Part shown: positions 1-64,000 of the stretch, piece by piece
Position numbering within the stretch: position 1 is the stretch's first letter
Layout: every line of letters begins with the position of its first letter
Assembly (NCBI GenBank): GCA_963700635.1
Contig: CAVOYH010000003.1
Span: forward strand, 416,001 to 480,000
Reading direction: 5' to 3'
From: an uncultured Bacteroidota bacterium
GTDB taxonomy: Bacteria; Bacteroidota; Ignavibacteria; UBA10030; UBA6906
Length of the DNA: 64,000 nt
Made by a program: the position numbers and the translations under genes
Notes under the pieces: model-generated
Told to the model about the DNA's origin: nothing
The model's database searches: none
Seen by the model: the letters and a program-made list of their open reading frames with translations, nothing else

Positions 1-1237
1 TCTGGAAATCGACAACAGCAGGTACTTTGCAGCGGCGATCCCGGAAACGATCCACGTGCTGCTGGCTGGAGGAGTTCCAGAGGACACGCGGTACGCCTCG
101 CTGGCCCTGACGCTCTCCGGCGACTCGTCCGTTGCGGGTCTCTTTCAGGTTACCCGGATCATTGACAATCAACTTGCGTACGCCGACCTCCAGCACTATG
201 ATGCCTTTGTGTTTGCCGCATCCCGTTCGCTCCCTCCGGGATTCGCATCCCGGGTCGCTTCCGCTGTCCGGCAGGGCAAGGGATTGCTTTTCTTCCCCGG
301 TCCGGCAATGAACGTGGTGGAGGTGAATACCGGTTTGCTTGCCGCCTTCGGCATACCACCGATCACGATGCCCGCGATCATTTCGGGCGACAAAGAACCT
401 GCCGGTTTTACCAGATTTCAGAGTATTGACTATTCGCATCCGATCTTCGCAGGCATGTTTGAAAGCGACCAGATTGCGGGCAGGAGCAAACCATCCATCG
501 AATCTCCCCGAATACGATATGCAACAACGTCTGGAAGCGGGGCGACCGGCCTGACTCTGGTCTCGCTCACTGACGGACGCCCGTTCCTGCGGGAATATCA
601 ACAGGGAACGGGCCGGGTATTCGTGTGTGCGGTGGATGCAGGAACTGAATGGTCGGATTTTGCAGTAAGAGGGATTTTTGCTCCCCTGCTCCATCGTTCA
701 ATCCTCTACCTTGCCACCCCCCGGCAGTTGCGTGAAGACGCACAGGTCGGCGATCGACTGACTTTTCAGATACTCCGGTCTTCGGATGATTTTGGGCGGG
801 AGTATGTGCTTGTATCACCCGGCGGGACCGAGGAGCGGGTCACCCCGCAGAATGTACCTGGAACAGGAGCGCTGATGTTCGAATCAGCGCCGACCGAGGA
901 ACCTGGACTCTACCGATTACGGTACGGGGGGAATGGCACGGGAGGAGACCAGACTCCCCTTCAAGCCATCGCGGTTCACCCTGACGTGCTGGAGTCCGAC
1001 CTGCGACCCGCTTCAGATGAAATTCTTGCAGAATTCTGGAAACGCCAGGGAATACCTGATCGTGCTCTTGTACGTCTGGACGCAGGGAGTTCCATCGTGC
1101 GCGCTGTGGAACAATCACGACACGGGGTCGAGCTCTGGCAACTCTTCCTGATTCTCGCGGTTGGATGTGCATTGCTTGAGATGATCATCGCCCGCGTGTC
1201 ACCGGCCACCATACCCGAGGAAACCCCGCATGCCTGA
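1..1237 (+). CDS. BatA/VWA-domain membrane protein, C-terminal part (5' end outside window)
   Basis: Frame runs from the window edge; WSDFAVRGIFAPLL motif, ESDL motif and C-terminal ELWQLFLILAVGCALLEM helix typical of BatA-domain proteins. Confidence 0.65.
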   Translation, partial: LEIDNSRYFAAAIPETIHVLLAGGVPEDTRYASLALTLSGDSSVAGLFQVTRIIDNQLAYADLQHYDAFVFAASRSLPPGFASRVASAVRQGKGLLFFPGPAMNVVEVNTGLLAAFGIPPITMPAIISGDKEPAGFTRFQSIDYSHPIFAGMFESDQIAGRSKPSIESPRIRYATTSGSGATGLTLVSLTDGRPFLREYQQGTGRVFVCAVDAGTEWSDFAVRGIFAPLLHRSILYLATPRQLREDAQVGDRLTFQILRSSDDFGREYVLVSPGGTEERVTPQNVPGTGALMFESAPTEEPGLYRLRYGGNGTGGDQTPLQAIAVHPDVLESDLRPASDEILAEFWKRQGIPDRALVRLDAGSSIVRAVEQSRHGVELWQLFLILAVGCALLEMIIARVSPATIPEETPHA

Positions 1238-2489
1238 GCTGAGAGCGACAACGGAGCGTGAACGCGCTATCATCGTGGGACTCGTGACGGGATCGGTGGG
1301 CCGTGCGCAAACCGAAGATTACATGGCAGAGCTTGCGTTGCTCACTGATTCAGCCGGCGCAGACGTCGTGCATCGGGTTATACAGGAGCGTCAGAACATT
1401 GACGCGGCCTTTTTTGTCGGAAAGGGGAAGGCGGAAGAAATTTCCCGGCTGGTCGAGGATGATCACATTGATCTTGTGATCTTCGACGACGACCTGTCAG
1501 CCGTGCAGAACCGGAATCTGGCACGCCTGATAAAATGCAAAATCGTTGACCGGAGCGCACTTATCCTCGATATTTTTGCATCCCGAGCAAAAACACGGGA
1601 AGCAAAGACGCAGGTTGAACTTGCGCAGCTCCAATACATGCTGCCGCGGCTCACGCGGCAGTGGACCCATCTTTCCAAGCAATACGGCGGCATAGGCACA
1701 AAAGGACCCGGCGAGACGCAGATTGAAACCGACCGCCGGGCCATTCGCACACGTATCACACGTTTGCGTTCAAAGCTCGGAGACATCGACCGCGAGCGGG
1801 CCGTCCAGCGGAAGGGACGGGAACAGTTTGTCCGGGTCGCTCTGGTCGGCTATACAAACGCCGGGAAATCGACACTGCTCAACTGGTTCTCCGATGCCGG
1901 CGTGCTCGTCGAGGATCGCCTCTTCGCAACGCTCGATTCCACCGTCCGTCAGGTCACACTCTCCCCCGTACACCGCATCCTGCTTTCGGATACTGTGGGA
2001 TTCATCCGGAAACTCCCCCATCATCTGGTCGCGTCTTTTAAGAGCACGCTGGATGAGGTCCGTGAGGCAGATATTCTCCTGCATGTTGTCGATATCAGCC
2101 ACCCGCTCTTCGAAGAACAGATGAACGTCGTCAACGAAATCCTCGAGGAGCTTGGCGCATCAGGCAAATCCACGGTGACCGTGTTTAATAAGATTGATCT
2201 GCTGGCACAGAGAACGATATTCCCGTATCTCACGGCGAACTACCCCGGTGCGGTTTTTGTCTCGGCGGCGCGCGGCATCCATATGTCCGGCCTGCGCGAA
2301 CGGCTGGTACAGATCCTGGACAGCAGGATTGAAGAACAAACTGTGACGTTCAATATCGCCGACTCTGCACGCATCGCACACATGCATGAAGTGGCAGAGG
2401 TTCTGGATACGCAGTATGACGGGGATACGGTAACCATGCGCATTCGTATCCTCAAAGTCAACGCGGAACGACTTGCACGAAAACAGTAG
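1230..2489 (+). CDS. hflX: GTPase HflX
   Basis: GIGTKGPGETQIETDRR, GYTNAGKST, LFATLD, DTVGFI and NKID motifs. Confidence 0.97.
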   Translation: MPELRATTERERAIIVGLVTGSVGRAQTEDYMAELALLTDSAGADVVHRVIQERQNIDAAFFVGKGKAEEISRLVEDDHIDLVIFDDDLSAVQNRNLARLIKCKIVDRSALILDIFASRAKTREAKTQVELAQLQYMLPRLTRQWTHLSKQYGGIGTKGPGETQIETDRRAIRTRITRLRSKLGDIDRERAVQRKGREQFVRVALVGYTNAGKSTLLNWFSDAGVLVEDRLFATLDSTVRQVTLSPVHRILLSDTVGFIRKLPHHLVASFKSTLDEVREADILLHVVDISHPLFEEQMNVVNEILEELGASGKSTVTVFNKIDLLAQRTIFPYLTANYPGAVFVSAARGIHMSGLRERLVQILDSRIEEQTVTFNIADSARIAHMHEVAEVLDTQYDGDTVTMRIRILKVNAERLARKQ

Positions 2490-2542
2490 CGTCACCCTGT
2501 TCACCCATTGTCATTACTATCACGAGACCAGAGAAGATCATT

Positions 2543-3313
2543 ATGCTCAACGTAGCTGTTGAAGCTGCCCGCGAAGCAGGCCGGTTTCTGAAACTCAATG
2601 TCGGCAAAGTTCGATCGGTTGAAGTGAAGCAGGGGGAGGAACGGAACCTTGTTTCAGAGATCGATCGGGGCGCCGAAGCAAAGATTATCAGCATCATTCA
2701 GAGGCACTATCCCCAGCACGCCATCCTCGCAGAAGAGAGTGGAGGAAGTCTTGCGCCCGCCGATGTCCGGTGGATTATTGATCCACTGGACGGTACGACA
2801 AATTTTCTGCACGGTGTTCCGATTTTCTGCGTGAGCATCGGGATCGAACGGAAGGGCGAACTTGTTGCGGGGGTGGTCTATGACCCCAACCTGGATGAAC
2901 TCTTTACGGCGGAAAAAGGAGCAGGCGCGTTTCTGAATGGCAGGCGGCTGAAGGTCTCGTCGTCGTCGTCACTCGCCGACAGCCTTCTGGTGACCGGCTT
3001 TCCGTACAATATTACGGCGAACCCGGGTAATACGGTCGAACATTTTGTCCACTTCCTGATGGCGGCCCGGGGAGTACGCCGTCTCGGGTCAGCTGCGCTG
3101 GACCTTTCGTATGTCGCGGCCGGACGGTTTGACGGATTCTGGGAGGTAAGTCTGAACCCGTGGGATATGGCGGCGGGTGCTCTGTTCATCCAGGAAGCAG
3201 GCGGGAAAATCTCGGACATGCGGGGAAATCCGCTCTCCATCTACCAGAAAACGGTGCTGGCCAGTAATGGAACCATCCACGACGCCATGCTGGCGGTCGT
3301 GAACAAAACGTAA
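2543..3313 (+). CDS. suhB: Inositol monophosphatase family protein
   Basis: WIIDPLDGTTNF, RRLGSAALDL and WDMAAG motifs. Confidence 0.93.
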   Translation: MLNVAVEAAREAGRFLKLNVGKVRSVEVKQGEERNLVSEIDRGAEAKIISIIQRHYPQHAILAEESGGSLAPADVRWIIDPLDGTTNFLHGVPIFCVSIGIERKGELVAGVVYDPNLDELFTAEKGAGAFLNGRRLKVSSSSSLADSLLVTGFPYNITANPGNTVEHFVHFLMAARGVRRLGSAALDLSYVAAGRFDGFWEVSLNPWDMAAGALFIQEAGGKISDMRGNPLSIYQKTVLASNGTIHDAMLAVVNKT

Positions 3314-3390
3314 CCAGCCCCGTAGGGTAATCCTTCTGCCTGTTTCATCGTTCGTTTCTCGCTGCACAGAGAAGGTTCAAATCGAGCTCC

Positions 3391-4734
3391 CTAGTACACC
3401 ACGGGAGTCGTCCATGGCCGCTTCCCGTCGCTGTCCACAATAGTGCTGATGGTCGGTCGCAGGGGAACCGCTTCAGGGGCGTAGAAAATACAGGAACCCA
3501 GCAGTGAGGCGACACGTGCCACCGCATCTCCACGGTTGCCCATCACGCGGGCGATCGGTTCGCCCCGCCGGACTGTTTCACCGAGTTTTTTGAACACCAG
3601 GATACCCGCGACGGGGTCGATGACATCATCTGCTTTGAGCCGGCCCGCCCCGAGTTCAGCCGCCAGCACGCCGATACGCCGCGTCTTGAATCTGACGACA
3701 ATACCATCCTCCGGGCTGAGCACCTCTTCTGTGTACCCCGGCCGCGGGTACAGCGAAGGCTGTTCCAGGACATCGGTGGACCCTCCCTGGCGGGTCACAC
3801 TCTGGAGAAACTTTTCATACGCTTTGCCCGACCAGATTGCAGACCTGCACAGCGCCATCCCCTCGGCAAGGGTTGACGCCTTGCCGCCGAGCATTACCAT
3901 CGCACCTCCCAATACGAGCGTAACTTCCATAAGATCCGGCACCTGTTTCCCCCGCAGGCACTCCACGGACTCCACAACTTCGCACCAATTCCCGATTGCG
4001 GTACCGAGTGGTTGATCCATGCTTGTCAGGAAGGCTACGGTCTTTTTGCCGGCCATGGTGCCAATCCGGACCAGAGCGTTCGCCAGGGCCAGCGCATCCT
4101 CTTCATCCCGCATGAATGCCCCGTCGCCTGTCTTCACATCCAGCACAAGCGCGTCAATGCCTTCCGCCAGCTTTTTGCTCATGATACTTCCGGCGATGAG
4201 CGGGATGGACTCCACCGTTGCCGTAACGTCCCGCAGTGCGTACATCCTGCGATCGGCCGGCGCAATATCTTCTGTCTGTCCGATGAGAACGACGCCGACT
4301 TCGTCTATGACCCTCCGGTACTCGTCAACCGTAAGTGTGGTGCGGAACCCCGGAATCGTCTCCAGTTTGTCGAGTGTCCCCCCGGTGTGTCCGAGCCCGC
4401 GGCCGGAGATCATGGGCACCGGGACGCCACAGGCTGCGACCATTGGAGCCAGGATAAGTGAGACCTTGTCACCCACGCCTCCGGTCGAATGTTTGTCCAC
4501 CTTGACGCCCTGAATCGCGGAAAGATCCACCACCTCGCCTGAATGGAGCATCACATCGGTGAACGCTGATGTTTCACCATCGGTCATGCCGCTGAAATAG
4601 ACCGCCATAAGGAATGCGGCCATCTGATAATCGGGAAGGACGCCGCCGACATACGAGGAAATAAACTCCTCCATTTCGGAACGGGTAAGTTCGCCTCCAT
4701 TCCGTTTTTTACGTATCAGTTCAACGGGATTCAT
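3391..4734 (-). CDS. pdp: Thymidine/pyrimidine-nucleoside phosphorylase
   Basis: DKHSTGGVGDK, SGRGLGHTGGTLDKLE and SIMSKK motifs. Confidence 0.93.
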   Translation of the reverse strand: MNPVELIRKKRNGGELTRSEMEEFISSYVGGVLPDYQMAAFLMAVYFSGMTDGETSAFTDVMLHSGEVVDLSAIQGVKVDKHSTGGVGDKVSLILAPMVAACGVPVPMISGRGLGHTGGTLDKLETIPGFRTTLTVDEYRRVIDEVGVVLIGQTEDIAPADRRMYALRDVTATVESIPLIAGSIMSKKLAEGIDALVLDVKTGDGAFMRDEEDALALANALVRIGTMAGKKTVAFLTSMDQPLGTAIGNWCEVVESVECLRGKQVPDLMEVTLVLGGAMVMLGGKASTLAEGMALCRSAIWSGKAYEKFLQSVTRQGGSTDVLEQPSLYPRPGYTEEVLSPEDGIVVRFKTRRIGVLAAELGAGRLKADDVIDPVAGILVFKKLGETVRRGEPIARVMGNRGDAVARVASLLGSCIFYAPEAVPLRPTISTIVDSDGKRPWTTPVVY

Positions 4735-5426
4735 GAAGCATGCGCCCTGGTGGAATGCCCTGGGGCCGATTCTGCGCCAGCGGCCCGGACGATCGATGGA
4801 AGTTCGGTGATCCGGCCAATGATATAGTCGGGTTGATAGGCAACAAGTTCCTCATGCCGGAGCGAACCATAGGTGACCGCGCATGTGCTGACACCTGCGT
4901 GCCGTCCGGCAAGAATGTCCGCATCGGTGTCTCCTACCATGAGTGTATCGTTTTCACGCCAGTGGAGGTGTGAGAGGATTGCAAGAATCACATCGGGCGC
5001 GGGTTTAAACGGCATGCCGTCACTCCCCTGAAGCCGATCAAACAATGGCGTGATGCCAAAATGGTCCGTCGCCCGCTGGATACCTGCTCCCTTTTTTGTT
5101 GACGCAATCGCAAGGCGATGGCCGCGGGAATGCAGGAGGGTAAGCGTCTCGTGGACGCCCGGAAAGAGCACGGTCGTGCGCAGAGCGCGGGGGGTATAAT
5201 ACTCGCTGTACAGACGGATCGCCTCCGGGATACGGTGGTGGTCCGCCGGGGGAAGGACCCGTGAAAACGTCTCCTGCAACGGCTTCCCGATGAGCGGGTA
5301 CAAATCCTGTTCCTGATAATCGGAGAATCCCATTTGCCCGAGGGCCCAGAGCTGTGCGCCGGCGATATCCCGCCTGGAATCGGTCAACGTTCCGTCAAAA
5401 TCAAATATGATATTCTGATAGGGCAT
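4731..5426 (-). CDS. HAD-family hydrolase (phosphoglycolate phosphatase-like)
   Basis: FDFDGTL, KPAP and VGDT..D motifs; start moved to MPYQN. Confidence 0.88.
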   Translation of the reverse strand: MPYQNIIFDFDGTLTDSRRDIAGAQLWALGQMGFSDYQEQDLYPLIGKPLQETFSRVLPPADHHRIPEAIRLYSEYYTPRALRTTVLFPGVHETLTLLHSRGHRLAIASTKKGAGIQRATDHFGITPLFDRLQGSDGMPFKPAPDVILAILSHLHWRENDTLMVGDTDADILAGRHAGVSTCAVTYGSLRHEELVAYQPDYIIGRITELPSIVRAAGAESAPGHSTRAHAS

Positions 5427-5448
5427 CGTATTGATTCTATTCCTGAGT

Positions 5449-5985
5449 TCAGGTGATTCTGTCACGGGCGAGCAGCAACCCGATGATCGTCTTGCCGTCT
5501 TTGATCACTCCATCATTCACCATCTGCAATGCCTCCGCAACCGGCAGCAGACGGAGCGTCATGGTAAATTCTCCCTCTTCGCGCTTGTGTCCGTCCGGAG
5601 AAAGCCGCAGCCCACGCGCAAGATAGATGTGGAGTTCTTCATTACAGAAACCCGGCGACGTGTAGAACGAACAGAGTTTTTCGAGCGAGCCCGCCACCCA
5701 ACCGGTTTCCTCCTCCAGTTCACGCCCCGCACAGAGGGAAGGATCCTCGCCGGGGAAAAGTTTTCCAGCGGGCAGCTCCAGAATATGGCGCTCCAGGGGG
5801 TAGCGAAGCTGGTCTACGAGTATCACTCTTCCGTCATCGAGTACCGGAACCACCGCCGCTCCGCCCGGGTGATGCGCCACTTCGCGGACAGTCCGGCGGC
5901 CGGAAGGATATTCGATCTGATCCACGTGGAGATCGATGATCTTTCCCCTGTAAAGGGTCTCACGGGAGAGTCTCTTGAGTTCCAT
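5449..5985 (-). CDS. nudF: NUDIX hydrolase (ADP-ribose pyrophosphatase-like)
   Basis: Nudix box GKLFPGEDPSLCAGRELEEETG; YTSPGF; DGKT. Confidence 0.85.
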   Translation of the reverse strand: MELKRLSRETLYRGKIIDLHVDQIEYPSGRRTVREVAHHPGGAAVVPVLDDGRVILVDQLRYPLERHILELPAGKLFPGEDPSLCAGRELEEETGWVAGSLEKLCSFYTSPGFCNEELHIYLARGLRLSPDGHKREEGEFTMTLRLLPVAEALQMVNDGVIKDGKTIIGLLLARDRIT

Positions 5986-5993
5986 GTGATCTT

Positions 5994-6578
5994 CTATTGG
6001 TTCCCCCTGCTGCCGGGCTTCGTCACGACCAGACCACGCGCACAGAGTGAACACTGGTCGGGTTGATATGTTACTGCACGCATCGTCAGCACGGCTGTAT
6101 GGGGTCCCTTGAGACCCGGAAAGGCCACGGTGCCGCCGCTCCGGTCCACGATGCAGGACACGCCTGCAACAATTCCGGCGGCGTCCGTTACGAGTTTAAT
6201 CACTTCTCCGACTGACCCGCCGGTGGTAACCACATCTTCACAGACCAGCACCCGTTCACCCGGGACAATCTCAAAACCCCGTCGTAGCTGCATGACGCCT
6301 TCTTTTCGTTCTGCAAACATTGTGCGTACTCCAAGCTGGCGTCCCACCTCCTGCCCCACCACGATTCCACCAAGCGCGGGAGCTATGACCACATCGACGT
6401 TACGTGCCCGGGCATCATGCGCAAGCACGCTGCAGAGTTTTTCACAGTGCTCGGGGTGCTGCAGTACTCTGGCACACTGAAAGTACTGATTACTGTGCAA
6501 TCCAGAGGTTAGTTGAAAGTGCCCTTCGAGTAATGCCCCGGTCTGTTTGAAGATGGACAGCACTTCAGAAGATTCCAT
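5994..6578 (-). CDS. pyrE: Orotate phosphoribosyltransferase
   Basis: GHFQLTSGLHS and PRPP loop VCEDVVTTGGS; start at MESSEV. Confidence 0.93.
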   Translation of the reverse strand: MESSEVLSIFKQTGALLEGHFQLTSGLHSNQYFQCARVLQHPEHCEKLCSVLAHDARARNVDVVIAPALGGIVVGQEVGRQLGVRTMFAERKEGVMQLRRGFEIVPGERVLVCEDVVTTGGSVGEVIKLVTDAAGIVAGVSCIVDRSGGTVAFPGLKGPHTAVLTMRAVTYQPDQCSLCARGLVVTKPGSRGNQ

Positions 6579-6609
6579 ACATTCCTGCCGAACCTGGTAA
6601 TGGAGAGAC

Positions 6610-7269
6610 TCAGAGTTTGAATTTGACGCCACCACGGAAAAGGAGTACGAGTCCGACATTGGGATCGTTATGAAGATAGATGCCCCGCACATCCGCCTGG
6701 AGCGCAAACCCCCGCGCAAGGTAGTAATCTGCCCCCGCCACTCCGCCGATTGTCAGTCGGGTTGTACCCGGGATGTCATAGTACGTTACGCGCACCGCAT
6801 TGATGACTTCCTTGTTTTCCGCACCGCTGATCCGGGCAAAGCCAATGTCTCCACCAAGATAGGGGGAGAAGCGTGAACGTGCCTGGAAGTAGTTGCGAAT
6901 GGAAAGATAGAGATGGACCAGAGTCTGATCCTGTGCTGGAAGAGGGGCCCCGGGATACCGCTCGAGAAATGTGCCCCGGCGAAAACTGTACAGGGAGGCT
7001 TCAATCCCGACACCAATTTTGAGGTTATCCGTCACACGTAACATCAGACCAAAGCCCATCGCCGGACCACGTTTCCAGAAATCGGTGAACGAGGTGTGTG
7101 TGAGGGGAAGCCCCATACCGCCCCAGACCTCCAGCGTTTTATCACGCGGAACGTACACAGCCCGGCCGGGCGGATCGGGTTTGGAGCTCCCGGTCTGCGC
7201 ATTGCCCACCGTGCAGCTCACGACAAGAATCACCACGGTGCAGGCAAGGACACGTCGGGCTATTTCCAT
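6610..7269 (-). CDS. Outer-membrane beta-barrel protein
   Basis: Signal peptide, alternating beta-strands, SPYLGG, C-terminal GGVKFKL. Confidence 0.7.
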   Translation of the reverse strand: MEIARRVLACTVVILVVSCTVGNAQTGSSKPDPPGRAVYVPRDKTLEVWGGMGLPLTHTSFTDFWKRGPAMGFGLMLRVTDNLKIGVGIEASLYSFRRGTFLERYPGAPLPAQDQTLVHLYLSIRNYFQARSRFSPYLGGDIGFARISGAENKEVINAVRVTYYDIPGTTRLTIGGVAGADYYLARGFALQADVRGIYLHNDPNVGLVLLFRGGVKFKL

Positions 7270-7742
7270 CCTTTTGCCTCACAGAGCGAACGGATGTGCC
7301 CAAGATGCTTCTCTCCGTGCGCGGCGTACGTTGCCGCTGTGCCCGCAAATGTCACCTCCCCGCGCTCAGGATGCACAGCGGACTTCGTCCACATGGATTC
7401 CGGAACGTTCTCAAGAAAATGTGCCCAGCGTTCATGGAGTCCCATCAGAATCACCAGTGAGTGTTCAATGGGGCCCGACCGGGCATCTGCCTGATTTGCC
7501 CAGACGTCCTGATCATAGGGTTTGATTGTCGGATGATCTTCCGTCATCATAAATTTCATTCTGAGATACGCGTGCATATGCGAATCCGCAAGATGATGGA
7601 TCACCTGTCGTATCGTCCAGCCACCATCCCTGTACGGCGTGTCGAGTTGTGATGTCTCCAGGTGCAGCACGGCATCTCGTATTTGTGCGGGTAAAGCTCG
7701 TATCGCCGCAATCTGCTGTAGTCTAGTCTCTTCCATCGGCAT
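7260..7742 (-). CDS. YfiT/DinB-family bacillithiol transferase
   Basis: LDTPYRDGGWTIRQVIHHLADSH, PTIKPYD and HGEKHLGHI motifs. Confidence 0.88.
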   Translation of the reverse strand: MPMEETRLQQIAAIRALPAQIRDAVLHLETSQLDTPYRDGGWTIRQVIHHLADSHMHAYLRMKFMMTEDHPTIKPYDQDVWANQADARSGPIEHSLVILMGLHERWAHFLENVPESMWTKSAVHPERGEVTFAGTAATYAAHGEKHLGHIRSLCEAKGWK

Positions 7743-8781
7743 ACCCTTCCTTTCTCATCCGTTCGATCGATCCTTCTTTGTACGTTTCCAGTTCGGCATT
7801 GTCAAACGGCGCGTCCCTTCGGACAAACTCAGGCCGGTAACATTCTGCCGATTCGAACTCCTGCACCCAACCGTGGTTCATTCCGAGCGTGTCAAGAGTG
7901 TCCAGCACCCTGTGGTATTCCCCCGCCCTGATTTTCCTGTCAAGCAGCGGCGTGGTGGGAGCCCGATGTGCCGGATAGTATTGTGCCATAACGCTGACCG
8001 TAACACGCGCCCCGAGCGTCGAGGCGATCCACCGGAGCGTATCACGACTTCCCGCAAGATCGTTGGGAAGAACAAGATGCCTGATAATCAGACCACGCTG
8101 CACAACCCCTTCTTCATCGAGGTGCAGTTCCGGCCCGACCTGCCGGTGCATCTCCTGTACAGCTGCCCTGGCAAATTCAGGATAGTTTTCTACTTTTGAA
8201 TACGTCTGTCCGAACTCCGCCTCCGCATACTTGAGATCGGGTAAATATACGTCTATGATCCCTTCAAGAAGCCGCAGCACTTCGACCGAATCATAGGCAT
8301 TGGTATTGTACACGAGCGGTACACACAAACCCCTATCGGCGGCCAGCACGAGCGCGCGGATGATTTGAGGAACGACATGTGTCGGAGAGACGAATCCGAT
8401 CGAGTGACACCCGCGTACCTGAAGTTCCAGCATGATGTCTGCAAGTCTCCCGATGCTGACCTCATGCGCCTGTTCCGTACGGTGATTCTGACTGATCTGG
8501 TGATTCTGGCAGTAGACGCAGCGTAAATTACAGTTCCCGAAGAAGATGTTCCCGGCTCCGCGCGTCCCCACCAGACCGGGTTCTTCTCCGAAATGTGGTG
8601 CGAATGAAGAAACAACGGGAAGAGATCCTGTGTAACAGCGGGCGCGCTCGTTCCGGTGTCGATTATTGCCGCACAGGAGCGGACACAGCGTGCAGTTGCT
8701 CAGAAACGCATCGAGGACATCGGCGCGGCGGGAAAGTTCTCCGGACTGATGCAGGGCGATATAGGAAGGAACGCGGGTCAC
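7723..8781 (-). CDS. Radical SAM protein, PflX-like
   Basis: HFGEEP, CNLRCVYCQN, YLPDLKY and RHLVLPN; probable GTG start at 8781 avoids overlap with murI. Confidence 0.85.
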   Translation of the reverse strand: MTRVPSYIALHQSGELSRRADVLDAFLSNCTLCPLLCGNNRHRNERARCYTGSLPVVSSFAPHFGEEPGLVGTRGAGNIFFGNCNLRCVYCQNHQISQNHRTEQAHEVSIGRLADIMLELQVRGCHSIGFVSPTHVVPQIIRALVLAADRGLCVPLVYNTNAYDSVEVLRLLEGIIDVYLPDLKYAEAEFGQTYSKVENYPEFARAAVQEMHRQVGPELHLDEEGVVQRGLIIRHLVLPNDLAGSRDTLRWIASTLGARVTVSVMAQYYPAHRAPTTPLLDRKIRAGEYHRVLDTLDTLGMNHGWVQEFESAECYRPEFVRRDAPFDNAELETYKEGSIERMRKEGYADGRD

Positions 8782-8809
8782 GGGTTTGTAATCTTTAATA
8801 TAGCGAACT

Positions 8810-9652
8810 TCACCCGAGTGGTGCAACCCCTCCACCTTCGCCGGGAACGCGCCGGACTCTCCCCATTGCCTGCCCCAGAAAGCGTTCTCCCACTTCTGCG
8901 AATTTTGCCGGGATATCACTGACAAAGAACTGCAAGTTCGGGCGTTCCGTACTCCGGTTCCGCAGCGTGTGTGTATTCAGGACATGTTCTACCTCAAGTG
9001 CCGTTGCCTCTCCCGAATCAACCAGCGTGATGTCCTGACCAACCGCTGCAACGATCGCGGAGCGTAACACCGGATAATGCGTGCACCCGAGAATCAACGT
9101 GTCAATCCTCTCAAGTGTCAAGGGAAACAGATATTCCTTGGCAACCAATCGCGTGACCTGGTGGTCGATCCATCCCTCTTCGGCGAGCGGGACAAAGAGG
9201 GGACATGCTTTGGAAAACAGCTGCACCCCGGGCGCAATGCCACGAATCGCATGGGTGTACGCCTGGCTGTTGACGGTGGCCTGGGTTCCGATAATGCCGA
9301 TCCTCTTTCTTTTGGATTCCCTTACCGCGGCAACGGCACCCGGTTGAATCACACTCACCACCGGGACACGCGCCAGTTTCTGCACGATATCCAGCGCTAC
9401 CGCCGACACGGTATTACAGGCAATGACCACCATCTTCACATGGTGCCCCATCAGAAACGCGACGTCCTGTGCAGCATATTCTCGCACAACCTGGGGAGAT
9501 TTTGGGCCATAGGGAACGCGGGCCGTGTCGCCAAAATAGACAATATTTTCATTCGGCAGTCGTTTTGTCAGGGCGCGGACGACGGTAAGCCCGCCGATAC
9601 CGCTGTCAAACACACCGATCGGTTGGTCTTCTTTTGCGCTTGGGGGTTTCAT
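8810..9652 (-). CDS. murI: Glutamate racemase
   Basis: FDSGIGGLTV, ACNT and LGCTHYP motifs. Confidence 0.97.
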   Translation of the reverse strand: MKPPSAKEDQPIGVFDSGIGGLTVVRALTKRLPNENIVYFGDTARVPYGPKSPQVVREYAAQDVAFLMGHHVKMVVIACNTVSAVALDIVQKLARVPVVSVIQPGAVAAVRESKRKRIGIIGTQATVNSQAYTHAIRGIAPGVQLFSKACPLFVPLAEEGWIDHQVTRLVAKEYLFPLTLERIDTLILGCTHYPVLRSAIVAAVGQDITLVDSGEATALEVEHVLNTHTLRNRSTERPNLQFFVSDIPAKFAEVGERFLGQAMGRVRRVPGEGGGVAPLG

Positions 9653-12294
9653 GCGGGTTCCAGTACTGCTGTGCTCCGGACTGTGGCAAGGATTTGTGCG
9701 CCAATGTGTGCGCGGCGGACGTCGTCAACGACAGGACCACCTGTCCGCTCGTGAACATAGAATGAATCAACGATACCATCCACACGCGTGGCGATTTTTG
9801 CAAACACGATATTCAAGCCAAGCCGGGAGATGGTTTCCGTCACACGGTAGAGGAAGCCAACGGAATCAGGGGCGTAGACATCGATAATCGTATATCCCGG
9901 GGTTTCCTCAAATTCAACATCCGTCCGGATATTGGGGTTCGCAATCGCCCGTGATCGGCGTTTCCATTTTCTGTGGTGTTCGCGGAACAATTGCCCGACC
10001 TCTATCCGTCCGGCAAGAAGCTCTTTCATCTCACGCGCAATCTTATCACATGCCGCCGGTTCCAGTTGCTGATGGGTGAGCGTCGCGCTGACACGAAACC
10101 GGTCGATGATCACCCCATCGTTGCGTGTGAAGATGTTCGCATCAAAGATATTGGCATCGTTTGCGGCAAGAACGGCACAGAAACGTGAGAGCGCATAGGG
10201 TGCATCGCTGGCGATGACCGTCACTTCGGTATGTGCCTCACGATGGGCGAAGAGGGTCGTCACGTTGTTGGCGATTCTCCCGGCGACGATGTGCTCGGCG
10301 ATTTCCACGGGCGAAAACGCCGCCTGGTATGCATCGGTATTCATTCCCTCCAGATGAGCCGCAACTTCATCCGGGGGGATACTCCGCGCCAGGGTCTGGC
10401 TCAGCGTGGCGACTGCCTCCTGATGCCGGGCTTGATGGTAGTGATCGATCTCGGAGCCGCGCAGGTTTCGTTGCAGGACATCCGCCGTGCGGTGATAAAG
10501 ATCGTGCAGCATCGCCGCCTTCCACTCTGTCCAGACCGACGTGTTCACCGCCGAGAGATCGGCATACGTCAGCACATACAGGTAGTCCAGAAGGTCCGGT
10601 GTTTCGAACCGCGCGGCAAATTCCCGGATCGTCGCGGGGTCATGTACGTTGCGCCGGAATGCTGTTTGCTCCATCATGAGATGATGGCGAACCAGAAAGC
10701 CTACGGCCGGAATATGCTCCGGCATTCCAAGATCCTCCAGCACACGACGCGCTAATTCAACCCCCGTCACTTCGTGGTCGGCGACGCCGAGTGGTTTTGC
10801 AATATCATGCAACAAGATCGCCAGAATCATCACCTCGCGCTCCGCGAGCCCGCGGAATGTCTCGCCCAGAGGGCCCTGATTCTGCCCAAGATGTTCTGCA
10901 TTGGCGATGGCAATGAGCGTGTGTTCATCCGCTGTAAAGTAGTGGTAGACATTGTGCTGGAAAAACGAGACAAGGTCGCCGAAGGGGGGAATGAACCAAC
11001 CGAGCAGATCCAGATCATTCATCATGCGCAACACGGATCCGGCACGCCCTGAGCGGAGGATGCGGCGAAATGCAGGCCTCAGGGCCGGCAGGTTCCGCTG
11101 TTCAACGCTGAGGCGTTCGCCTCCGCGGGCGATCGCGCCCAGAACACGGAAGTCCGGTTCAACCCCCCGTTCTGCAATCAGCGCGAGCGCTTCAAAGATG
11201 ACCACCGGATCATCAATGACCCGGACACCCGGCTTCAACGAAACCCGGGCCTCGCCGATCAGGAGCGGCCCGAGAGATGTGGCCAGACCCTCTGTATGAT
11301 GCGCCGCCGGTTCAATCTCTTCCCTGAACCGCTGGCTGAGAAGCCGGTGCACGCTGTGCACCTGCCTCGCGTGGCGATAGTAGGCGGCCATAAAGACTTC
11401 CACCGAACGCAATTCCGCCTGGCCTCCGAAACCGAGAGCGTTTGCCACATCCCGCTGGAGCGCGTACTCCAGCGTATCGTTCAGCACCTCTCTCTGATAG
11501 TGCATTTCATGGCGTGTCCGCAAAAGAAAGCCGAGCGCTTCCCGCAGCTGCGCAACATCGTCGGCATCCAGCTCGTCGCGCTCCTGCAATCGTTCAAGGA
11601 AGATGAGTGTAGCCGGACGATTATCGACCAGCGTGAACATCGAATCGGGATCTGCGCCGCGATGAAGCCAGAATACCATGTGCATGTCCCGCAAACCACC
11701 CGCGCTCTTCTTGATGTTCGGCTCGAGGAGTTTCACCGAAGAACCGAACCGGTCGTGACGTGCCTGCATATCGGCGAAAACACCTCGAAGAAACCACTGA
11801 TCGGGCCCGAAGCCAACCTGCTTGCGCAGAGCCTCCTGGAATCTCCCGGCGATATCCCTGTTTCCGCTCAGGAATCTCCCCTCCAGCATTGCGGTCCAGG
11901 CGTCATGGGATCGACCGTGAAGTTCGAACGCTTCTTCAAGCGTCCGGACGCTGTGACCGACATCCATCCCGGCATCCCAGAGAAGATGGAGAAACCGCTT
12001 CACCGCAGTTTGTACGTCTTGGCTCCTCCTGTGTGGGTCGATCAACACCATGATGTCAATATCAGAGTGCGGACAGAGCTCACCGCGTCCATACCCCCCG
12101 GTGGCAAGAACAGCACAACTCGACTGGAGCGGGGCCGGAACTCCCCTGTCAAACGCCAGGCGGAGGACGGTATCCAGCGCGTGGCTCAGAGACTGGCAGG
12201 TCTCCCATCCATCCGCCCCCGCCCGGTGAGCCAGACGAACTGTCTCACGTCCGGAGAGAAAGAGAGAGCGGATATCGCTGATTTCCGAAGGCAT
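9649..12294 (-). CDS. glnD: [Protein-PII] uridylyltransferase
   Basis: GGYGRGEL..SDIDI nucleotidyltransferase motif, LEPNIK..GGLRD, HD domain LLHDIAK, two C-terminal ACT domains. Confidence 0.95.
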   Translation of the reverse strand: MPSEISDIRSLFLSGRETVRLAHRAGADGWETCQSLSHALDTVLRLAFDRGVPAPLQSSCAVLATGGYGRGELCPHSDIDIMVLIDPHRRSQDVQTAVKRFLHLLWDAGMDVGHSVRTLEEAFELHGRSHDAWTAMLEGRFLSGNRDIAGRFQEALRKQVGFGPDQWFLRGVFADMQARHDRFGSSVKLLEPNIKKSAGGLRDMHMVFWLHRGADPDSMFTLVDNRPATLIFLERLQERDELDADDVAQLREALGFLLRTRHEMHYQREVLNDTLEYALQRDVANALGFGGQAELRSVEVFMAAYYRHARQVHSVHRLLSQRFREEIEPAAHHTEGLATSLGPLLIGEARVSLKPGVRVIDDPVVIFEALALIAERGVEPDFRVLGAIARGGERLSVEQRNLPALRPAFRRILRSGRAGSVLRMMNDLDLLGWFIPPFGDLVSFFQHNVYHYFTADEHTLIAIANAEHLGQNQGPLGETFRGLAEREVMILAILLHDIAKPLGVADHEVTGVELARRVLEDLGMPEHIPAVGFLVRHHLMMEQTAFRRNVHDPATIREFAARFETPDLLDYLYVLTYADLSAVNTSVWTEWKAAMLHDLYHRTADVLQRNLRGSEIDHYHQARHQEAVATLSQTLARSIPPDEVAAHLEGMNTDAYQAAFSPVEIAEHIVAGRIANNVTTLFAHREAHTEVTVIASDAPYALSRFCAVLAANDANIFDANIFTRNDGVIIDRFRVSATLTHQQLEPAACDKIAREMKELLAGRIEVGQLFREHHRKWKRRSRAIANPNIRTDVEFEETPGYTIIDVYAPDSVGFLYRVTETISRLGLNIVFAKIATRVDGIVDSFYVHERTGGPVVDDVRRAHIGAQILATVRSTAVLEPA

Positions 12295-12454
12295 TGGAGA
12301 AGATACCGATTGGAGCGGGGAGATTCAACTGCGGGACGATTCAATCGCCCGCCGATTGCGGAAACAACAGAGTTTACCTATATTCTTTCACATTGGGTTC
12401 TGAGTCAGGAATAGACACAAACCACCATCCATCCATATACCTGTCGAGGCCGCC

Positions 12455-12724
12455 ATGAACCAACCACTCCCCACCGCCCAGCCCAGCACCGAACCATTGA
12501 GCACAAAAGACTGGTTCATCACGCTGCTCATCACCTATATCCCCCTCGTAGGTCTGATCATGTTGTTGGTGTGGGCTTTCGACAGCAGCACAAACCTGAA
12601 CAAAAAGAACTTTGCCAAAGCATCATTGATATGGGTCCTCGTTGGCATCGGCCTTGCCATCATCTTCTTTGTGATTTTCGCGAGCGTGCTGATGGGGGTG
12701 CTGGGATCGATGGAAAGTTACTAA
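12455..12724 (+). CDS. Small membrane protein
   Basis: Hydrophobic helices; W.ITLLI..IP.VGLIMLLVWAF...N..N.AKA pattern; GAGG ribosome-binding site. Confidence 0.75.
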   Translation: MNQPLPTAQPSTEPLSTKDWFITLLITYIPLVGLIMLLVWAFDSSTNLNKKNFAKASLIWVLVGIGLAIIFFVIFASVLMGVLGSMESY

Positions 12725-12755
12725 GAAGAAACGATCGCTGCAGATCCCGGTGGAA

Positions 12756-12778
12756 TGCGGCGATTTGCACACGCCGCA
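12756..12778. terminator. Hairpin between convergent genes, probable terminator
   Basis: TGCGGCG-9 nt-CGCCGCA stem between two convergent stop codons. Confidence 0.5.
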
Positions 12779-12780
12779 CT

Positions 12781-14145
12781 TTAGGTTTCCTCACCTTCCC
12801 CCTCTTCCAGGGCTTGCTCCAACAGGCGGGGGGGAAGGCTTTTACTCGCTTTGGCTCCCATTTCCTTCAGCTCGGCGGCTCTCCGAATGATATTTCCTCT
12901 CCCTGCGGACAACTTGTTCATGGCGTTGGTATGAGCCTCGCGCGCGGCTTCCAGTTTGTCGCCGACCGCGCCCAGGTCCGCCAAAAATGCCACGAACTTG
13001 TCGTGCAACTCCCCGCTTTTCCGGGCAATCTCCAGCGCATTCCGACTCTGACTTTCCTGACGCCACATGCCTCCGATGGTGCGCAGGGTTGCCAGTAACG
13101 TCGATGTCGTGACAATCACAATATTCCGGTCGAAGGCGTCATTGAACAGCGTGATGTCGTTCTTCATCGCCAGGGAAAATGCCGGTTCCAGGGGAACAAA
13201 CATCAGGACAAAATCCACACTCTGAATGCCGTGAATATTCTGGTACCCCTTCTCACTGAGCATCTTGATGTGGCGGCGTATCGAGTCGACATGCTGGGCA
13301 AGAAACTCCTTCTGAGTGACAGGATCCTCTGCTTTGTTGTATTCTGTGTACGCCGTGAGCGACACTTTCGAATCGATCACCAGATGCTTGTTGTCGGGCA
13401 ACAGGATTACCACGTCAGGTCTCTGTGTCTTCCCTTCCTGCCCCTGCAGGGACTCCTGCACAAGGTAATGCGTCCCTTTAGTGAGGCCGGACCGTTCGAG
13501 AATCTGCTCCAGAATCAATTCACCCCAATCCCCCTGTGTTTTTGACTGCCCTTTGAGAGCCGTCGTCAGATTCGACGCTTCGAGCGTAATCTGCTGGTTC
13601 AGGTCGGTCAGATGCCTGATTTGTTCCGCAAGCGTTGCGCGTTCGCGTGCTTCGCTGGCGTATGTCGTGGAGATCGTCTTCTCGAATTCGCGGATTTTTT
13701 CTTGCAGAGGCGTCAGGAGCGCACCCAGATTGTCTTTGTTCAACTCCGTAAACTTGCGGCTTTTATCCTCCAGAATGTCGTTGGCCAGGTTCTTGAACGC
13801 CGCGGTGAATTGTTCCTGAAGCTCCCGTACCTGATCCTTCTGCTCCAGCAGTTTTGATTCAGTGTTTTTCATCTCCGTCTCTGCCACAGCAAGTGAAGAC
13901 CGGGTCTGGACGAGGGCAACGCGTTCCCGGGAAAGTTCATCCTGAACCCGCCCGATCTGTTCTTCCAACAACGACGATCGCTCCTCAGTCTTGCCCTTCT
14001 CGAGCTGCAGCGAAACGATCTGCGTGCGCAGTGTCTCAACATCCTCCCTGGGGACACCACGATGACGCTCAAACCGGAGCTTCAGAACGAGATACGTCAG
14101 AAGCGCTCCAAAGGCAAAACTGGCGAGAAGAAAAAGAATGTCCAT
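12781..14145 (-). CDS. rmuC: DNA recombination protein RmuC
   Basis: N-terminal transmembrane helix, coiled coil, QGDWGE, RPDV, IDSKVSL and DFVLMFVP motifs. Confidence 0.95.
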   Translation of the reverse strand: MDILFLLASFAFGALLTYLVLKLRFERHRGVPREDVETLRTQIVSLQLEKGKTEERSSLLEEQIGRVQDELSRERVALVQTRSSLAVAETEMKNTESKLLEQKDQVRELQEQFTAAFKNLANDILEDKSRKFTELNKDNLGALLTPLQEKIREFEKTISTTYASEARERATLAEQIRHLTDLNQQITLEASNLTTALKGQSKTQGDWGELILEQILERSGLTKGTHYLVQESLQGQEGKTQRPDVVILLPDNKHLVIDSKVSLTAYTEYNKAEDPVTQKEFLAQHVDSIRRHIKMLSEKGYQNIHGIQSVDFVLMFVPLEPAFSLAMKNDITLFNDAFDRNIVIVTTSTLLATLRTIGGMWRQESQSRNALEIARKSGELHDKFVAFLADLGAVGDKLEAAREAHTNAMNKLSAGRGNIIRRAAELKEMGAKASKSLPPRLLEQALEEGEGEET

Positions 14146-14157
14146 GGGGATTTCCGT

Positions 14158-14811
14158 TCACTGTCCGGGAAAACCGAATACGCCCAGCAGCACATCCGCA
14201 AGCGCCCGCACAACCTTACCGATTGGCAGGATATCGATGTGCAGCAGCTGTTCGGCCAGAATGATGGCAAACAACCCGTACGTCCCGTACCGGAAATACC
14301 GGTGGGCATTGGGCGTATCGCCGATGTTCAAAACGCTGAGAAGGACATGCGAGCCATCAAGCGGCGGTACCGGGATGGAGTTGAACACAAACAACCCGAG
14401 ATTGATATAGATTCCGGCAATAAGCGTATTGAGCATCCACCCGTACACGGTATCACCGTCATAGGGGAAGAGGGCAAGGGCAAGGGTGAGTACCGCCGCA
14501 CCGAGAATGCTGAGGCCGAGATTGGAAAGAGGTCCGGCAGAAGCGATGAGCGCGTCATCGCGGCGAGGATTACTGAGCTTCGAACGGTCGATCATCACCG
14601 GCTTGGCCCACCCGAAACCGGCAATCACGATAAACACCAGTCCCAGCATGTCAATGTGGACGAGCGGATTAAGCGACGCTCTCCCCATCAGTTTCGCCGT
14701 GTCATCGCCGAGCCGTGACGCAACATATGCATGCGCAAACTCGTGGATGGTCAGCCCGAGAATGATCCCCGGGAGTAGCAGGAGCATGCTCTCAACACTC
14801 AATAAGCCCAT
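14158..14811 (-). CDS. Site-2 protease (M50 family)
   Basis: HEFAH, AGPLSN and FNSIPVPPLDG motifs. Confidence 0.9.
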   Translation of the reverse strand: MGLLSVESMLLLLPGIILGLTIHEFAHAYVASRLGDDTAKLMGRASLNPLVHIDMLGLVFIVIAGFGWAKPVMIDRSKLSNPRRDDALIASAGPLSNLGLSILGAAVLTLALALFPYDGDTVYGWMLNTLIAGIYINLGLFVFNSIPVPPLDGSHVLLSVLNIGDTPNAHRYFRYGTYGLFAIILAEQLLHIDILPIGKVVRALADVLLGVFGFPGQ

Positions 14812-14839
14812 ATCAAGGTTCTTTCCCGCGGAACGGTGT

Positions 14840-17266
14840 TTACATGCGTTTCGACCGCAACACAACTCTTCCCGGACTCACATGATGTTTCTCGCCGTTC
14901 GGGAAAATTGCCTCCACCCATACCCCGCGTGGTGACGTTATCGTCATCTCATACAGCTTTTCGGTTTGTCGCCATTGGACGGCAATGAGTCCGGAAGGGC
15001 TGTTGAACGACGCCAGGGTATACTTCAGAGCGCCGGGACTGGGAGCAACATACACTTTCCGCCAGCCGACACTCCCCGGTTGTTGCCTGATCCCTGCAAG
15101 GTAGGCAAACTGCCATTCCATCAAATGACCGAGCATAAAATGGTTCATGCTGTTTGGTGTGCCGGGACGGGCATCCCAGCTTTCAGGCAGCGTGGTAAAC
15201 CCCTGTTTCACCATGTACCCGTATCCGCCACGCTCTTCACGCGCATACACACGATGGAGAATGTCATTCCGCCCTGCTTCAGCCAGTGTGCGGACGAAGA
15301 ACACCTGAAGCACTTCTCCCACTGTCTGCTGCCATGCACGTTTTTCAAGATCGTCTACGATACCCTTGAGCACTGCCGGACGGTCCTGCTCGGGCACCAG
15401 TCCAACCCAGAGTGCCACGCTGTGTGCCGCCTGGCATGAGCCGTTGTTCCTGACGATCTTGGTGGTGTCATTGTAGAAGTGGCGCTGAAAATCCTTTCGC
15501 ACTTTTTCAAACAGACCTCTGTACCGTTTTGCATCGGCAGGTCGTCTTAAAACGGTTGCCGCATCTGCAACGGTTTTCGCGCCCAGCGCCCAGATGGCGG
15601 TTGCACTGACCTCGTTCGGCGTCCAGCGGGACGGGCCATCACCCATGCCGTGACCGTAGTCATACCAATCGCCGAGGTTGCTCGTGATAATCCCGTCCTT
15701 TGCCAGGGACGACAGATAGTCGATGTACTTCTTCATGCTTTCATAATTGGATTTCAGGACGGATGTGTCGCCATACCATTCATACACATGCCAGGGTATC
15801 AACACACCGGAGATGCCCCATTCGGGCGCTTCGTTCCAGTACCCGTGCGGCGGGATCCCTACAAGGTAGTTCGGACAGTTTGTCGGAATATGCCCGTCCG
15901 GCAGTTGTGTATCCCGCACGTCCCGTGCAATTTTTGCCAGCCAGGTGCGGATGTCGAACCGATAACTCATCGCACGCGCCATGTGCCAGTTTTCTTCCTG
16001 CCAGCCGTTTTTCTCACGATGCGGACAGTCCGTGGCAACGTAGCTCATGTTCGATCGGATCGCCCAGTCAATCATCTGATGTGCGCCATTCTGCAGCGGA
16101 TCGGAACTCATAAATGTTCCGGCCACAGCATTGGCCGCGCGGACATGCACAAGATCCATACTTTTCACAACAGGCAACCCTTCGGGATTGGGATAACCTT
16201 CCGGGACCGCCCCCGTAACTCCAACATACTGGGACCCCACATAGCAGAAAAGAATCTGATGTGACTCCGGTCCCCCGCCGCGCAACGTGTAGTCGTGCCA
16301 GATATCCTTTCCCGTTCCCCATGTATAGGTGAATCGGACCTGCCCGGTGGAGTCCATGTATTCACAAGGCTTAAACCGTATGGTATTGCCCGCATCACCT
16401 TCAACGGTGAATCTCAGAAGCGCAGAGCAATTCTGCGGAAACACATACGTAAACTCTCCTGCCCGTGGGTTCTTTATTTCGGACGGCAGAAAGACCTCGA
16501 AGGCTTTGAGCGGGGGGGCCGCGTATCGTTCTACCACGCCGGGCGGAGGAGGAACGGGCAGTACCGGTTTCCATGACTGATCGTCAAAGCCGGCGGTGTT
16601 CCACCCGGGTTGCACCCGGCGCGCATCATAATCTTCCCCCGCATAAATATGGGAAAACGTCAATGGACTCTCCGACCATTTCCAGGCACTATCGGAGGTG
16701 ACTGTCCGGACTTTGCCGTCGGCCATGGTCAGGCGCGCCTCAAGCCAGAAGAGATAGGGGTGGGCACCGGCGAAATCCGGCATGGCATCGGTCTTGACAT
16801 ACCGATTCGAATCGTTCGCCGCACCGACATACCAGAATGAATTTCCCAGCTGTGCCCCGATCACATTTTCACCTTGTCTCAACTGGGAACTGATGTCAAA
16901 TTCCTGCCAGTAGAGTGTCTTGTTGTACTGCGACCAGGGTTGATTGACGAGTGATTCGCCAACACGTTTGCCGTTCATCGTCAACTCGAAATGGCCGAGG
17001 CCGATTACACGAACCGAACCTGAGAGAGGCCGGTCGGGCAGGGTGAACGATGTGCGAAGTAACGGGCATGGCGTTGCCGGGGAGTTCTGCTCAGCGCCAA
17101 AGGGGATGATCCACTGGCTCCGGTGACTGTCGGACCCGGCACGCGGCACCGCTCGAGCACTCCCGCAGAGTGCCCCGATGCAAACCACAAGCCACAAAAT
17201 GGTACTACAGACCAGGATCTTCCTGTTGAAGCGATTGTACAGTTCAAGCAGATGGGGTAGTTTCAT
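14840..17266 (-). CDS. Alpha-L-rhamnosidase-like glycoside hydrolase (GH78)
   Basis: GEDYDAR, TDCPHREKNGW, GDW, TTLPESW and SMNHFMLG motifs. Confidence 0.88.
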   Translation of the reverse strand: MKLPHLLELYNRFNRKILVCSTILWLVVCIGALCGSARAVPRAGSDSHRSQWIIPFGAEQNSPATPCPLLRTSFTLPDRPLSGSVRVIGLGHFELTMNGKRVGESLVNQPWSQYNKTLYWQEFDISSQLRQGENVIGAQLGNSFWYVGAANDSNRYVKTDAMPDFAGAHPYLFWLEARLTMADGKVRTVTSDSAWKWSESPLTFSHIYAGEDYDARRVQPGWNTAGFDDQSWKPVLPVPPPPGVVERYAAPPLKAFEVFLPSEIKNPRAGEFTYVFPQNCSALLRFTVEGDAGNTIRFKPCEYMDSTGQVRFTYTWGTGKDIWHDYTLRGGGPESHQILFCYVGSQYVGVTGAVPEGYPNPEGLPVVKSMDLVHVRAANAVAGTFMSSDPLQNGAHQMIDWAIRSNMSYVATDCPHREKNGWQEENWHMARAMSYRFDIRTWLAKIARDVRDTQLPDGHIPTNCPNYLVGIPPHGYWNEAPEWGISGVLIPWHVYEWYGDTSVLKSNYESMKKYIDYLSSLAKDGIITSNLGDWYDYGHGMGDGPSRWTPNEVSATAIWALGAKTVADAATVLRRPADAKRYRGLFEKVRKDFQRHFYNDTTKIVRNNGSCQAAHSVALWVGLVPEQDRPAVLKGIVDDLEKRAWQQTVGEVLQVFFVRTLAEAGRNDILHRVYAREERGGYGYMVKQGFTTLPESWDARPGTPNSMNHFMLGHLMEWQFAYLAGIRQQPGSVGWRKVYVAPSPGALKYTLASFNSPSGLIAVQWRQTEKLYEMTITSPRGVWVEAIFPNGEKHHVSPGRVVLRSKRM

Positions 17267-17362
17267 AGACGATACTGATTGCCGGGATTTGGGGAATGGG
17301 ATTCGGACCGAAAGGCACCATAGGGAACAAGATACGCAGTACAATCCGGGGTCGCAACCTTA

Positions 17363-17731
17363 TTACACCTGACGGATTTTCATACTTTCATTATAACCCC
17401 GCTCACCGAAGGGTTGAAGCGCTTCCAGCCAGATCTGCTCCAGGAGCGTGAGTTCGTCGTCCACATCGAATCCCTCATCATCTTTGATCCGGACCTCTTC
17501 CAGAATCTCGAAAAGGAACTTGTCCGGACCGTACGTATCCCAGTCACGCTGCAGGGCTGTGTTGTCATGCCATCCGATTGTCAGCATGAACCTGTGACGG
17601 TTCAGCGGTCCTTCGAGGTTCAGACTGCTCCCCAGCATCACTTTGCCGTTTGCTGTGTTCTTAATCTGAAACACTCCCGCCGGCTTTTTCCGCTCCCTGT
17701 ATTCCCTTTTTATCTCCTGCCGCGTTTTCAG
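17363..17731 (-). CDS. GIY-YIG nuclease-like small protein; start uncertain
   Basis: Frame extends upstream of the ORF call as KTRQEIKREYRERKKPAGVFQIKN; also GSSLNL and LQRDWDTYG..F.FEILE. Confidence 0.75.
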   Translation of the reverse strand: MKTRQEIKREYRERKKPAGVFQIKNTANGKVMLGSSLNLEGPLNRHRFMLTIGWHDNTALQRDWDTYGPDKFLFEILEEVRIKDDEGFDVDDELTLLEQIWLEALQPFGERGYNESMKIRQV

Positions 17732-17918
17732 TTCATCTCCACGATTGGATCGTACCTGATACGTAATGCCGGCGTCACATCTGTGGTCCGCACTCTCGTC
17801 ATCGCCATCACGCCGCGTTCTTCGACAAGTTTCACCTTCAAGCCTATCGCCCTCGGCGGTATGCCTTAAAAGTCTTGACCTCTTTTCTTCTCATATCCGA
17901 AACCGGTCTCGATCTGTA

Positions 17919-18215
17919 TCAAACCCGGTGGTGCTTTTTCTTCTTTCGGGTCAGAGTAATACCTCCGAACCCCGCGATAACAGCGATATAGAATCCTAAA
18001 TCATACCACCAGCCGGTATTAGCCGGTTCGTAGATCCGAACACCGTCTTTAAACAAGCCCACGATCAACGAGATGGGGGCGATCCAGCCGTGCCAGACGC
18101 CGGAGAAGAAACCGGCGGGTTCCTGTGTTGAATATGTGCTCCCACCAGGAAAGCAACCGCTGAATGTTATCGTGATTACAACGACACACAGTAAAGCGAC
18201 AAGTATTTTTCTCAT
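17919..18215 (-). CDS. Small membrane lipoprotein
   Basis: Lipobox FSGC; PAGFFSGVWHGWIAP and NTGWWYDLGF; GAGG ribosome-binding site. Confidence 0.75.
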   Translation of the reverse strand: MRKILVALLCVVVITITFSGCFPGGSTYSTQEPAGFFSGVWHGWIAPISLIVGLFKDGVRIYEPANTGWWYDLGFYIAVIAGFGGITLTRKKKKHHRV

Positions 18216-18271
18216 GGTCACCTCTTTGATCAGACAAGTTGTCATGGCTGAAACGTAAGGGGTTTGACTGT

Positions 18272-19264
18272 TCACTCCCGGGCCTGGCCCAGACTCTTTG
18301 CGAGGGCACGGATCGGGCCAAGTGCCGATTTGTAGCCGATGGCGATCACCTCTTCGGCGCGGTCGAATTCAAGAAGATGCACCGAACCCAGCGGCGGCCG
18401 GATGAGAATCTCCGGCTGTTCGATATCCAGCCGGCTCTCCGTGAGGCGTACCTGCATGATATGCATCGATGCCAGCAACACTTCGGTCATGCTGGGAAGC
18501 GGATCCTTATCAAGCCACGCGCGGACCCGAACTACCGCCGGATGTTCTGTTGTTTGAAGTCCTTTCCCCATGCGCGAAGCGGCCCAGACATAATTCCTCA
18601 CACCAAGACGGGCAAGAGCGGCGCTGCGCTTCTGTCCGGCCCGTGCTTTTCGCCTGTGCGCCTTGCCGGCGACAATTTCATGATTAAGGTCAATCGCGAC
18701 AACCAGGTCTGCTCCCAGAGCACGGGCTGCATCGACCGGCACCGGGTTGACAAGTCCGCCATCAACCAGAATCCGGGAATCTCTGCGTACGGGGGTAAAG
18801 ATGCCGGGGACGGAAATACTGGCGCGAACCGCTTCGACCAGGTTGCCCTCACGGATAACGACCTCTTCCCCGTTAGAGATGTCGGTGGCAACCGCACAGA
18901 ACGGGACGGGCAGTTCTCCGATGGACTGTAACGGCACATGGGTGCGCAGAAACTCCGCGATCTTCTTCCCATTGATGAGTCCGGATCTGGGGAATACCGG
19001 GTCGAACAATGAGCCGATGGATCTCCAGTCAAAGTTCCGGAAGGCATGCTCCAGGGCATCGAGTCTGCCTGACGCATACACGGCGCCGATCAAGGCGCCC
19101 ATGCTGGTCCCGGCCACCACATCCACCTTGATCCCCATCTCTTCGATCGCGCGGATTACCCCGATATGAGCCAGCCCCCTGGCCGAGCCGCTGCCCAGAA
19201 CAAGTCCAATCTTCGGCCGGGGTGTTGTGGATTCCGGCGGGATCCTGATACGAGGCGGCGTCAT
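18272..19264 (-). CDS. Patatin-like phospholipase (RssA/NTE family)
   Basis: GSGSARG, GTSMG and DGG motifs. Confidence 0.92.
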   Translation of the reverse strand: MTPPRIRIPPESTTPRPKIGLVLGSGSARGLAHIGVIRAIEEMGIKVDVVAGTSMGALIGAVYASGRLDALEHAFRNFDWRSIGSLFDPVFPRSGLINGKKIAEFLRTHVPLQSIGELPVPFCAVATDISNGEEVVIREGNLVEAVRASISVPGIFTPVRRDSRILVDGGLVNPVPVDAARALGADLVVAIDLNHEIVAGKAHRRKARAGQKRSAALARLGVRNYVWAASRMGKGLQTTEHPAVVRVRAWLDKDPLPSMTEVLLASMHIMQVRLTESRLDIEQPEILIRPPLGSVHLLEFDRAEEVIAIGYKSALGPIRALAKSLGQARE

Positions 19265-19869
19265 ATTCTGGCAAAGTCCCGTGCTTCTGGACCCCACGGT
19301 GCAGCATGCTGTATGGCCGCCACCACTTCATCTGCCCGGCTCACGTGGCTCCACATTGCCCGGTGACGGACATCCATAAAGTTTTCCCGGATCGCCCCCT
19401 CGAGAAATGTCAGAAGGGGATCAAAAAAACCGCTGATATTAACAAGCACGATCGGGTTCACATACAATCCGAGGCGTTTCAGGGTCACAGCTTCAAAGAG
19501 TTCCTCCAATGTACCCGAGCCACCCGGGAGCGCAACAACCGCATCCGTATTTTCGATCATTATCCGTTTGCGCTCATGGAGGTCGTTGACGAGACGTAAT
19601 TCCGAGAGCCCCGGATGGCCCCATTCAACATCATTCATAAAGCGGGGGAGGACGCCAAGAACGTGTCCACCCTCCTTGAGCGCCCCGTCGGCAAGCGCGC
19701 CCATGAGCCCGCTGCCTCCACCGCCATACACCAGAGTTATACCCTCGCGTGCCAGAAGCCGGCCAAGCTGTTCGGCGGCTTCGAAATATCGGGCGTCGAC
19801 CTTCCGGCTTGAGGCACAATAGACACAGACTCGTCGAATGGCGCGCGGAATGGTTGTGCCCTTGTTCAT
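19261..19869 (-). CDS. LOG-family (TIGR00730) nucleotide phosphoribohydrolase
   Basis: LVYGGG..GLMG and PGGSGTLEE motifs. Confidence 0.92.
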   Translation of the reverse strand: MNKGTTIPRAIRRVCVYCASSRKVDARYFEAAEQLGRLLAREGITLVYGGGGSGLMGALADGALKEGGHVLGVLPRFMNDVEWGHPGLSELRLVNDLHERKRIMIENTDAVVALPGGSGTLEELFEAVTLKRLGLYVNPIVLVNISGFFDPLLTFLEGAIRENFMDVRHRAMWSHVSRADEVVAAIQHAAPWGPEARDFARI

Positions 19870-21410
19870 CGTTTTTCCTTTCGCCCGCCCTCAGGAGGAC
19901 TGTCAGGTGCCGCACGCTCGTTTTCCTCTTCTGCTTTTTCCACGATCCGACGCAACATTCCGCCGAACACCAGCTGATGCAACGGATACATCATGTACCA
20001 GTAGACGAGTCCAAACAACCCCACCGGATCGAATATTGCTGTTTGACGGATCACCGCGGAAGTGTTGTCTCCAACAACTTCGAATTCCAGCCATGCTCGT
20101 CCGGGCAGTTTCATCTCGGCCACAAGCCGCAGGAGGCGGGATTGTTCAAACGCTTCAACCCGCCAGAAGTCTACAGTGTCTCCGACCCGAAGGTTTTGCA
20201 CAGTCGGACGCCCCCGCCGCATTCCGACGCCTCCGACGAGCAGATCGATAAATCCCCGAAGCTGCCAGAGCCGATTCCATGCGTACCAGCCCGTGTCGCC
20301 CCCGATCCGTTGGATCGGAGTGAACGCTTGCGTGGGAGTCATTGACACATGAGCCGTTCGCGAATCAACGAGTCGGGTTCCGAATCGAATACCTCCCCAG
20401 GAACGCACGTCGCCCGATGAAGACAGAGCATCGGACCAACGGGTTGCGGCAAATTCTTTGTCTTCGTTGGTGAGTGCGTGACGGATGGCGTCCTCGATTC
20501 CCATCGGGCGGACGCTGAACACACTGAGCGCAGCAGTATCCCGAACCACCGTGGAATGAACAATACTCTCAATCAGGGTGCGGCCGATACGGGCATACAG
20601 GGGTGTGACCAGCCCCAGCCACAAACTGGAGAGGAATGGTGTGAGCGCGGGCACCGGAATCATCCGGAGCCGCATTCCCCGGGCGCGAGCATAGGTACGC
20701 ATGATATCGGCGTACGACACCTGGTCAGATCCGCCAATCTCGTACACGCGGTAGTCGGGAACGGGCAGATGCACTGCCGCGGTCAGATACGCGATCAGGT
20801 CCTCGACAGCAATCGGCTGTGCCGGCATGGAGACCCACCGGGGTGTGATCATCACCGGCAATCGTTCCACCAGTGAACGGATCATTTCAAATGACAGGCT
20901 TCCTGACCCGATCACAATCGACGCGCGGAACTCCAGGACGGCCACTCCCGACTGGCGCAGGATGTGTCCCACTTCCTGCCGGCTACGAAGGTGCGGCGAG
21001 AGGTCCTGCGTATCATCCCCCAGTCCCCCGAGGTAAATGATACGCTCGACGCCTGCCGCCTTTGCCGCTTCCGCGAAATTATGCGCAGCACGCCGGTCGT
21101 TCTCTTCAAATGACCCCGTGGCACCCATGGAGTGAATAAGGTAGTACGCCACGCGCACGCCACGCAGAACAGGATCGAGACTGTGCCGGTCGAGCACATC
21201 ACCCGGAACAACTTCGGTTGATGGACTGACTTTGGGTCTGAGAAACTCAGGCCGGCGAGCGAGGCAGCGCACACGACATCCCTTCTGCTCCAACGATTGC
21301 AGAAGTCGTCCACCGACATACCCCGAAGCACCCGTGAGAAGTATAAGGGGAGAGTCGGAATCAGGAGTGACGGGCGCGTTTGTGGATTCGCTGTTCGATT
21401 GTGGGTTCAT
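19866..21410 (-). CDS. NAD(P)-binding SDR-like protein with DUF2867 (YbjT-like)
   Basis: TGASGYVG, SPHLRSR, GSGSLSFE, DFWRV and AEMKLPGRAWLEF motifs. Confidence 0.88.
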   Translation of the reverse strand: MNPQSNSESTNAPVTPDSDSPLILLTGASGYVGGRLLQSLEQKGCRVRCLARRPEFLRPKVSPSTEVVPGDVLDRHSLDPVLRGVRVAYYLIHSMGATGSFEENDRRAAHNFAEAAKAAGVERIIYLGGLGDDTQDLSPHLRSRQEVGHILRQSGVAVLEFRASIVIGSGSLSFEMIRSLVERLPVMITPRWVSMPAQPIAVEDLIAYLTAAVHLPVPDYRVYEIGGSDQVSYADIMRTYARARGMRLRMIPVPALTPFLSSLWLGLVTPLYARIGRTLIESIVHSTVVRDTAALSVFSVRPMGIEDAIRHALTNEDKEFAATRWSDALSSSGDVRSWGGIRFGTRLVDSRTAHVSMTPTQAFTPIQRIGGDTGWYAWNRLWQLRGFIDLLVGGVGMRRGRPTVQNLRVGDTVDFWRVEAFEQSRLLRLVAEMKLPGRAWLEFEVVGDNTSAVIRQTAIFDPVGLFGLVYWYMMYPLHQLVFGGMLRRIVEKAEEENERAAPDSPPEGGRKEKR

Positions 21411-21434
21411 GCAGCTATCAGCGCTGGTAAGCGA

Positions 21435-22853
21435 TTACTTCTGTTGTTTGTCATCCGGGGGAGGGTCATCGTGAAAACTGTCGGATATCGATGCACCATG
21501 TTGAATTCTGTAGACTATCCGTTCGATTCTCTTGACAAAGGACAACACCCTGCCGATAAATCCTTTCTGTCTGAAGTTTAATGTTGTTTGTATGTCCTCG
21601 ATCTCCTTGCCGAGTTCTGCCTGAAGCGAAGGCGATTTCGTAATGGAAAGTACTTGCGAGGGATACACGCTCCTGTGTCCTGAAATGAGAAAACTGACCA
21701 CACACGCCAGCGTTGCATACGGCGCGACGGCAGGGCCAAAGAGCTCAACAGCAAGAATACTTGCGGCAATGGGGGTGTTGGTTGCGCCGGCGAGGACGCT
21801 TACCAGACCGATCGCCGCGAACGTTGAAGGACTCAGGCTGAGGAGATGAGCAAACGTCACCCCGGCTGTCGACCCGACAAAGAAAATGGGCGTGACGATC
21901 CCGCCACTCCCTCCAAAGTTGAGTGTGAGAGCTGTAAAGAGTGGTTTAACGAGAAAAGCATACCAGTCCGTATCTCCTCCTCTGAGACTTGATTCGACAG
22001 TCTCCAGGCCAAGACCCAGGTAGCGGGTTGAAAAGATATACGTCAGGCCAATCAGGGCTATCCCGCCGAATATGCCTTTGATCGGTGACCAGACCCGGAT
22101 TCGGGCTGCCAACCGTTCCCCCCACTTGAGCATTTCGATGAGAAAGATCGAGCAGAGCCCGAAGAACAGTCCCGCGAGAAGAACCTTAACGAGAAACATC
22201 TCCGTAAAATCCGGGACGACGGTGACGGGTTGATGGAAATACATAACCCCGAGAGAGCTTGACACCTGGTACGCAGTGATTCCGGCGATAAACGAGGGCA
22301 ACAAGACGTCATACATAATCGCCCCCACAAACAGGACTTCAACCCCGAAGATTGATCCGGCGATCGGCGTTCCAAAAACTGAAGCAAACCCTGCACTGAT
22401 TCCACAGATTACCATCTTCTTGCGGTCATGATCGTCAAACCTGAGCAGGTCGCTGAACAGTGACGTTAAACCGGCCCCAATCTGCGCGCAGGGCCCCTCC
22501 TTGCCTGCTGAACCTCCCAGCGCGAGAGTGATTACGGTTGCAACAAGTTTCACCGGCACGACCAGAACGGGAATTTTCCCGGCCCGCTTGTGTATCGCTT
22601 CGATTACCTTTTCCGTGCCGTGCCCCCCCGCGTCGGGGGCGAGGTATTTGATCAGGAGCGCACTGATGAAGAGGGAAGCCGGCAGCAACCAGAAAAAGTT
22701 CGGGAACTGTGCGCTGAGGCCCGTGCTCCAGGTTAACAGTTTGAGAAACAGGGCGACGGCTCCGCCCACGATGGCCCCTGCCACTGACGCGAGGATTGCC
22801 CATTTCACAACGCTGATGAAGAGAATCGTCGATTCTGCAATCGACTTCTTCAT
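21435..22853 (-). CDS. CLC-family anion channel/transporter
   Basis: GGSAGKEGP, FGTPIAG, GGIVTP and GATNTP; many transmembrane helices. Confidence 0.9.
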   Translation of the reverse strand: MKKSIAESTILFISVVKWAILASVAGAIVGGAVALFLKLLTWSTGLSAQFPNFFWLLPASLFISALLIKYLAPDAGGHGTEKVIEAIHKRAGKIPVLVVPVKLVATVITLALGGSAGKEGPCAQIGAGLTSLFSDLLRFDDHDRKKMVICGISAGFASVFGTPIAGSIFGVEVLFVGAIMYDVLLPSFIAGITAYQVSSSLGVMYFHQPVTVVPDFTEMFLVKVLLAGLFFGLCSIFLIEMLKWGERLAARIRVWSPIKGIFGGIALIGLTYIFSTRYLGLGLETVESSLRGGDTDWYAFLVKPLFTALTLNFGGSGGIVTPIFFVGSTAGVTFAHLLSLSPSTFAAIGLVSVLAGATNTPIAASILAVELFGPAVAPYATLACVVSFLISGHRSVYPSQVLSITKSPSLQAELGKEIEDIQTTLNFRQKGFIGRVLSFVKRIERIVYRIQHGASISDSFHDDPPPDDKQQK

Positions 22854-22876
22854 AACAGTCCTTTTATCCGGCATCC

Positions 22877-23434
22877 TCACAGGACACCTCCGCTCCCTTC
22901 GTCAATAAAATAAAGACGGCTGTCCTCGATCCGAAATAGCAGTGGAGCGACCACGATACTTGGATACCGCAGCCGCAGGCGTTTCACCTCGCTCAAGGTG
23001 AAATCAACCTCGTTTCCAATTTCGAACATCGGGGCGAAGTGAAAAAAATGATCCTCAGCCTGTTGCTGCGACCATCCCGCGCTCTCGACCAATCCGTTAA
23101 CGAATTGTTCTTTCCGTGCAATCAGGTTGACCATGCCGCATTGGTTGTGGCCGATCAGCGCAATCGCATGAACACCTCCCACCGCCACAGCATACGATAC
23201 CTTGAATTCGCTATACCGCAGGTTAGCGCCCCCGGCCCGTATGATAAACGCAAAATTGTCGGGTATATGGAGGTGTTTCCTGTTATCCATACACATCCCG
23301 ATGAGCAATTGAGCGTTTGTGTACGTTTCAACTTTTCTGTTCAGATTTTGATATTCAAGCAACAGCCCAACAGGATTGTCCCGGTACTGCGGGGGAATAT
23401 CAGCCTTGGTGTTTATCTCCATCAATCGATGCAT
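22877..23434 (-). CDS. Beta-class carbonic anhydrase
   Basis: Zn ligands CMDNR and GHNQCG; IRAGG. Confidence 0.85.
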   Translation of the reverse strand: MHRLMEINTKADIPPQYRDNPVGLLLEYQNLNRKVETYTNAQLLIGMCMDNRKHLHIPDNFAFIIRAGGANLRYSEFKVSYAVAVGGVHAIALIGHNQCGMVNLIARKEQFVNGLVESAGWSQQQAEDHFFHFAPMFEIGNEVDFTLSEVKRLRLRYPSIVVAPLLFRIEDSRLYFIDEGSGGVL

Positions 23435-23499
23435 TCGATCGTCCTCCGTTTTACTTCTTCAAGAATCGAACCTGAGAGCGCCGGGAACCAGCCAGCGTA

Positions 23500-23872
23500 A
23501 CGATGTGCCTTTCATGCGGTCTTCTCTTCTATCCATCGGATCATGACATCAAGGGCCATACCGACGTACCACTCATGGATCGTTCCCTCTTGTATAGAAT
23601 TCAGCAGCGCGGTAGTAGAAAGCCGCATTCACGGATCGCCCTTCTCGAACGGCCTTGTCCGCAAGCTTGAGCATTTCTCTCTTCCAATCCTCGAAATCTG
23701 TCACCCGCGATCCCGCCTCGACCATATCCTCGAATCTGGTGTACCCGAGGGAATACCAGCGATTGAGTTGAAAATTGAAGAGCTGTTTCCTGTGGAACCT
23801 GTGATAACCGATGGGAAAGAAAAACCGCGCAGTGCTTGTGTCATGTCCTGCTGGGATTCCCTGTTCGTTCAT
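23500..23872 (-). pseudogene. Alpha/beta hydrolase remnant with large internal deletion
   Basis: N-terminal GYHRFH..FNFQLNR...YYRAAEFY stops at 99 aa; a C-terminus-like VGMALDVMIRWIEK follows immediately in another frame. Confidence 0.6.
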
Positions 23873-24699
23873 TAGAGTTGTTTTCCACAGTACTTGCAGT
23901 GTACGGCATCCTCATCGTGCTTGTCAGCGCTGCAGCCACGACAGGCCCTGATGGCTCCTCTTGATTTGAACACCTGCGACATTTCCACCGTGACGATGCC
24001 GGTCGGGACAGCGATAATGCCGTATCCCATAATCATGATGACGACGGAAAGGAGTTGTCCCAGGACGGTCTGGGGTGTGATGTCCCCGTACCCGACTGTC
24101 GTGAGCGTTACAATTGCCCAGTAGATGCTCTTGGGGATGCTGGTGAAGCCATTCCCCTCTCCTTCGATAAGATACATGAGCGATCCAAGGATCGTCACAA
24201 GCGTAAGGACGGTGAAGATGAAAATGGTGATCTTCCGCCGGCTTGCGCGGAGAGCCTGAACGAGGATTCTGCTCTCTCCGACATACTGCACCAGCTTGAG
24301 CACGCGGAAGACCCTGAGGATACGCAGGAGCCGGATAACGAGCAGATACTGCCCGCCCGGGTAGAGAAGGCTGATGTATGTCGGCAGGATTGCAAGAAGA
24401 TCCACAACGCCAAAAAAACTTCTTGCATAGAGCATGGGCCGGGTGACGGCAAAAAGACGGAGCAGATACTCAAACGTAAACAGGATGGTAAAGAACCATT
24501 CGGCATACATCAACCATTGTCCGTACTGCGCCCGAACAGGTTGCACGCTGTCCAGCATGACAGCGGCCACGCTCAGCCCGATGAAGACGATCAGGACAAT
24601 GTCGAAGCGTCTTCCCATCGGCGTATCAGCTTCAAAAATGACCTCGTGGAGCTTACGGCGCCAGGTGGAAAACGTACCACGCGAGTCTTGAATGGTCAT
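23872..24699 (-). CDS. Voltage-gated potassium channel (ion transporter)
   Basis: S4 segment RLLRILRVFRVLKL; selectivity filter TTVGYGD. Confidence 0.93.
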   Translation of the reverse strand: MTIQDSRGTFSTWRRKLHEVIFEADTPMGRRFDIVLIVFIGLSVAAVMLDSVQPVRAQYGQWLMYAEWFFTILFTFEYLLRLFAVTRPMLYARSFFGVVDLLAILPTYISLLYPGGQYLLVIRLLRILRVFRVLKLVQYVGESRILVQALRASRRKITIFIFTVLTLVTILGSLMYLIEGEGNGFTSIPKSIYWAIVTLTTVGYGDITPQTVLGQLLSVVIMIMGYGIIAVPTGIVTVEMSQVFKSRGAIRACRGCSADKHDEDAVHCKYCGKQL

Positions 24700-24834
24700 G
24701 TCTCGAGAAAACCTCTTGAAGGGAGCTTTAAAGTACGCAACATGCTACTCACTGTCAAAACACCTGTCCTGCAAACCGGGGTATCCCCAACCGAGAACCG
24801 GCCGAGTCCCGCTGACTGATTCGCTTCCCAGGTT

Positions 24835-25524
24835 TTACGTTTGATCACCGCGGCCGTTCGATGCCGTTCTGGCGAGTCGTGCGATATCCACATTCTCCAG
24901 TATCGGTTTTGAATACCCAAATAGGGTTGCATGTATCATTGCAGTCCCGAGATCTTCTGCTGTGCACACAGCCCGCGGGAACAGGGCTTTCCAGATCGGA
25001 TACGGCCACGCCACTACTTTGAAAATCGGATGTACATTCTTCTGACCCCGGGTCGGTTTAATAAGTCCCGGCCGGAATGCATATATCCCCTTGAACGGGA
25101 GTCTCCTCAGGTGATTTTCGGTCCTTCCTTTTACTCTCGCCCACATGAGACGACCCCTTTCCGTACTGTCTGTACCTGTTCCCGACACGTAGCAAAATGT
25201 CATTGCGGGATTCAGTCGCGACAATGTCGCTGCCGCATGCATCGTGAGATCATACGTGATCCGGGTGTATTCGGGCTCACTCTTGCCGACGGACGAGACA
25301 CCCAGACAGAAAAAGCATGCATCGTAACCCCTGAGGTGGGCTTCAATTCCGGACAAATCGAAGAAATCCTGATGCATCAATTCCTTCAACCCGGGATCCT
25401 CCGCCAGGCACGGCTTTCTGCCGACAACCAGGACCGATTCTACCGCGGGATGCTTGAGAGTTTCGAAAAGCACTCCCTCTCCGACCATGCCTGAAGCTCC
25501 GAATACGATTACCTTTATCTTCAT
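24835..25524 (-). CDS. NAD-dependent epimerase/dehydratase-like protein
   Basis: FGASGMVG, YDACFFCLGVSS and MWARVKG.TEN motifs. Confidence 0.85.
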   Translation of the reverse strand: MKIKVIVFGASGMVGEGVLFETLKHPAVESVLVVGRKPCLAEDPGLKELMHQDFFDLSGIEAHLRGYDACFFCLGVSSVGKSEPEYTRITYDLTMHAAATLSRLNPAMTFCYVSGTGTDSTERGRLMWARVKGRTENHLRRLPFKGIYAFRPGLIKPTRGQKNVHPIFKVVAWPYPIWKALFPRAVCTAEDLGTAMIHATLFGYSKPILENVDIARLARTASNGRGDQT

Positions 25525-25584
25525 TGTCTCACCATGGTTCAATACGATCGGTGGAACATGCCGAGAGGAGATTAGGGACACACT

Positions 25585-25937
25585 CTATACTAAGAGTTGT
25601 CGTGTCCTCTGGCAAGAGTGATGGTACCGGACAGGATCGTCTTCAACCTTGGATTCCTCTCCTACGATCCTCATAACATATGTACCGTTGTACTCATGGT
25701 AGCCCACTTCCACCCAGAGCTCTTTTCCCGGTTTGGTGACTTTTCCGGTTACCTGACGGGCATATTTCTCCTCGCTTGTGCAGACCTTCTCTATTGCCTC
25801 TCTTGTTCCCTCAATGAGAACGGTGCCGCCCATATTCTTGATGGCATTGGAAGTGTCCTTGAACTCTCCATCCTGGCTCCGGCGACCACGGGTACCATCA
25901 AGGAACCGACAATGCAGAACATCACCATGCTTCTCAT
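25585..25937 (-). pseudogene. Frameshifted and deleted exported-protein remnant (possibly the N-terminal region of an OmpA-family protein)
   Basis: GGAGG then ATG at 25937 encoding signal peptide MRSMVMFCIVGSLMVPVVAGA; the mature-like QDGEFKD...KELWVEV is one base out of frame. Confidence 0.45.
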
Positions 25938-26013
25938 CGTATCCTCCATAGTGTGAAGTGGCGTGGTTCTTCAGCAAGGTGACCTGTTATGGAAAGCTGT
26001 AGATGCCCCCGGG

Positions 26014-27153
26014 CTAAGACTTTACTACATCATTCACCGCCCGGCGCGCAGAATGTGGTGTCGGTGTGGAACGGCCAAGCCGGAAGAGCATCTGCGGTTT
26101 TTCGTTCTTGATGTTCACAGCAGTAATAAACTGGGATTGCACCGAGTCAATTTCCATAATTTGACTCATCGGATGCAGAGATAACCCCATTCGGGTGGCG
26201 GTCAGGAACAGGCGTGCGAAATGGCGTCCCACCATAATCTCATCCGCTCTTGTTGTCCCGCGGCTGCAAAGAAGTCCGATTGCCTGGGAACTGAACGCAC
26301 CCTCCCGTATTGACTCGACCGTTCGTTGCAGGAACGACTCGTCGAAGGCAGAGCTGCGGCCGGTAAACATCCGGGCAAAAAACAGTTTCACACCGGTAAT
26401 ACCGAGGTTCGGAAAACTGATACCATCACGGTGTTGTTCAACCTCTTCGTCAGTGAATCGTAGCATTTCGACTGTCTCGGCATGCATTGCACGGTTGTAA
26501 GTTTCAATACGCATGGCCTCTGTCATCATTTCTGCAACACTGACAATGAGCGCCGGATCGGTGAACACCTGAAGCGGAAAATCCGCGTCCTCGTATGATC
26601 CGTGAAGCATCGTAAGTTCTGCGTCCGTGAGATGCGGTCCCGCATATACACGACGGTTGGTGTGGCGTTTGAGGATGAAACCGAAGAGCGCATCCTCCCG
26701 GACTTCTTTGTGTTCTGTCAAAGCAATGTGGGCAACGGGATTCTGCCCGATGTTTTCCAGTGGATCCACACCATGAGGAAACAGCGTAATATCGGCTTTC
26801 AGTCCAAAATGAGTTGCGGCGATGGAGAGGGTTTCGAGAAATGCGCCCTGGCTGATCATGATCTGCCGCGCCGGCGGGTCTGTGTGAGGAAGCAAACGAC
26901 CGGGGTCAACATACAACTCTATGCCGTCTCCGCGGAGATCTACAATCCATGGTTGTTTGTTGTGAGAATTTGGCGCAAGCATAGCGTACGACACAAGTAT
27001 GAGCCGGATGTCCGTGTTCTCCGGCAGACTGGAGGGACCGTTCCAGGGAGCGAGAGCATCAAGGGGTTGATCAGCGCAACCCGTGATCGGGGAGGGCAGT
27101 AGTACACTGACACCCCCTGCCCCGAGAATTTTCACAAAGTCCCTTCGGTCCAT
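26014..27153 (-). CDS. Tat-exported Acg-family FMN nitroreductase-like protein
   Basis: MDRRDFVK twin-arginine signal; LAPNSHNKQPW, RHTNR and HPMSQ motifs. Confidence 0.85.
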   Translation of the reverse strand: MDRRDFVKILGAGGVSVLLPSPITGCADQPLDALAPWNGPSSLPENTDIRLILVSYAMLAPNSHNKQPWIVDLRGDGIELYVDPGRLLPHTDPPARQIMISQGAFLETLSIAATHFGLKADITLFPHGVDPLENIGQNPVAHIALTEHKEVREDALFGFILKRHTNRRVYAGPHLTDAELTMLHGSYEDADFPLQVFTDPALIVSVAEMMTEAMRIETYNRAMHAETVEMLRFTDEEVEQHRDGISFPNLGITGVKLFFARMFTGRSSAFDESFLQRTVESIREGAFSSQAIGLLCSRGTTRADEIMVGRHFARLFLTATRMGLSLHPMSQIMEIDSVQSQFITAVNIKNEKPQMLFRLGRSTPTPHSARRAVNDVVKS

Positions 27154-27457
27154 ATATCACCTCATTGTTCTGTGCACACCATGATTACCCGATCAGCGAC
27201 CATCCCGCACGTCCCGGAACGTCCAGAACGAGGATTCGGACCCGGTGAGCCACCGGATGTTTGAGTTGAAGTGTGCTATTCATACGGTTTGCCCTGGGAA
27301 TGGTGTGCAAAGGTTCCGGGGTACGATGGTGCAAGCTCGGCTCCGTGGACTGCGAGCAAACGCTGCGTTTCGTTAGCGTTAAACGTCGCCATTCTCTCTC
27401 CTCGTTCATTCGGGAACTGTAAGGGATTCGCCGAATCAGGGACCCCCGGTGGCGGTG

Positions 27458-27952
27458 CTAGTCCGTGCGGAAGATTACCTGACCTGGCGCGCGAAGGAGT
27501 TGAGTCACTCCAGCACCGGACCTCACGCGAACGATCGCATCAACGGAAACGTCAGGCCCCCAGTACGGACCATTCCTGACAATCCGGCAAATCTGGTTGG
27601 GTCTTAATTCCCCCGGAGGCATCGTTTGTTTCTGAAGCCAGGCCTTCCAGATAGTATCTCCATAGACCAGCCACACAGCATCGGCAGATAGTGGTACGGT
27701 GAGCCTCGCTGTATCCGTCGCGGTAAGATAGAACACCCCTTGCAGCGGACGTCCATCAGGAGGACTGACAGGCATGAAGTCCCTCCAGAGGAATGTAGAA
27801 AGGGTAAAGTGCCTTCCATCGGCTCTTACCGTATCACGGGCCGCCAGAAGTTCTGCTCTGGGTATGTCCGGCGGCATCGGGGCTAATGGCTCACCGGCAT
27901 CGGAACAACCAACAGACCAGACGATCATAAGCACAACGGTGTATTTTTTCAT
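27458..27952 (-). CDS. Hypothetical lipoprotein
   Basis: MKK-hydrophobic-SVGC lipobox; LWRDFMP. Confidence 0.65.
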   Translation of the reverse strand: MKKYTVVLMIVWSVGCSDAGEPLAPMPPDIPRAELLAARDTVRADGRHFTLSTFLWRDFMPVSPPDGRPLQGVFYLTATDTARLTVPLSADAVWLVYGDTIWKAWLQKQTMPPGELRPNQICRIVRNGPYWGPDVSVDAIVRVRSGAGVTQLLRAPGQVIFRTD

Positions 27953-28144
27953 AGGCGCTCTGGTGAATCCCCTCATCTCATACCTCCTGGTTTCGCCGGT
28001 CCGTGAGTGTGGGGCTGACTTTGAATCACATGGAGACTCAATATTAGACGGACAACCGAGAATGTCAACATTTCCCACAACACCCCCGCCAGCCGCCAGG
28101 ATGGTCTTTCGGGCAGAACAGGATGGCAACCGAACACCTCGATT

Positions 28145-28930
28145 TTAGAGTACCAGTCTCTCATACTCGTACTTGACCATTTCGTGGCCGTATGTTCTCT
28201 CCAGACGGCGCACGGTGAAATGCCCCCTTGCCATGTTCTGGAAATGATCGATAAAGACGAGATTGATGATCGCCCCACCCGCAGCCCCGACCACGGGGAC
28301 CGCCTGAAGGGCCACTTTTTCTGAAACCTGAATCCCAAATCGTTCTGCGATCTGAATGACGAGCCGCACGAAGGGGGGAGCACCCTCCTTGGCGATTCCT
28401 CTCTCCGCAATGTACTGGGCTGCCTCTGATATCGCCTTTGCCAGCGCCGCCCGCACTGCAAAGTAGCCTGTCTCGGAAGCATCATCATGCGGTGCGCGTC
28501 CGCCCAGCGCAAACACTTCCAGGCATGCAAGTTGTGATCGCGTTTCTTTCAAGTCTTCCCCGTGGCTCCGCGCGATATCAGCAATTGATCGAAGCATGAT
28601 CGTGGTGGAGAGGGGGAGTTCGACAACCAGCGCAGGCAGACCGAAGGCGCCACCGCCGGCCCCGGTCGCGACCGCAGCGATCTTGTGCAGGAAATCGCCC
28701 GAATTCCGATTCCTTGGAGTACCCATCGTGTGAAGAGCAACTGTAAGTGCAGCGTGGAGCGATTTCTGTGTGGCTTCGGTAACAACCTGCCGCAGTCTTT
28801 GCGGCAGCAACTCAATCCCCTTTTCGACTGGTTTGCCAAGCAGGTGTACCACTTTTGCGGCCAGACCCGGGTTTTCTAAGATCTGTTTTGCTCCACGAAG
28901 TTCTTGCAGGTCTTCAAACGACATCGGCAT
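28145..28930 (-). CDS. EcsC-family protein
   Basis: GAGGGAFG, ELPLSTTIMLRSIADIA and VPVVGAAGGA.IN motifs. Confidence 0.88.
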   Translation of the reverse strand: MPMSFEDLQELRGAKQILENPGLAAKVVHLLGKPVEKGIELLPQRLRQVVTEATQKSLHAALTVALHTMGTPRNRNSGDFLHKIAAVATGAGGGAFGLPALVVELPLSTTIMLRSIADIARSHGEDLKETRSQLACLEVFALGGRAPHDDASETGYFAVRAALAKAISEAAQYIAERGIAKEGAPPFVRLVIQIAERFGIQVSEKVALQAVPVVGAAGGAIINLVFIDHFQNMARGHFTVRRLERTYGHEMVKYEYERLVL

Positions 28931-28969
28931 ACACTCATCTCCATCCTCTACGCTGACCTCCCGCTCGAT

Positions 28970-30217
28970 TCACGGTGCGGCGGAAGAAGTGCCAGCAGAT
29001 CCGTTATTCAGAAATCTGCCCGTAAGTCTCTTGTGCCACTGTACGTCATTCCAGTTTTCGAACTGCGGTTGCACGTAGTTGTGCGGCGTCCACCCCCACA
29101 TCCTGTGTGCAATCGCACCATCGACACTCATTTCGGCCCACTCAAGCAGCCATTCCCAATCCAGATCGGGATGATCGACATAGTACCAGGTTGCCCATGA
29201 TTCGCTGGTCGTAAGCGGCATACCCTGGCGGCCGGCCCAGGAAGAAAAACTGGCAAGCTTGTGCTGCTGCTTCTGGAAGGTCATGGGCATTACCGCATTC
29301 CGGGCTTTTCGGCAACGGTCGCTGAATTCCCTGAACCATGTATCGTCGGTGTACATGCCGTGCGTCACCCACTCATCGAATTTTGTCCGGTTGATCCACC
29401 GTTGATCGGCGTCAAGATAAAAATGGACGTCCAGACAGTCAAAATGTAACGGCACGCTCAGCCATCTCTCATCACCATGGATCGAGGCCGTGAACCGTAA
29501 CTCGGGGAATTCTCTCTGCAACAGCCTCATCGCTCCATTAAGATCGTCTGAAAGGAACTCGATCTGCTCGGATGTGAACGGAAGCCCTTGGTCCCAGTCC
29601 AATCCTACCTTTTCCCTCAGAAGCTGTTTGTATCCTTTTAAAAAGAACGGCACTTCGTTGTGAATGTCAACATAGAGCAGCCGGTCAAACCCAAAAATCT
29701 TTTTCCATTGCAGGAGGAATTCTATCCAGATCTCGGCGGCTTCTCTGTGGTCCTGGGGGATACGTTTTACAGCCGGCGAAATCCCCCCCTTCCCGCACCA
29801 GTTTGTTTCATCGAACCACCAGGTGCTGAGCGTATAGGAGAGCTGCTTCTTCAGTACCGTGTGCATGAATTCGATCAGCCATTGACCGGCTGGACCGGTG
29901 CATGCCTGGCGGTTTCCCCAGGGAAAGAACGGACGCTGCGGGTCAGCCCATTGTAATGTCGTTTGCGGGCTCTCCAGGTCGATCAGATTCGGCAGCGGGT
30001 CAATGCGGACCGTATTGTATCCCCGCTCCGATGCTTCGTCCAGGACCTTTGTATAATCGGCGAAGGACTCGCCAGGGAGATGGCGGACGAGATAGGCCTG
30101 GTCCCACATCATAATCGTCAGGCGTGCGGGATCCAGCAATTTCCTGCAATCGAACTTCGTTTCAATGTCCGCACTTCTATAGTCTGTAGTACCCGTTACC
30201 TGCCGTGGAAAATCCAT
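28970..30217 (-). CDS. Cellulase-like (clan GH-A) putative glycoside hydrolase
   Basis: TIMMWD, ERGYNTVRID, HNEVP (putative acid/base) and TSESW (putative nucleophile). Confidence 0.65.
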   Translation of the reverse strand: MDFPRQVTGTTDYRSADIETKFDCRKLLDPARLTIMMWDQAYLVRHLPGESFADYTKVLDEASERGYNTVRIDPLPNLIDLESPQTTLQWADPQRPFFPWGNRQACTGPAGQWLIEFMHTVLKKQLSYTLSTWWFDETNWCGKGGISPAVKRIPQDHREAAEIWIEFLLQWKKIFGFDRLLYVDIHNEVPFFLKGYKQLLREKVGLDWDQGLPFTSEQIEFLSDDLNGAMRLLQREFPELRFTASIHGDERWLSVPLHFDCLDVHFYLDADQRWINRTKFDEWVTHGMYTDDTWFREFSDRCRKARNAVMPMTFQKQQHKLASFSSWAGRQGMPLTTSESWATWYYVDHPDLDWEWLLEWAEMSVDGAIAHRMWGWTPHNYVQPQFENWNDVQWHKRLTGRFLNNGSAGTSSAAP

Positions 30218-30225
30218 AATATCCT

Positions 30226-32241
30226 CTAGAGTTCGTTGGTGCTATTCATGACTCGCTGAACCTCTTCCGGCAACACGCCCGGCCAACCGCCGCGTCGTGT
30301 GCCTTCTCGAACAATCGTCGTCAGCAACTCATCAAACCCTTCCGGTTTTTCCGGGAAACGATGCGCATTGTCGGACCACATGTTCTGTCCTTTGTTGAGG
30401 AATATCACTCCCGGATGCGTTTGTGCCCAAACTACGTTGCCGGTCACCACCGCGCCGTCAACATTGTCATCCAGGTAGATTGCAAACACCCACTTCTGCC
30501 CCTCGATCGAGGTGTTCCCTCGTTTCATGAGGTTGCTGTAGTAGAGGTTTCCCATTCCGGTCGACCAGGAATAGAGCGGAGCACCGTCACTCAGCACTTC
30601 CAGATAGTCGATAATGATATTGTGATGAACTTTGTTGTCTGTCGAATGGAGATACGGTTTGAAAGTTTCCCGGGTGAACCGGGAAGCCCGTCCGTCCGGG
30701 AAGTCCTCCCAGCGAGTGAAGTATTGCGCTCGTGCTTTCCCGTATGCATCCACACCGCCGGGGTCGGTGAGATCCACGTTGTTTGACCTGGGATCTCCGT
30801 TGTAGGCATCCCAGTTGGCGCCGCAAATCTGGACACCGACATAGGGAACATGATTGATGATGTTGAAGGAGATGTCGTTCGAACCGGCCTGATAGACCGT
30901 TACGGCTGCGGAATGCAGGTATCCACCCGTGCCGGTGTGATGAATATGGTTGTGCGATATGGTGTTTTTTCTGTTCACATCCTTGAGTCCGGGTCCGTAC
31001 CCCTGCAGAAGGACGCCGCCGCACCCCATGTGGCCCATCTCGTTGTGAAGAACGGCGATATTTTGCGCATACTTCTCGAGATCAACCGCGTAGCTGCCGC
31101 TCCACAGAAACGTGCAATGTGAAATCCGGACGTGCTCTGCATCCTCCACGGAGATCATTGCGTCAGGTAATTCTGCCTGCCGTTTTATCCATTCTTCAGG
31201 CCAGACGTCTTCGGGCATTCGATCTGTGTATCTGAACTCGATTCCACGTATGTGAATATTACGTACCAGTCCACTGCCCTCTTCGTCGCCTTGTATGTGA
31301 ATCAAACGATAGAGTACCGGCGCGATGATTTCGTCACCGGGTTGAATTGTCCCTGAGGTGGGAAACAGATAGACCTTGCCCTCCGAACTGTCGATCGCCC
31401 ACTCGCCGGGCTCATCAATATACCCTACAGAGTTGAGGAGATTGTAATTCCCCTCCAGGAACGAATCGGCCCAAAACGTGGTGGGATTCTTGCTGTGCCG
31501 GTACGCGGTCGACCGGGCGGGATCAATTCCCCGGAGAACGGAGAGGGTGTTCCAGAAATTTACAGGCAGCAGATTCATTTCAATCTGCCCGTCCATCCCC
31601 TCCAGGTTGTCCAGTTCCCCCTCCCTGAAGACAAGTTGCTGCCCCCCTTCTCCAACCGGGCCAATGTGCACCGGTTTCGGCCATTGAAACCACTCATCTG
31701 TATTGTAAAGTCTCGCGAGCCGTTGCGGTACACCGTTGACGTACAGAAAATGGAATTTCCATCCCTTCCTGACCGAGGCGACGTAGATCCGCCCGGCGAG
31801 CTCTTGCCGCATGCCTTTTACTCTCCCGGTCAACAGCTCCCATCCCTCGACAAGTTTCCCACCCATCACCACTGCCTTTTCGCCGGGGTACGCGGCATAG
31901 ACAATCGGCGCACTCTCCTCGCCTGAATCTTCCGGACGCAGCGTAAACGTCTCATCCCTGAAGTGTCGTCCCTCTCTGAGGAACACGGTCACACCCCCGC
32001 CGGGAAGTTTTCCCGTGCGTTTTAGCGACCGGATTTCATCTCGCGCCCGTTCGAGCGTCCGGAAGGGCCTTTCGAGCGTGCCCGGATTGTTGTCGTCCCC
32101 TGCCGGAGCCACATAAAACCTATCCCTCACTTCCACGGTCCCGCTGCAGGCTGTCAGAAAGAGGCTTATCCCGACCACGAGAATGCGAGTCATTGTCCGT
32201 CTGATCATGGTGGTGTACCTCCAATAGTGCTCATGGTTCAT
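30226..32241 (-). CDS. Right-handed beta-helix lipoprotein (GH141-like)
   Basis: Lipobox LTAC; FYVAP.GDD.NPGT..PF.TL, DEPGEW, DGAP.Y and IYLDD motifs. Confidence 0.75.
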   Translation of the reverse strand: MNHEHYWRYTTMIRRTMTRILVVGISLFLTACSGTVEVRDRFYVAPAGDDNNPGTLERPFRTLERARDEIRSLKRTGKLPGGGVTVFLREGRHFRDETFTLRPEDSGEESAPIVYAAYPGEKAVVMGGKLVEGWELLTGRVKGMRQELAGRIYVASVRKGWKFHFLYVNGVPQRLARLYNTDEWFQWPKPVHIGPVGEGGQQLVFREGELDNLEGMDGQIEMNLLPVNFWNTLSVLRGIDPARSTAYRHSKNPTTFWADSFLEGNYNLLNSVGYIDEPGEWAIDSSEGKVYLFPTSGTIQPGDEIIAPVLYRLIHIQGDEEGSGLVRNIHIRGIEFRYTDRMPEDVWPEEWIKRQAELPDAMISVEDAEHVRISHCTFLWSGSYAVDLEKYAQNIAVLHNEMGHMGCGGVLLQGYGPGLKDVNRKNTISHNHIHHTGTGGYLHSAAVTVYQAGSNDISFNIINHVPYVGVQICGANWDAYNGDPRSNNVDLTDPGGVDAYGKARAQYFTRWEDFPDGRASRFTRETFKPYLHSTDNKVHHNIIIDYLEVLSDGAPLYSWSTGMGNLYYSNLMKRGNTSIEGQKWVFAIYLDDNVDGAVVTGNVVWAQTHPGVIFLNKGQNMWSDNAHRFPEKPEGFDELLTTIVREGTRRGGWPGVLPEEVQRVMNSTNEL

Positions 32242-33872
32242 CCCGATGCCGGGATTCCCGTTGTTCGTGTTTCCAGCTCATTCCGTATTAATTCGACACG
32301 GGAACGGGTGAGCGGGTAGAAGAGGATGACCACAATGCCAATCAGAAACCCGACCGGCTGTGTGATCACCAGGGCAAGCATCCAATACTGGATGGTCTCG
32401 GGCGACTGCAGGATCAGGGCGGCATTAAACCCGGATGCTACCAGCAGAACACCCTGAAACAGCAGCGAGACTGACCACGCGATCTTTTCGGTGCTGGTGT
32501 ACACGGCCCCGTAGAATCCCTCCCGCCGTTTTCCACATTGTAATTCATCATAATCGCATATGTCCGCGATCATGGAGTTGGTAATCATCGGCATGGTGTT
32601 GGTGAAGACTCCGATCAATATGCCTGTCACAACACTGGGCCACTGCATGAAGAGTGTCCAGGAGGATCCGCCGAAGGAAAAGCTGTATCTGATGAAAGAT
32701 TCTTCGCTGTTCGTGAACGTAAGCAGGAGCGACGCATAGGCCACTGCGCTCATCGCAAGCATGAGCACAAGTGTCATCTTTTTTCCCATACGGGCGGAGA
32801 GGGAAGCCAGCGGTGCCATGGCCAGAAAACTGGCGATGTTGATCGTGTTAAAGAACACCGCAAGGAGCGCAGCCCCGGCAAGCTGCTCTCCCCTGCCGAT
32901 ATGGTACACAAAGACGTAATAGAAGAATATCCCCGTCACAGCCATACCAAAGCGTGCAACAAAGTTGCTTGCGACCAGAAGCAGAAAAGGTCTGTTGCCG
33001 AGAGTCAACCGGACGGCATCACGCAGGCGAACCTTCGGCTCCTGCCTTGGTACCACGACCCGTTCTCTGCAAAAGAGCGAAGGAATTCCCGTGGCCAGGA
33101 TGACGATCGCAACGATGACGGCAACGGGGAAAACTCCCTGTGATCCTCGCAGCACCTGGGCCTGATCGCCTTCGAACCACATGCAGAGCGGCATCAGCCA
33201 CGGCGTCATAAATCCTGCTCCGGCAAAAAAGACGAAACGCCATTTGAAGAGATGAGTCCGTTCATCATAATCGGTGGTCATCTCGTATCCCATGGCGTAA
33301 TGCGGCACATTGAACAGCGTATACCCCAGCGCCATCAACAGCGTGATCATGAGTGTCAGGTAGAGGAATATCCGCCATTCCGATTCGATGGACCTTCCGG
33401 CGGTTCTCCACCACGAATCCTGCTCACGGGGCTCCGGTCCCGTGATGGAATCGTCGGTGGAAGGCGGGTCGGGACTCGCACTGTCAACAGTGGCTTCTCC
33501 CGGTGCGATGCTGGACTGTTGTGATACGGCGTTTTGTGGCGGCGCAGTCCAGAGCAGCACGCTCGAGGCGGAGCATATCAGAAGTCCGGCCAGCAACCAG
33601 GGACGGCGGCGGCCCCATCGCGAGCGGCTGTTATCTGAAAGATGGCCAATCAGCGGGTCCGTGAGTGAATCCAGGAGCCTGGGAATCGCACAGGCAAGAC
33701 CCACCAGCACGGCATTCACGCCGAGTGCGTTAACATAGACCGCGTTGACCATGCTGAAGACGCCATAAAGGATGGTGGCATCAGTGAAGCCTCCCAGCCC
33801 CCACATGAACCGCTTGTGACGTGGAACCTGATGAGTTGTTGTCCCATTCCCTCGGTGGCGATCTTTCACCAT
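32238..33872 (-). CDS. MFS glycoside-pentoside-hexuronide (GPH) transporter
   Basis: DPLIG.LSD.SRSRWGRRRPW, EMT.DY.ERT and ADICDYDE...RREG motifs. Confidence 0.88.
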   Translation of the reverse strand: MVKDRHRGNGTTTHQVPRHKRFMWGLGGFTDATILYGVFSMVNAVYVNALGVNAVLVGLACAIPRLLDSLTDPLIGHLSDNSRSRWGRRRPWLLAGLLICSASSVLLWTAPPQNAVSQQSSIAPGEATVDSASPDPPSTDDSITGPEPREQDSWWRTAGRSIESEWRIFLYLTLMITLLMALGYTLFNVPHYAMGYEMTTDYDERTHLFKWRFVFFAGAGFMTPWLMPLCMWFEGDQAQVLRGSQGVFPVAVIVAIVILATGIPSLFCRERVVVPRQEPKVRLRDAVRLTLGNRPFLLLVASNFVARFGMAVTGIFFYYVFVYHIGRGEQLAGAALLAVFFNTINIASFLAMAPLASLSARMGKKMTLVLMLAMSAVAYASLLLTFTNSEESFIRYSFSFGGSSWTLFMQWPSVVTGILIGVFTNTMPMITNSMIADICDYDELQCGKRREGFYGAVYTSTEKIAWSVSLLFQGVLLVASGFNAALILQSPETIQYWMLALVITQPVGFLIGIVVILFYPLTRSRVELIRNELETRTTGIPASG

Positions 33873-33965
33873 GGTATTGTTTCCGGGAGTTGCTTTGGGG
33901 GGACTGCTGCCGTCGTACGTTCCGGGCTTTGTACAACCGACCCTTCGTTACGCTTTTGCTCCTAC

Positions 33966-34973
33966 CTAAAACAGTAATGGATATCGTCCGAACGCCTGGA
34001 AAGCCTCGCACATGATCCGGGTGTTCTCCTCAGGAATCCGGATTGCTTCCGGCTGGGGATAGGTCTTCGCCATGAACCCCCCACCCGTACTTCCGAAGGC
34101 CTTCATCAGGTGTTTGGCCTTCGCAGTTATCTCTTCAGGTGACCCCACCGGAAGTGTCGTCTGGATATCAACCGGACAGAAGAAACAGAGACGTCCGGCG
34201 AAGCGACGGGCCAGTTCATCAATGCCCATGTTGTCTTGCTGGTCGATCTGGAGAACGTCAACACCAATGTCAATAAAGTCTTCAATGATATTGATAATGT
34301 CGCCGCAACTATGGAGGAAGAAGTGCATCTTACGGGCATGACATGCGCCGACGACGGCAGCCATGCGTGATTTGAATACTTCCCGCCACAAATCAGGCGC
34401 AATGATCAAACGGTGCTGCAGACCCAGGTCTTCAATGGCTATCATGCCATTCGCGCCACGATCCGCAAAACTGTCAACCATGCGTAAACAGCTGTGCATC
34501 AACCGATCCGCCATCAGGGTTACTGCCCCGCGCTCCTTGAGAAGTGCAACCATCAGATGCTCGAACCCGAAGAGGTCCAGCATCTGTTGAAAAAGAAAAT
34601 GCGGAAACATCCCGAGGATGTATTTGTCGGGATTATGGCGGACAGTTTTCTCAAATGTGTCAAACCGGGCGGGTTGGCTGAAATCTGGCAGCTGATATGA
34701 TTGCACGCATGCAGGGTCCGACAGCGGAAACTCCGTAGCTTCTCCGAAGGTGGCTCCCGGACGATGGTACACAACTCCGAACTCATCCATGTACCGGTCG
34801 TTTCCCAGCGGGCGAGGGAAGACATCCCCGGCAGGCGCGGAAAACACCCACTCAAAGTCATCACCGTATCGTGCGGCAGTGACCGGTGTGCGGTTACTGT
34901 CAAAGTTGTACGGTATCCGATCTGGAGCGCGAAACTCGATGGCTCGCGTCACCAGGTCTTTGGAACTGGGCAT
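33966..34973 (-). CDS. Uroporphyrinogen decarboxylase-family (UroD/MtaA-like) protein
   Basis: PDRIP, DEFGV, EDLG.Q, HSCG.I and VDIQ.TLP.G motifs. Confidence 0.8.
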   Translation of the reverse strand: MPSSKDLVTRAIEFRAPDRIPYNFDSNRTPVTAARYGDDFEWVFSAPAGDVFPRPLGNDRYMDEFGVVYHRPGATFGEATEFPLSDPACVQSYQLPDFSQPARFDTFEKTVRHNPDKYILGMFPHFLFQQMLDLFGFEHLMVALLKERGAVTLMADRLMHSCLRMVDSFADRGANGMIAIEDLGLQHRLIIAPDLWREVFKSRMAAVVGACHARKMHFFLHSCGDIINIIEDFIDIGVDVLQIDQQDNMGIDELARRFAGRLCFFCPVDIQTTLPVGSPEEITAKAKHLMKAFGSTGGGFMAKTYPQPEAIRIPEENTRIMCEAFQAFGRYPLLF

Positions 34974-35043
34974 GTGAGGGGATATCCGGGTGGATGCAGT
35001 TAACTTATGCCAGCGAAGGATAAATAGCAAGCTCCCCGACAGA

Positions 35044-35096
35044 CGCCGGTGTGCGGGGATTTAGTCGGGTCGACTCCCGCACACCACATCCCGGCG
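35044..35096. repeat. Intergenic inverted repeat
   Basis: GGTGTGCGGG (35048-57) and CCCGCACACC (35076-85), with outer CGCCGG/CCGGCG. Confidence 0.6.
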
Positions 35097-35120
35097 CCAT
35101 GAAGGTGCGCACATTCGAGG

Positions 35121-35876
35121 TCAGCGTTCGGCTATGACCAGCATCTCAAAATCTTCGGTTGTAAGAACGTCTTCCCTGGAGAATGCCCCGAGCCTTGCTC
35201 CATAAATGTTTATCGTTTTGAAATCCAGGGACTTTAGCAACCAGGTTATCTCGGAGGGGACATAATATCGTTCATTACATTCCAGGGTCCGTGTTTCCCC
35301 GGCATCATCGGTGAATGTGGTCAGGTTGTGGTCACGAAAAGTCATCAGGTCAAAGGTGTTCTTGTCGTACGAAGCGTTGCCTTCTTCTGCCGGGGCAGCA
35401 AGAAAGTCCTTCACCGAGTGGAACAGAGGGAAGAGGCCGTTCAGGGTCGTCATGATCAATTTCCCGTTACGCTTCAAAGCCCGGGAAGCATTCTGAAGTA
35501 TCAAATAGTTCATTTCGTCTGTTTCCATGAGGGGGAAGGCCCCTTCACAGATCATCATCGCCAGGTCAAATTCTGCGGTAAATGGCAGCTGTCTTGCATC
35601 ATGCTTTTGAAAGTCGATCGACAGCTTTTGCCCGGCGGCTTTTTCTCTCGCCCTCAGGAGCATTGAGTCGGAGAGATCGATCCCGGTCACGGTGTAGCCC
35701 CGTTTTGCTAATTCAATCGAGTGCCGGCCCGTACCGCAACCGATGTCCAGTATCCGGGTTTGCTTATTAAATCCGATCTCCTTTTCCAGGAAATCACATT
35801 CTCCGAGAGTCCCATGGGCAAAAGACTCGTTATCATACTTTTGTCCGTAATTACTAAAGAAGAGTTCATACCACAT
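35121..35876 (-). CDS. Class I SAM-dependent methyltransferase
   Basis: ILDIGCGTGRH and GIDLS motifs. Confidence 0.9.
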   Translation of the reverse strand: MWYELFFSNYGQKYDNESFAHGTLGECDFLEKEIGFNKQTRILDIGCGTGRHSIELAKRGYTVTGIDLSDSMLLRAREKAAGQKLSIDFQKHDARQLPFTAEFDLAMMICEGAFPLMETDEMNYLILQNASRALKRNGKLIMTTLNGLFPLFHSVKDFLAAPAEEGNASYDKNTFDLMTFRDHNLTTFTDDAGETRTLECNERYYVPSEITWLLKSLDFKTINIYGARLGAFSREDVLTTEDFEMLVIAER

Positions 35877-35986
35877 TGTCAGAATTCCAGAATTGTTTTT
35901 TGTCCGGGTACTACGTCGCCGAACGACCGAGCGCTGATACGTTTATGTCCGTTGCGCCAAAGCGATGAGGATGTAATCCGGATGAC

Positions 35987-36625
35987 TTATGCGTTCCTTC
36001 CGTTCATTCGATTTCCCAACAGCAGCAGTCGCGTACTTAACGCAATGATATACAGACCCACTGCCGGCCCTGCATCGAACAGATCGCGCGTATCGGGCGG
36101 CCAGGGGAATGTCATCACATTCAGGACCATGAGCAGTATTCCAAGAAGTGCGGCAGGGACACTCCACCAGAGTCCAAAATGAGAATTTCCCTTCAGCGCG
36201 ATCGCGAGGAGCACCAGCGCAGTACCGATAAACAGGTCCCACGCGACATCAATGCCCATGTCTACCAGTCTGATCGATCGTCGTATGAGTTGCAGGAATT
36301 CCTGTTCGTTCGCCGGCGAACGCTCAATATACTCCTGAATGCCAGCCCGCACCGCGAGTTGCGATGACATCATCGCGGCAACAAGCGCAAACGCAAGACA
36401 GGCAAACACAAAGGCCAACTCGTTGGTTGCGCTCTGTTTTTCAAGTCCAATACAGCGAAAGAGTGAGTACACAAAGACGATTGACAGGATCGGCCATGCC
36501 ATGGCGAAGACATATGTGGCAATCTGAGGCAATGGCACGGTAATCGCTATGACGTAACACACTGTCCCTGCGATCCCGCATAGACCCCCGACAATGAAGA
36601 GACGCGAATACTCATGAGAGCTCAT
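35987..36625 (-). CDS. Hypothetical membrane protein
   Basis: About 6 hydrophobic segments. Confidence 0.65.
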   Translation of the reverse strand: MSSHEYSRLFIVGGLCGIAGTVCYVIAITVPLPQIATYVFAMAWPILSIVFVYSLFRCIGLEKQSATNELAFVFACLAFALVAAMMSSQLAVRAGIQEYIERSPANEQEFLQLIRRSIRLVDMGIDVAWDLFIGTALVLLAIALKGNSHFGLWWSVPAALLGILLMVLNVMTFPWPPDTRDLFDAGPAVGLYIIALSTRLLLLGNRMNGRNA

Positions 36626-37259
36626 CGTTCGTGTTCTCCGAACTGTTGGTGGTTTCAGGGAAGCCGGTGAACCGTTTCAAGACACTCAGGATGGAAACCA
36701 GCGATAGTGTTATCGCAGCACCCAGGAACGCCCATGTGGAGAAGCTTCCTAGGATTTGCTCTATGTGGAACAGGTCACCACGAGAGCCGGAAAGAAATGC
36801 AATAGACTCGCACACAAGATCAAACGCGGGCCTCAGGCACAGCAGCATGAAAACGAAACCGAGGGAAAAAGCTCTCCTGGGAAAACCCCGCCGGAGAACC
36901 AGTATGCCTGTAATAAGACACACGACATCCAGCATGTACGGAGAAGATGTCATAATGAGTTGTTGCCAGCTGTGGGTGAGGCCAACCGGAGTGATCCATG
37001 CCCTCCCGAACTCGCCGACCCAGAAACTTGGAATCAGCTTCATGTAGGTAACCTGACCACCAACCAGGTATGTTGCACCGGCGTGGCTCAACTCATGCAG
37101 GGGCGCGTAGGTAAGATACCACAGAATAGGGATGCTCAGGAGAGAGGGGATGGTAGCGCGTAGAGGCCAGTTTCCCCTCAGATACAGAAAAAGCAGAGGC
37201 GTGACGACCACCACCAGGATCTCGGACGTAATCAGCAACTGGTTATTCACGAGCCACAT
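36612..37259 (-). CDS. Membrane protein with HExxH motif (M50-like zinc peptidase)
   Basis: PLHELSHA and a downstream GD motif among transmembrane helices. Confidence 0.55.
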   Translation of the reverse strand: MWLVNNQLLITSEILVVVVTPLLFLYLRGNWPLRATIPSLLSIPILWYLTYAPLHELSHAGATYLVGGQVTYMKLIPSFWVGEFGRAWITPVGLTHSWQQLIMTSSPYMLDVVCLITGILVLRRGFPRRAFSLGFVFMLLCLRPAFDLVCESIAFLSGSRGDLFHIEQILGSFSTWAFLGAAITLSLVSILSVLKRFTGFPETTNSSENTNDELS

Positions 37260-37314
37260 TCCTTCAATCTCAATTCCGATTGATTACTCCCCGGGCCGCT
37301 ACCACCTTGCCGTC

Positions 37315-38580
37315 CTAGAAGTTGAACTGGGTCCTGATTCCAATCAGTGACAGATCCACGGGCAGACCTTGAGCATGCCGGAGGTATTGCACATGGGTCG
37401 TTACATGCACCCATTTGTTGAGGTGATACCGCATGTAGAATTCAAAGAGCAGTTCATTCATCAGCGTTGCACTCGCAGGAGATGTTTCACCGTACGCCGC
37501 GGAGAACACAAGTTTGTCTTCGGAAAGAGATGTGATAAGCCTCGCTCCCACACTCCACGCCTTGGCGATTCCGAACCAACGTGCAAGTTTGGGTTCATTG
37601 TGATTCCATCGCGCAAAGATGGATAGGCCCGCCGGCATGTTCTGATCAAAACTCAAACCGTACCCATTCCCGTTCTCCGCTGACGGATGGAGATACCCAT
37701 ATATCCTTACATTGGCCTCATAGTCGTCATCCGGAAACACTTTAAACCCAACGCTACCCATTTTTATGAGCTCATTCAGGACATTGTCACCAGAGTTATC
37801 TGCACTGGAAAGGCCGAATTGAAGGTAGATACGGGAGAGCAGAGTCGATCGGACGCGTATGCCCGGTGTACTGCCCGGGGCCGGGAGTGCAGCACTGTTA
37901 ACAAACGCAGCGCTGATGAACTGGGACGTTTCGTCGTTAGCCACGCCGTTGTTATCGAAGTAATTTGTGAGATCGATCTTCCCGGCCGTCAGCGTCAGGT
38001 CCTCCTGCAGAAGGGAGAATTCCACCCACGCTTCACCGACCGTAAGACGGTCAAACCCGTCGTTGTCCTGGGTTGACCCGCCATCGGCATTAAGGGGCGT
38101 TAATGCACCGACGTGCTGGTCAGGTCCGTTTCCTCCGATTGCCTCGAAATCGAAAAAGAGCAGGGAGTTGCCGCCGAGGCTTGTGTGGGCAAGGATATTG
38201 AGGGATCCCGTAGCCGTCGTGAACCTTCCCGCCGGACGGGGGTTCCATTGAAAGATTGACGTTGCTCCCCCGTTAAACCGTAATTGCCCCGGACGCGCTG
38301 TAATCGCCTTGAGAAGCGCGTCGACCCGCTTCCGTTTTGAGCGTTGATCTGCCGGGGCGTCCACATCCTCCCCCGATAACGAGGCGAGAAGTTCGCTGAG
38401 ATCGATTCCTTCCGCCAGGCGTTGTTTTACGGTTTGCAGTTCGCTATCAATGGTGCGAAACTGTTGCCGCAATGAGTCAAGTTGATTCTCTAACCCAACA
38501 GTGCGAAGAATCTGCAGAGTATCAACATCCTGCCCGATGGCGGAAGATGTGATCAGAGCTATCAAGATCAAGGTACGCAT
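37315..38580 (-). CDS. OprB-like outer-membrane porin with N-terminal coiled coil
   Basis: Signal peptide; EAW, GKIDL..YFD.N..ANDE..QF; terminal Phe. Confidence 0.7.
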   Translation of the reverse strand: MRTLILIALITSSAIGQDVDTLQILRTVGLENQLDSLRQQFRTIDSELQTVKQRLAEGIDLSELLASLSGEDVDAPADQRSKRKRVDALLKAITARPGQLRFNGGATSIFQWNPRPAGRFTTATGSLNILAHTSLGGNSLLFFDFEAIGGNGPDQHVGALTPLNADGGSTQDNDGFDRLTVGEAWVEFSLLQEDLTLTAGKIDLTNYFDNNGVANDETSQFISAAFVNSAALPAPGSTPGIRVRSTLLSRIYLQFGLSSADNSGDNVLNELIKMGSVGFKVFPDDDYEANVRIYGYLHPSAENGNGYGLSFDQNMPAGLSIFARWNHNEPKLARWFGIAKAWSVGARLITSLSEDKLVFSAAYGETSPASATLMNELLFEFYMRYHLNKWVHVTTHVQYLRHAQGLPVDLSLIGIRTQFNF

Positions 38581-38927
38581 AAGCATTCCCGGAAAGGCTG
38601 TATTTGACATTAATCTCTTTGAACTCACTACACCTGCCACAACACACCTCTATGCCTCTCCTCTTCAACACATGAGTGTGGACGCGGTGTTGCGTGTCAG
38701 GCGAAGCCGGTTGTTCATCGTGTGCGCGGTTTCTTCATATGCATACCCCGATCAAGACCCGGAGGCAGACCTTGAGGATATCGCGCAAACAACACAAACT
38801 CATTCCAAGGCCTGTCAGGATAATCGATGATTGGATCGTACGATCGGCTGCCTGCCGCGATCGGTCCACCAATGAGCCACATTCGTGACACCATGATCGG
38901 CTACAGCCCACCGGAGGACCCGTGCGA

Positions 38928-39503
38928 CTATTTCACCCGACGGTACGTCGTCTCGACCGCTTTTGCCTCCATCCCCTCAGGCGGGATATTATAGGCAGTG
39001 ATCGTCAGATGGTCATCATCCAGAAGTTCCACTTCCGTTCTCCAGCCCCATTTCGGTTGATGCTCACCAACGTCGTAGTCACCCCGTACGCTGAAGCCGC
39101 GTTCGGTAGCCTTGCCTTGCGAGAACATGATGGCGTAGTTCATGTGAAAGTCGTCCACCCATGAGGACTGAAACATATTAGTCACTGCGTTGAAGGCGAT
39201 CAACTCTTCGCCGTGTCGCGGTTTTCCCTGGATACTGCCTTCGTATGTGTGACGGAGAAACCGGCCTCCAAGGACTCCAGTGAACTCGCCGGTGACCTTC
39301 GACTCGTCAGCGAGCTTGCCCGGCTCGAACCAGGTTCGACAGTTCCCCTCCCATTTCCCCATCATGGACTGGAACAACGCTTTGTGCGGCATGGCTATCT
39401 CCTTGAGTGGAGTTGTTGGATCATTGTTCACTTCCTGTGCGCACGCAGAATTGCTGAATCCTATCAATGTCATTGTCAAGACCATGCGCTGGAGACTGTT
39501 CAT
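38928..39503 (-). CDS. DUF1579-family exported protein
   Basis: GGAGGAGG ribosome-binding site; GKWEG, LGGRFL and SSWVDDFH. Confidence 0.7.
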   Translation of the reverse strand: MNSLQRMVLTMTLIGFSNSACAQEVNNDPTTPLKEIAMPHKALFQSMMGKWEGNCRTWFEPGKLADESKVTGEFTGVLGGRFLRHTYEGSIQGKPRHGEELIAFNAVTNMFQSSWVDDFHMNYAIMFSQGKATERGFSVRGDYDVGEHQPKWGWRTEVELLDDDHLTITAYNIPPEGMEAKAVETTYRRVK

Positions 39504-39528
39504 GAAACCCCCTCCTCCCGGTGTATAC

Positions 39529-39939
39529 TTACATCTGTTGATGATAGAAGAACGTAAAAAGCAGAGTCTGGACAACGGCTATAAGCGCAAGCTGCCGGTA
39601 GAGACCGCCCAGTACCCGGATATCGTCAAAGGGCCATTTCTCAAGATGAGCGAAGTACGCCCGCCCGTCGATCGAAGCGAACGTCAGGATCGCGAGAACA
39701 GCCGGAAGAGGGTTGCCACTCCTGAAGCTGATATAGACAAGTCCACGGGCGGCAACATGAGGGAACAAGACCAATGCCCGCTCCAGTACCGACATCCAGG
39801 AAATACGTGTACTAAGAACTCCCCAGCCGATGATGAGCTTCCGCTCCACACCGAAGTACACAATGAGGATATAAACCTGGATTACGCCTATGGCAAGTGA
39901 TGCCAGGGTCGGGAGGAGTTTCTGAATCCTTGTATTCAT
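39529..39939 (-). CDS. Hypothetical membrane protein
   Basis: Hydrophobic ORF co-oriented with its neighbours; no recognisable motif. Confidence 0.4.
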   Translation of the reverse strand: MNTRIQKLLPTLASLAIGVIQVYILIVYFGVERKLIIGWGVLSTRISWMSVLERALVLFPHVAARGLVYISFRSGNPLPAVLAILTFASIDGRAYFAHLEKWPFDDIRVLGGLYRQLALIAVVQTLLFTFFYHQQM

Positions 39940-40006
39940 GACAGTCGCGTGCTCGTGTGCACCTTTGAGGGAAGTTTCACGAGACTATCCCGGGCGCCAT
40001 GATCAT

Positions 40007-42190
40007 TTACACCAGGGCACTCTCATTTCCTGAATCGAGGGCGAAAACGCATGACGTGCGAAGGTTTTCGGAAATGAGTCGAATTTCATCCATACTTATC
40101 TTAGACCCAAGCCCCATGACGTGCAGATCCGCCCGCGGACCTTTCTCGAACGCATCCAGTTCGCTGCTCGCAAACACCTTCAAATCGGCCGCGCGGGGAG
40201 CCCGCGACAGCTCGGACAGCAGCTCAAGCCGTTTCTGCTCTACCGGCACGACGGTCTCATTGTCGACCCGCAAAATAAGGTTCAGCTTAGCTTTCCAATT
40301 GCGCGTGAGGTGGAACGCCGTGAGCATCGCAAGATCATTGTTGCCCAGATCCATTCGTTCATCCCAGTCCGGAGGAAGATCGCGCAGCCACAGATTCACA
40401 GTCCTCTCAAGCCCGAGTCCGACTTTCTCGAATGGCACATACAGAATCAGTCCCCAATTATTAACCTTTGCACGGTCAATAATCATAGAAATATCTTCAT
40501 CTCTGATCTGGTGCTCCGCGATGCTCATGAAGACAGTGTTCGGTTTGAAAAATGCCGCTGAAAGCGCTTGCATGCTGATGCTGACGGCGTTTCCGAAGCT
40601 CTTCCCATCGATGAGTGATGAAGACGTGAAGATGCGCGCTTTGGAGAAATTTTTCACAATATCCGGAATGTACGCTTTGAGCCTCTCCGTTTCGCCCCCC
40701 GTCGTAAGGCCCAGTATTTTTATCGAGCCTTTCGGATACGTGATGGAGTAGATAAGACGGTACGCGCCCCTGATCTCCCGCGGCGCTTCGATGGGGATGA
40801 GCAGATCCGGTTGCCATGCCCGCTGTTCTTTCTGAGGAGAGAGTTCGTTGGATTTCTTGGTGGCCCACTCCGCAAGAGCGGTGAACAATCCGCTTCGCGA
40901 GTCTCCCGTTTCCGACTTCAGCTGTTTCTTGACAAGCATTCCGTAGAACGCGATGATAATTCCTGTGGAAAGCAGGGAGACAATCGGATTAATGATGAAC
41001 ATGACAAACAGCGATCCTGCGGCGCCGAGCATTGGCACGACAATCGGTACACGAAGCGTCGGACGAAAACTCGGCAAGCCGAGGCTCTGCTCAACAAGCA
41101 CAACCACATTGATCATTGCGTACGTGACCATGAAGAACATCGTTATCAACGGTGCAACCGCATTCAGGTCGCGCAACAGCAACCCGAAAAGGGCGATGCC
41201 TCCCGTAATCCACATTGCGTTCCGCGGCTCACCGCGTTTTGTGGTCTTGGTGAGGAACTCCCCCGCCGGAAGTATTTTCTTTTCACCTAACGCCAGGAGC
41301 ACGCGCGGTGCGCCGATGATCGATGACAGCGCCGAGGAGAACGTTGCCCCGAGCAATCCCGCAATCACAACGGGCTGCCATACCGAGCGGTCTATCAGCA
41401 CCGTGTAATTTTCCACAAGTTCATCCGGTGACGCAAGGAGGGCTGCCACAAACACAAGACTGACATAGACAATCGTTGTTGAAACAATCGCCGCCATGGT
41501 ACCGATCGGGATATTCTTTCTCGGGTTCGTCAGTTCCCCGGACATGTTTGCTCCCGCCATAACACCCGTCACCGCGGGGAAGAACACGGCAAAGACCCCC
41601 CAGAAGTCTGTCCCGGAGAAATTCCCTTCCGGCGTGCCACGATATGACCCGAACCACTGAAAGTCCCAGTGCAGGGGATGGACGAACAGCGCGGCATAAA
41701 TGGAGACAAGAGACCCGACGATAATCGCCATGATCACAAATTGAATCTTGAACGCAACACTGGTGCTCACATACGCAAGAACGAACACGAGTCCGAATGC
41801 CGCAAGGTCTACAAACAACGCATCGGCCTGCGGATAAATCCACTGAATCCCTTCCCGGAACCCGAAGATGTACATTGCCACCGCCAGCGCCTGCGAGAAA
41901 AAGAATGGAATGCCGATGCTTCCACCCATTTCAAGCCCGAGGGATTGTGAGATGATGGAGAATGCACCACCCGCGCCAATGCGAATGTTTGTCGTGATCG
42001 ACGACATTGCGAGGCCCGTGAAAAAAGTGATCGACGTAGCAAGTCCCACAATAAGAAGAGCCCCGCCCACCCCTGCATTTCCCACGACCCATCCCTGTCT
42101 GAGGTACATTATGACGCCAAGAATAGTAAGGAGGGACGGCGTGAAGACTCCCGCAAAAGTCCCGTAAGTTCTCTTATGAGTTGTTTTCAT
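40007..42190 (-). CDS. SLC12-like cation-chloride cotransporter / amino acid permease
   Basis: GVFTP..LTILGVIMYLR, FFPAVTG.MAGANMSG.L and APR motifs; cytosolic C-terminal domain. Confidence 0.85.
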   Translation of the reverse strand: MKTTHKRTYGTFAGVFTPSLLTILGVIMYLRQGWVVGNAGVGGALLIVGLATSITFFTGLAMSSITTNIRIGAGGAFSIISQSLGLEMGGSIGIPFFFSQALAVAMYIFGFREGIQWIYPQADALFVDLAAFGLVFVLAYVSTSVAFKIQFVIMAIIVGSLVSIYAALFVHPLHWDFQWFGSYRGTPEGNFSGTDFWGVFAVFFPAVTGVMAGANMSGELTNPRKNIPIGTMAAIVSTTIVYVSLVFVAALLASPDELVENYTVLIDRSVWQPVVIAGLLGATFSSALSSIIGAPRVLLALGEKKILPAGEFLTKTTKRGEPRNAMWITGGIALFGLLLRDLNAVAPLITMFFMVTYAMINVVVLVEQSLGLPSFRPTLRVPIVVPMLGAAGSLFVMFIINPIVSLLSTGIIIAFYGMLVKKQLKSETGDSRSGLFTALAEWATKKSNELSPQKEQRAWQPDLLIPIEAPREIRGAYRLIYSITYPKGSIKILGLTTGGETERLKAYIPDIVKNFSKARIFTSSSLIDGKSFGNAVSISMQALSAAFFKPNTVFMSIAEHQIRDEDISMIIDRAKVNNWGLILYVPFEKVGLGLERTVNLWLRDLPPDWDERMDLGNNDLAMLTAFHLTRNWKAKLNLILRVDNETVVPVEQKRLELLSELSRAPRAADLKVFASSELDAFEKGPRADLHVMGLGSKISMDEIRLISENLRTSCVFALDSGNESALV

Positions 42191-42307
42191 GTTTATCTGG
42201 TTGTACTGGGGGCTGGTTATCAATGTTCACAAAGGCACCTCGGGGGATTGCATGATGGGTACTGAAACACAGCCGGAGACCATTGCGTATCTGGAAGCTT
42301 ATTCACT

Positions 42308-42468
42308 GTGCGATTCACGCATGAACACCACACAAGCTACCGCATCGGCATCATGCTCGGTTTTGCCACACACCTCATATGTATCGTTCTGGTCATTCGT
42401 CTCTACAAGCTGCTCAACAATGTGGACAAAAGCCAGGCAATGCTTATGGTGCTCTTGGTGTCCGTCGG
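42308..42468 (+). pseudogene. DUF4386-like membrane protein fragment
   Basis: YRIGI...LYKLLNNVDKSQAMLMVLLVSV; truncated at both ends. Confidence 0.5.
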
Positions 42469-42484
42469 GGGTGGCCCGACCCGC

Positions 42485-43114
42485 CTAATCGTCCTCTGCT
42501 CGATGGCTGGTCGCGTCTTCGTCGACCCAGTCTTCCTCGGTCCAGCTCATCCCCTTCCGGCCCGGGACCTTTCGGGATGGACCTGGACGGTAAAACCCGC
42601 AGGACTTCGGCCCGTAGCAGAATGTCTCCTGCCGGAATTTCTGATTCGATGGATTCCACTGGTCGATGATCATCTGGACTGCCATCCTGCTGCCCCAGAT
42701 GCATGAGCCGCAGCTTCCTTCATACGTCTGCACAGCCAGCCGGCGGTGCCCCCGCTTGCGGTACACCTCAAGCGCCGGTGCAAGGCCGACCCACGGCGGC
42801 GACCCGCGGAAGTCCAAAGACGCTCGTGAGACCACCTTGAATCCGCTTACCCTGTAATACGCCACCCATTCCAGATCTGGATCCGCCACCTGGAGGCAAA
42901 ATCCTTCTACAGTGTCCCCTGCCTGAATTGAGTGTTTGGCGTGGAGGGACTGCCCGATTCCAACCCAAAAATTGCCGGAGGAGCCATCGATCATGCCATC
43001 AATCTGTAGCGCGTACCCCAGGTACGAGTGATGGCGCTGGTCGAACGATCGCAAGAGCCGGATCCGGGGCTGGACCGTAACCACGATTCCGGACCATGTC
43101 AACTTCTCTGCCAT
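42485..43114 (-). CDS. Hypothetical protein with Cys-rich C-terminus
   Basis: VQPRIRLLRSFDQR, CGSCIWG and FCYGPKSC; GGAG ribosome-binding site. Confidence 0.7.
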   Translation of the reverse strand: MAEKLTWSGIVVTVQPRIRLLRSFDQRHHSYLGYALQIDGMIDGSSGNFWVGIGQSLHAKHSIQAGDTVEGFCLQVADPDLEWVAYYRVSGFKVVSRASLDFRGSPPWVGLAPALEVYRKRGHRRLAVQTYEGSCGSCIWGSRMAVQMIIDQWNPSNQKFRQETFCYGPKSCGFYRPGPSRKVPGRKGMSWTEEDWVDEDATSHRAEDD

Positions 43115-43144
43115 TCGCTCCCCCCGGGTGTGCGCTGCGGCATA

Positions 43145-43906
43145 CTATTTCCACCAGGCACGATCTTCCTCCTCCTTGGCACTCTTGTTCTCGTGGTAGT
43201 AGGCATCTCGCCAGGACTGCCAGCCGGACTTCAGATACTTCTCATCCGGGTAGAATTCTCCCGTGCCGATATCAAGATCTCCTGATTCCGGAGCCCTGTA
43301 GTCGCCCCAATTACAGACCTGCGGCTTACCGGCATTGTACGCCGTCCAGGTTCCAATGAACTGGTTGTTGGAATAGGAATCCGAGTCAATCTGAATATCG
43401 TCATATCTGAGGTGCCCGCGACGATCGACGTACCATGCGGTTGTTACACTTCCCTGAAATACTCCTACATGCGTTTGGCTGCTGTCTTCAAAAAACTCAT
43501 AGGCCCCCTGCACAATACCCTGCTTCACAATTCCGCTGTCTTTGTACGTATCATCAACACCGAAGTGCATCTGCGCAAAATGGTGGATGCCCGAGATCCT
43601 TATAGTCCCGGCAAAGTTGCAGATATTATTCTTGACCATGGACTTGCCGCTGATGGCATATCTATCCGGGTGATCAGGTTCACGAGTTGCCGACATTACC
43701 CTGATACGGATGCGCTGATAGTGTTCCCCGATAAAGCCAAAAACCGGCCGGCTGTTGGTCGTCGTCCAGAGCGGAGCAAAGTCAAATTCCGCCACGTTCA
43801 CTTTGCTTTGGTTTGAAGAAGGCTCGACGTGAGTTTGTCCTAACGCAGGGATGGCGGCAGCAAGTAGGACGGCGCAGGAAAGATTGATCACGTATCTGGA
43901 GACCAT
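43145..43906 (-). CDS. Hypothetical exported protein
   Basis: Signal peptide; GFIG..YQR, NNQFIGTW, CNWGDYR and LDIG.GEF. Confidence 0.7.
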   Translation of the reverse strand: MVSRYVINLSCAVLLAAAIPALGQTHVEPSSNQSKVNVAEFDFAPLWTTTNSRPVFGFIGEHYQRIRIRVMSATREPDHPDRYAISGKSMVKNNICNFAGTIRISGIHHFAQMHFGVDDTYKDSGIVKQGIVQGAYEFFEDSSQTHVGVFQGSVTTAWYVDRRGHLRYDDIQIDSDSYSNNQFIGTWTAYNAGKPQVCNWGDYRAPESGDLDIGTGEFYPDEKYLKSGWQSWRDAYYHENKSAKEEEDRAWWK

Positions 43907-43966
43907 TGTAGATGTTTCCCTGTCAAGATGAATGGGGCTATGGAGCGGGCACTCTCCGCCTGAGTT

Positions 43967-45070
43967 CTAGAACTTGTCCGCCTGATCAAAAAGGGTTTTC
44001 AAACCATCAGGCATCGATCGCCGCACGACCCAGGCTAAGAACTCGAGAGAATGATCGTGCTCAGGAAAGGTAAAGACATGGATGTTCGTTTTCTCGAGTT
44101 CCCTGGCCCTTTGCTGAATCTCTACGACTCCCTCCACGGGGCAGTTCGCATCGTCCACACCGTGAAAGAGGAAGACGGGCATGTCGAGTCGTAAGATTCG
44201 TGTCCTGGTCGGCTCAAGTGCCCTGTGTTCATCAATCCAGCGCGTCCCGATCCGGTAGAAGGAATTCCATATCCATTCGTCATCCTTCCTCTCAATTGCT
44301 GAAAGAATTTCTTCCAGGCGGGGAGCAAGGATGATGCGAAAGTCTTCGGTCGTCAGAACAGAGTCGCCATTCATGTCGAGATCGCCGAATGTTTTGCCCC
44401 CCACACGCGCAATCGCTCTTGCATCCGCACTGTCATACTCGATCCGCTGGATGATTCCATCATTGTTCGTGTCGAAGAACTTTCTGAATGTGATCATCGA
44501 CGATGCGCCGCTGTGCTGCCAGAGTATGGTCGAATAGACGTCATCCGGGGGTGTGCCGGCGAGAAACACTGCTTCAATCGGAACCAATTGCCGCTCCGCC
44601 AGCAGGCTGGCAATAATCGCACCTTCGCTCCAGCCGAGGAGAATGAATTTGCAGGACGCTAATCTTTTGTCATTCCTCAGGTACCTGACAATGGCTTCCA
44701 GGTCCCTCACTTTGACCGATGGCGTGTATGACCAGAACTTCTCCCTGTCAACCTTGTCAAAATACGGCGATGTTGTGTCCGGAACCGTATAGCGGGTATT
44801 GTAGCTAAAATAGGCAATGCCCCGCCTGGCGAACTCATCGGCAAAATAGTCGTGATATTTGAAAATTGTGCTTCTCCCAATCTTCCGGGTGTTTTCGTAC
44901 GTCTGCGGACCCGTGCTCGGCACATCAATGACGATTTTGTGCTGGAAACTGGTTGAAGGGATAGTCAGCCTTCCTTCAATGACTTCGCTGTCGAAACTCT
45001 GAATTCGCAGGATCTCCTGCGCTTGGATCGGGACGACAGCAAGGATGAGACAAAGCACCGTGGTTTTCAT
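43967..45070 (-). CDS. Exported alpha/beta hydrolase with EF-hand-like loops
   Basis: GWSEG nucleophile, HG.DD.N and H.H triad elements; loops DTNNDGII and DMNGDSVL. Confidence 0.8.
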   Translation of the reverse strand: MKTTVLCLILAVVPIQAQEILRIQSFDSEVIEGRLTIPSTSFQHKIVIDVPSTGPQTYENTRKIGRSTIFKYHDYFADEFARRGIAYFSYNTRYTVPDTTSPYFDKVDREKFWSYTPSVKVRDLEAIVRYLRNDKRLASCKFILLGWSEGAIIASLLAERQLVPIEAVFLAGTPPDDVYSTILWQHSGASSMITFRKFFDTNNDGIIQRIEYDSADARAIARVGGKTFGDLDMNGDSVLTTEDFRIILAPRLEEILSAIERKDDEWIWNSFYRIGTRWIDEHRALEPTRTRILRLDMPVFLFHGVDDANCPVEGVVEIQQRARELEKTNIHVFTFPEHDHSLEFLAWVVRRSMPDGLKTLFDQADKF

Positions 45071-45183
45071 CTGGTTTCCCCGAAGCAGAAATATCGTTGG
45101 CAGTTTTGTGGAATACTCTCACTCCCACGTGAGTAAAACCGCACAGATGTATGGATAGATGCACCTCCAGCCCTTCTTGGATG

Positions 45184-45909
45184 TCAGCGATCACTCTTTG
45201 CTGCAACAGGAGCGTGTGCAAGCGCCGAAGGCGACTGACAGCTGACAATTGCCGGGGCCTCGTGTATCAACTCGTCATTCTCTAAGGCGGCTACCATGAA
45301 GTGCGCAAAGTCTACGCGGCGCGTGATATTACTCTTGAGAATTGAGTCGCCCACGTGCCGACTCCAAACGGGCAAACCCTGACTCTCCCCCTCTTCGAGG
45401 TCACTTCCGCGCACGACCGTCCACCGCGTATCGCTGGCAAATACCCGCCGGCACGCTTCGACCTGATCGTCCAAGTCCGCAAGGCGAATGAGCCGGGCAA
45501 ACCAGCCGAAGACACTCGCGAACAATTTGAACGACCTCGTGTATACATCCTGCCCGTCTCGCGTAATGTGCCAGCCACACGAAAACACAAGACGCGCACC
45601 CGGCGGCGCGTAGTCGAGCACGGCCTGCGCGGTCCCGGTCGAGTACTGTTGGACTCCCCACGGGACCAGGACAGTGAGTACCCCGTCGCACCCTACAATC
45701 GCTTTCTTGATAACCTCGCGGTCATCCGTTGCGCCCGGAAAGATGCGTATGCGCCCTTTGAATGCATCGAGTTTCCCGACGCTACGCTCCCGGCAAACCC
45801 CGACCACCTCATAGCCCCGATCCAGCGCGTGCTGCACCATGTATTTCCCGAGCTTGCCGGAGGCCCCGACGATACAGACCCTCCTAGGTTCCGTTCCTGA
45901 GTGTTTCAT
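45184..45909 (-). CDS. NAD(P)H-binding (NmrA/flavin reductase-like) protein
   Basis: VGASGKLG, WTVVRG and RVDFA motifs. Confidence 0.8.
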   Translation of the reverse strand: MKHSGTEPRRVCIVGASGKLGKYMVQHALDRGYEVVGVCRERSVGKLDAFKGRIRIFPGATDDREVIKKAIVGCDGVLTVLVPWGVQQYSTGTAQAVLDYAPPGARLVFSCGWHITRDGQDVYTRSFKLFASVFGWFARLIRLADLDDQVEACRRVFASDTRWTVVRGSDLEEGESQGLPVWSRHVGDSILKSNITRRVDFAHFMVAALENDELIHEAPAIVSCQSPSALAHAPVAAKSDR

Positions 45910-45964
45910 AGATTGTATTACTTTCATAAATGTGAATGGTCATTGCTACTTACGTATCGCCACA

Positions 45965-46075
45965 CAACACCAGCGTCTGCCAAACTACTCGAATGGTTCA
46001 GGAGCATCCTCAGCGTGATGCGACCAGAATGGCGATACCTCGGGAACCACTGGCCAATGGCGCTGTCGAGGGCAA
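45965..46075 (-). pseudogene. Serine hydrolase (beta-lactamase family) internal fragment
   Basis: LALDSAIGQWFP...ITLRMLLNHSSSLAD. Confidence 0.55.
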
Positions 46076-46166
46076 GCTCACTTTGCCCTGGCCGCACCGG
46101 ACCTTGAAGCACGCTCCAATGCAACACCTCTACTAAGAGGGATCGTCGTGGTTACGCCTGGTATGC
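46074..46166 (-). repeat. attC-like site, homologous to 52234-52325
   Basis: Colinear similarity with the 52.2 kb site; minus-strand GCATACC after the stop is complementary (6/7) to the cassette-start GTTATGC at 46665. Confidence 0.6.
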
Positions 46167-46181
46167 GTTCGTTGGTGTGCG

Positions 46182-46598
46182 CTAGTTCTCCCGTTGAGCG
46201 GTGATCTTACCTGCGATATATCCCATCGGTAGATAGGCTCCTGCCAAATCAACGATAGTAAACCATGCTGGGGAAGGCAGCATGATCACGTTGATGATCC
46301 CACCGAGGAGAAACCAGGCACCAACGCCAAGCGCAAACAACATCTTCCGTGTCGTGGCCAGGACGCTCGCAACGAGGGCTCCGACGAACGTTCCGATGGC
46401 GTGAGCGAGAAACGGCATCACGAAATTCTTCGGCTCGAACAGGTGCATCGACGATTTTAGGCCTTCCATCGTGGTCACGTCCGCTCCTGTGGGAGGAGGG
46501 ATAATGGAGGGACCGAGCATAACGATGCCCATGTTGACGAGTCCGCCGACCACGACGCCGGCAATGACAGCGAGGATGTTCTTGAGAATTGGGTTCAT
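46182..46598 (-). CDS. Hypothetical membrane protein (cassette-like)
   Basis: GGAG ribosome-binding site; PFLAHAIGT and DLAGAYLPM; flanked by attC-like sites. Confidence 0.8.
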   Translation of the reverse strand: MNPILKNILAVIAGVVVGGLVNMGIVMLGPSIIPPPTGADVTTMEGLKSSMHLFEPKNFVMPFLAHAIGTFVGALVASVLATTRKMLFALGVGAWFLLGGIINVIMLPSPAWFTIVDLAGAYLPMGYIAGKITAQREN

Positions 46599-46658
46599 GA
46601 GGCTATTCTCTCCTGATCTGTTAATGTGCTTTGGACTGATTAGGCTCACGCCAATAAG

Positions 46659-46795
46659 GCATAACGTCTCGCCCAACAACGAAGGCCCGCCCACCGCGCT
46701 CTTCTCTCAAGAAGTGGCGGGCTTGCGCGACCACGAATTGACCTTCACAGCTCCTAGTCACAGCCATTTCAACTGAGCGAGCATCGTTGTTACGC
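46659..46795 (-). repeat. attC-like site
   Basis: GCATAAC-gt-CTCGCCCA ... TGAGCGAG-catc-GTTGTTAC, with internal CCCGCCCAC/GTGGCGGG stem. Confidence 0.6.
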
Positions 46796-46842
46796 GTGCT
46801 ATGTGCAGTGCGCCGCCATTTACGTGGAGGCCCCTTACGTTC

Positions 46843-48012
46843 TCATACAAGCCATCCATATGCATGTGCGATGACTTCAAATACTTCCCAAATGAGTTCC
46901 TCGCCCGATTCTCCGTTTGTCATGATGACGATGCCGTCAGGGACATCAACTGAAAGGACCATGAAACAGCGATACCCACCATTCCCTCCGCCGTGCTGAA
47001 ATCGAAAGACGCCCGAACTCGGCAACGACAGTCCGAGTCCAAAATCGTCAATCTGTCTGGTCAACATCTCACGAGCGAGATTCTGGCTCAGGAGCTTGTT
47101 TAATCTTCCATGATATGATTGCCAGAGCCCAATCATAAATGAGGCTAAGTCTTTGGGAGTTGTCCAGAGTCCTCCTGCCGCTTGTTCAGGGAGCGTGTGC
47201 CAGGATCCCTTGAGGGGAGTTCCATTAGCAAGGTGGCCAACAGCGGCATGTGACCGCCGTGCGACTGGCAGCGGCTGCTCAAACGTGCTGGAGGACATTC
47301 CTGCAGGTCGCAACACAAACTCATTGGCAAGTGACTCAAATGTACGATGCGACACGTCGGTCATGAGAACCTGCAAGACGACGTAGCCACCGCCAGAATA
47401 CTGGAATTTCGCCCCCGGCTGATACACAGGTCGAACCGAGTCTGCAGTCGCTGACCATTTCCCATCGAGAATCTCAACGAGCGTTGGGAGTTCGTCATTA
47501 GCCGAGAATTCCGGAACACCGTGCATTGACAGTCCAGCAGAGTGACTTAGCAGCCTGCGTAGTGTGACAGGCTGCTTTCTCGTAAACTCGTTCCTCTTCA
47601 CTTTCCATGACAACAACTTGAGGTTTACGTCTTCGTCTAACGAGAGCATTCCCATTTCCACCATACGCAGCGCAACAACAGCAGACACAGGCTTGGAAAT
47701 GGATGCTGCTTGAAACAACGTGCTTGTGTCTACGCGTTCAGGTTTCCCGTGTTCAAGAATCCCATACCCTCTCGCCCAGTCTATTCGTCCGTTATGAACA
47801 ACTGCAATGCTCAGTCCGGGTACGTGATGCTGCTCCAGCTCAATTGTTAGAGCATCCTCAGGAATCGGTGTGCCAGCGACCACCCGGCTTTTCAAGGCAT
47901 CCTGGTGTCGTGAGCAACCAGGCCCAAATGAAAGGAGCGCCGTGAAGAAGCAAACCCGGAGGATGCGGGTTAGTGTCGTTGTATGTGATTGAGTTCCTCC
48001 TGACCGATTCAT
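46843..48012 (-). CDS. Serine hydrolase, class C beta-lactamase-like, probable lipoprotein
   Basis: SISK (SxxK), LLSHSAG, YSGGG and HGG motifs. Confidence 0.88.
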   Translation of the reverse strand: MNRSGGTQSHTTTLTRILRVCFFTALLSFGPGCSRHQDALKSRVVAGTPIPEDALTIELEQHHVPGLSIAVVHNGRIDWARGYGILEHGKPERVDTSTLFQAASISKPVSAVVALRMVEMGMLSLDEDVNLKLLSWKVKRNEFTRKQPVTLRRLLSHSAGLSMHGVPEFSANDELPTLVEILDGKWSATADSVRPVYQPGAKFQYSGGGYVVLQVLMTDVSHRTFESLANEFVLRPAGMSSSTFEQPLPVARRSHAAVGHLANGTPLKGSWHTLPEQAAGGLWTTPKDLASFMIGLWQSYHGRLNKLLSQNLAREMLTRQIDDFGLGLSLPSSGVFRFQHGGGNGGYRCFMVLSVDVPDGIVIMTNGESGEELIWEVFEVIAHAYGWLV

Positions 48013-48148
48013 ATTGGTCTCGACGTGTTTTCGGTTGACGGCGCTCTGCAAAAAGCGTCTCGCCGCACCACGCAGCGGCGAGCACTGCGCTGTTTTATCA
48101 AATGCGCGAAGCGTTGTCTAGTGGTCATACTCCAACATCCGGAGTGTA

Positions 48149-49132
48149 TCATACGTGATCTTCCACAATTATCACTACTTTTCCTCGAGCATGTCCTTCT
48201 CCCAGATACCGAAGTGCTTCAGCAGCCTCACGTAACGGATACCGTCTATCAATAACCGGAACGACTTTGCCCGCCTCCAGAAGTTCTTTGAGAATGAGCA
48301 AATCTTTTTGTTCTATTTTCGCCGATACGCCACCCATTGTCTTGCCCCCGGTTTTTGACATCCATGATCCGAGGAGCATAGCCTGAAAGATTTGAGCCTT
48401 AGTTCCTCCCGCCATGACATAGGTGCCCTTGGGCGTCAGGGCACGCCTGTACGCTGAAAGCGGATGATATCCATTTGCGGCAAGAATGATGTCATACTGT
48501 TGACCACTTTGGGTGAAATCTTCATTTGTATAATCGATAACATGGTCTGCTCCCAGCGAGCGCGCCTGCTCCACATTCCTGGTACTGCACACGGCGGTGA
48601 CCTCAGCCCCGAGCGATTTGGCAATCTGCACCGCAAACGTTCCCACCCCACCCGATGCTCCATTGATCAAGACTTTTTGTCCCGCCTGAATATGCCCTTC
48701 ATCGCGGAGGCCCTGCAGCGCGGTGAGGGCGGCCATGGGCACAGCCGCCGCTTGCTCAAACGACAGATTGACCGGTTTCAGCGCCAATGCTCTTTCAGGA
48801 ACAGAGACGTACTCGGCAAAAGCACCTCTCCCAAATGACGCGGCATCCCCGAAGACCTCATCACCCGGCTGGAACTGCTTCACGTTTCTGCCCACAGCTT
48901 CGACTTGCCCCGATAGGTCAGCGCCTAGTCGCGTGTTTTTAGGTTTGAGCAGTCCCCCGCCCATCAGGCGAATCAGGAATATGTCTGCAGTAAGGAAATG
49001 CCAGTCATACGCATTGACGGACGCCGCATGAACCTTGATCAAAACTTGATCGTCCTTGGCCGCAGGTTTGTCGACGTCTTTGAGTTGAAGAACATCCGGT
49101 GATCCATACGTTGTGTACACAATTGCCTTCAT
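48149..49132 (-). CDS. NAD(P)-dependent medium-chain dehydrogenase (quinone oxidoreductase-like)
   Basis: YGSPDVL, GAFAEY, NGASGGVG and GHARGKVV motifs. Confidence 0.9.
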   Translation of the reverse strand: MKAIVYTTYGSPDVLQLKDVDKPAAKDDQVLIKVHAASVNAYDWHFLTADIFLIRLMGGGLLKPKNTRLGADLSGQVEAVGRNVKQFQPGDEVFGDAASFGRGAFAEYVSVPERALALKPVNLSFEQAAAVPMAALTALQGLRDEGHIQAGQKVLINGASGGVGTFAVQIAKSLGAEVTAVCSTRNVEQARSLGADHVIDYTNEDFTQSGQQYDIILAANGYHPLSAYRRALTPKGTYVMAGGTKAQIFQAMLLGSWMSKTGGKTMGGVSAKIEQKDLLILKELLEAGKVVPVIDRRYPLREAAEALRYLGEGHARGKVVIIVEDHV

Positions 49133-49153
49133 AAATCTTCCCTCAAGATTACT

Positions 49154-49735
49154 TTAGTGCTGCATATCTATCCAGAAGCTGAAGGAACTGTTGCCCACCC
49201 AGCGCCAGTCCTTTGTGAAGAACCGGCCGCTGAAGTAGCGCCTCCGCAGGTGAACGGTATCGTGCTGAAGCGTCGCGTGCCAGGATTGCGTGACACCCAT
49301 ACGATCGACCACAAAGGAATCGCGCGCCGTGACAGGGGGCGAAATATCATAAGGTGCGACCGAGAAGCGAGTGCTATCGTACGCTTCCGTCACGGTGAAG
49401 AAGTTGCTTGTTGCAAGCCCGCCATCGCCGAGGGCCACACGGATGGGGCCGTTGGAGGCACCAAAGGGCGCATAGCTGTAGAGCACCGAGGCCGAGCCAC
49501 TGTCTGCAGTCAGTGCATCGCCGCCTGTGAAGCGTACGGCATTGTACCGTGGGGGAAGAACGAACTGAGTTCCGCTGAGAGTCACCATGGTCCCGATTTG
49601 ACCTGAGCTCGGAGAAGCATAGATGAAGAGTGCTGGATCCTTACCCTGGGTCGGTGCGAATTGGCTGCCAAGATCGGAACAATTTATCTGGCAGAACATC
49701 AGTGCAAGCACACTGACCCGAGGCAAAGACGACAT
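49154..49735 (-). CDS. IPT/TIG-like domain protein, possibly truncated
   Basis: Signal peptide with Cys; SPSSG.IGT.VTLSG.F and P.GA.NGPI.V. Confidence 0.5.
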   Translation of the reverse strand: MSSLPRVSVLALMFCQINCSDLGSQFAPTQGKDPALFIYASPSSGQIGTMVTLSGTQFVLPPRYNAVRFTGGDALTADSGSASVLYSYAPFGASNGPIRVALGDGGLATSNFFTVTEAYDSTRFSVAPYDISPPVTARDSFVVDRMGVTQSWHATLQHDTVHLRRRYFSGRFFTKDWRWVGNSSFSFWIDMQH

Positions 49736-49833
49736 CGTATTCACCGTAAGAGTCCTCCAGTACCGCTTTGCGGAGCGAATGGCTATGGCGCATATCGTCA
49801 CACGTGCCAACGCCGGCCCGCGCCGCATACTGC

Positions 49834-49974
49834 AATGAACGCGTTCGATATCGACAACGGACGCGAACTACTCGGCCATGGGGCGCGGGCTCGAGTGAGC
49901 ACTATGTACATCGCCCCGCCGAAGGGCGTTTCTCAAGGCGCAGGAAACATCTAGTTGCGATCGCGTGTTACGGC
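49834..49974 (-). repeat. attC-like site
   Basis: TGAACGCGTTCG..CAAC ... GTTGCGATCGCGTGTTACGGC, 20 bp past the DUF1428 stop. Confidence 0.55.
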
Positions 49975-49993
49975 ACAGTATGTCCGTGATATA

Positions 49994-50350
49994 TCATCCT
50001 CCGACGACGACTTTGAATCCGCCGTACGCCATGCGCTTTAAGTCGAACGGCATTTCGGTTGGCTGGTCGCACATAGTGGCGACTTCTTTCATCACTTTCG
50101 CGTTTACGCGGTCGCGGTGTGATCGCGATTTGAAAACGATATAGGAGAACCCTACAGTCTCGCCACGTTTGAGCCTGGTCATCCGCGGAAAGAGTGCACC
50201 CCACTTCGGCTTGAGGTCATCGCCAATACACTCTTTGTAATCCAGGGCGCCGTGCTTTTTCCAGAGTTTGTGCCCGGCCCGAGCCATTCGAAGATAGGCC
50301 TTGATGTTCTTTTTGGGTATGGTGAAAACATATCCGTCCACGTATTTCAT
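49994..50350 (-). CDS. DUF1428-family protein
   Basis: YVDG, HGALDY.EC.GDD and MPFD.KRM.YGGF; AGGAGG ribosome-binding site. Confidence 0.92.
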   Translation of the reverse strand: MKYVDGYVFTIPKKNIKAYLRMARAGHKLWKKHGALDYKECIGDDLKPKWGALFPRMTRLKRGETVGFSYIVFKSRSHRDRVNAKVMKEVATMCDQPTEMPFDLKRMAYGGFKVVVGG

Positions 50351-50429
50351 CTGGTCCCTCCTTGAGTAATTGTGACCTGACAGGAACTTTCAACTTCGGC
50401 TTTGTCGAGTATCATAAGCAAGTTCTGGC

Positions 50430-50700
50430 TGAACTACGTGCCGCAAAGCGCGCTGCCAACTGAGACGCAGAATGCATGGATGGGACCTTCTCGCTGCGCC
50501 ATCCGTGGGATAAGATCCGGTGTCACTTTCCCCTCGTGGCTTGGAACAACGGTCACGTCGGCTCCGAATGCCCGCATAGTATCCAGCTTCTCTTTCTTGG
50601 TTCGTGTTTATCCGGTGAAATATGATCCATGTGCTCCGCCGGACATGACCCACAACGTATCGCCGCTCCACGCAGCCCCCACCACACCAACACTCTACCA
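50430..50700 (-). pseudogene. PLP-dependent cysteine synthase-family fragment
   Basis: KEKLDTMRAFGADVTVVPSHEGKVTPDLIPRM in a minus frame with no intact start; boundaries approximate. Confidence 0.55.
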
Positions 50701-50821
50701 ATTGAGCGGCGCGCTTGAGCGTATTCACTGCATTATGCCGACATTGGTCTCATCTTTGCCTTTGCAGATGAGTGCGCGACGTGGTGCGTCGTATTGTGCG
50801 AAGACGTTACGGTGCGCATCG

Positions 50822-51799
50822 TCAGTGCGGACGCCACACTGGGGTTTCATTTCGTTTTGGTTCACTTGTCAGACGAATCTTCTTTCGTGTTTCCACATGT
50901 ATTATCCACACATCATATTGGGCAGAGGTGCCGCTGGAGTAGGCAATCCATTTCCCGTCAGGTGACCACGAAGGTGAGTAGTCTTCTAAGATGTCTTGCG
51001 TCACATTGATCATGCCGCTGCCATCACTGTTCATAATAAAAATCTCGAAGTTCTTATCTTCAGCAGGTCCGTAGAATGCTATCCTTTTTCCATCAGGGGA
51101 ACATTTTGCCCCGGAGTCAAATCCCTTTTTTACTGTCAAACGCTTTTCGTTTTTCCCGTCTGCATCCATCATAAATATCTCACCATTTGCAGCATGAGAT
51201 GTATCGTCCGGTTCCTTTATCTGTCTTGTAAAGAGAATTGTATTTCCATCTGCTGACCACGTTGGTACTTCTTCAAATGCTTCATTTGATGTGAGCCGTG
51301 CAATATTGGAACCGTCGGCGTTCATTGTATATATCTCTCTGCTTTTGTGGTCTCTGTCTGATGTGAAAACAATGTGTTTCCCGTCGGGAGACCAGGTGGG
51401 CAGATAGTCGTTAGAAGGATGATTCGAAAGATTCCGCTGATTGTTTCCATCGGCGTCCATAACATAGATCTCGTTATTGCCATCACGATTCGAGTAAAAC
51501 AGTATATGGTTACCGTCTGGTGACCACGATGACCAGAAGTCCAGAGCCTTGTTGTTAGTCAAATTCTTTTCGTTCTGACCGGTTGCGTCCATTGAGTAGA
51601 CTTCAAAATTGCCGTCCCTCGTGGTCAGGAACGACAACACGCCATGAGGCACTTCCGTTGCCTTATCGTTGCCCTGACTGGTAGAGAGCGTCTTACACCC
51701 CGACCCACAGACTAAGAGTATCCCGAAGAATGATAAAATGAAGGGAGCCCTGTTATTCACCTGTCTGTTTGAGCTGTAAGGGACATCGAGAGTTTCCAC
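50822..51799 (-). CDS. TolB-like PD40-repeat beta-propeller lipoprotein
   Basis: Lipobox GSGC; repeated WSPDG..I.F.S.RDGN.EIY.M units; visibly AT-richer than its flanks. Confidence 0.9.
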   Translation of the reverse strand: METLDVPYSSNRQVNNRAPFILSFFGILLVCGSGCKTLSTSQGNDKATEVPHGVLSFLTTRDGNFEVYSMDATGQNEKNLTNNKALDFWSSWSPDGNHILFYSNRDGNNEIYVMDADGNNQRNLSNHPSNDYLPTWSPDGKHIVFTSDRDHKSREIYTMNADGSNIARLTSNEAFEEVPTWSADGNTILFTRQIKEPDDTSHAANGEIFMMDADGKNEKRLTVKKGFDSGAKCSPDGKRIAFYGPAEDKNFEIFIMNSDGSGMINVTQDILEDYSPSWSPDGKWIAYSSGTSAQYDVWIIHVETRKKIRLTSEPKRNETPVWRPH

Positions 51800-51954
51800 T
51801 GAGTAGTCCTTCTATCGTTAGGTCGGTTCGATTGATTGTCGCGCGCAGAGTTCCGCATGACGGCTGGCCGCACCACGCAGCAGTTCCTGGTGATCCAAGA
51901 TTCGACCTCGCCTAGCCTGCAACTCGCCGCGGGGTTTCCTTCTGTTTGGCGACT

Positions 51955-52156
51955 GGAATATATCCCATTGGGGACAATAGAACAACCAGCACCCCGTGGA
52001 TCCCGTGTGCCCGAGAATCGCGGGCATAGGAGCGGCCAGTGATAAGACCCGGGGTAGACGGAAACGCATGATCCCGATTCCATATTCGACCGGCCAACCC
52101 GGCGAGCGCAATGCTGCGCGGTCCAGCGGGAATCCGAAACGATGCCAGTTGTCTTG
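51955..52156 (-). pseudogene. Serine hydrolase C-terminal fragment
   Basis: WHRFGFPLDRAALRSPGWPVEYGIGIMRF...GHTGSTGCWLFYCP. Confidence 0.65.
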
Positions 52157-52199
52157 TAAAGTGCCGCAAAACGACTTATGAAAATGTATCTTTGCTTAC

Positions 52200-52327
52200 G
52201 CATAACGTTCAGGCGCGCGCAACGGGGTAAGTGAGCTCAACTTTCCCTGGTCGCACCAGACCTTGAAGACCTCCCCAATTCAAGACCTCCATAAAGCGAG
52301 AGTGTCGTGGTGCAGGTTGTCAGGCGC
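52200..52327 (-). repeat. attC-like site of the first cassette
   Basis: Minus strand GCGCCTGAC ... GTTATGC; GCGCCTGAC is complementary (8/9) to GTTAGGCGC at 52809. Confidence 0.65.
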
Positions 52328-52336
52328 AGGCACCTC

Positions 52337-52756
52337 TCAAGTTCTCAGAGACTTCAATGTATCGACGACTATGCTGACGGCCTTCATGTCGCTTGCCTTC
52401 TTGACATCTAAGTGCAGAGGCCAGCCTTCGGGGTACCTTTTGGCTACCGCCAATTCCCCCTTTAGCTTTGCCGGCAGTTTCGAATTCAGCAAGGCTTCCT
52501 TCTCGATGTCTCGCACCGCAAACCCCAGCCTGAATGCTCCTTCCTGCGGAATGAGATAGAGCAGCGCCTTCCCCTTGTGTGTAGCTTTGAGTTGCCAACC
52601 GTACTTGGCCCCATAGAACTTCCACTCGCGGGGATAGGCTTCTATAGACGCGAGAATGTCCTTATATACAGGGTAGACTGCTCGGAGGGCCTTCTTCAGT
52701 TTCGGGTCATCAGGAACGAGCTCCTTGCTGCTAAAGTAGATTTGAATGGCTGTCAT
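52337..52756 (-). CDS. DUF3788-like protein (first cassette)
   Basis: EWKFYGAKYGW, K.K.L.YLIP and YPEG motifs; GGAGG upstream. Confidence 0.7.
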   Translation of the reverse strand: MTAIQIYFSSKELVPDDPKLKKALRAVYPVYKDILASIEAYPREWKFYGAKYGWQLKATHKGKALLYLIPQEGAFRLGFAVRDIEKEALLNSKLPAKLKGELAVAKRYPEGWPLHLDVKKASDMKAVSIVVDTLKSLRT

Positions 52757-52800
52757 GTCCGTCGAAACCTCCGGTTGTGGGACCTCTGGTGAGATAGCTT

Positions 52801-52836
52801 GCGCCTAACTACTGCCTCTACGAATTTCGTTTAGGT
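52801..52836 (-). other. attI-like recombination site
   Basis: Perfect GTTRRRY core (GTTAGGC, 52809-52803) preceded by the imperfect inverted repeat CCT..ACGAA/TTCGT..AGG, directly downstream of the recombinase remnant. Confidence 0.55.
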
Positions 52837-52899
52837 GAGCCCGGGGGTGCGGTTGGCGAAGTATTGCGTGTGGGCCGCTCATGGCTTTGTACCACCCGG

Positions 52900-53162
52900 T
52901 CCAACGGACTCCTTATCCGCCCCCGCCTCAAGCAAATGCGTCGCAAAGAAATGCCGCAGCGTGTGCACCGTCTCCGGCTTCCGAATCCCACCCCGCCCCA
53001 ATGCCCGCAATATCTTGCCGAATAGCGAGAAAGTCAATGACCGGTCGCTCCCAGAGAATACCATGGAAAACTCCATCGACATAATACCGCAGAAGATCAC
53101 AAACAGTATCCCGACCCCGATAGACCCCGCCACATTACATTTCCGATGACCCTGACTTTCCG
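52900..53162 (-). pseudogene. Tyrosine recombinase/integrase remnant
   Basis: [25 protein letters not shown] (box II); RKVRVIGN in another frame; LGH and catalytic Tyr region missing. Confidence 0.8.
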
Positions 53163-53188
53163 TTGATCATGGCCGCTTCCCGATTGAC

Positions 53189-54853
53189 TTACAAGCGTAA
53201 TCTCACCCAATGTCCTGCCACCGCCGACATAAACAACAATCCGCCTGCACAACCAACAACGAGCGGCACGCCGGCAGCGATCGAGACGTCCGCCGCACCC
53301 ATAAAATCCAAGAGAGGCATGTCAAGCGGATGCCCCGGACCAAGATACCAGATCAGCACATAGACGATCTCGAACAACCGATTAGTCTGACTCCAGGTGC
53401 CCAGTGCCAACGCCAGCGCCGGAACAAACGCCGCCCCGGCACACCACGCCCCCAGAGCAGACCACTTTGCAGAGAACAAGAGATTCAAACCAACGCCACT
53501 TCCGCATAACATCGTCACAAACAATCCCCCCAACCACGCTGCCGGCAATTGCCGAACGAACATACGCGGCGAGGAATATACCAGCTGGTACATCCCGAAC
53601 CGTTCTGCACGCGTGCCAAGCACAGACCAGAGCAGAATAGGCCACAACCAGGCGGCAGGCAGCCAGAACTGCCTTGCTTCCTCTGTCGGACTTACGAGAC
53701 CTCCAATGATCATTACCGCGGCACCGGCATACCACCACCACCGCTGCCCCTTGATCATCAATCGCACTTCCGCCCGCACGACACGGAAAAACGCGGAGTG
53801 CCCGAAACCTGGAAGGGCAATCCGACCGAACAGCCCTTTGCCGCGCTGATTCTGTGTATCAAGAGACGCCTCCCTTACGATTCTACCACCGGGAACCACT
53901 CTCTGTAATCGCAACAGCAGATGATTCCAAAAACTCTGATGGTCGGACGCCTGTTCGAGGTTTCGTCCCTTTTGTTTCCTCCCTTTCGTCGCCTTCCTCT
54001 CTAACGACGGATCAAATCGGTGAAAGAAGATACTGCCCAGAGACACCAGGCCTGCCGACCACCCCAACCAGAGCAACCGGCTTAGCACAACGTCCGCTGT
54101 CCAGTCTATTCCGGTCCAGAGAAACGTACGCAAGCCTCCAGGTGGTATCTCTTTCCACGTAAGGACAAAACCTCCCGTATACCCCGGATCAACACCCTGC
54201 AAGGCCCCTCCCATACTCTGATGCACAATCACAATCCCTGACCAATCCATCCATGTACTCATCGTTATGAACGGCCCGGCAAGTGCAAATGTCCAGAAGA
54301 AAAAATAGAGCACGTTGCCGAACCCGCCCCGCAACCAGCACACCGTCTCGAAGAACAATGCTACTGCCGCTATGAACGCCATGGCCGGTATCGCAAGCAA
54401 AACAAAAGGCAACAGAAGCGCTATAAAATCGACAGGAGAGGTGTCGTCCCCGATTGCCTGCATGACAACCGCAGCCCCGGCAAGTATTCCGACGAACGCC
54501 GAGAGCACTGCCCAGTTGCTCAGCCATTTTCCCAGACAATAGACTATTCGCGAAATTGGTAATGTGGCAATAATCTGTCCGACTCCAGTTTGATTGTCTC
54601 GCTCGATCACATTCTTGACAAAATAGAAACCGAACAGCGATATCAGAAGCACGGCAGAGGCCGTTACCATACCGCCCACCCACGCTGAATTGAGCACGCC
54701 GCTATACCCACCGAGCGCAACATAGAGATCACCTCGGTTGATGGCGTATCCGATGTAGAGTGTGCCGGCGAGAACAAGCAGAAAACCATATTGTCTTACA
54801 CGTTCAAGAAAGTCGGCACGGGCCAGGTGATAGACGACACGGACGGAGCTCAC
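53189..54853 (-). CDS. ABC-2 type exporter permease (two membrane halves)
   Basis: About 12 transmembrane helices; P.SR..Y.LGK motif; overlaps the ATPase stop. Confidence 0.75.
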   Translation of the reverse strand: MSSVRVVYHLARADFLERVRQYGFLLVLAGTLYIGYAINRGDLYVALGGYSGVLNSAWVGGMVTASAVLLISLFGFYFVKNVIERDNQTGVGQIIATLPISRIVYCLGKWLSNWAVLSAFVGILAGAAVVMQAIGDDTSPVDFIALLLPFVLLAIPAMAFIAAVALFFETVCWLRGGFGNVLYFFFWTFALAGPFITMSTWMDWSGIVIVHQSMGGALQGVDPGYTGGFVLTWKEIPPGGLRTFLWTGIDWTADVVLSRLLWLGWSAGLVSLGSIFFHRFDPSLERKATKGRKQKGRNLEQASDHQSFWNHLLLRLQRVVPGGRIVREASLDTQNQRGKGLFGRIALPGFGHSAFFRVVRAEVRLMIKGQRWWWYAGAAVMIIGGLVSPTEEARQFWLPAAWLWPILLWSVLGTRAERFGMYQLVYSSPRMFVRQLPAAWLGGLFVTMLCGSGVGLNLLFSAKWSALGAWCAGAAFVPALALALGTWSQTNRLFEIVYVLIWYLGPGHPLDMPLLDFMGAADVSIAAGVPLVVGCAGGLLFMSAVAGHWVRLRL

Positions 54854-55734
54854 GGAGCACCTCCCTTACCATTCTGCTCGATACAATAGAGATACGCATC
54901 CTCCAGTGTGGGCGGAACCCTTTGCGCTGAAGGAACCGGAGAGTCTTCTGATACAAACCGAACCTGAACGCCCCCATTTCGCCGGATCGTTCCACTGATG
55001 AGATGTCTGGATTTTATGCCCGGCAACTCCCCGCCGGACACCACGCCCTCCCAGACCTTCCCTTCGACCGTCGCCAGAAGTGATTCGGGCGAGGTATGTT
55101 TGATCAAACGCCCATGTGTCACAATCGCGAGATCAGTCGCGGTGGCTTCGACATCCGAGACAATATGGGTGGAGAGGATAATAATCCGTTCACCGGACAA
55201 TTCGGAAAGAAGCGTGCGGAAGCGTACCCGCTCTTCAGGATCAAGACCGACTGTCGGTTCGTCAACGATGAGCAGCTGCGGGTCATTGAGCAATGCCTGG
55301 GCTATCCCGATTCGTTGTTTCATGCCTCCCGAGTACCCACCGAGTGGTCTCTTGCGGGCATCCTGGAGGTTGCACACCTTCAGCAGCTCGTCCTTCCGGC
55401 GACGAGCGGTGGCCGGGTCGACGCCCCGTAATGCCGCCAGATAGTCCAGAAATTCGTCTGCGTTCAGATGAGGATACACTCCGAAATCCTGAGGAAGGTA
55501 CCCAAGCACGGCCCGTAATACATCCGGCTTCTGTACGATATCAGTTCCGTCCCACAGTACGCTTCCCGTGGTCGGTCTCGTCACGGTTGCCAGGATCCTC
55601 ATCAACGTTGACTTTCCCGCGCCATTAGGGCCAAGTAAACCGAGGATTCCAGGCCTGAACGTAAGACTGAAGTCTCTCAGCCCCCATACGTTGCCGCGGT
55701 ATCGTTTGCCGACATCTGTAACGGCAAGATTCAT
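54850..55734 (-). CDS. ABC transporter ATP-binding protein
   Basis: GPNGAGKST, YSGGMKQR, VDEPT and STH motifs. Confidence 0.95.
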   Translation of the reverse strand: MNLAVTDVGKRYRGNVWGLRDFSLTFRPGILGLLGPNGAGKSTLMRILATVTRPTTGSVLWDGTDIVQKPDVLRAVLGYLPQDFGVYPHLNADEFLDYLAALRGVDPATARRRKDELLKVCNLQDARKRPLGGYSGGMKQRIGIAQALLNDPQLLIVDEPTVGLDPEERVRFRTLLSELSGERIIILSTHIVSDVEATATDLAIVTHGRLIKHTSPESLLATVEGKVWEGVVSGGELPGIKSRHLISGTIRRNGGVQVRFVSEDSPVPSAQRVPPTLEDAYLYCIEQNGKGGAP

Positions 55735-55848
55735 TGATTTCTCGTAGAAGTGATTTGCCTGATAATCTACAACCCTCCATTCCCGTAATCAATCAGCCGA
55801 ACTCCCCATAGGCTTTGCGTTCTTCTCCCTTTCTTCGTATTTTTCAGT

Positions 55849-56298
55849 ATGGATAAGACCCCCGCCCGGATACTGACAATTCTCCTCTGCCTCCGCGCCC
55901 TGCCCGGTGTCGGGTTCGGACAAACACGCGACGGCCTGATGGGCCACCAGTGGGGCACTCCCGTCGCCATGCTGGCAAACAAAGTTGAACTCCGGTCCCC
56001 ACGCGCTGACGGCGAAATGCTTCTCTACTCGACCGGCCTCCGATCGCTCGGCGATGCCGCCATCGAACAATGTGATCTGGAATTCGTGCACGGCCGGCTT
56101 GCCGGGGTCATCGTCACGACGCGGAGTGAGAAAAACTCCCGCCACATCCTCTCACTCCTCCAGAAAGAATACGGGGAAGGTCAGAGTAATCACCCCAGAA
56201 CCCGCACGTGGATAACACCCAACACGCGTGTATGCTACGACGAGGATAGCCTCGGCGACGCCTATGTGTACTGGTACTCGATGCTCCTCCAGCAATGA
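55849..56298 (+). CDS. Hypothetical exported protein
   Basis: Signal peptide; stop lies 3 bp before hypA. Confidence 0.6.
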   Translation: MDKTPARILTILLCLRALPGVGFGQTRDGLMGHQWGTPVAMLANKVELRSPRADGEMLLYSTGLRSLGDAAIEQCDLEFVHGRLAGVIVTTRSEKNSRHILSLLQKEYGEGQSNHPRTRTWITPNTRVCYDEDSLGDAYVYWYSMLLQQ

Positions 56299-56301
56299 GC
56301 C

Positions 56302-56664
56302 ATGCACGAACTCTCGATCGCACAGAGTATCGTCGATATCATTGACCAGTATGTCCCCCGGGAGCAACGCCATACGATTCGCAGCATCAAACTTCGTGTC
56401 GGCGAGCTGTCCGGTGTTGTCCCGGGTTCGCTCGCCTTTTGTTTCACAGCCGTCACCGCCGGCACCCCGATGGCCCGGGCCGTGCTGGAGATCGAACATG
56501 TTCCCTATGTCCTCCATTGTGCACACTGCGAATCCGACTCTACAACCGAACCCGGCCTCGCCCTCTGCCCTCGCTGTAACTCAAGGCAAACGACTGTCCG
56601 TTCGGGCACCGAGCTGCAGGTCGTTACCATTGATCTTGACGATGATCCCCCGGAGCGTGGATGA
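56302..56664 (+). CDS. hypA: Hydrogenase nickel metallochaperone HypA
   Basis: MHELSIA, GELSGV, two CxxC motifs, G.EL. Confidence 0.96.
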   Translation: MHELSIAQSIVDIIDQYVPREQRHTIRSIKLRVGELSGVVPGSLAFCFTAVTAGTPMARAVLEIEHVPYVLHCAHCESDSTTEPGLALCPRCNSRQTTVRSGTELQVVTIDLDDDPPERG

Positions 56665-57323
56665 GTGTCATTACGATTGAACGGAAAGTTCTTGAAAAGA
56701 ACGATGAAGTCGCAAGGCAGAATCGTGCACTCTTCGCCGATCACGGTGTCTTCGCACTGAACATGGTCAGCTCCCCGGGCGCCGGAAAGACCAGCATTCT
56801 CGAACGCACGCTTGAACACCTTCAGGGTTCGCTCAAGATCGCGGTAATTGAAGGTGATGTGCAAACAGACCTGGATGCACGCCGTGTGGCAAAGTATAAT
56901 GTCCCCGCAGTCCAGATCGTGACCAGAGGAGGATGCCACCTCGAAGCGAACCTCGTGCGCGATGCGCTCGGAAACCTCGACTTGAAAACCATTGACCTGC
57001 TCATCATCGAAAACGTCGGTAATCTTGTCTGTCCGTCGAATTACGACCTGGGCGAGGCCATGAAGGTTGTTGTTGCCTCCACCACGGAGGGCGATGACAA
57101 ACCCCTGAAGTACCCCGCCATGTTCCGCAATGCATCCGTGCTGATTTTGAACAAGATTGATCTCCTCCCGTACATCCCGTGTGACCTTTCGGCGCTGAAA
57201 GAAAACGCTTTAAAGATCAACCCCTCTCTCACAGTGTTCGAAACATCCTGTACAACAGGCCAGGGAATTACCTCCTGGTGCGAGTGGCTCACCGAGAACT
57301 CGCGCAGAAAACCTGCTTCCTGA
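56661..57323 (+). CDS. hypB: Hydrogenase nickel-incorporation GTPase HypB
   Basis: SSPGAGKT, GCHL, ENVGNLVCP and EGDDKPLKYP motifs. Confidence 0.97.
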   Translation: MSVITIERKVLEKNDEVARQNRALFADHGVFALNMVSSPGAGKTSILERTLEHLQGSLKIAVIEGDVQTDLDARRVAKYNVPAVQIVTRGGCHLEANLVRDALGNLDLKTIDLLIIENVGNLVCPSNYDLGEAMKVVVASTTEGDDKPLKYPAMFRNASVLILNKIDLLPYIPCDLSALKENALKINPSLTVFETSCTTGQGITSWCEWLTENSRRKPAS

Positions 57324-57419
57324 GCCTCTTTTACGCGCCATTCTGTTCCTATTTTTGGGAATTGACGCAGCTCCAGCCAGAGTATGTGCCCATTCCTGTT
57401 TGTTTGTAAGGGTTTCACG

Positions 57420-57435
57420 TGGCATGCGAGTTGCA
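57420..57435 (+). promoter_or_regulatory. Sigma-54 (-24/-12) promoter of the hox operon
   Basis: TGGCATG-CGAG-TTGCA matches TGGCACG-N4-TTGCW with one mismatch, about 120 bp before hoxE. Confidence 0.75.
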
Positions 57436-57557
57436 TTAACTTACTCATACGAGGTACGCCATGGACCGGCATCTTAACTGTTTAGGTTTGCTACACTTGC
57501 GATCCCTGCTTTCCCTGGCCCCTCCCATTGACCACTACTCACGTATGCATACAACAG

Positions 57558-58076
57558 ATGCCAACGACTCAAAAACCCAAACCACATCCGAGCGGCGACA
57601 GCCGGTTTAAGCTCCTCGACCGCGCTATCACCAAGCACCAGTCGCGCGGTGACGCACTGATTGAAGTGCTCCATGCCGCCCAGGGAATCTTCGGGTTCCT
57701 TGAAAACGACCTGCTCATCTATATCGCCCGTGCACTCAAGCTGCCTCTGAGCCGCGTGTACGGCGTGGCCACATTCTATCATTTCTTCACCCTCAAGCCA
57801 AAAGGGAAACACACGTTCGTCCTCTGCACCGGTACAGCGTGCTACGTGAAAGGTGCGAATAAGATTCAACATGCCGTCGAGGAATGCTGCGCGGTGCAGT
57901 TTGGCGAAACCACACCCGACAACAAGGTCTCCCTGATCTCCGCCCGCTGCGTCGGGTCCTGCGGTATCGCTCCGGTGGCAGTATTGGACGATCAGGTCGC
58001 CGGCAAGCTCACCCCCGAAGGTGCCGTGGAACGTGTGAGAGTCTGGCAACAACAACCCGATGAGGTACCCGCATGA
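57558..58076 (+). CDS. hoxE: Bidirectional hydrogenase subunit HoxE
   Basis: [23 protein letters not shown] and CVGSC [2Fe-2S] motifs. Confidence 0.93.
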
Positions 58077-59719
58077 CCGTCGAAGATCTTCAGGAACTCG
58101 CCGAACAGGAGCAGGAACGACAGGCCGGGTTTTCCCATCGTATCATGTACTGCGCCGCGGCCGGATGTGTTTCGTGCGGCAGTCTAAACATCCGAGACAT
58201 GCTGAAAAAGGCGCTCCAGGAAAAGAACCTCACTGCTCAGGTGCAGGTGATCGGAACCGGGTGCATGGGGCTCTGCGGTGAAGGACCGCTTGTGAAAGTC
58301 CTGCCCGATGAAACACTCTATCAGCGCGTGGATGAATCCGTCGCCCGGCGGATCGTCGAGGAACACCTGGTGCAGGGTGCCGCGGTGAAGGAACATGTTG
58401 TGGATACCACTCATCCCTTCTTCGCCGCCCAGTTCAAAGTGGTTCTCGAAAATTGTGGCCGCATTGACGCGGAAAAAATCGAAGAATACGTGGCCGTTGA
58501 TGGTTATCAGGCGCTGGCCAAAGTGGTCACAGAATTACAACCAACCGGGGTGATCGAGGAAATTCGCAAGAGTGGTCTCCGGGGCAGGGGCGGCGCCGGG
58601 TATCCCACAGGACTGAAGTGGGGTATCGTCAAAAAAGTGGAGAGTGATACGAAGTACGTGGTGTGTAATGCCGATGAGGGGGACCCAGGCGCATTTATGG
58701 ACCGCAGTGTTCTCGAAGGTGATCCGCACAGGATACTTGAGGGAATGGCCATCGCAGGCTATGCTGTCGGCGCCCAGCAGGGCTACATCTACGTTCGCGC
58801 AGAATATCCGCTGGCGATCGATCGCCTCCGGCTGGCCATCAAACAGGCCGAACGGCTCGGTCTTCTGGGCAACCGGATCTTCGAATCGCAGTTTAACTTC
58901 CGCATCGATCTCCGTATCGGTGCCGGGGCGTTTGTGTGCGGCGAGGAGACTGCCCTCATCCGCTCAATCGAAGGCCGCCGGGGACGCCCCCGGCCACGTC
59001 CCCCCTATCCGTCAGAACGTGGTCTCTGGGGGATGCCGACTTTACTCAATAATGTTGAAACGTTCGCAAATATCGCCCCCATTATCCGCAACGGGAGCAC
59101 ATGGTTTGCCGGCATCGGTACGCCCAAAAGCACCGGCACAAAAGTCTTCGCCCTGGCAGGCAGGATCCAGAATACCGGTCTTATCGAAGTGCCGATGGGG
59201 ATTTCCCTGCGGACGGTGGTATTTGATATCGGCGGCGGAACCCCCGAAGGCACGGAGTTTAAGGCCGCCCAGACCGGCGGCCCATCAGGTGGCTGCATTC
59301 CCAACGAACATCTGGACGTTCCCGTCGATTTTGAATCCCTTAGTGCCGTCGGCTCTATCATGGGCAGCGGCGGTATGATTGTGATGGATTCTACCTCACA
59401 TATGGTGGACGTCGCAAAATACTTCATGGACTTCTGTAAGGATGAATCCTGCGGCAAATGTATTCCCTGCCGGGTCGGTACAGTCCATATCCACGGCCTT
59501 CTCGATAAGATTTCAAAGGGCAAGGCCACGACGGACGATATGACGCGGCTGGAAGAACTTTGCATAATGGTAAAAGAGACCAGCCTCTGCGGTCTCGGCC
59601 AGAGCGCACCCAATCCGGTGCTCTCCACACTCCGGTTCTTCCGGCACGAGTACGAAGAACTCCTGAACCAGCCGGAGACGTTCGTCCATTCGGACACCGG
59701 AAACGATCTGACAACGTAA
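58073..59719 (+). CDS. hoxF: Diaphorase subunit HoxF
   Basis: [22 protein letters not shown] and [10 protein letters not shown] motifs. Confidence 0.93.
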
Positions 59720-59735
59720 TCGCAGGACCACGACC

Positions 59736-60470
59736 ATGGCAATAGTCACTCTTACTATCGATGGCGAGCACCTCAGCGCAAAAGATGATGAATCAATCCT
59801 GCAGATTGCCCGCCAGCACAAAATTGAGATCCCGACCCTCTGCCACCTCGACGGCCTGTCTGACGTTGGCGCATGCCGCCTCTGTCTGGTGGAAGTGGAG
59901 GGCTGGACAAAACTTGCACCCGCTTGCACCACCCGGCCGATGGAAGGCATGGTGATTCTTACCGGCACCGATCGTCTCAAGAAGTACCGGAAAATGATTG
60001 TGGGACTCCTTGCCTCTGAAGGGAACCATCAGTGTGCCGTCTGTATGGTAAACAATCACTGCGAGCTGCAGAATCTGGCGTACGATGTGGGCCTGTTGTA
60101 CGTCGGCGTACCCTATCTCTACCCGGCGAAACATATCGACGCGTCTCACGAGAGCTTTATCATCGACCACAACCGGTGCGTCCTCTGCACACGTTGTGTC
60201 AGGGTGTGCCATGAAGTGGAGGGCGCACACGTGTGGGATATTGCCGGCCGGGGCATCAACTGTACCATCATCTCCGATTTGAACCAGCCGTGGGGCCAAT
60301 CGGAAAGTTGTACCTCCTGCGGCAAGTGTGTTCTGGTCTGCCCGACCGGCGCACTTGTCAAAAAGGGTGAAAGCGTCGCAGAAATGGAAAAACATACCGA
60401 ATTCCTGAAATACATCGTGACCGCCCGCCGGAAAGGCGAGTGGATCACCGTGGACACTGACGAAGAATAA
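59736..60470 (+). CDS. hoxU: Diaphorase Fe-S subunit HoxU
   Basis: IPTLC, CRLC, HQCAVC, CVLCTRC and CTSCGKCVLVCP motifs. Confidence 0.93.
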   Translation: MAIVTLTIDGEHLSAKDDESILQIARQHKIEIPTLCHLDGLSDVGACRLCLVEVEGWTKLAPACTTRPMEGMVILTGTDRLKKYRKMIVGLLASEGNHQCAVCMVNNHCELQNLAYDVGLLYVGVPYLYPAKHIDASHESFIIDHNRCVLCTRCVRVCHEVEGAHVWDIAGRGINCTIISDLNQPWGQSESCTSCGKCVLVCPTGALVKKGESVAEMEKHTEFLKYIVTARRKGEWITVDTDEE

Positions 60471-60486
60471 CACTCTCGAACAACTC

Positions 60487-61023
60487 ATGAAACCAAAAGT
60501 CGCTACAGTGTGGCTCGGAGGCTGCTCCGGCTGTCATATGTCGTTCCTCGATCTGGATGAACGCCTGATCGACCTCGCAGACAAAATAGACCTTGTGTAC
60601 TCTCCTATTGCCGATATCAAGGAATTTCCCAGAGACGTGGACGTTACGCTTGTCGAAGGTGCCGTCGCCAATGTTGAACATGAAGAATTTACCCATATCA
60701 TCCGCCGCAATTCCCGATTTGTGGTTTCCTTCGGGGACTGTGCGGTAACCGGCAACGTCACTGCAATGCGAAACAGTTTTGACACCGAAGAGATACTGCA
60801 CCGCTCGTATGTGGAGCTTGCCGATCTGACACCCCGTATACCGCGGGACTATCCTACGATTGCCGAGCTGATGAAACAGGCGCGTCCCCTCCACGAGTTT
60901 ATTACCGTGGATGCCTTTCTCCACGGCTGTCCTCCCAGCGCCGATCAAATCTGGACTGCGGTGAGCGAACTGCTCGAAGGGAAGATGCCCACACTCTCCC
61001 ATGTATTCCTGCGGTACGGGTGA
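60487..61023 (+). CDS. hoxY: [NiFe]-hydrogenase small subunit HoxY
   Basis: WLGGCSGCHMS, GDCA and GCPP motifs. Confidence 0.93.
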   Translation: MKPKVATVWLGGCSGCHMSFLDLDERLIDLADKIDLVYSPIADIKEFPRDVDVTLVEGAVANVEHEEFTHIIRRNSRFVVSFGDCAVTGNVTAMRNSFDTEEILHRSYVELADLTPRIPRDYPTIAELMKQARPLHEFITVDAFLHGCPPSADQIWTAVSELLEGKMPTLSHVFLRYG

Positions 61024-61037
61024 AAGGACCGACGACC

Positions 61038-62468
61038 ATGGCAACCAGCACAATTACGATCAGTCCTGTTACGCGCATCGAGGGACACGCAAAGATTACG
61101 ATTCAGCTCAATGAGAAGGGAATCGTCGAGAACGCGCGTTTCCATGTGAATGAATTCCGCGGATTTGAGAAGTTCTGCGAAGGACGGATGATGTGGGAAA
61201 TGGGCGGTATCACCTCGCGGATCTGCGGCATCTGCCCGACAAGCCATCTTGTCACGTCTGCCAAAGCGGGCGATGTCATCCTCGCCGTTGAAATTCCAGA
61301 AACGGCTCAGAAGCTCCGCCGTCTCATTATCCTCGCCCAGTGGCTCCAGTCACACGCCCTGAGTTTTTTCCACCTCTCCTCTCCCGATTTTCTCCTGGGG
61401 TTTGATGCCGATCCCGCCACACGGAATATTTTCGGCCTCATCGCCCACGACAAAGAGTTCGCACGGCGTGGCATCCGGCTCCGGAAGTTCGGCCAGGAAA
61501 TCATCGAGGTGCTCGGGACCCGCCGGATCCATACCCCCTGGGCGGTGGCTGGCGGGGTACGCGAACCCTTCGATCCCGGGAAGAAGGATTACCTTCTGAA
61601 CTGGATCCCGGAAGCAAAAGAGACAGCGATATTCGCCCTGGATACGATAAAAAAGATCCATGTCAAATTTCAGAACGACATCCCCAGCTACGGCAACTTC
61701 CGCTCGTTATTTGTGGGACTTGTTGGAGATGACGGCGCGCTTGAATACTATGACGGGACAATCCGTGTTATGGATGGCGACGGGAATATCATTGCGGACG
61801 ACCTTGATCCCACGAAATATCATGATTACTTCGGGGAAGCCACGGAAGACTGGTCGTATCTCAAGTTCCCCTACTACAAACCCCTCGGCTACGCCAAAGG
61901 GATGTACCGGGTCGGCCCCCTGGCGCGGCTGAACATCTGCGACTACATCGATACGCCCCTGGCTGAGGCGGAGCGGAAACAATTTAAGGCGCTTGCCGGC
62001 GACGCCGGCACGGTGAACAACTCATTCTACTTTCACTATGCCCGGCTGATCGAGATCCTCTTCTCGGTCGAAAAGATCGAAATGTTGCTGAACGATCCGG
62101 CCATCGTCGGTCAGAACGTCCGGGCAAAGGCAATGATCAACAGGGACCACGGCGTCGGCGCTACGGAAGCCCCGCGCGGCATCCTGTTTCATGATTACAG
62201 GGTGAATCAAGACGGTGTACTGACGAAAGTCGATCTGGTGATCGCGACGGCACAAAACAACCTCGCAATGAACCGCACTGTCCGCCAGCTTGCCATGCAA
62301 TATCTTGACGGCGCAAAGGTCACGGAAGGGATTCTGAACCGCATTGAAGCCGGCATTCGCTGCTTTGATCCCTGTCTCTCCTGTTCAACGCATGCGATCG
62401 GCATGATGCCGCTACATGTGCAGGTAATCGACCATACGAACACGCTGCTGTGTGACGTACGGCGATGA
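61038..62468 (+). CDS. hoxH: Group 3d [NiFe]-hydrogenase large subunit HoxH
   Basis: TRIEGH, L1 RICGIC, L2 [10 protein letters not shown] plus a C-terminal extension. Confidence 0.95.
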
Positions 62469-62902
62469 GCAACACCCTGGTGATCGGCATCGGGAATACC
62501 ATCCGCGGTGACGACGGGGTCGGCATTCGTGTTGCCGAACACCTTGCGGAACGTTACGCCGGGTTTGATGTCCTGTGTATCCATCAGCTTTCGCCCGAAC
62601 ACGCAGAGACGGTTTCACGGTATGACCGCCTTGTTTTTGTGGATGCCAGCGTCGCAACGGATACGGTGCGCGTGACATCGCTCCACGCGGGAGCCGAATT
62701 CCGCCTGCCGCGTACGCACGATGTGTCCCCGGCAGGGATTCTCGCGCTGGCGGATGCGCTGTACCAGAAAACACCGTCTGACGTGATCCTTGTGGAAGTA
62801 CCGGCTTCGTCATGTGATTTCAGCGAAGGGCTTTCCTCGTCCACAGAAGCACTGGTTGAAGAGACGATTGGCATTGTGGCCGACTACGTTAAGAGGTCCT
62901 GA
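62465..62902 (+). CDS. Hydrogenase maturation protease (HoxW-like)
   Basis: IGIGNTIRGDDGVG, HQLSPE, FVDA and TH motifs. Confidence 0.9.
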   Translation: MSNTLVIGIGNTIRGDDGVGIRVAEHLAERYAGFDVLCIHQLSPEHAETVSRYDRLVFVDASVATDTVRVTSLHAGAEFRLPRTHDVSPAGILALADALYQKTPSDVILVEVPASSCDFSEGLSSSTEALVEETIGIVADYVKRS

Positions 62903-62905
62903 TCT

Positions 62906-64000
62906 TTGAAGCAACGCCTCCATGCAGTCATCCGCGGAGCCGTCCAGGGGGTGGGGTTCCGCCCGTTTGTCTTCCGGCTCGCCCGGGAGTTGAACCTGAC
63001 GGGGTGGGTGAAAAATTCCGCCCAGGGGGTGTACCTTGAGATGGAAGGTCCCGTGCAGCAGCTCGAACGGTGTATCCTCCGTCTCCAGACCGACCATCCA
63101 CCCCGCGCGTCTATCCAGAGTTGCGAAATCACGTATCTTGATCCCTGCGGCTTTGTATCCTTTAAAATCCTCGCCAGCGACGACACGGGTCCCAGGACGG
63201 CGCTTGTCCTCCCCGACATCGCCATCTGCGAAGATTGCCGTCGGGAGCTGTGGGATCCATCCGATCGCCGTTTCCGCTATCCGTTCATCAACTGTACAAA
63301 CTGCGGCCCCAGGTTCTCCATCCTCAACCGGCTTCCGTATGACCGCCCGAACACCACAATGCGGGATTTCCACATGTGTCCTGCCTGCCGGCAGGAATAT
63401 GAGGATCCCTTACACCGGAGGTTTCACGCACAACCAAACGCCTGTCCTGTGTGCGGGCCGCGCATCCAACTCTGGGATGCCGACGGACGGATTCTCGCAG
63501 AAGACGATGCAGCCGCACGATCTACGGTTGACGATCTCCTCGCCGGTGCGATCGTGGCAGTCAAAGGTCTGGGCGGCTTCCACCTGCTCGCTCTGGCCGG
63601 ATCGACTCAAACCGTCCGCTTACTCCGTCAGCGCAAACACCGGGAGGAAAAGCCGTTTGCAGTCATGGTGCCATCACTGGAGTACGCTCGCACACTCTGC
63701 CGGCTTTCCCCGCTTGAAGAGCGCCTGCTGACCGCCCCGGAATCTCCGATTGTGTTGCTCAGGCGCCTCGACAGGGCCGATGGCTCTCTGGTATGTCATG
63801 AAGTGGCACCGCGCAATCCGTCGCTCGGTATTCTCCTCCCTTATTCCCCGTTACACCACATTCTCCTGCGCGACGCCGGCATCCCCCTGATAGCGACCAG
63901 CGGCAATCTTAGCGATGAACCAATCTGTATAGATGAACACGAGGCTCTTCTGAGACTCAAGGGAATCGCTGACAGATTTCTCGTGCATAATCGTCCCATC
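62906..64000 (+). CDS. hypF: Carbamoyltransferase HypF (3' end outside window)
   Basis: TTG start; GAVQGVGFRPFV, CTNCGPR, RRFHAQPNACPVCGP, KGLGGFHL and TSGN motifs read from the sequence. Confidence 0.95.
   Translation, partial: MKQRLHAVIRGAVQGVGFRPFVFRLARELNLTGWVKNSAQGVYLEMEGPVQQLERCILRLQTDHPPRASIQSCEITYLDPCGFVSFKILASDDTGPRTALVLPDIAICEDCRRELWDPSDRRFRYPFINCTNCGPRFSILNRLPYDRPNTTMRDFHMCPACRQEYEDPLHRRFHAQPNACPVCGPRIQLWDADGRILAEDDAAARSTVDDLLAGAIVAVKGLGGFHLLALAGSTQTVRLLRQRKHREEKPFAVMVPSLEYARTLCRLSPLEERLLTAPESPIVLLRRLDRADGSLVCHEVAPRNPSLGILLPYSPLHHILLRDAGIPLIATSGNLSDEPICIDEHEALLRLKGIADRFLVHNRPI

Follow-up and report, generated by a model that had tools for sequence, protein, structure and literature searches.

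The minus strand of the window (the whole 64,000-nucleotide stretch of DNA that was analysed) carries at about 46.0-52.9 kb what we read, with a probability of roughly 0.8, as the fossil of a chromosomal cassette platform, integron-like but of an atypical class. There a one-strand cluster of attC sites is headed by a GTTAGGC site that resembles attI and by what is left of a tyrosine recombinase gene; the recombinase tied to the array is without the extra domain regarded as the mark of integron integrases, and its gene has the same orientation as the cassettes. The array is dead, i.e. frozen and eroding, because its genome (G000) contains neither an intact copy of this short recombinase nor a true integron integrase (IntI). 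An earlier note on this DNA had proposed such a decaying cassette-capture platform of atypical architecture; the proposal holds, but the span assigned to it, 35.1-53.2 kb, shrinks to roughly 46.0-52.9 kb plus one weak outlier site at 38.6 kb. The window is an example of platform death, with the integrase truncated, the cores mutated, the sites halved and the cassette genes still intact.

Recombinase remnant and attI-like site

The recombinase gene remnant (52840-53136, minus strand) corresponds to approximately residues 174-320 of a protein of about 300-340 aa. Its N-terminal ~170 codons are gone, a stop codon interrupts the frame at 52879-52881, and LLGH survives only as a degenerate motif. 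The remnant matches Pfam PF00589 (Phage_integrase) with E=7e-6 and scores better against TIGR02249 (E=5.5e-9) than against XerD (1.2e-7); the closest database protein is P0001 (65% identity over 37 aa), and tblastn with the short recombinases of relatives traces it over 53136-52840, so that the remnant described in the earlier note is real. The sequence IRSPLD can be read in a shifted frame, which would point to an internal deletion, but a same-frame alignment through the stop codon fits equally well. The part of the gene encoding the IntI-specific domain region is missing from the remnant itself, and the claim that the recombinase does not look like IntI is borne out by its intact orthologues, which are not IntI by the NCBIfam cut-off: they score 221-250 bits against TIGR02249, over positions 1-178 only, where the cut-off is 265 and a true IntI used as control reaches 436 bits over positions 1-313. 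In G000 no TIGR02249 match above the cut-off was found, and the best matches are Xer-like.

The attI-like site (52800-52848, minus strand) is a decayed inverted repeat followed by GTTAGGC (52809-52803), 61 nt past the former recombinase stop codon. Six intact loci in relatives carry a conserved post-stop motif with which it can be aligned, and the intact G020 and G017 loci align with the remnant from its 3' end through the post-stop DNA to GTTAGGC. About 20 minus-strand ORFs follow the remnant, as had been noted; co-orientation is not special to this region, however, because the run of minus-strand genes spans 23872-56145.

attC sites in the window

Two covariance models were used. R1 was built from canonical attC sites flanking true IntI genes in the same-genus relatives G001, G003 and G017, and R2 describes a second attC family (13 sites from seven other genomes, no window sequence); R2 E-values are rough, its calibration having been shortened. 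The covariance-model search called for in the earlier note gave nothing with R1, whose best window match (E=0.19) lies outside the region with none at the junctions; half-site HMMs of the R1 family (132 and 112 sites) likewise found no match in the region at E<=50. R2 gave five top matches in the window, all on the minus strand and all in post-gene spacers, two of them at E<1e-16 and three weak (E=7e-4 to 0.07), the next match having E=0.29. Throughout the 4.2-Mb genome, R2 reached E<=1 at four places only, all in this region, and for each half of the site four of the five best genome-wide half-site HMM matches also fall here. The sites did escape the first attC model, R1, as the earlier note had expected of standard tools, but the degeneracy that it blamed is secondary; the main reason is that they belong to another attC family.

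The two full-length sites lie at 46655-46812 (73.1 bits, E=1.9e-19, the genome's best match) and 50646-50807 (65.1 bits, E=3.9e-17). The decayed site at 52196-52333, in which the core TAAC has become TGAC, scores 15.4 bits (E=0.009) and ranks third in the genome with the 5'-half HMM (E=0.23). At 48046-48096 a truncated site keeps its arms, with the interior deleted and GTT changed to GCT (19.2 bits, E=7e-4); it is the genome's best match to the 3'-half HMM (E=8.9e-5) and shares 83% identity over 54 nt with a site in G031. Two further sites are half-sites: a 3' half, comprising GTCATGC and the L' arm, that immediately precedes the PD40 gene described below, at 51853-51886 (3'-half HMM E=0.15, genome rank three), and a relic of a 5' half with the R'' box GCATACC, at 46080-46167 (5'-half HMM E=4.2, genome rank five; half-site at 46135-46167), which forms the end of the cassette before it. 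A candidate for a decayed attC, at 38623-38710 in the spacer that separates a DUF1579 gene from an OprB-like one, is the fifth-ranking R2 match of the window (12.2 bits, E=0.073). All seven are on the minus strand. Conserved cores are mutated in every window site. No gap between the successive sites at 52196, 50646, 48046 and 46655 reaches 4 kb.

A 21-nt repeat confined to the region, of which the half-site at 51853-51886 is a member, is one arm of this second attC family. A longer repeat, in which 52234-52311 is 77% identical to 46075-46152 over 78 nt, runs through the 46080-46167 relic; it was considered as a pseudogene relic, a reading that was rejected because it forms the 5' part of attC sites of the R2 family. 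At 258.7 kb on contig C4 of G000, what had looked like a vestige of the repeat was dismissed as noise. On the same contig, at C4:600781-604051, G000 carries another attC cluster, of R1 type. At gathering thresholds, Rfam gave no match in the window. By folding, the best window sites are only slightly better than shuffled sequences (z=-1.2 to -1.6), and the MFE z-scores of 15 window spacers range from -2.2 to +1.3; the power is low, since four of eight true attC controls also lie above -2 on both strands.

Cassette genes and extent of the array

Four cassettes encode, respectively, a DUF3788 protein (first cassette, 52337-52756; PF12663, E=1.6e-20), a lipoprotein-like PD40 beta-propeller (50822-51799; PF07676, E=1e-43), a beta-lactamase-family serine hydrolase (46843-48051; PF00144, E=3.5e-49), and a small membrane protein that belongs to no known family (46182-46694), all on the minus strand. 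The last probably starts at an internal Met near 46595, as an attC site runs across the listed start. A minus-strand pseudogene fragment at 45933-46076 also belongs to PF00144 (E=3.7e-4), its best database matches being two PF00144 proteins with 74% and 53% identity.

Four further ORFs may be cassettes. Cassette status is uncertain for a DUF1428 ORF (49994-50350, minus strand; PF07237, E=1e-30), the flanks of which gave no attC model match, and for two ORFs separated by 21 nt (48149-49828, minus strand), one of 224 aa and one resembling zinc-type alcohol dehydrogenases. The earlier note had asked whether homologues of these genes are attC-flanked elsewhere: those of the PD40, 224-aa and dehydrogenase ORFs do occur in cassette arrays of relatives, but among 29 loci encoding DUF3788 homologues an R1 site was found at none and an R2 site at one. 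A DUF3788 homologue in G027 (56%) lies 56 nt past an R2-type attC. Orthologues of the dehydrogenase ORF at 80% also lie outside arrays, in G001 and G002. In the window, the dehydrogenase and NAD-binding genes bracket two cassettes; in G002 they adjoin each other with no attC sites there, so that either native genes lie between parts of the platform or it has been rearranged.

Below this region no attC signal was found with the models at 35.1-38.6 kb or 38.7-46.0 kb, and the cation-chloride transporter and NAD-binding protein genes in the lower part of the claimed span have a non-integron context in the closest relative; an ordinary variable island remains the better reading for 35.1-46.0 kb. 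Between G000 and G001 gene order is scrambled, over a wider span of about 18-56 kb. At six of 19 junctions less than 50 nt is left.

R2 arrays in related genomes

In relatives, arrays of R2 sites lie immediately downstream of a gene for a tyrosine recombinase of about 300 aa and in the same orientation as that gene. The intact order is recombinase gene, an attI-like hairpin ending in GTTA (24-108 nt past the recombinase stop codon), and same-strand cassettes each ending in an attC of about 140 nt with the layout R''-L''-variable-L'-R'. This linkage was seen at all six loci examined by sequence; three more from match tables behave likewise, giving nine of the 13 short-recombinase loci listed, and of the other four, two are at contig ends and two (both in G035) are without R2 sites. 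In an Ignavibacteriota MAG, nine R2 sites begin 300 nt past the recombinase gene. The R and L arms of relatives' R2 sites pair in 89.6% of cells, compared with 24-46% for slid partners, and are so conserved that covariation is nearly absent; one R2 site of an intact relative reaches a folding score of z=-7.4, in a structure closed by its R and L arms.

The short recombinases retain the catalytic residues R, K, H, R, H and Y. In alignment they are without two stretches present in IntI, about 29 and 10 aa long, and the NCBIfam XerA model matches them over their full length with 220.8-231.7 bits (cut-off 220). The two site families are separate: R2 found no match at 16 loci around true or partial IntI, and R1 found none at 15 short-recombinase or R2 loci. 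R2 sites are present in 23 of 41 genomes of this order, and in 13 of 30 relatives for which no short recombinase was listed at E<=1e-30. Among 80 wider recombinase relatives from all phyla, R2 matches were found at three loci only, which says little about the other loci because R2 is clade-specific.

Cassette rule

Integron cassettes begin with a sequence complementary to their own end. In the arrays of relatives, R' of one site and R'' of the next agree at 5.28 of six variable positions on average (n=32), against 3.41 for the two boxes of the same site (n=39) and 3.01 for all other pairs (n=1450); the consecutive-site mean was reached in none of 5000 resamples. The attI-like site and R'' of the first attC in the six intact loci agree at 6, 5, 6, 6, 6 and 5 of six positions. 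Four window cassettes, read by hand since the script mislocated mutated cores, gave 6/6, 5/6, 5/6 and 5/6, the 6/6 being the attI-like motif against the R'' box at 52327-52318. This start-to-own-end complementarity is the footprint of circular intermediates cut at G/TT.

The earlier note had seen the same rule in several genes, with four complementary pairs as examples, and its eight strings were all found where it placed them, on the minus strand. Two of the pairs fall exactly on covariance-model boxes, 52809/52327 being the attI-like site and the R'' box of attC 52196-52333, and 46665/46166 the R' box of attC 46655-46812 and the R'' box of half-site 46135-46167; the other two are without a model match. 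The pair 50381/49977 is ambiguous, 49977 being R''-like by eye, and 35924/35132 is unsupported, 35132 lying inside the methyltransferase ORF. Taken as bare k-mers, the complementary pairs exceed chance by a small margin only: three of 21 region genes have GTT-anchored 9-mers with eight or more matches, compared with 0.82 expected from 3,278 ORFs of the genome.

Proposed mechanism and meaning

By analogy with integrons, the short recombinase would cut at G/TT, integrating circular cassettes at attI and removing them again by recombination between attC sites; it may be the enzyme that performs the reaction. On balance we lean towards the view that the XerA-like recombinases of about 300 aa are true cassette integrases, acting on folded attC and attI without the I2 or additional domain, and that with their own attC family they form a second, co-oriented integron class, parallel to canonical IntI integrons in the same genomes, widespread in this order and reaching other phyla. 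Software and literature alike recognise integron integrases by an extra domain, which passages of two papers (PMC9668308, PMC9024848) describe as defining and as necessary for the recombination of folded attC DNA. Here a related family without that domain heads arrays with the full integron recombination footprint, in genomes that contain canonical integrons of another attC family as well. A search that relies on the IntI-specific domain would probably fail to call the second class a complete integron. Should the short enzyme prove to carry out the reaction, cassette capture would not require the I2 domain, integron surveys would be missing members across whole clades, and a Xer-like origin of integrons would become testable through a natural intermediate or parallel form.

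Alternative explanations

The alternative that survives best, although we consider it improbable, is an ordinary cluster of attC sites lacking an integrase (CALIN), in which canonical IntI made and moved the sites in trans and the neighbouring remnant is incidental. True IntI genes occur in nine of 41 relatives and in seven of the 23 R2-positive genomes, G000 has the R1-type CALIN on C4, and IntI accepts diverse attC sites according to a passage of Cury et al. 2016 (PMC4889954); but the other 16 of 23 R2-positive genomes are without an above-cut-off IntI, R2 sites were found at none of the 16 IntI loci examined, and the attI-like site directly past the short-recombinase stop codon matches the first cassette in six of six loci. 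It is very unlikely that the R2 elements are self-spreading REP- or MITE-like intergenic palindromes, or terminators, with no role in cassette recombination. They are palindromic and located after genes, and in G032 there are 23 of them scattered over at least eight contigs with no short recombinase listed, but the start of each unit complements its own end (5.28 against 3.41 and 3.01 of six) and co-orientation inside arrays is strict. We give hardly any credence to an ordinary variable island with complementary motifs arising by chance at 46.0-52.9 kb, a verdict to which the R1 null, the marginal k-mer excess, the scrambled G000/G001 gene order and the six short junctions lend some colour but which is contradicted by the R2 matches (E=2e-19 and 4e-17) and by the alignment of the remnant and attI-like site to intact loci.

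Comparison with known systems

The fossil platform resembles published sedentary chromosomal integrons and CALIN in that its cassettes share one orientation and each ends in an imperfect palindrome that has L arms and AAC...GTT cores; it further resembles sedentary integrons in having attI beside the recombinase gene and a cassette start that complements its own end. A passage of Cury et al. 2016 (PMC4889954) defines CALIN as two or more attC sites on one strand, spaced less than 4 kb apart and with no integron integrase close by; this also describes the window, where no working integrase is near. Among canonical-integron features, attC, G/TT boundaries and an adjacent attI are present; the IntI domain and a working integrase are absent. 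In contrast to sedentary integrons, the recombinase family here is without the IntI-specific additional domain, its gene is transcribed towards the cassettes, and its attC family is distinct from that beside true IntI in the same clade.

The 'reverse' integron enzymes of Treponema are, we take it, classed as IntI and carry the additional domain. One such gene, at 716056-717288 in a passage of Wu et al. 2013 (PMC3607928), has about 410 codons, far more than the ~300 aa of the short recombinases would need. XerA, XerC and XerD are similar to the short recombinases in length and domain make-up (PF13495 plus PF00589). Unlike them, the short recombinases head attC arrays and are not in a dif-like chromosome-resolution context, share the C-terminal SPLD/SPID motif with IntI, and have TIGR02249 among their top two matches. 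Xer/dif or pdif modules are flanked by 28-nt dif-like sites with two 11-nt arms around a 6-nt spacer, whereas the sites here are attC-type palindromes of about 140 nt.

Canonical integrons and the content of the region

On the minus strand between 35121 and 52756 lie 20 ORFs of at least 100 aa. The Pfam search assigned no family to 9 of these 20; the families found are a methyltransferase, an OprB-like porin, DUF1579, a cation-chloride transporter, an alpha/beta hydrolase, an NAD-binding protein, a PF00144 hydrolase, a zinc-type dehydrogenase, DUF1428, a PD40 propeller, and DUF3788. The earlier note had described 35.1-53.2 kb as a decaying integron-like cassette array headed by a co-oriented recombinase, and all eight core strings it quoted were found at its positions. 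Gene co-orientation is not special to this region, because the minus-strand run covers 23872-56145.

True IntI genes (above the cut-off of the NCBIfam integron integrase model TIGR02249) were found in 9 of the 41 relatives. Two same-genus genomes carry a true gene and a third has a broken copy; the genome search of G000, to which the window belongs, returned no gene above the cut-off. Textbook attC sites adjoin the relatives' true IntI genes in divergent orientation, and 12 such canonical sites were aligned to build the covariance model R1 (90% of cells paired, with covariation exceeding every shuffle). R1 matches occur in 23 of 61 family genomes, and G000 has four sites, at C4:600781-604051 and C2:35148. 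The C4 group is a second, unrelated canonical attC cluster, in which small ORFs separate three sites and the R' boxes are degenerate. The site at C2:35148-35272 stands alone, apart from a possible 5' half at C2:36432. No IntI was found near the sites on either contig. The 639-aa gene adjoining true intI in G001, G003, and G005 has its orthologue at G000:C3:1094305-1096209, far from the window, and no intI or attC was found beside it, so the canonical platform of the genus appears to have been lost in G000. In relative G040, a 21-nt tandem-like repeat occurs about 10 times immediately upstream of a true intI at a contig end (locus L025, G040:C5:855000-862558, positions 5517-6078).

When R1 was run on the window with filters off, the best match had E=0.19 at 20432 and none fell at the claimed junctions; half-site HMMs of the R1 family found nothing in the region. 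The complementary k-mers that had been read as cassette boundaries were present in excess at gene ends, if only marginally (3 of 21 region genes vs 0.82 expected). In a comparison with the closest relative, G001, the flanks are conserved (about 7.7-18.3 kb and 55.8-63.7 kb) and the middle is scrambled. The R1, half-site, and k-mer results led to an interim reading of the locus as an ordinary variable island. One sign ran counter to it: a comparison with 211 kb of relatives' cassette arrays gave homologues for only 4 of the 63 window ORFs, and all four are inside the region (genome-wide rate 158 of 3299 ORFs; 52 of 2357 when ORFs longer than 450 aa are left out). For 46.0-52.9 kb the island reading was overturned by matches to a second model, R2.

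A second attC family and its sites in the window

A 21-nt repeat is present in the window in four copies on one strand (46665, 48056, 50656, and 51861), and a profile search found no other copy in the 4.2-Mb genome. Used as a DNA query, it gave intergenic matches in 9 of 40 relatives, several each in G040, and in every printed case from a relative GTTA follows directly. Read with longer context, these sites are palindromes of about 140 nt. They open with an R'' box whose last bases are TAAC, followed by an L'' arm of 11 nt; next come a variable interior, which contains a further hairpin, and the L' arm, which is the repeat itself, and the R' box stands last, with GTTA as its first bases. They form a second attC family. 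The covariance model R2 was trained on 13 such sites from seven genomes, none of them from the window; 89.6% of the cells in its alignment arms pair, vs 24-46% with the partners slid.

In an R2 search of the window with filters off, the five best matches are all on the minus strand and all in spacers just past genes: 46655-46812 (73.1 bits, E=1.9e-19), 50646-50807 (65.1 bits, E=3.9e-17), 48046-48096 (E=7e-4), 52196-52333 (E=0.009), and a candidate at 38623-38710 (E=0.073). The sixth match has E=0.29 and the rest are scattered over both strands; in the whole genome R2 reaches E<=1 at four places only, all in this region. Half-site HMMs added two minus-strand half-sites, a 5' one at 46135-46167 and a 3' one at 51853-51886. 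In the genome-wide ranking for each half, four of the top five matches fall in the region. A 78-nt repeat (46075-46152 and 52234-52311) is the 5' part of two R2-type sites, and a PF00144 pseudogene fragment is confined to 45933-46076.

Every conserved core in the window sites is altered (TAAC to TGAC, TAGC, TACC, or CAAT; GTT to GCT or GTC), one site has no interior, and two are half-sites. The best window sites fold only slightly better than shuffles (z=-1.2 to -1.6), and an intact G040 site reaches z=-7.4. The window platform is dead. At the two ends of the PF00144 cassette (48046-48096 and 46803-46812), GCT takes the place of the initial GTT and AGC that of the closing AAC; these two altered cores are mutually complementary, suggesting that a non-canonical core was inherited and not that decay struck twice. 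Minus-strand ORFs of 112 aa and 148 aa (50434-50607; 51818-52195) resemble noise over decayed DNA; one alternative frame there is weakly PALP-like (Pfam E=0.054), and the other has a GHTGSTG-like stretch and no Pfam match.

An array is well supported over about 46.0-52.9 kb; at 38.6 kb there is weak support for a single site, and the rest of 35.1-46.0 kb has none. The transporter and NAD-binding gene of this lower stretch are syntenic with G001, where they lie outside any array. In relative G002 the dehydrogenase and NAD-binding genes lie close together and have no attC sites, and in the window they enclose two cassettes; the platform is therefore either interleaved with native genes or rearranged. 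The DUF1428 gene, a 224-aa ORF, and the zinc-type dehydrogenase may be cassettes.

Recombination footprint and putative attI

In seven arrays of relatives, the six variable bases past GTTA were compared with those before TAAC of the next site. Consecutive sites match at a mean of 5.28 of 6 (n=32; 16 perfect), vs 3.41 for a site's own two boxes (n=39) and 3.01 for all other pairs (n=1450); none of 5000 resamplings was as high as the observed mean. The start of each unit is therefore complementary to its own end, as would be expected for a circular form cut between the G and TT of the core. Each recombinase stop codon is followed, 24 to 108 nt on, by a conserved motif made up of an inverted repeat and then GTTA. 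Compared with the first attC at six relatives' loci, the variable bases of the motif agree at 6, 5, 6, 6, 6, and 5 of 6 positions; it behaves as an attI.

The window boxes were read by hand from the covariance-model alignments and printed sequence, as mutated cores defeated the scripted box finder. Two of the complementary pairs originally proposed fit the footprint: 52809/52327 is the putative attI against the R'' box at 52327 (6/6), and the second pair is a membrane-protein cassette with R' at 46665 and R'' at 46166 (5/6). The hand-read values are also 5/6 for the PD40 cassette (R' 51860, R'' ~50802) and the PF00144 cassette (R' 48056, R'' ~46807).

Linkage of R2 sites to a short recombinase

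Six loci of a tyrosine recombinase of about 300 aa (the short recombinase) were picked before the R2 family was known, and each of them proved to have co-oriented R2 sites downstream, four of these detections being independent of the R2 training set. Table coordinates added G033:C6, G025:C9, and G031:C44, so that 9 of the 13 listed loci have R2 sites; of the remaining four, two lie where a contig ends and the other two, both from G035, lack R2 sites. A scan with one genome per species found more than 590 relatives of the short recombinase in many phyla, the closest being in an Ignavibacteriota MAG with nine R2 sites from 300 nt past the gene. The two attC families are mutually exclusive: R2 found nothing at 16 loci around true or partial IntI, and R1 had no match at 15 loci of the short recombinase or of R2 sites.

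R2 sites occur in 23 of the 41 relatives, and 16 of these 23 have no above-cut-off IntI. A genome-scale R2 search of five same-genus genomes found none; the fetched G001:C4 locus (same genus; L064, G001:C4:52000-71999) has a lone site at 10487-10675 (E=1e-5). Genes of mobile elements surround that site: a Mutator-family transposase, an HTH_17 protein, DUF932, and a Mu Gam-like protein. In locus L059 (G040:C2:493000-507000, positions 7104-9125), a second, shorter recombinase copy (264 aa) and an IS91-family transposase (Y2_Tnp plus Zn_Tnp_IS91) lie between the 293-aa recombinase and its attC array.

The recombinase remnant and comparison with known integrases

The window remnant is an 84-aa minus-strand ORF (52879-53133; Pfam Phage_integrase, E=7e-6) directly following the ABC permease gene; about 170 N-terminal codons are gone, a stop codon lies at 52879-52881, and the LLGH motif is lost. 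Its closest relatives are recombinases of about 300 aa with a TIGR02249 match below cut-off (database protein P0001, 65%; a G040 protein, 64.5%), vs 46-59% identity to true IntI over shorter stretches (22-37 aa). Its final codons and the DNA past the former stop, as far as GTTAGGC (52809), can be aligned with the loci of G020 and G017. The ABC transporter pair at 53189-55734 abuts the truncated gene; it was not found in five same-genus genomes and is present in 8 other genera of the family, and in G020 its homologue has an R2 site 3.3 kb upstream.

Six intact orthologues share 51-84% identity among themselves, across families, and retain the catalytic residues R, K, H, R, H, and Y. Intact orthologues are not IntI by the TIGR02249 cut-off and have R2 sites downstream on the same strand, in agreement with the co-oriented, non-IntI-looking recombinase of the earlier note. 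A full-text literature search found no account of attC arrays that have at their head a recombinase lacking the IntI domain, and one may already be in print. The domain that the short recombinases do not have is called defining and necessary in integron papers (PMC9668308, PMC9024848), and co-orientation of integrase and cassettes is already known from Treponema (PMC3607928). A C-terminal SPLD/SPID motif is common to short recombinases and IntI. Unlike same-genus IntI, the short recombinases are without two segments of about 29 and 10 aa, and they score 221-250 bits against TIGR02249 (cut-off 265) over positions 1-178 only, whereas an IntI control scores 436 bits over positions 1-313; the cut-off of the NCBIfam XerA model is reached by the short recombinases over full length.
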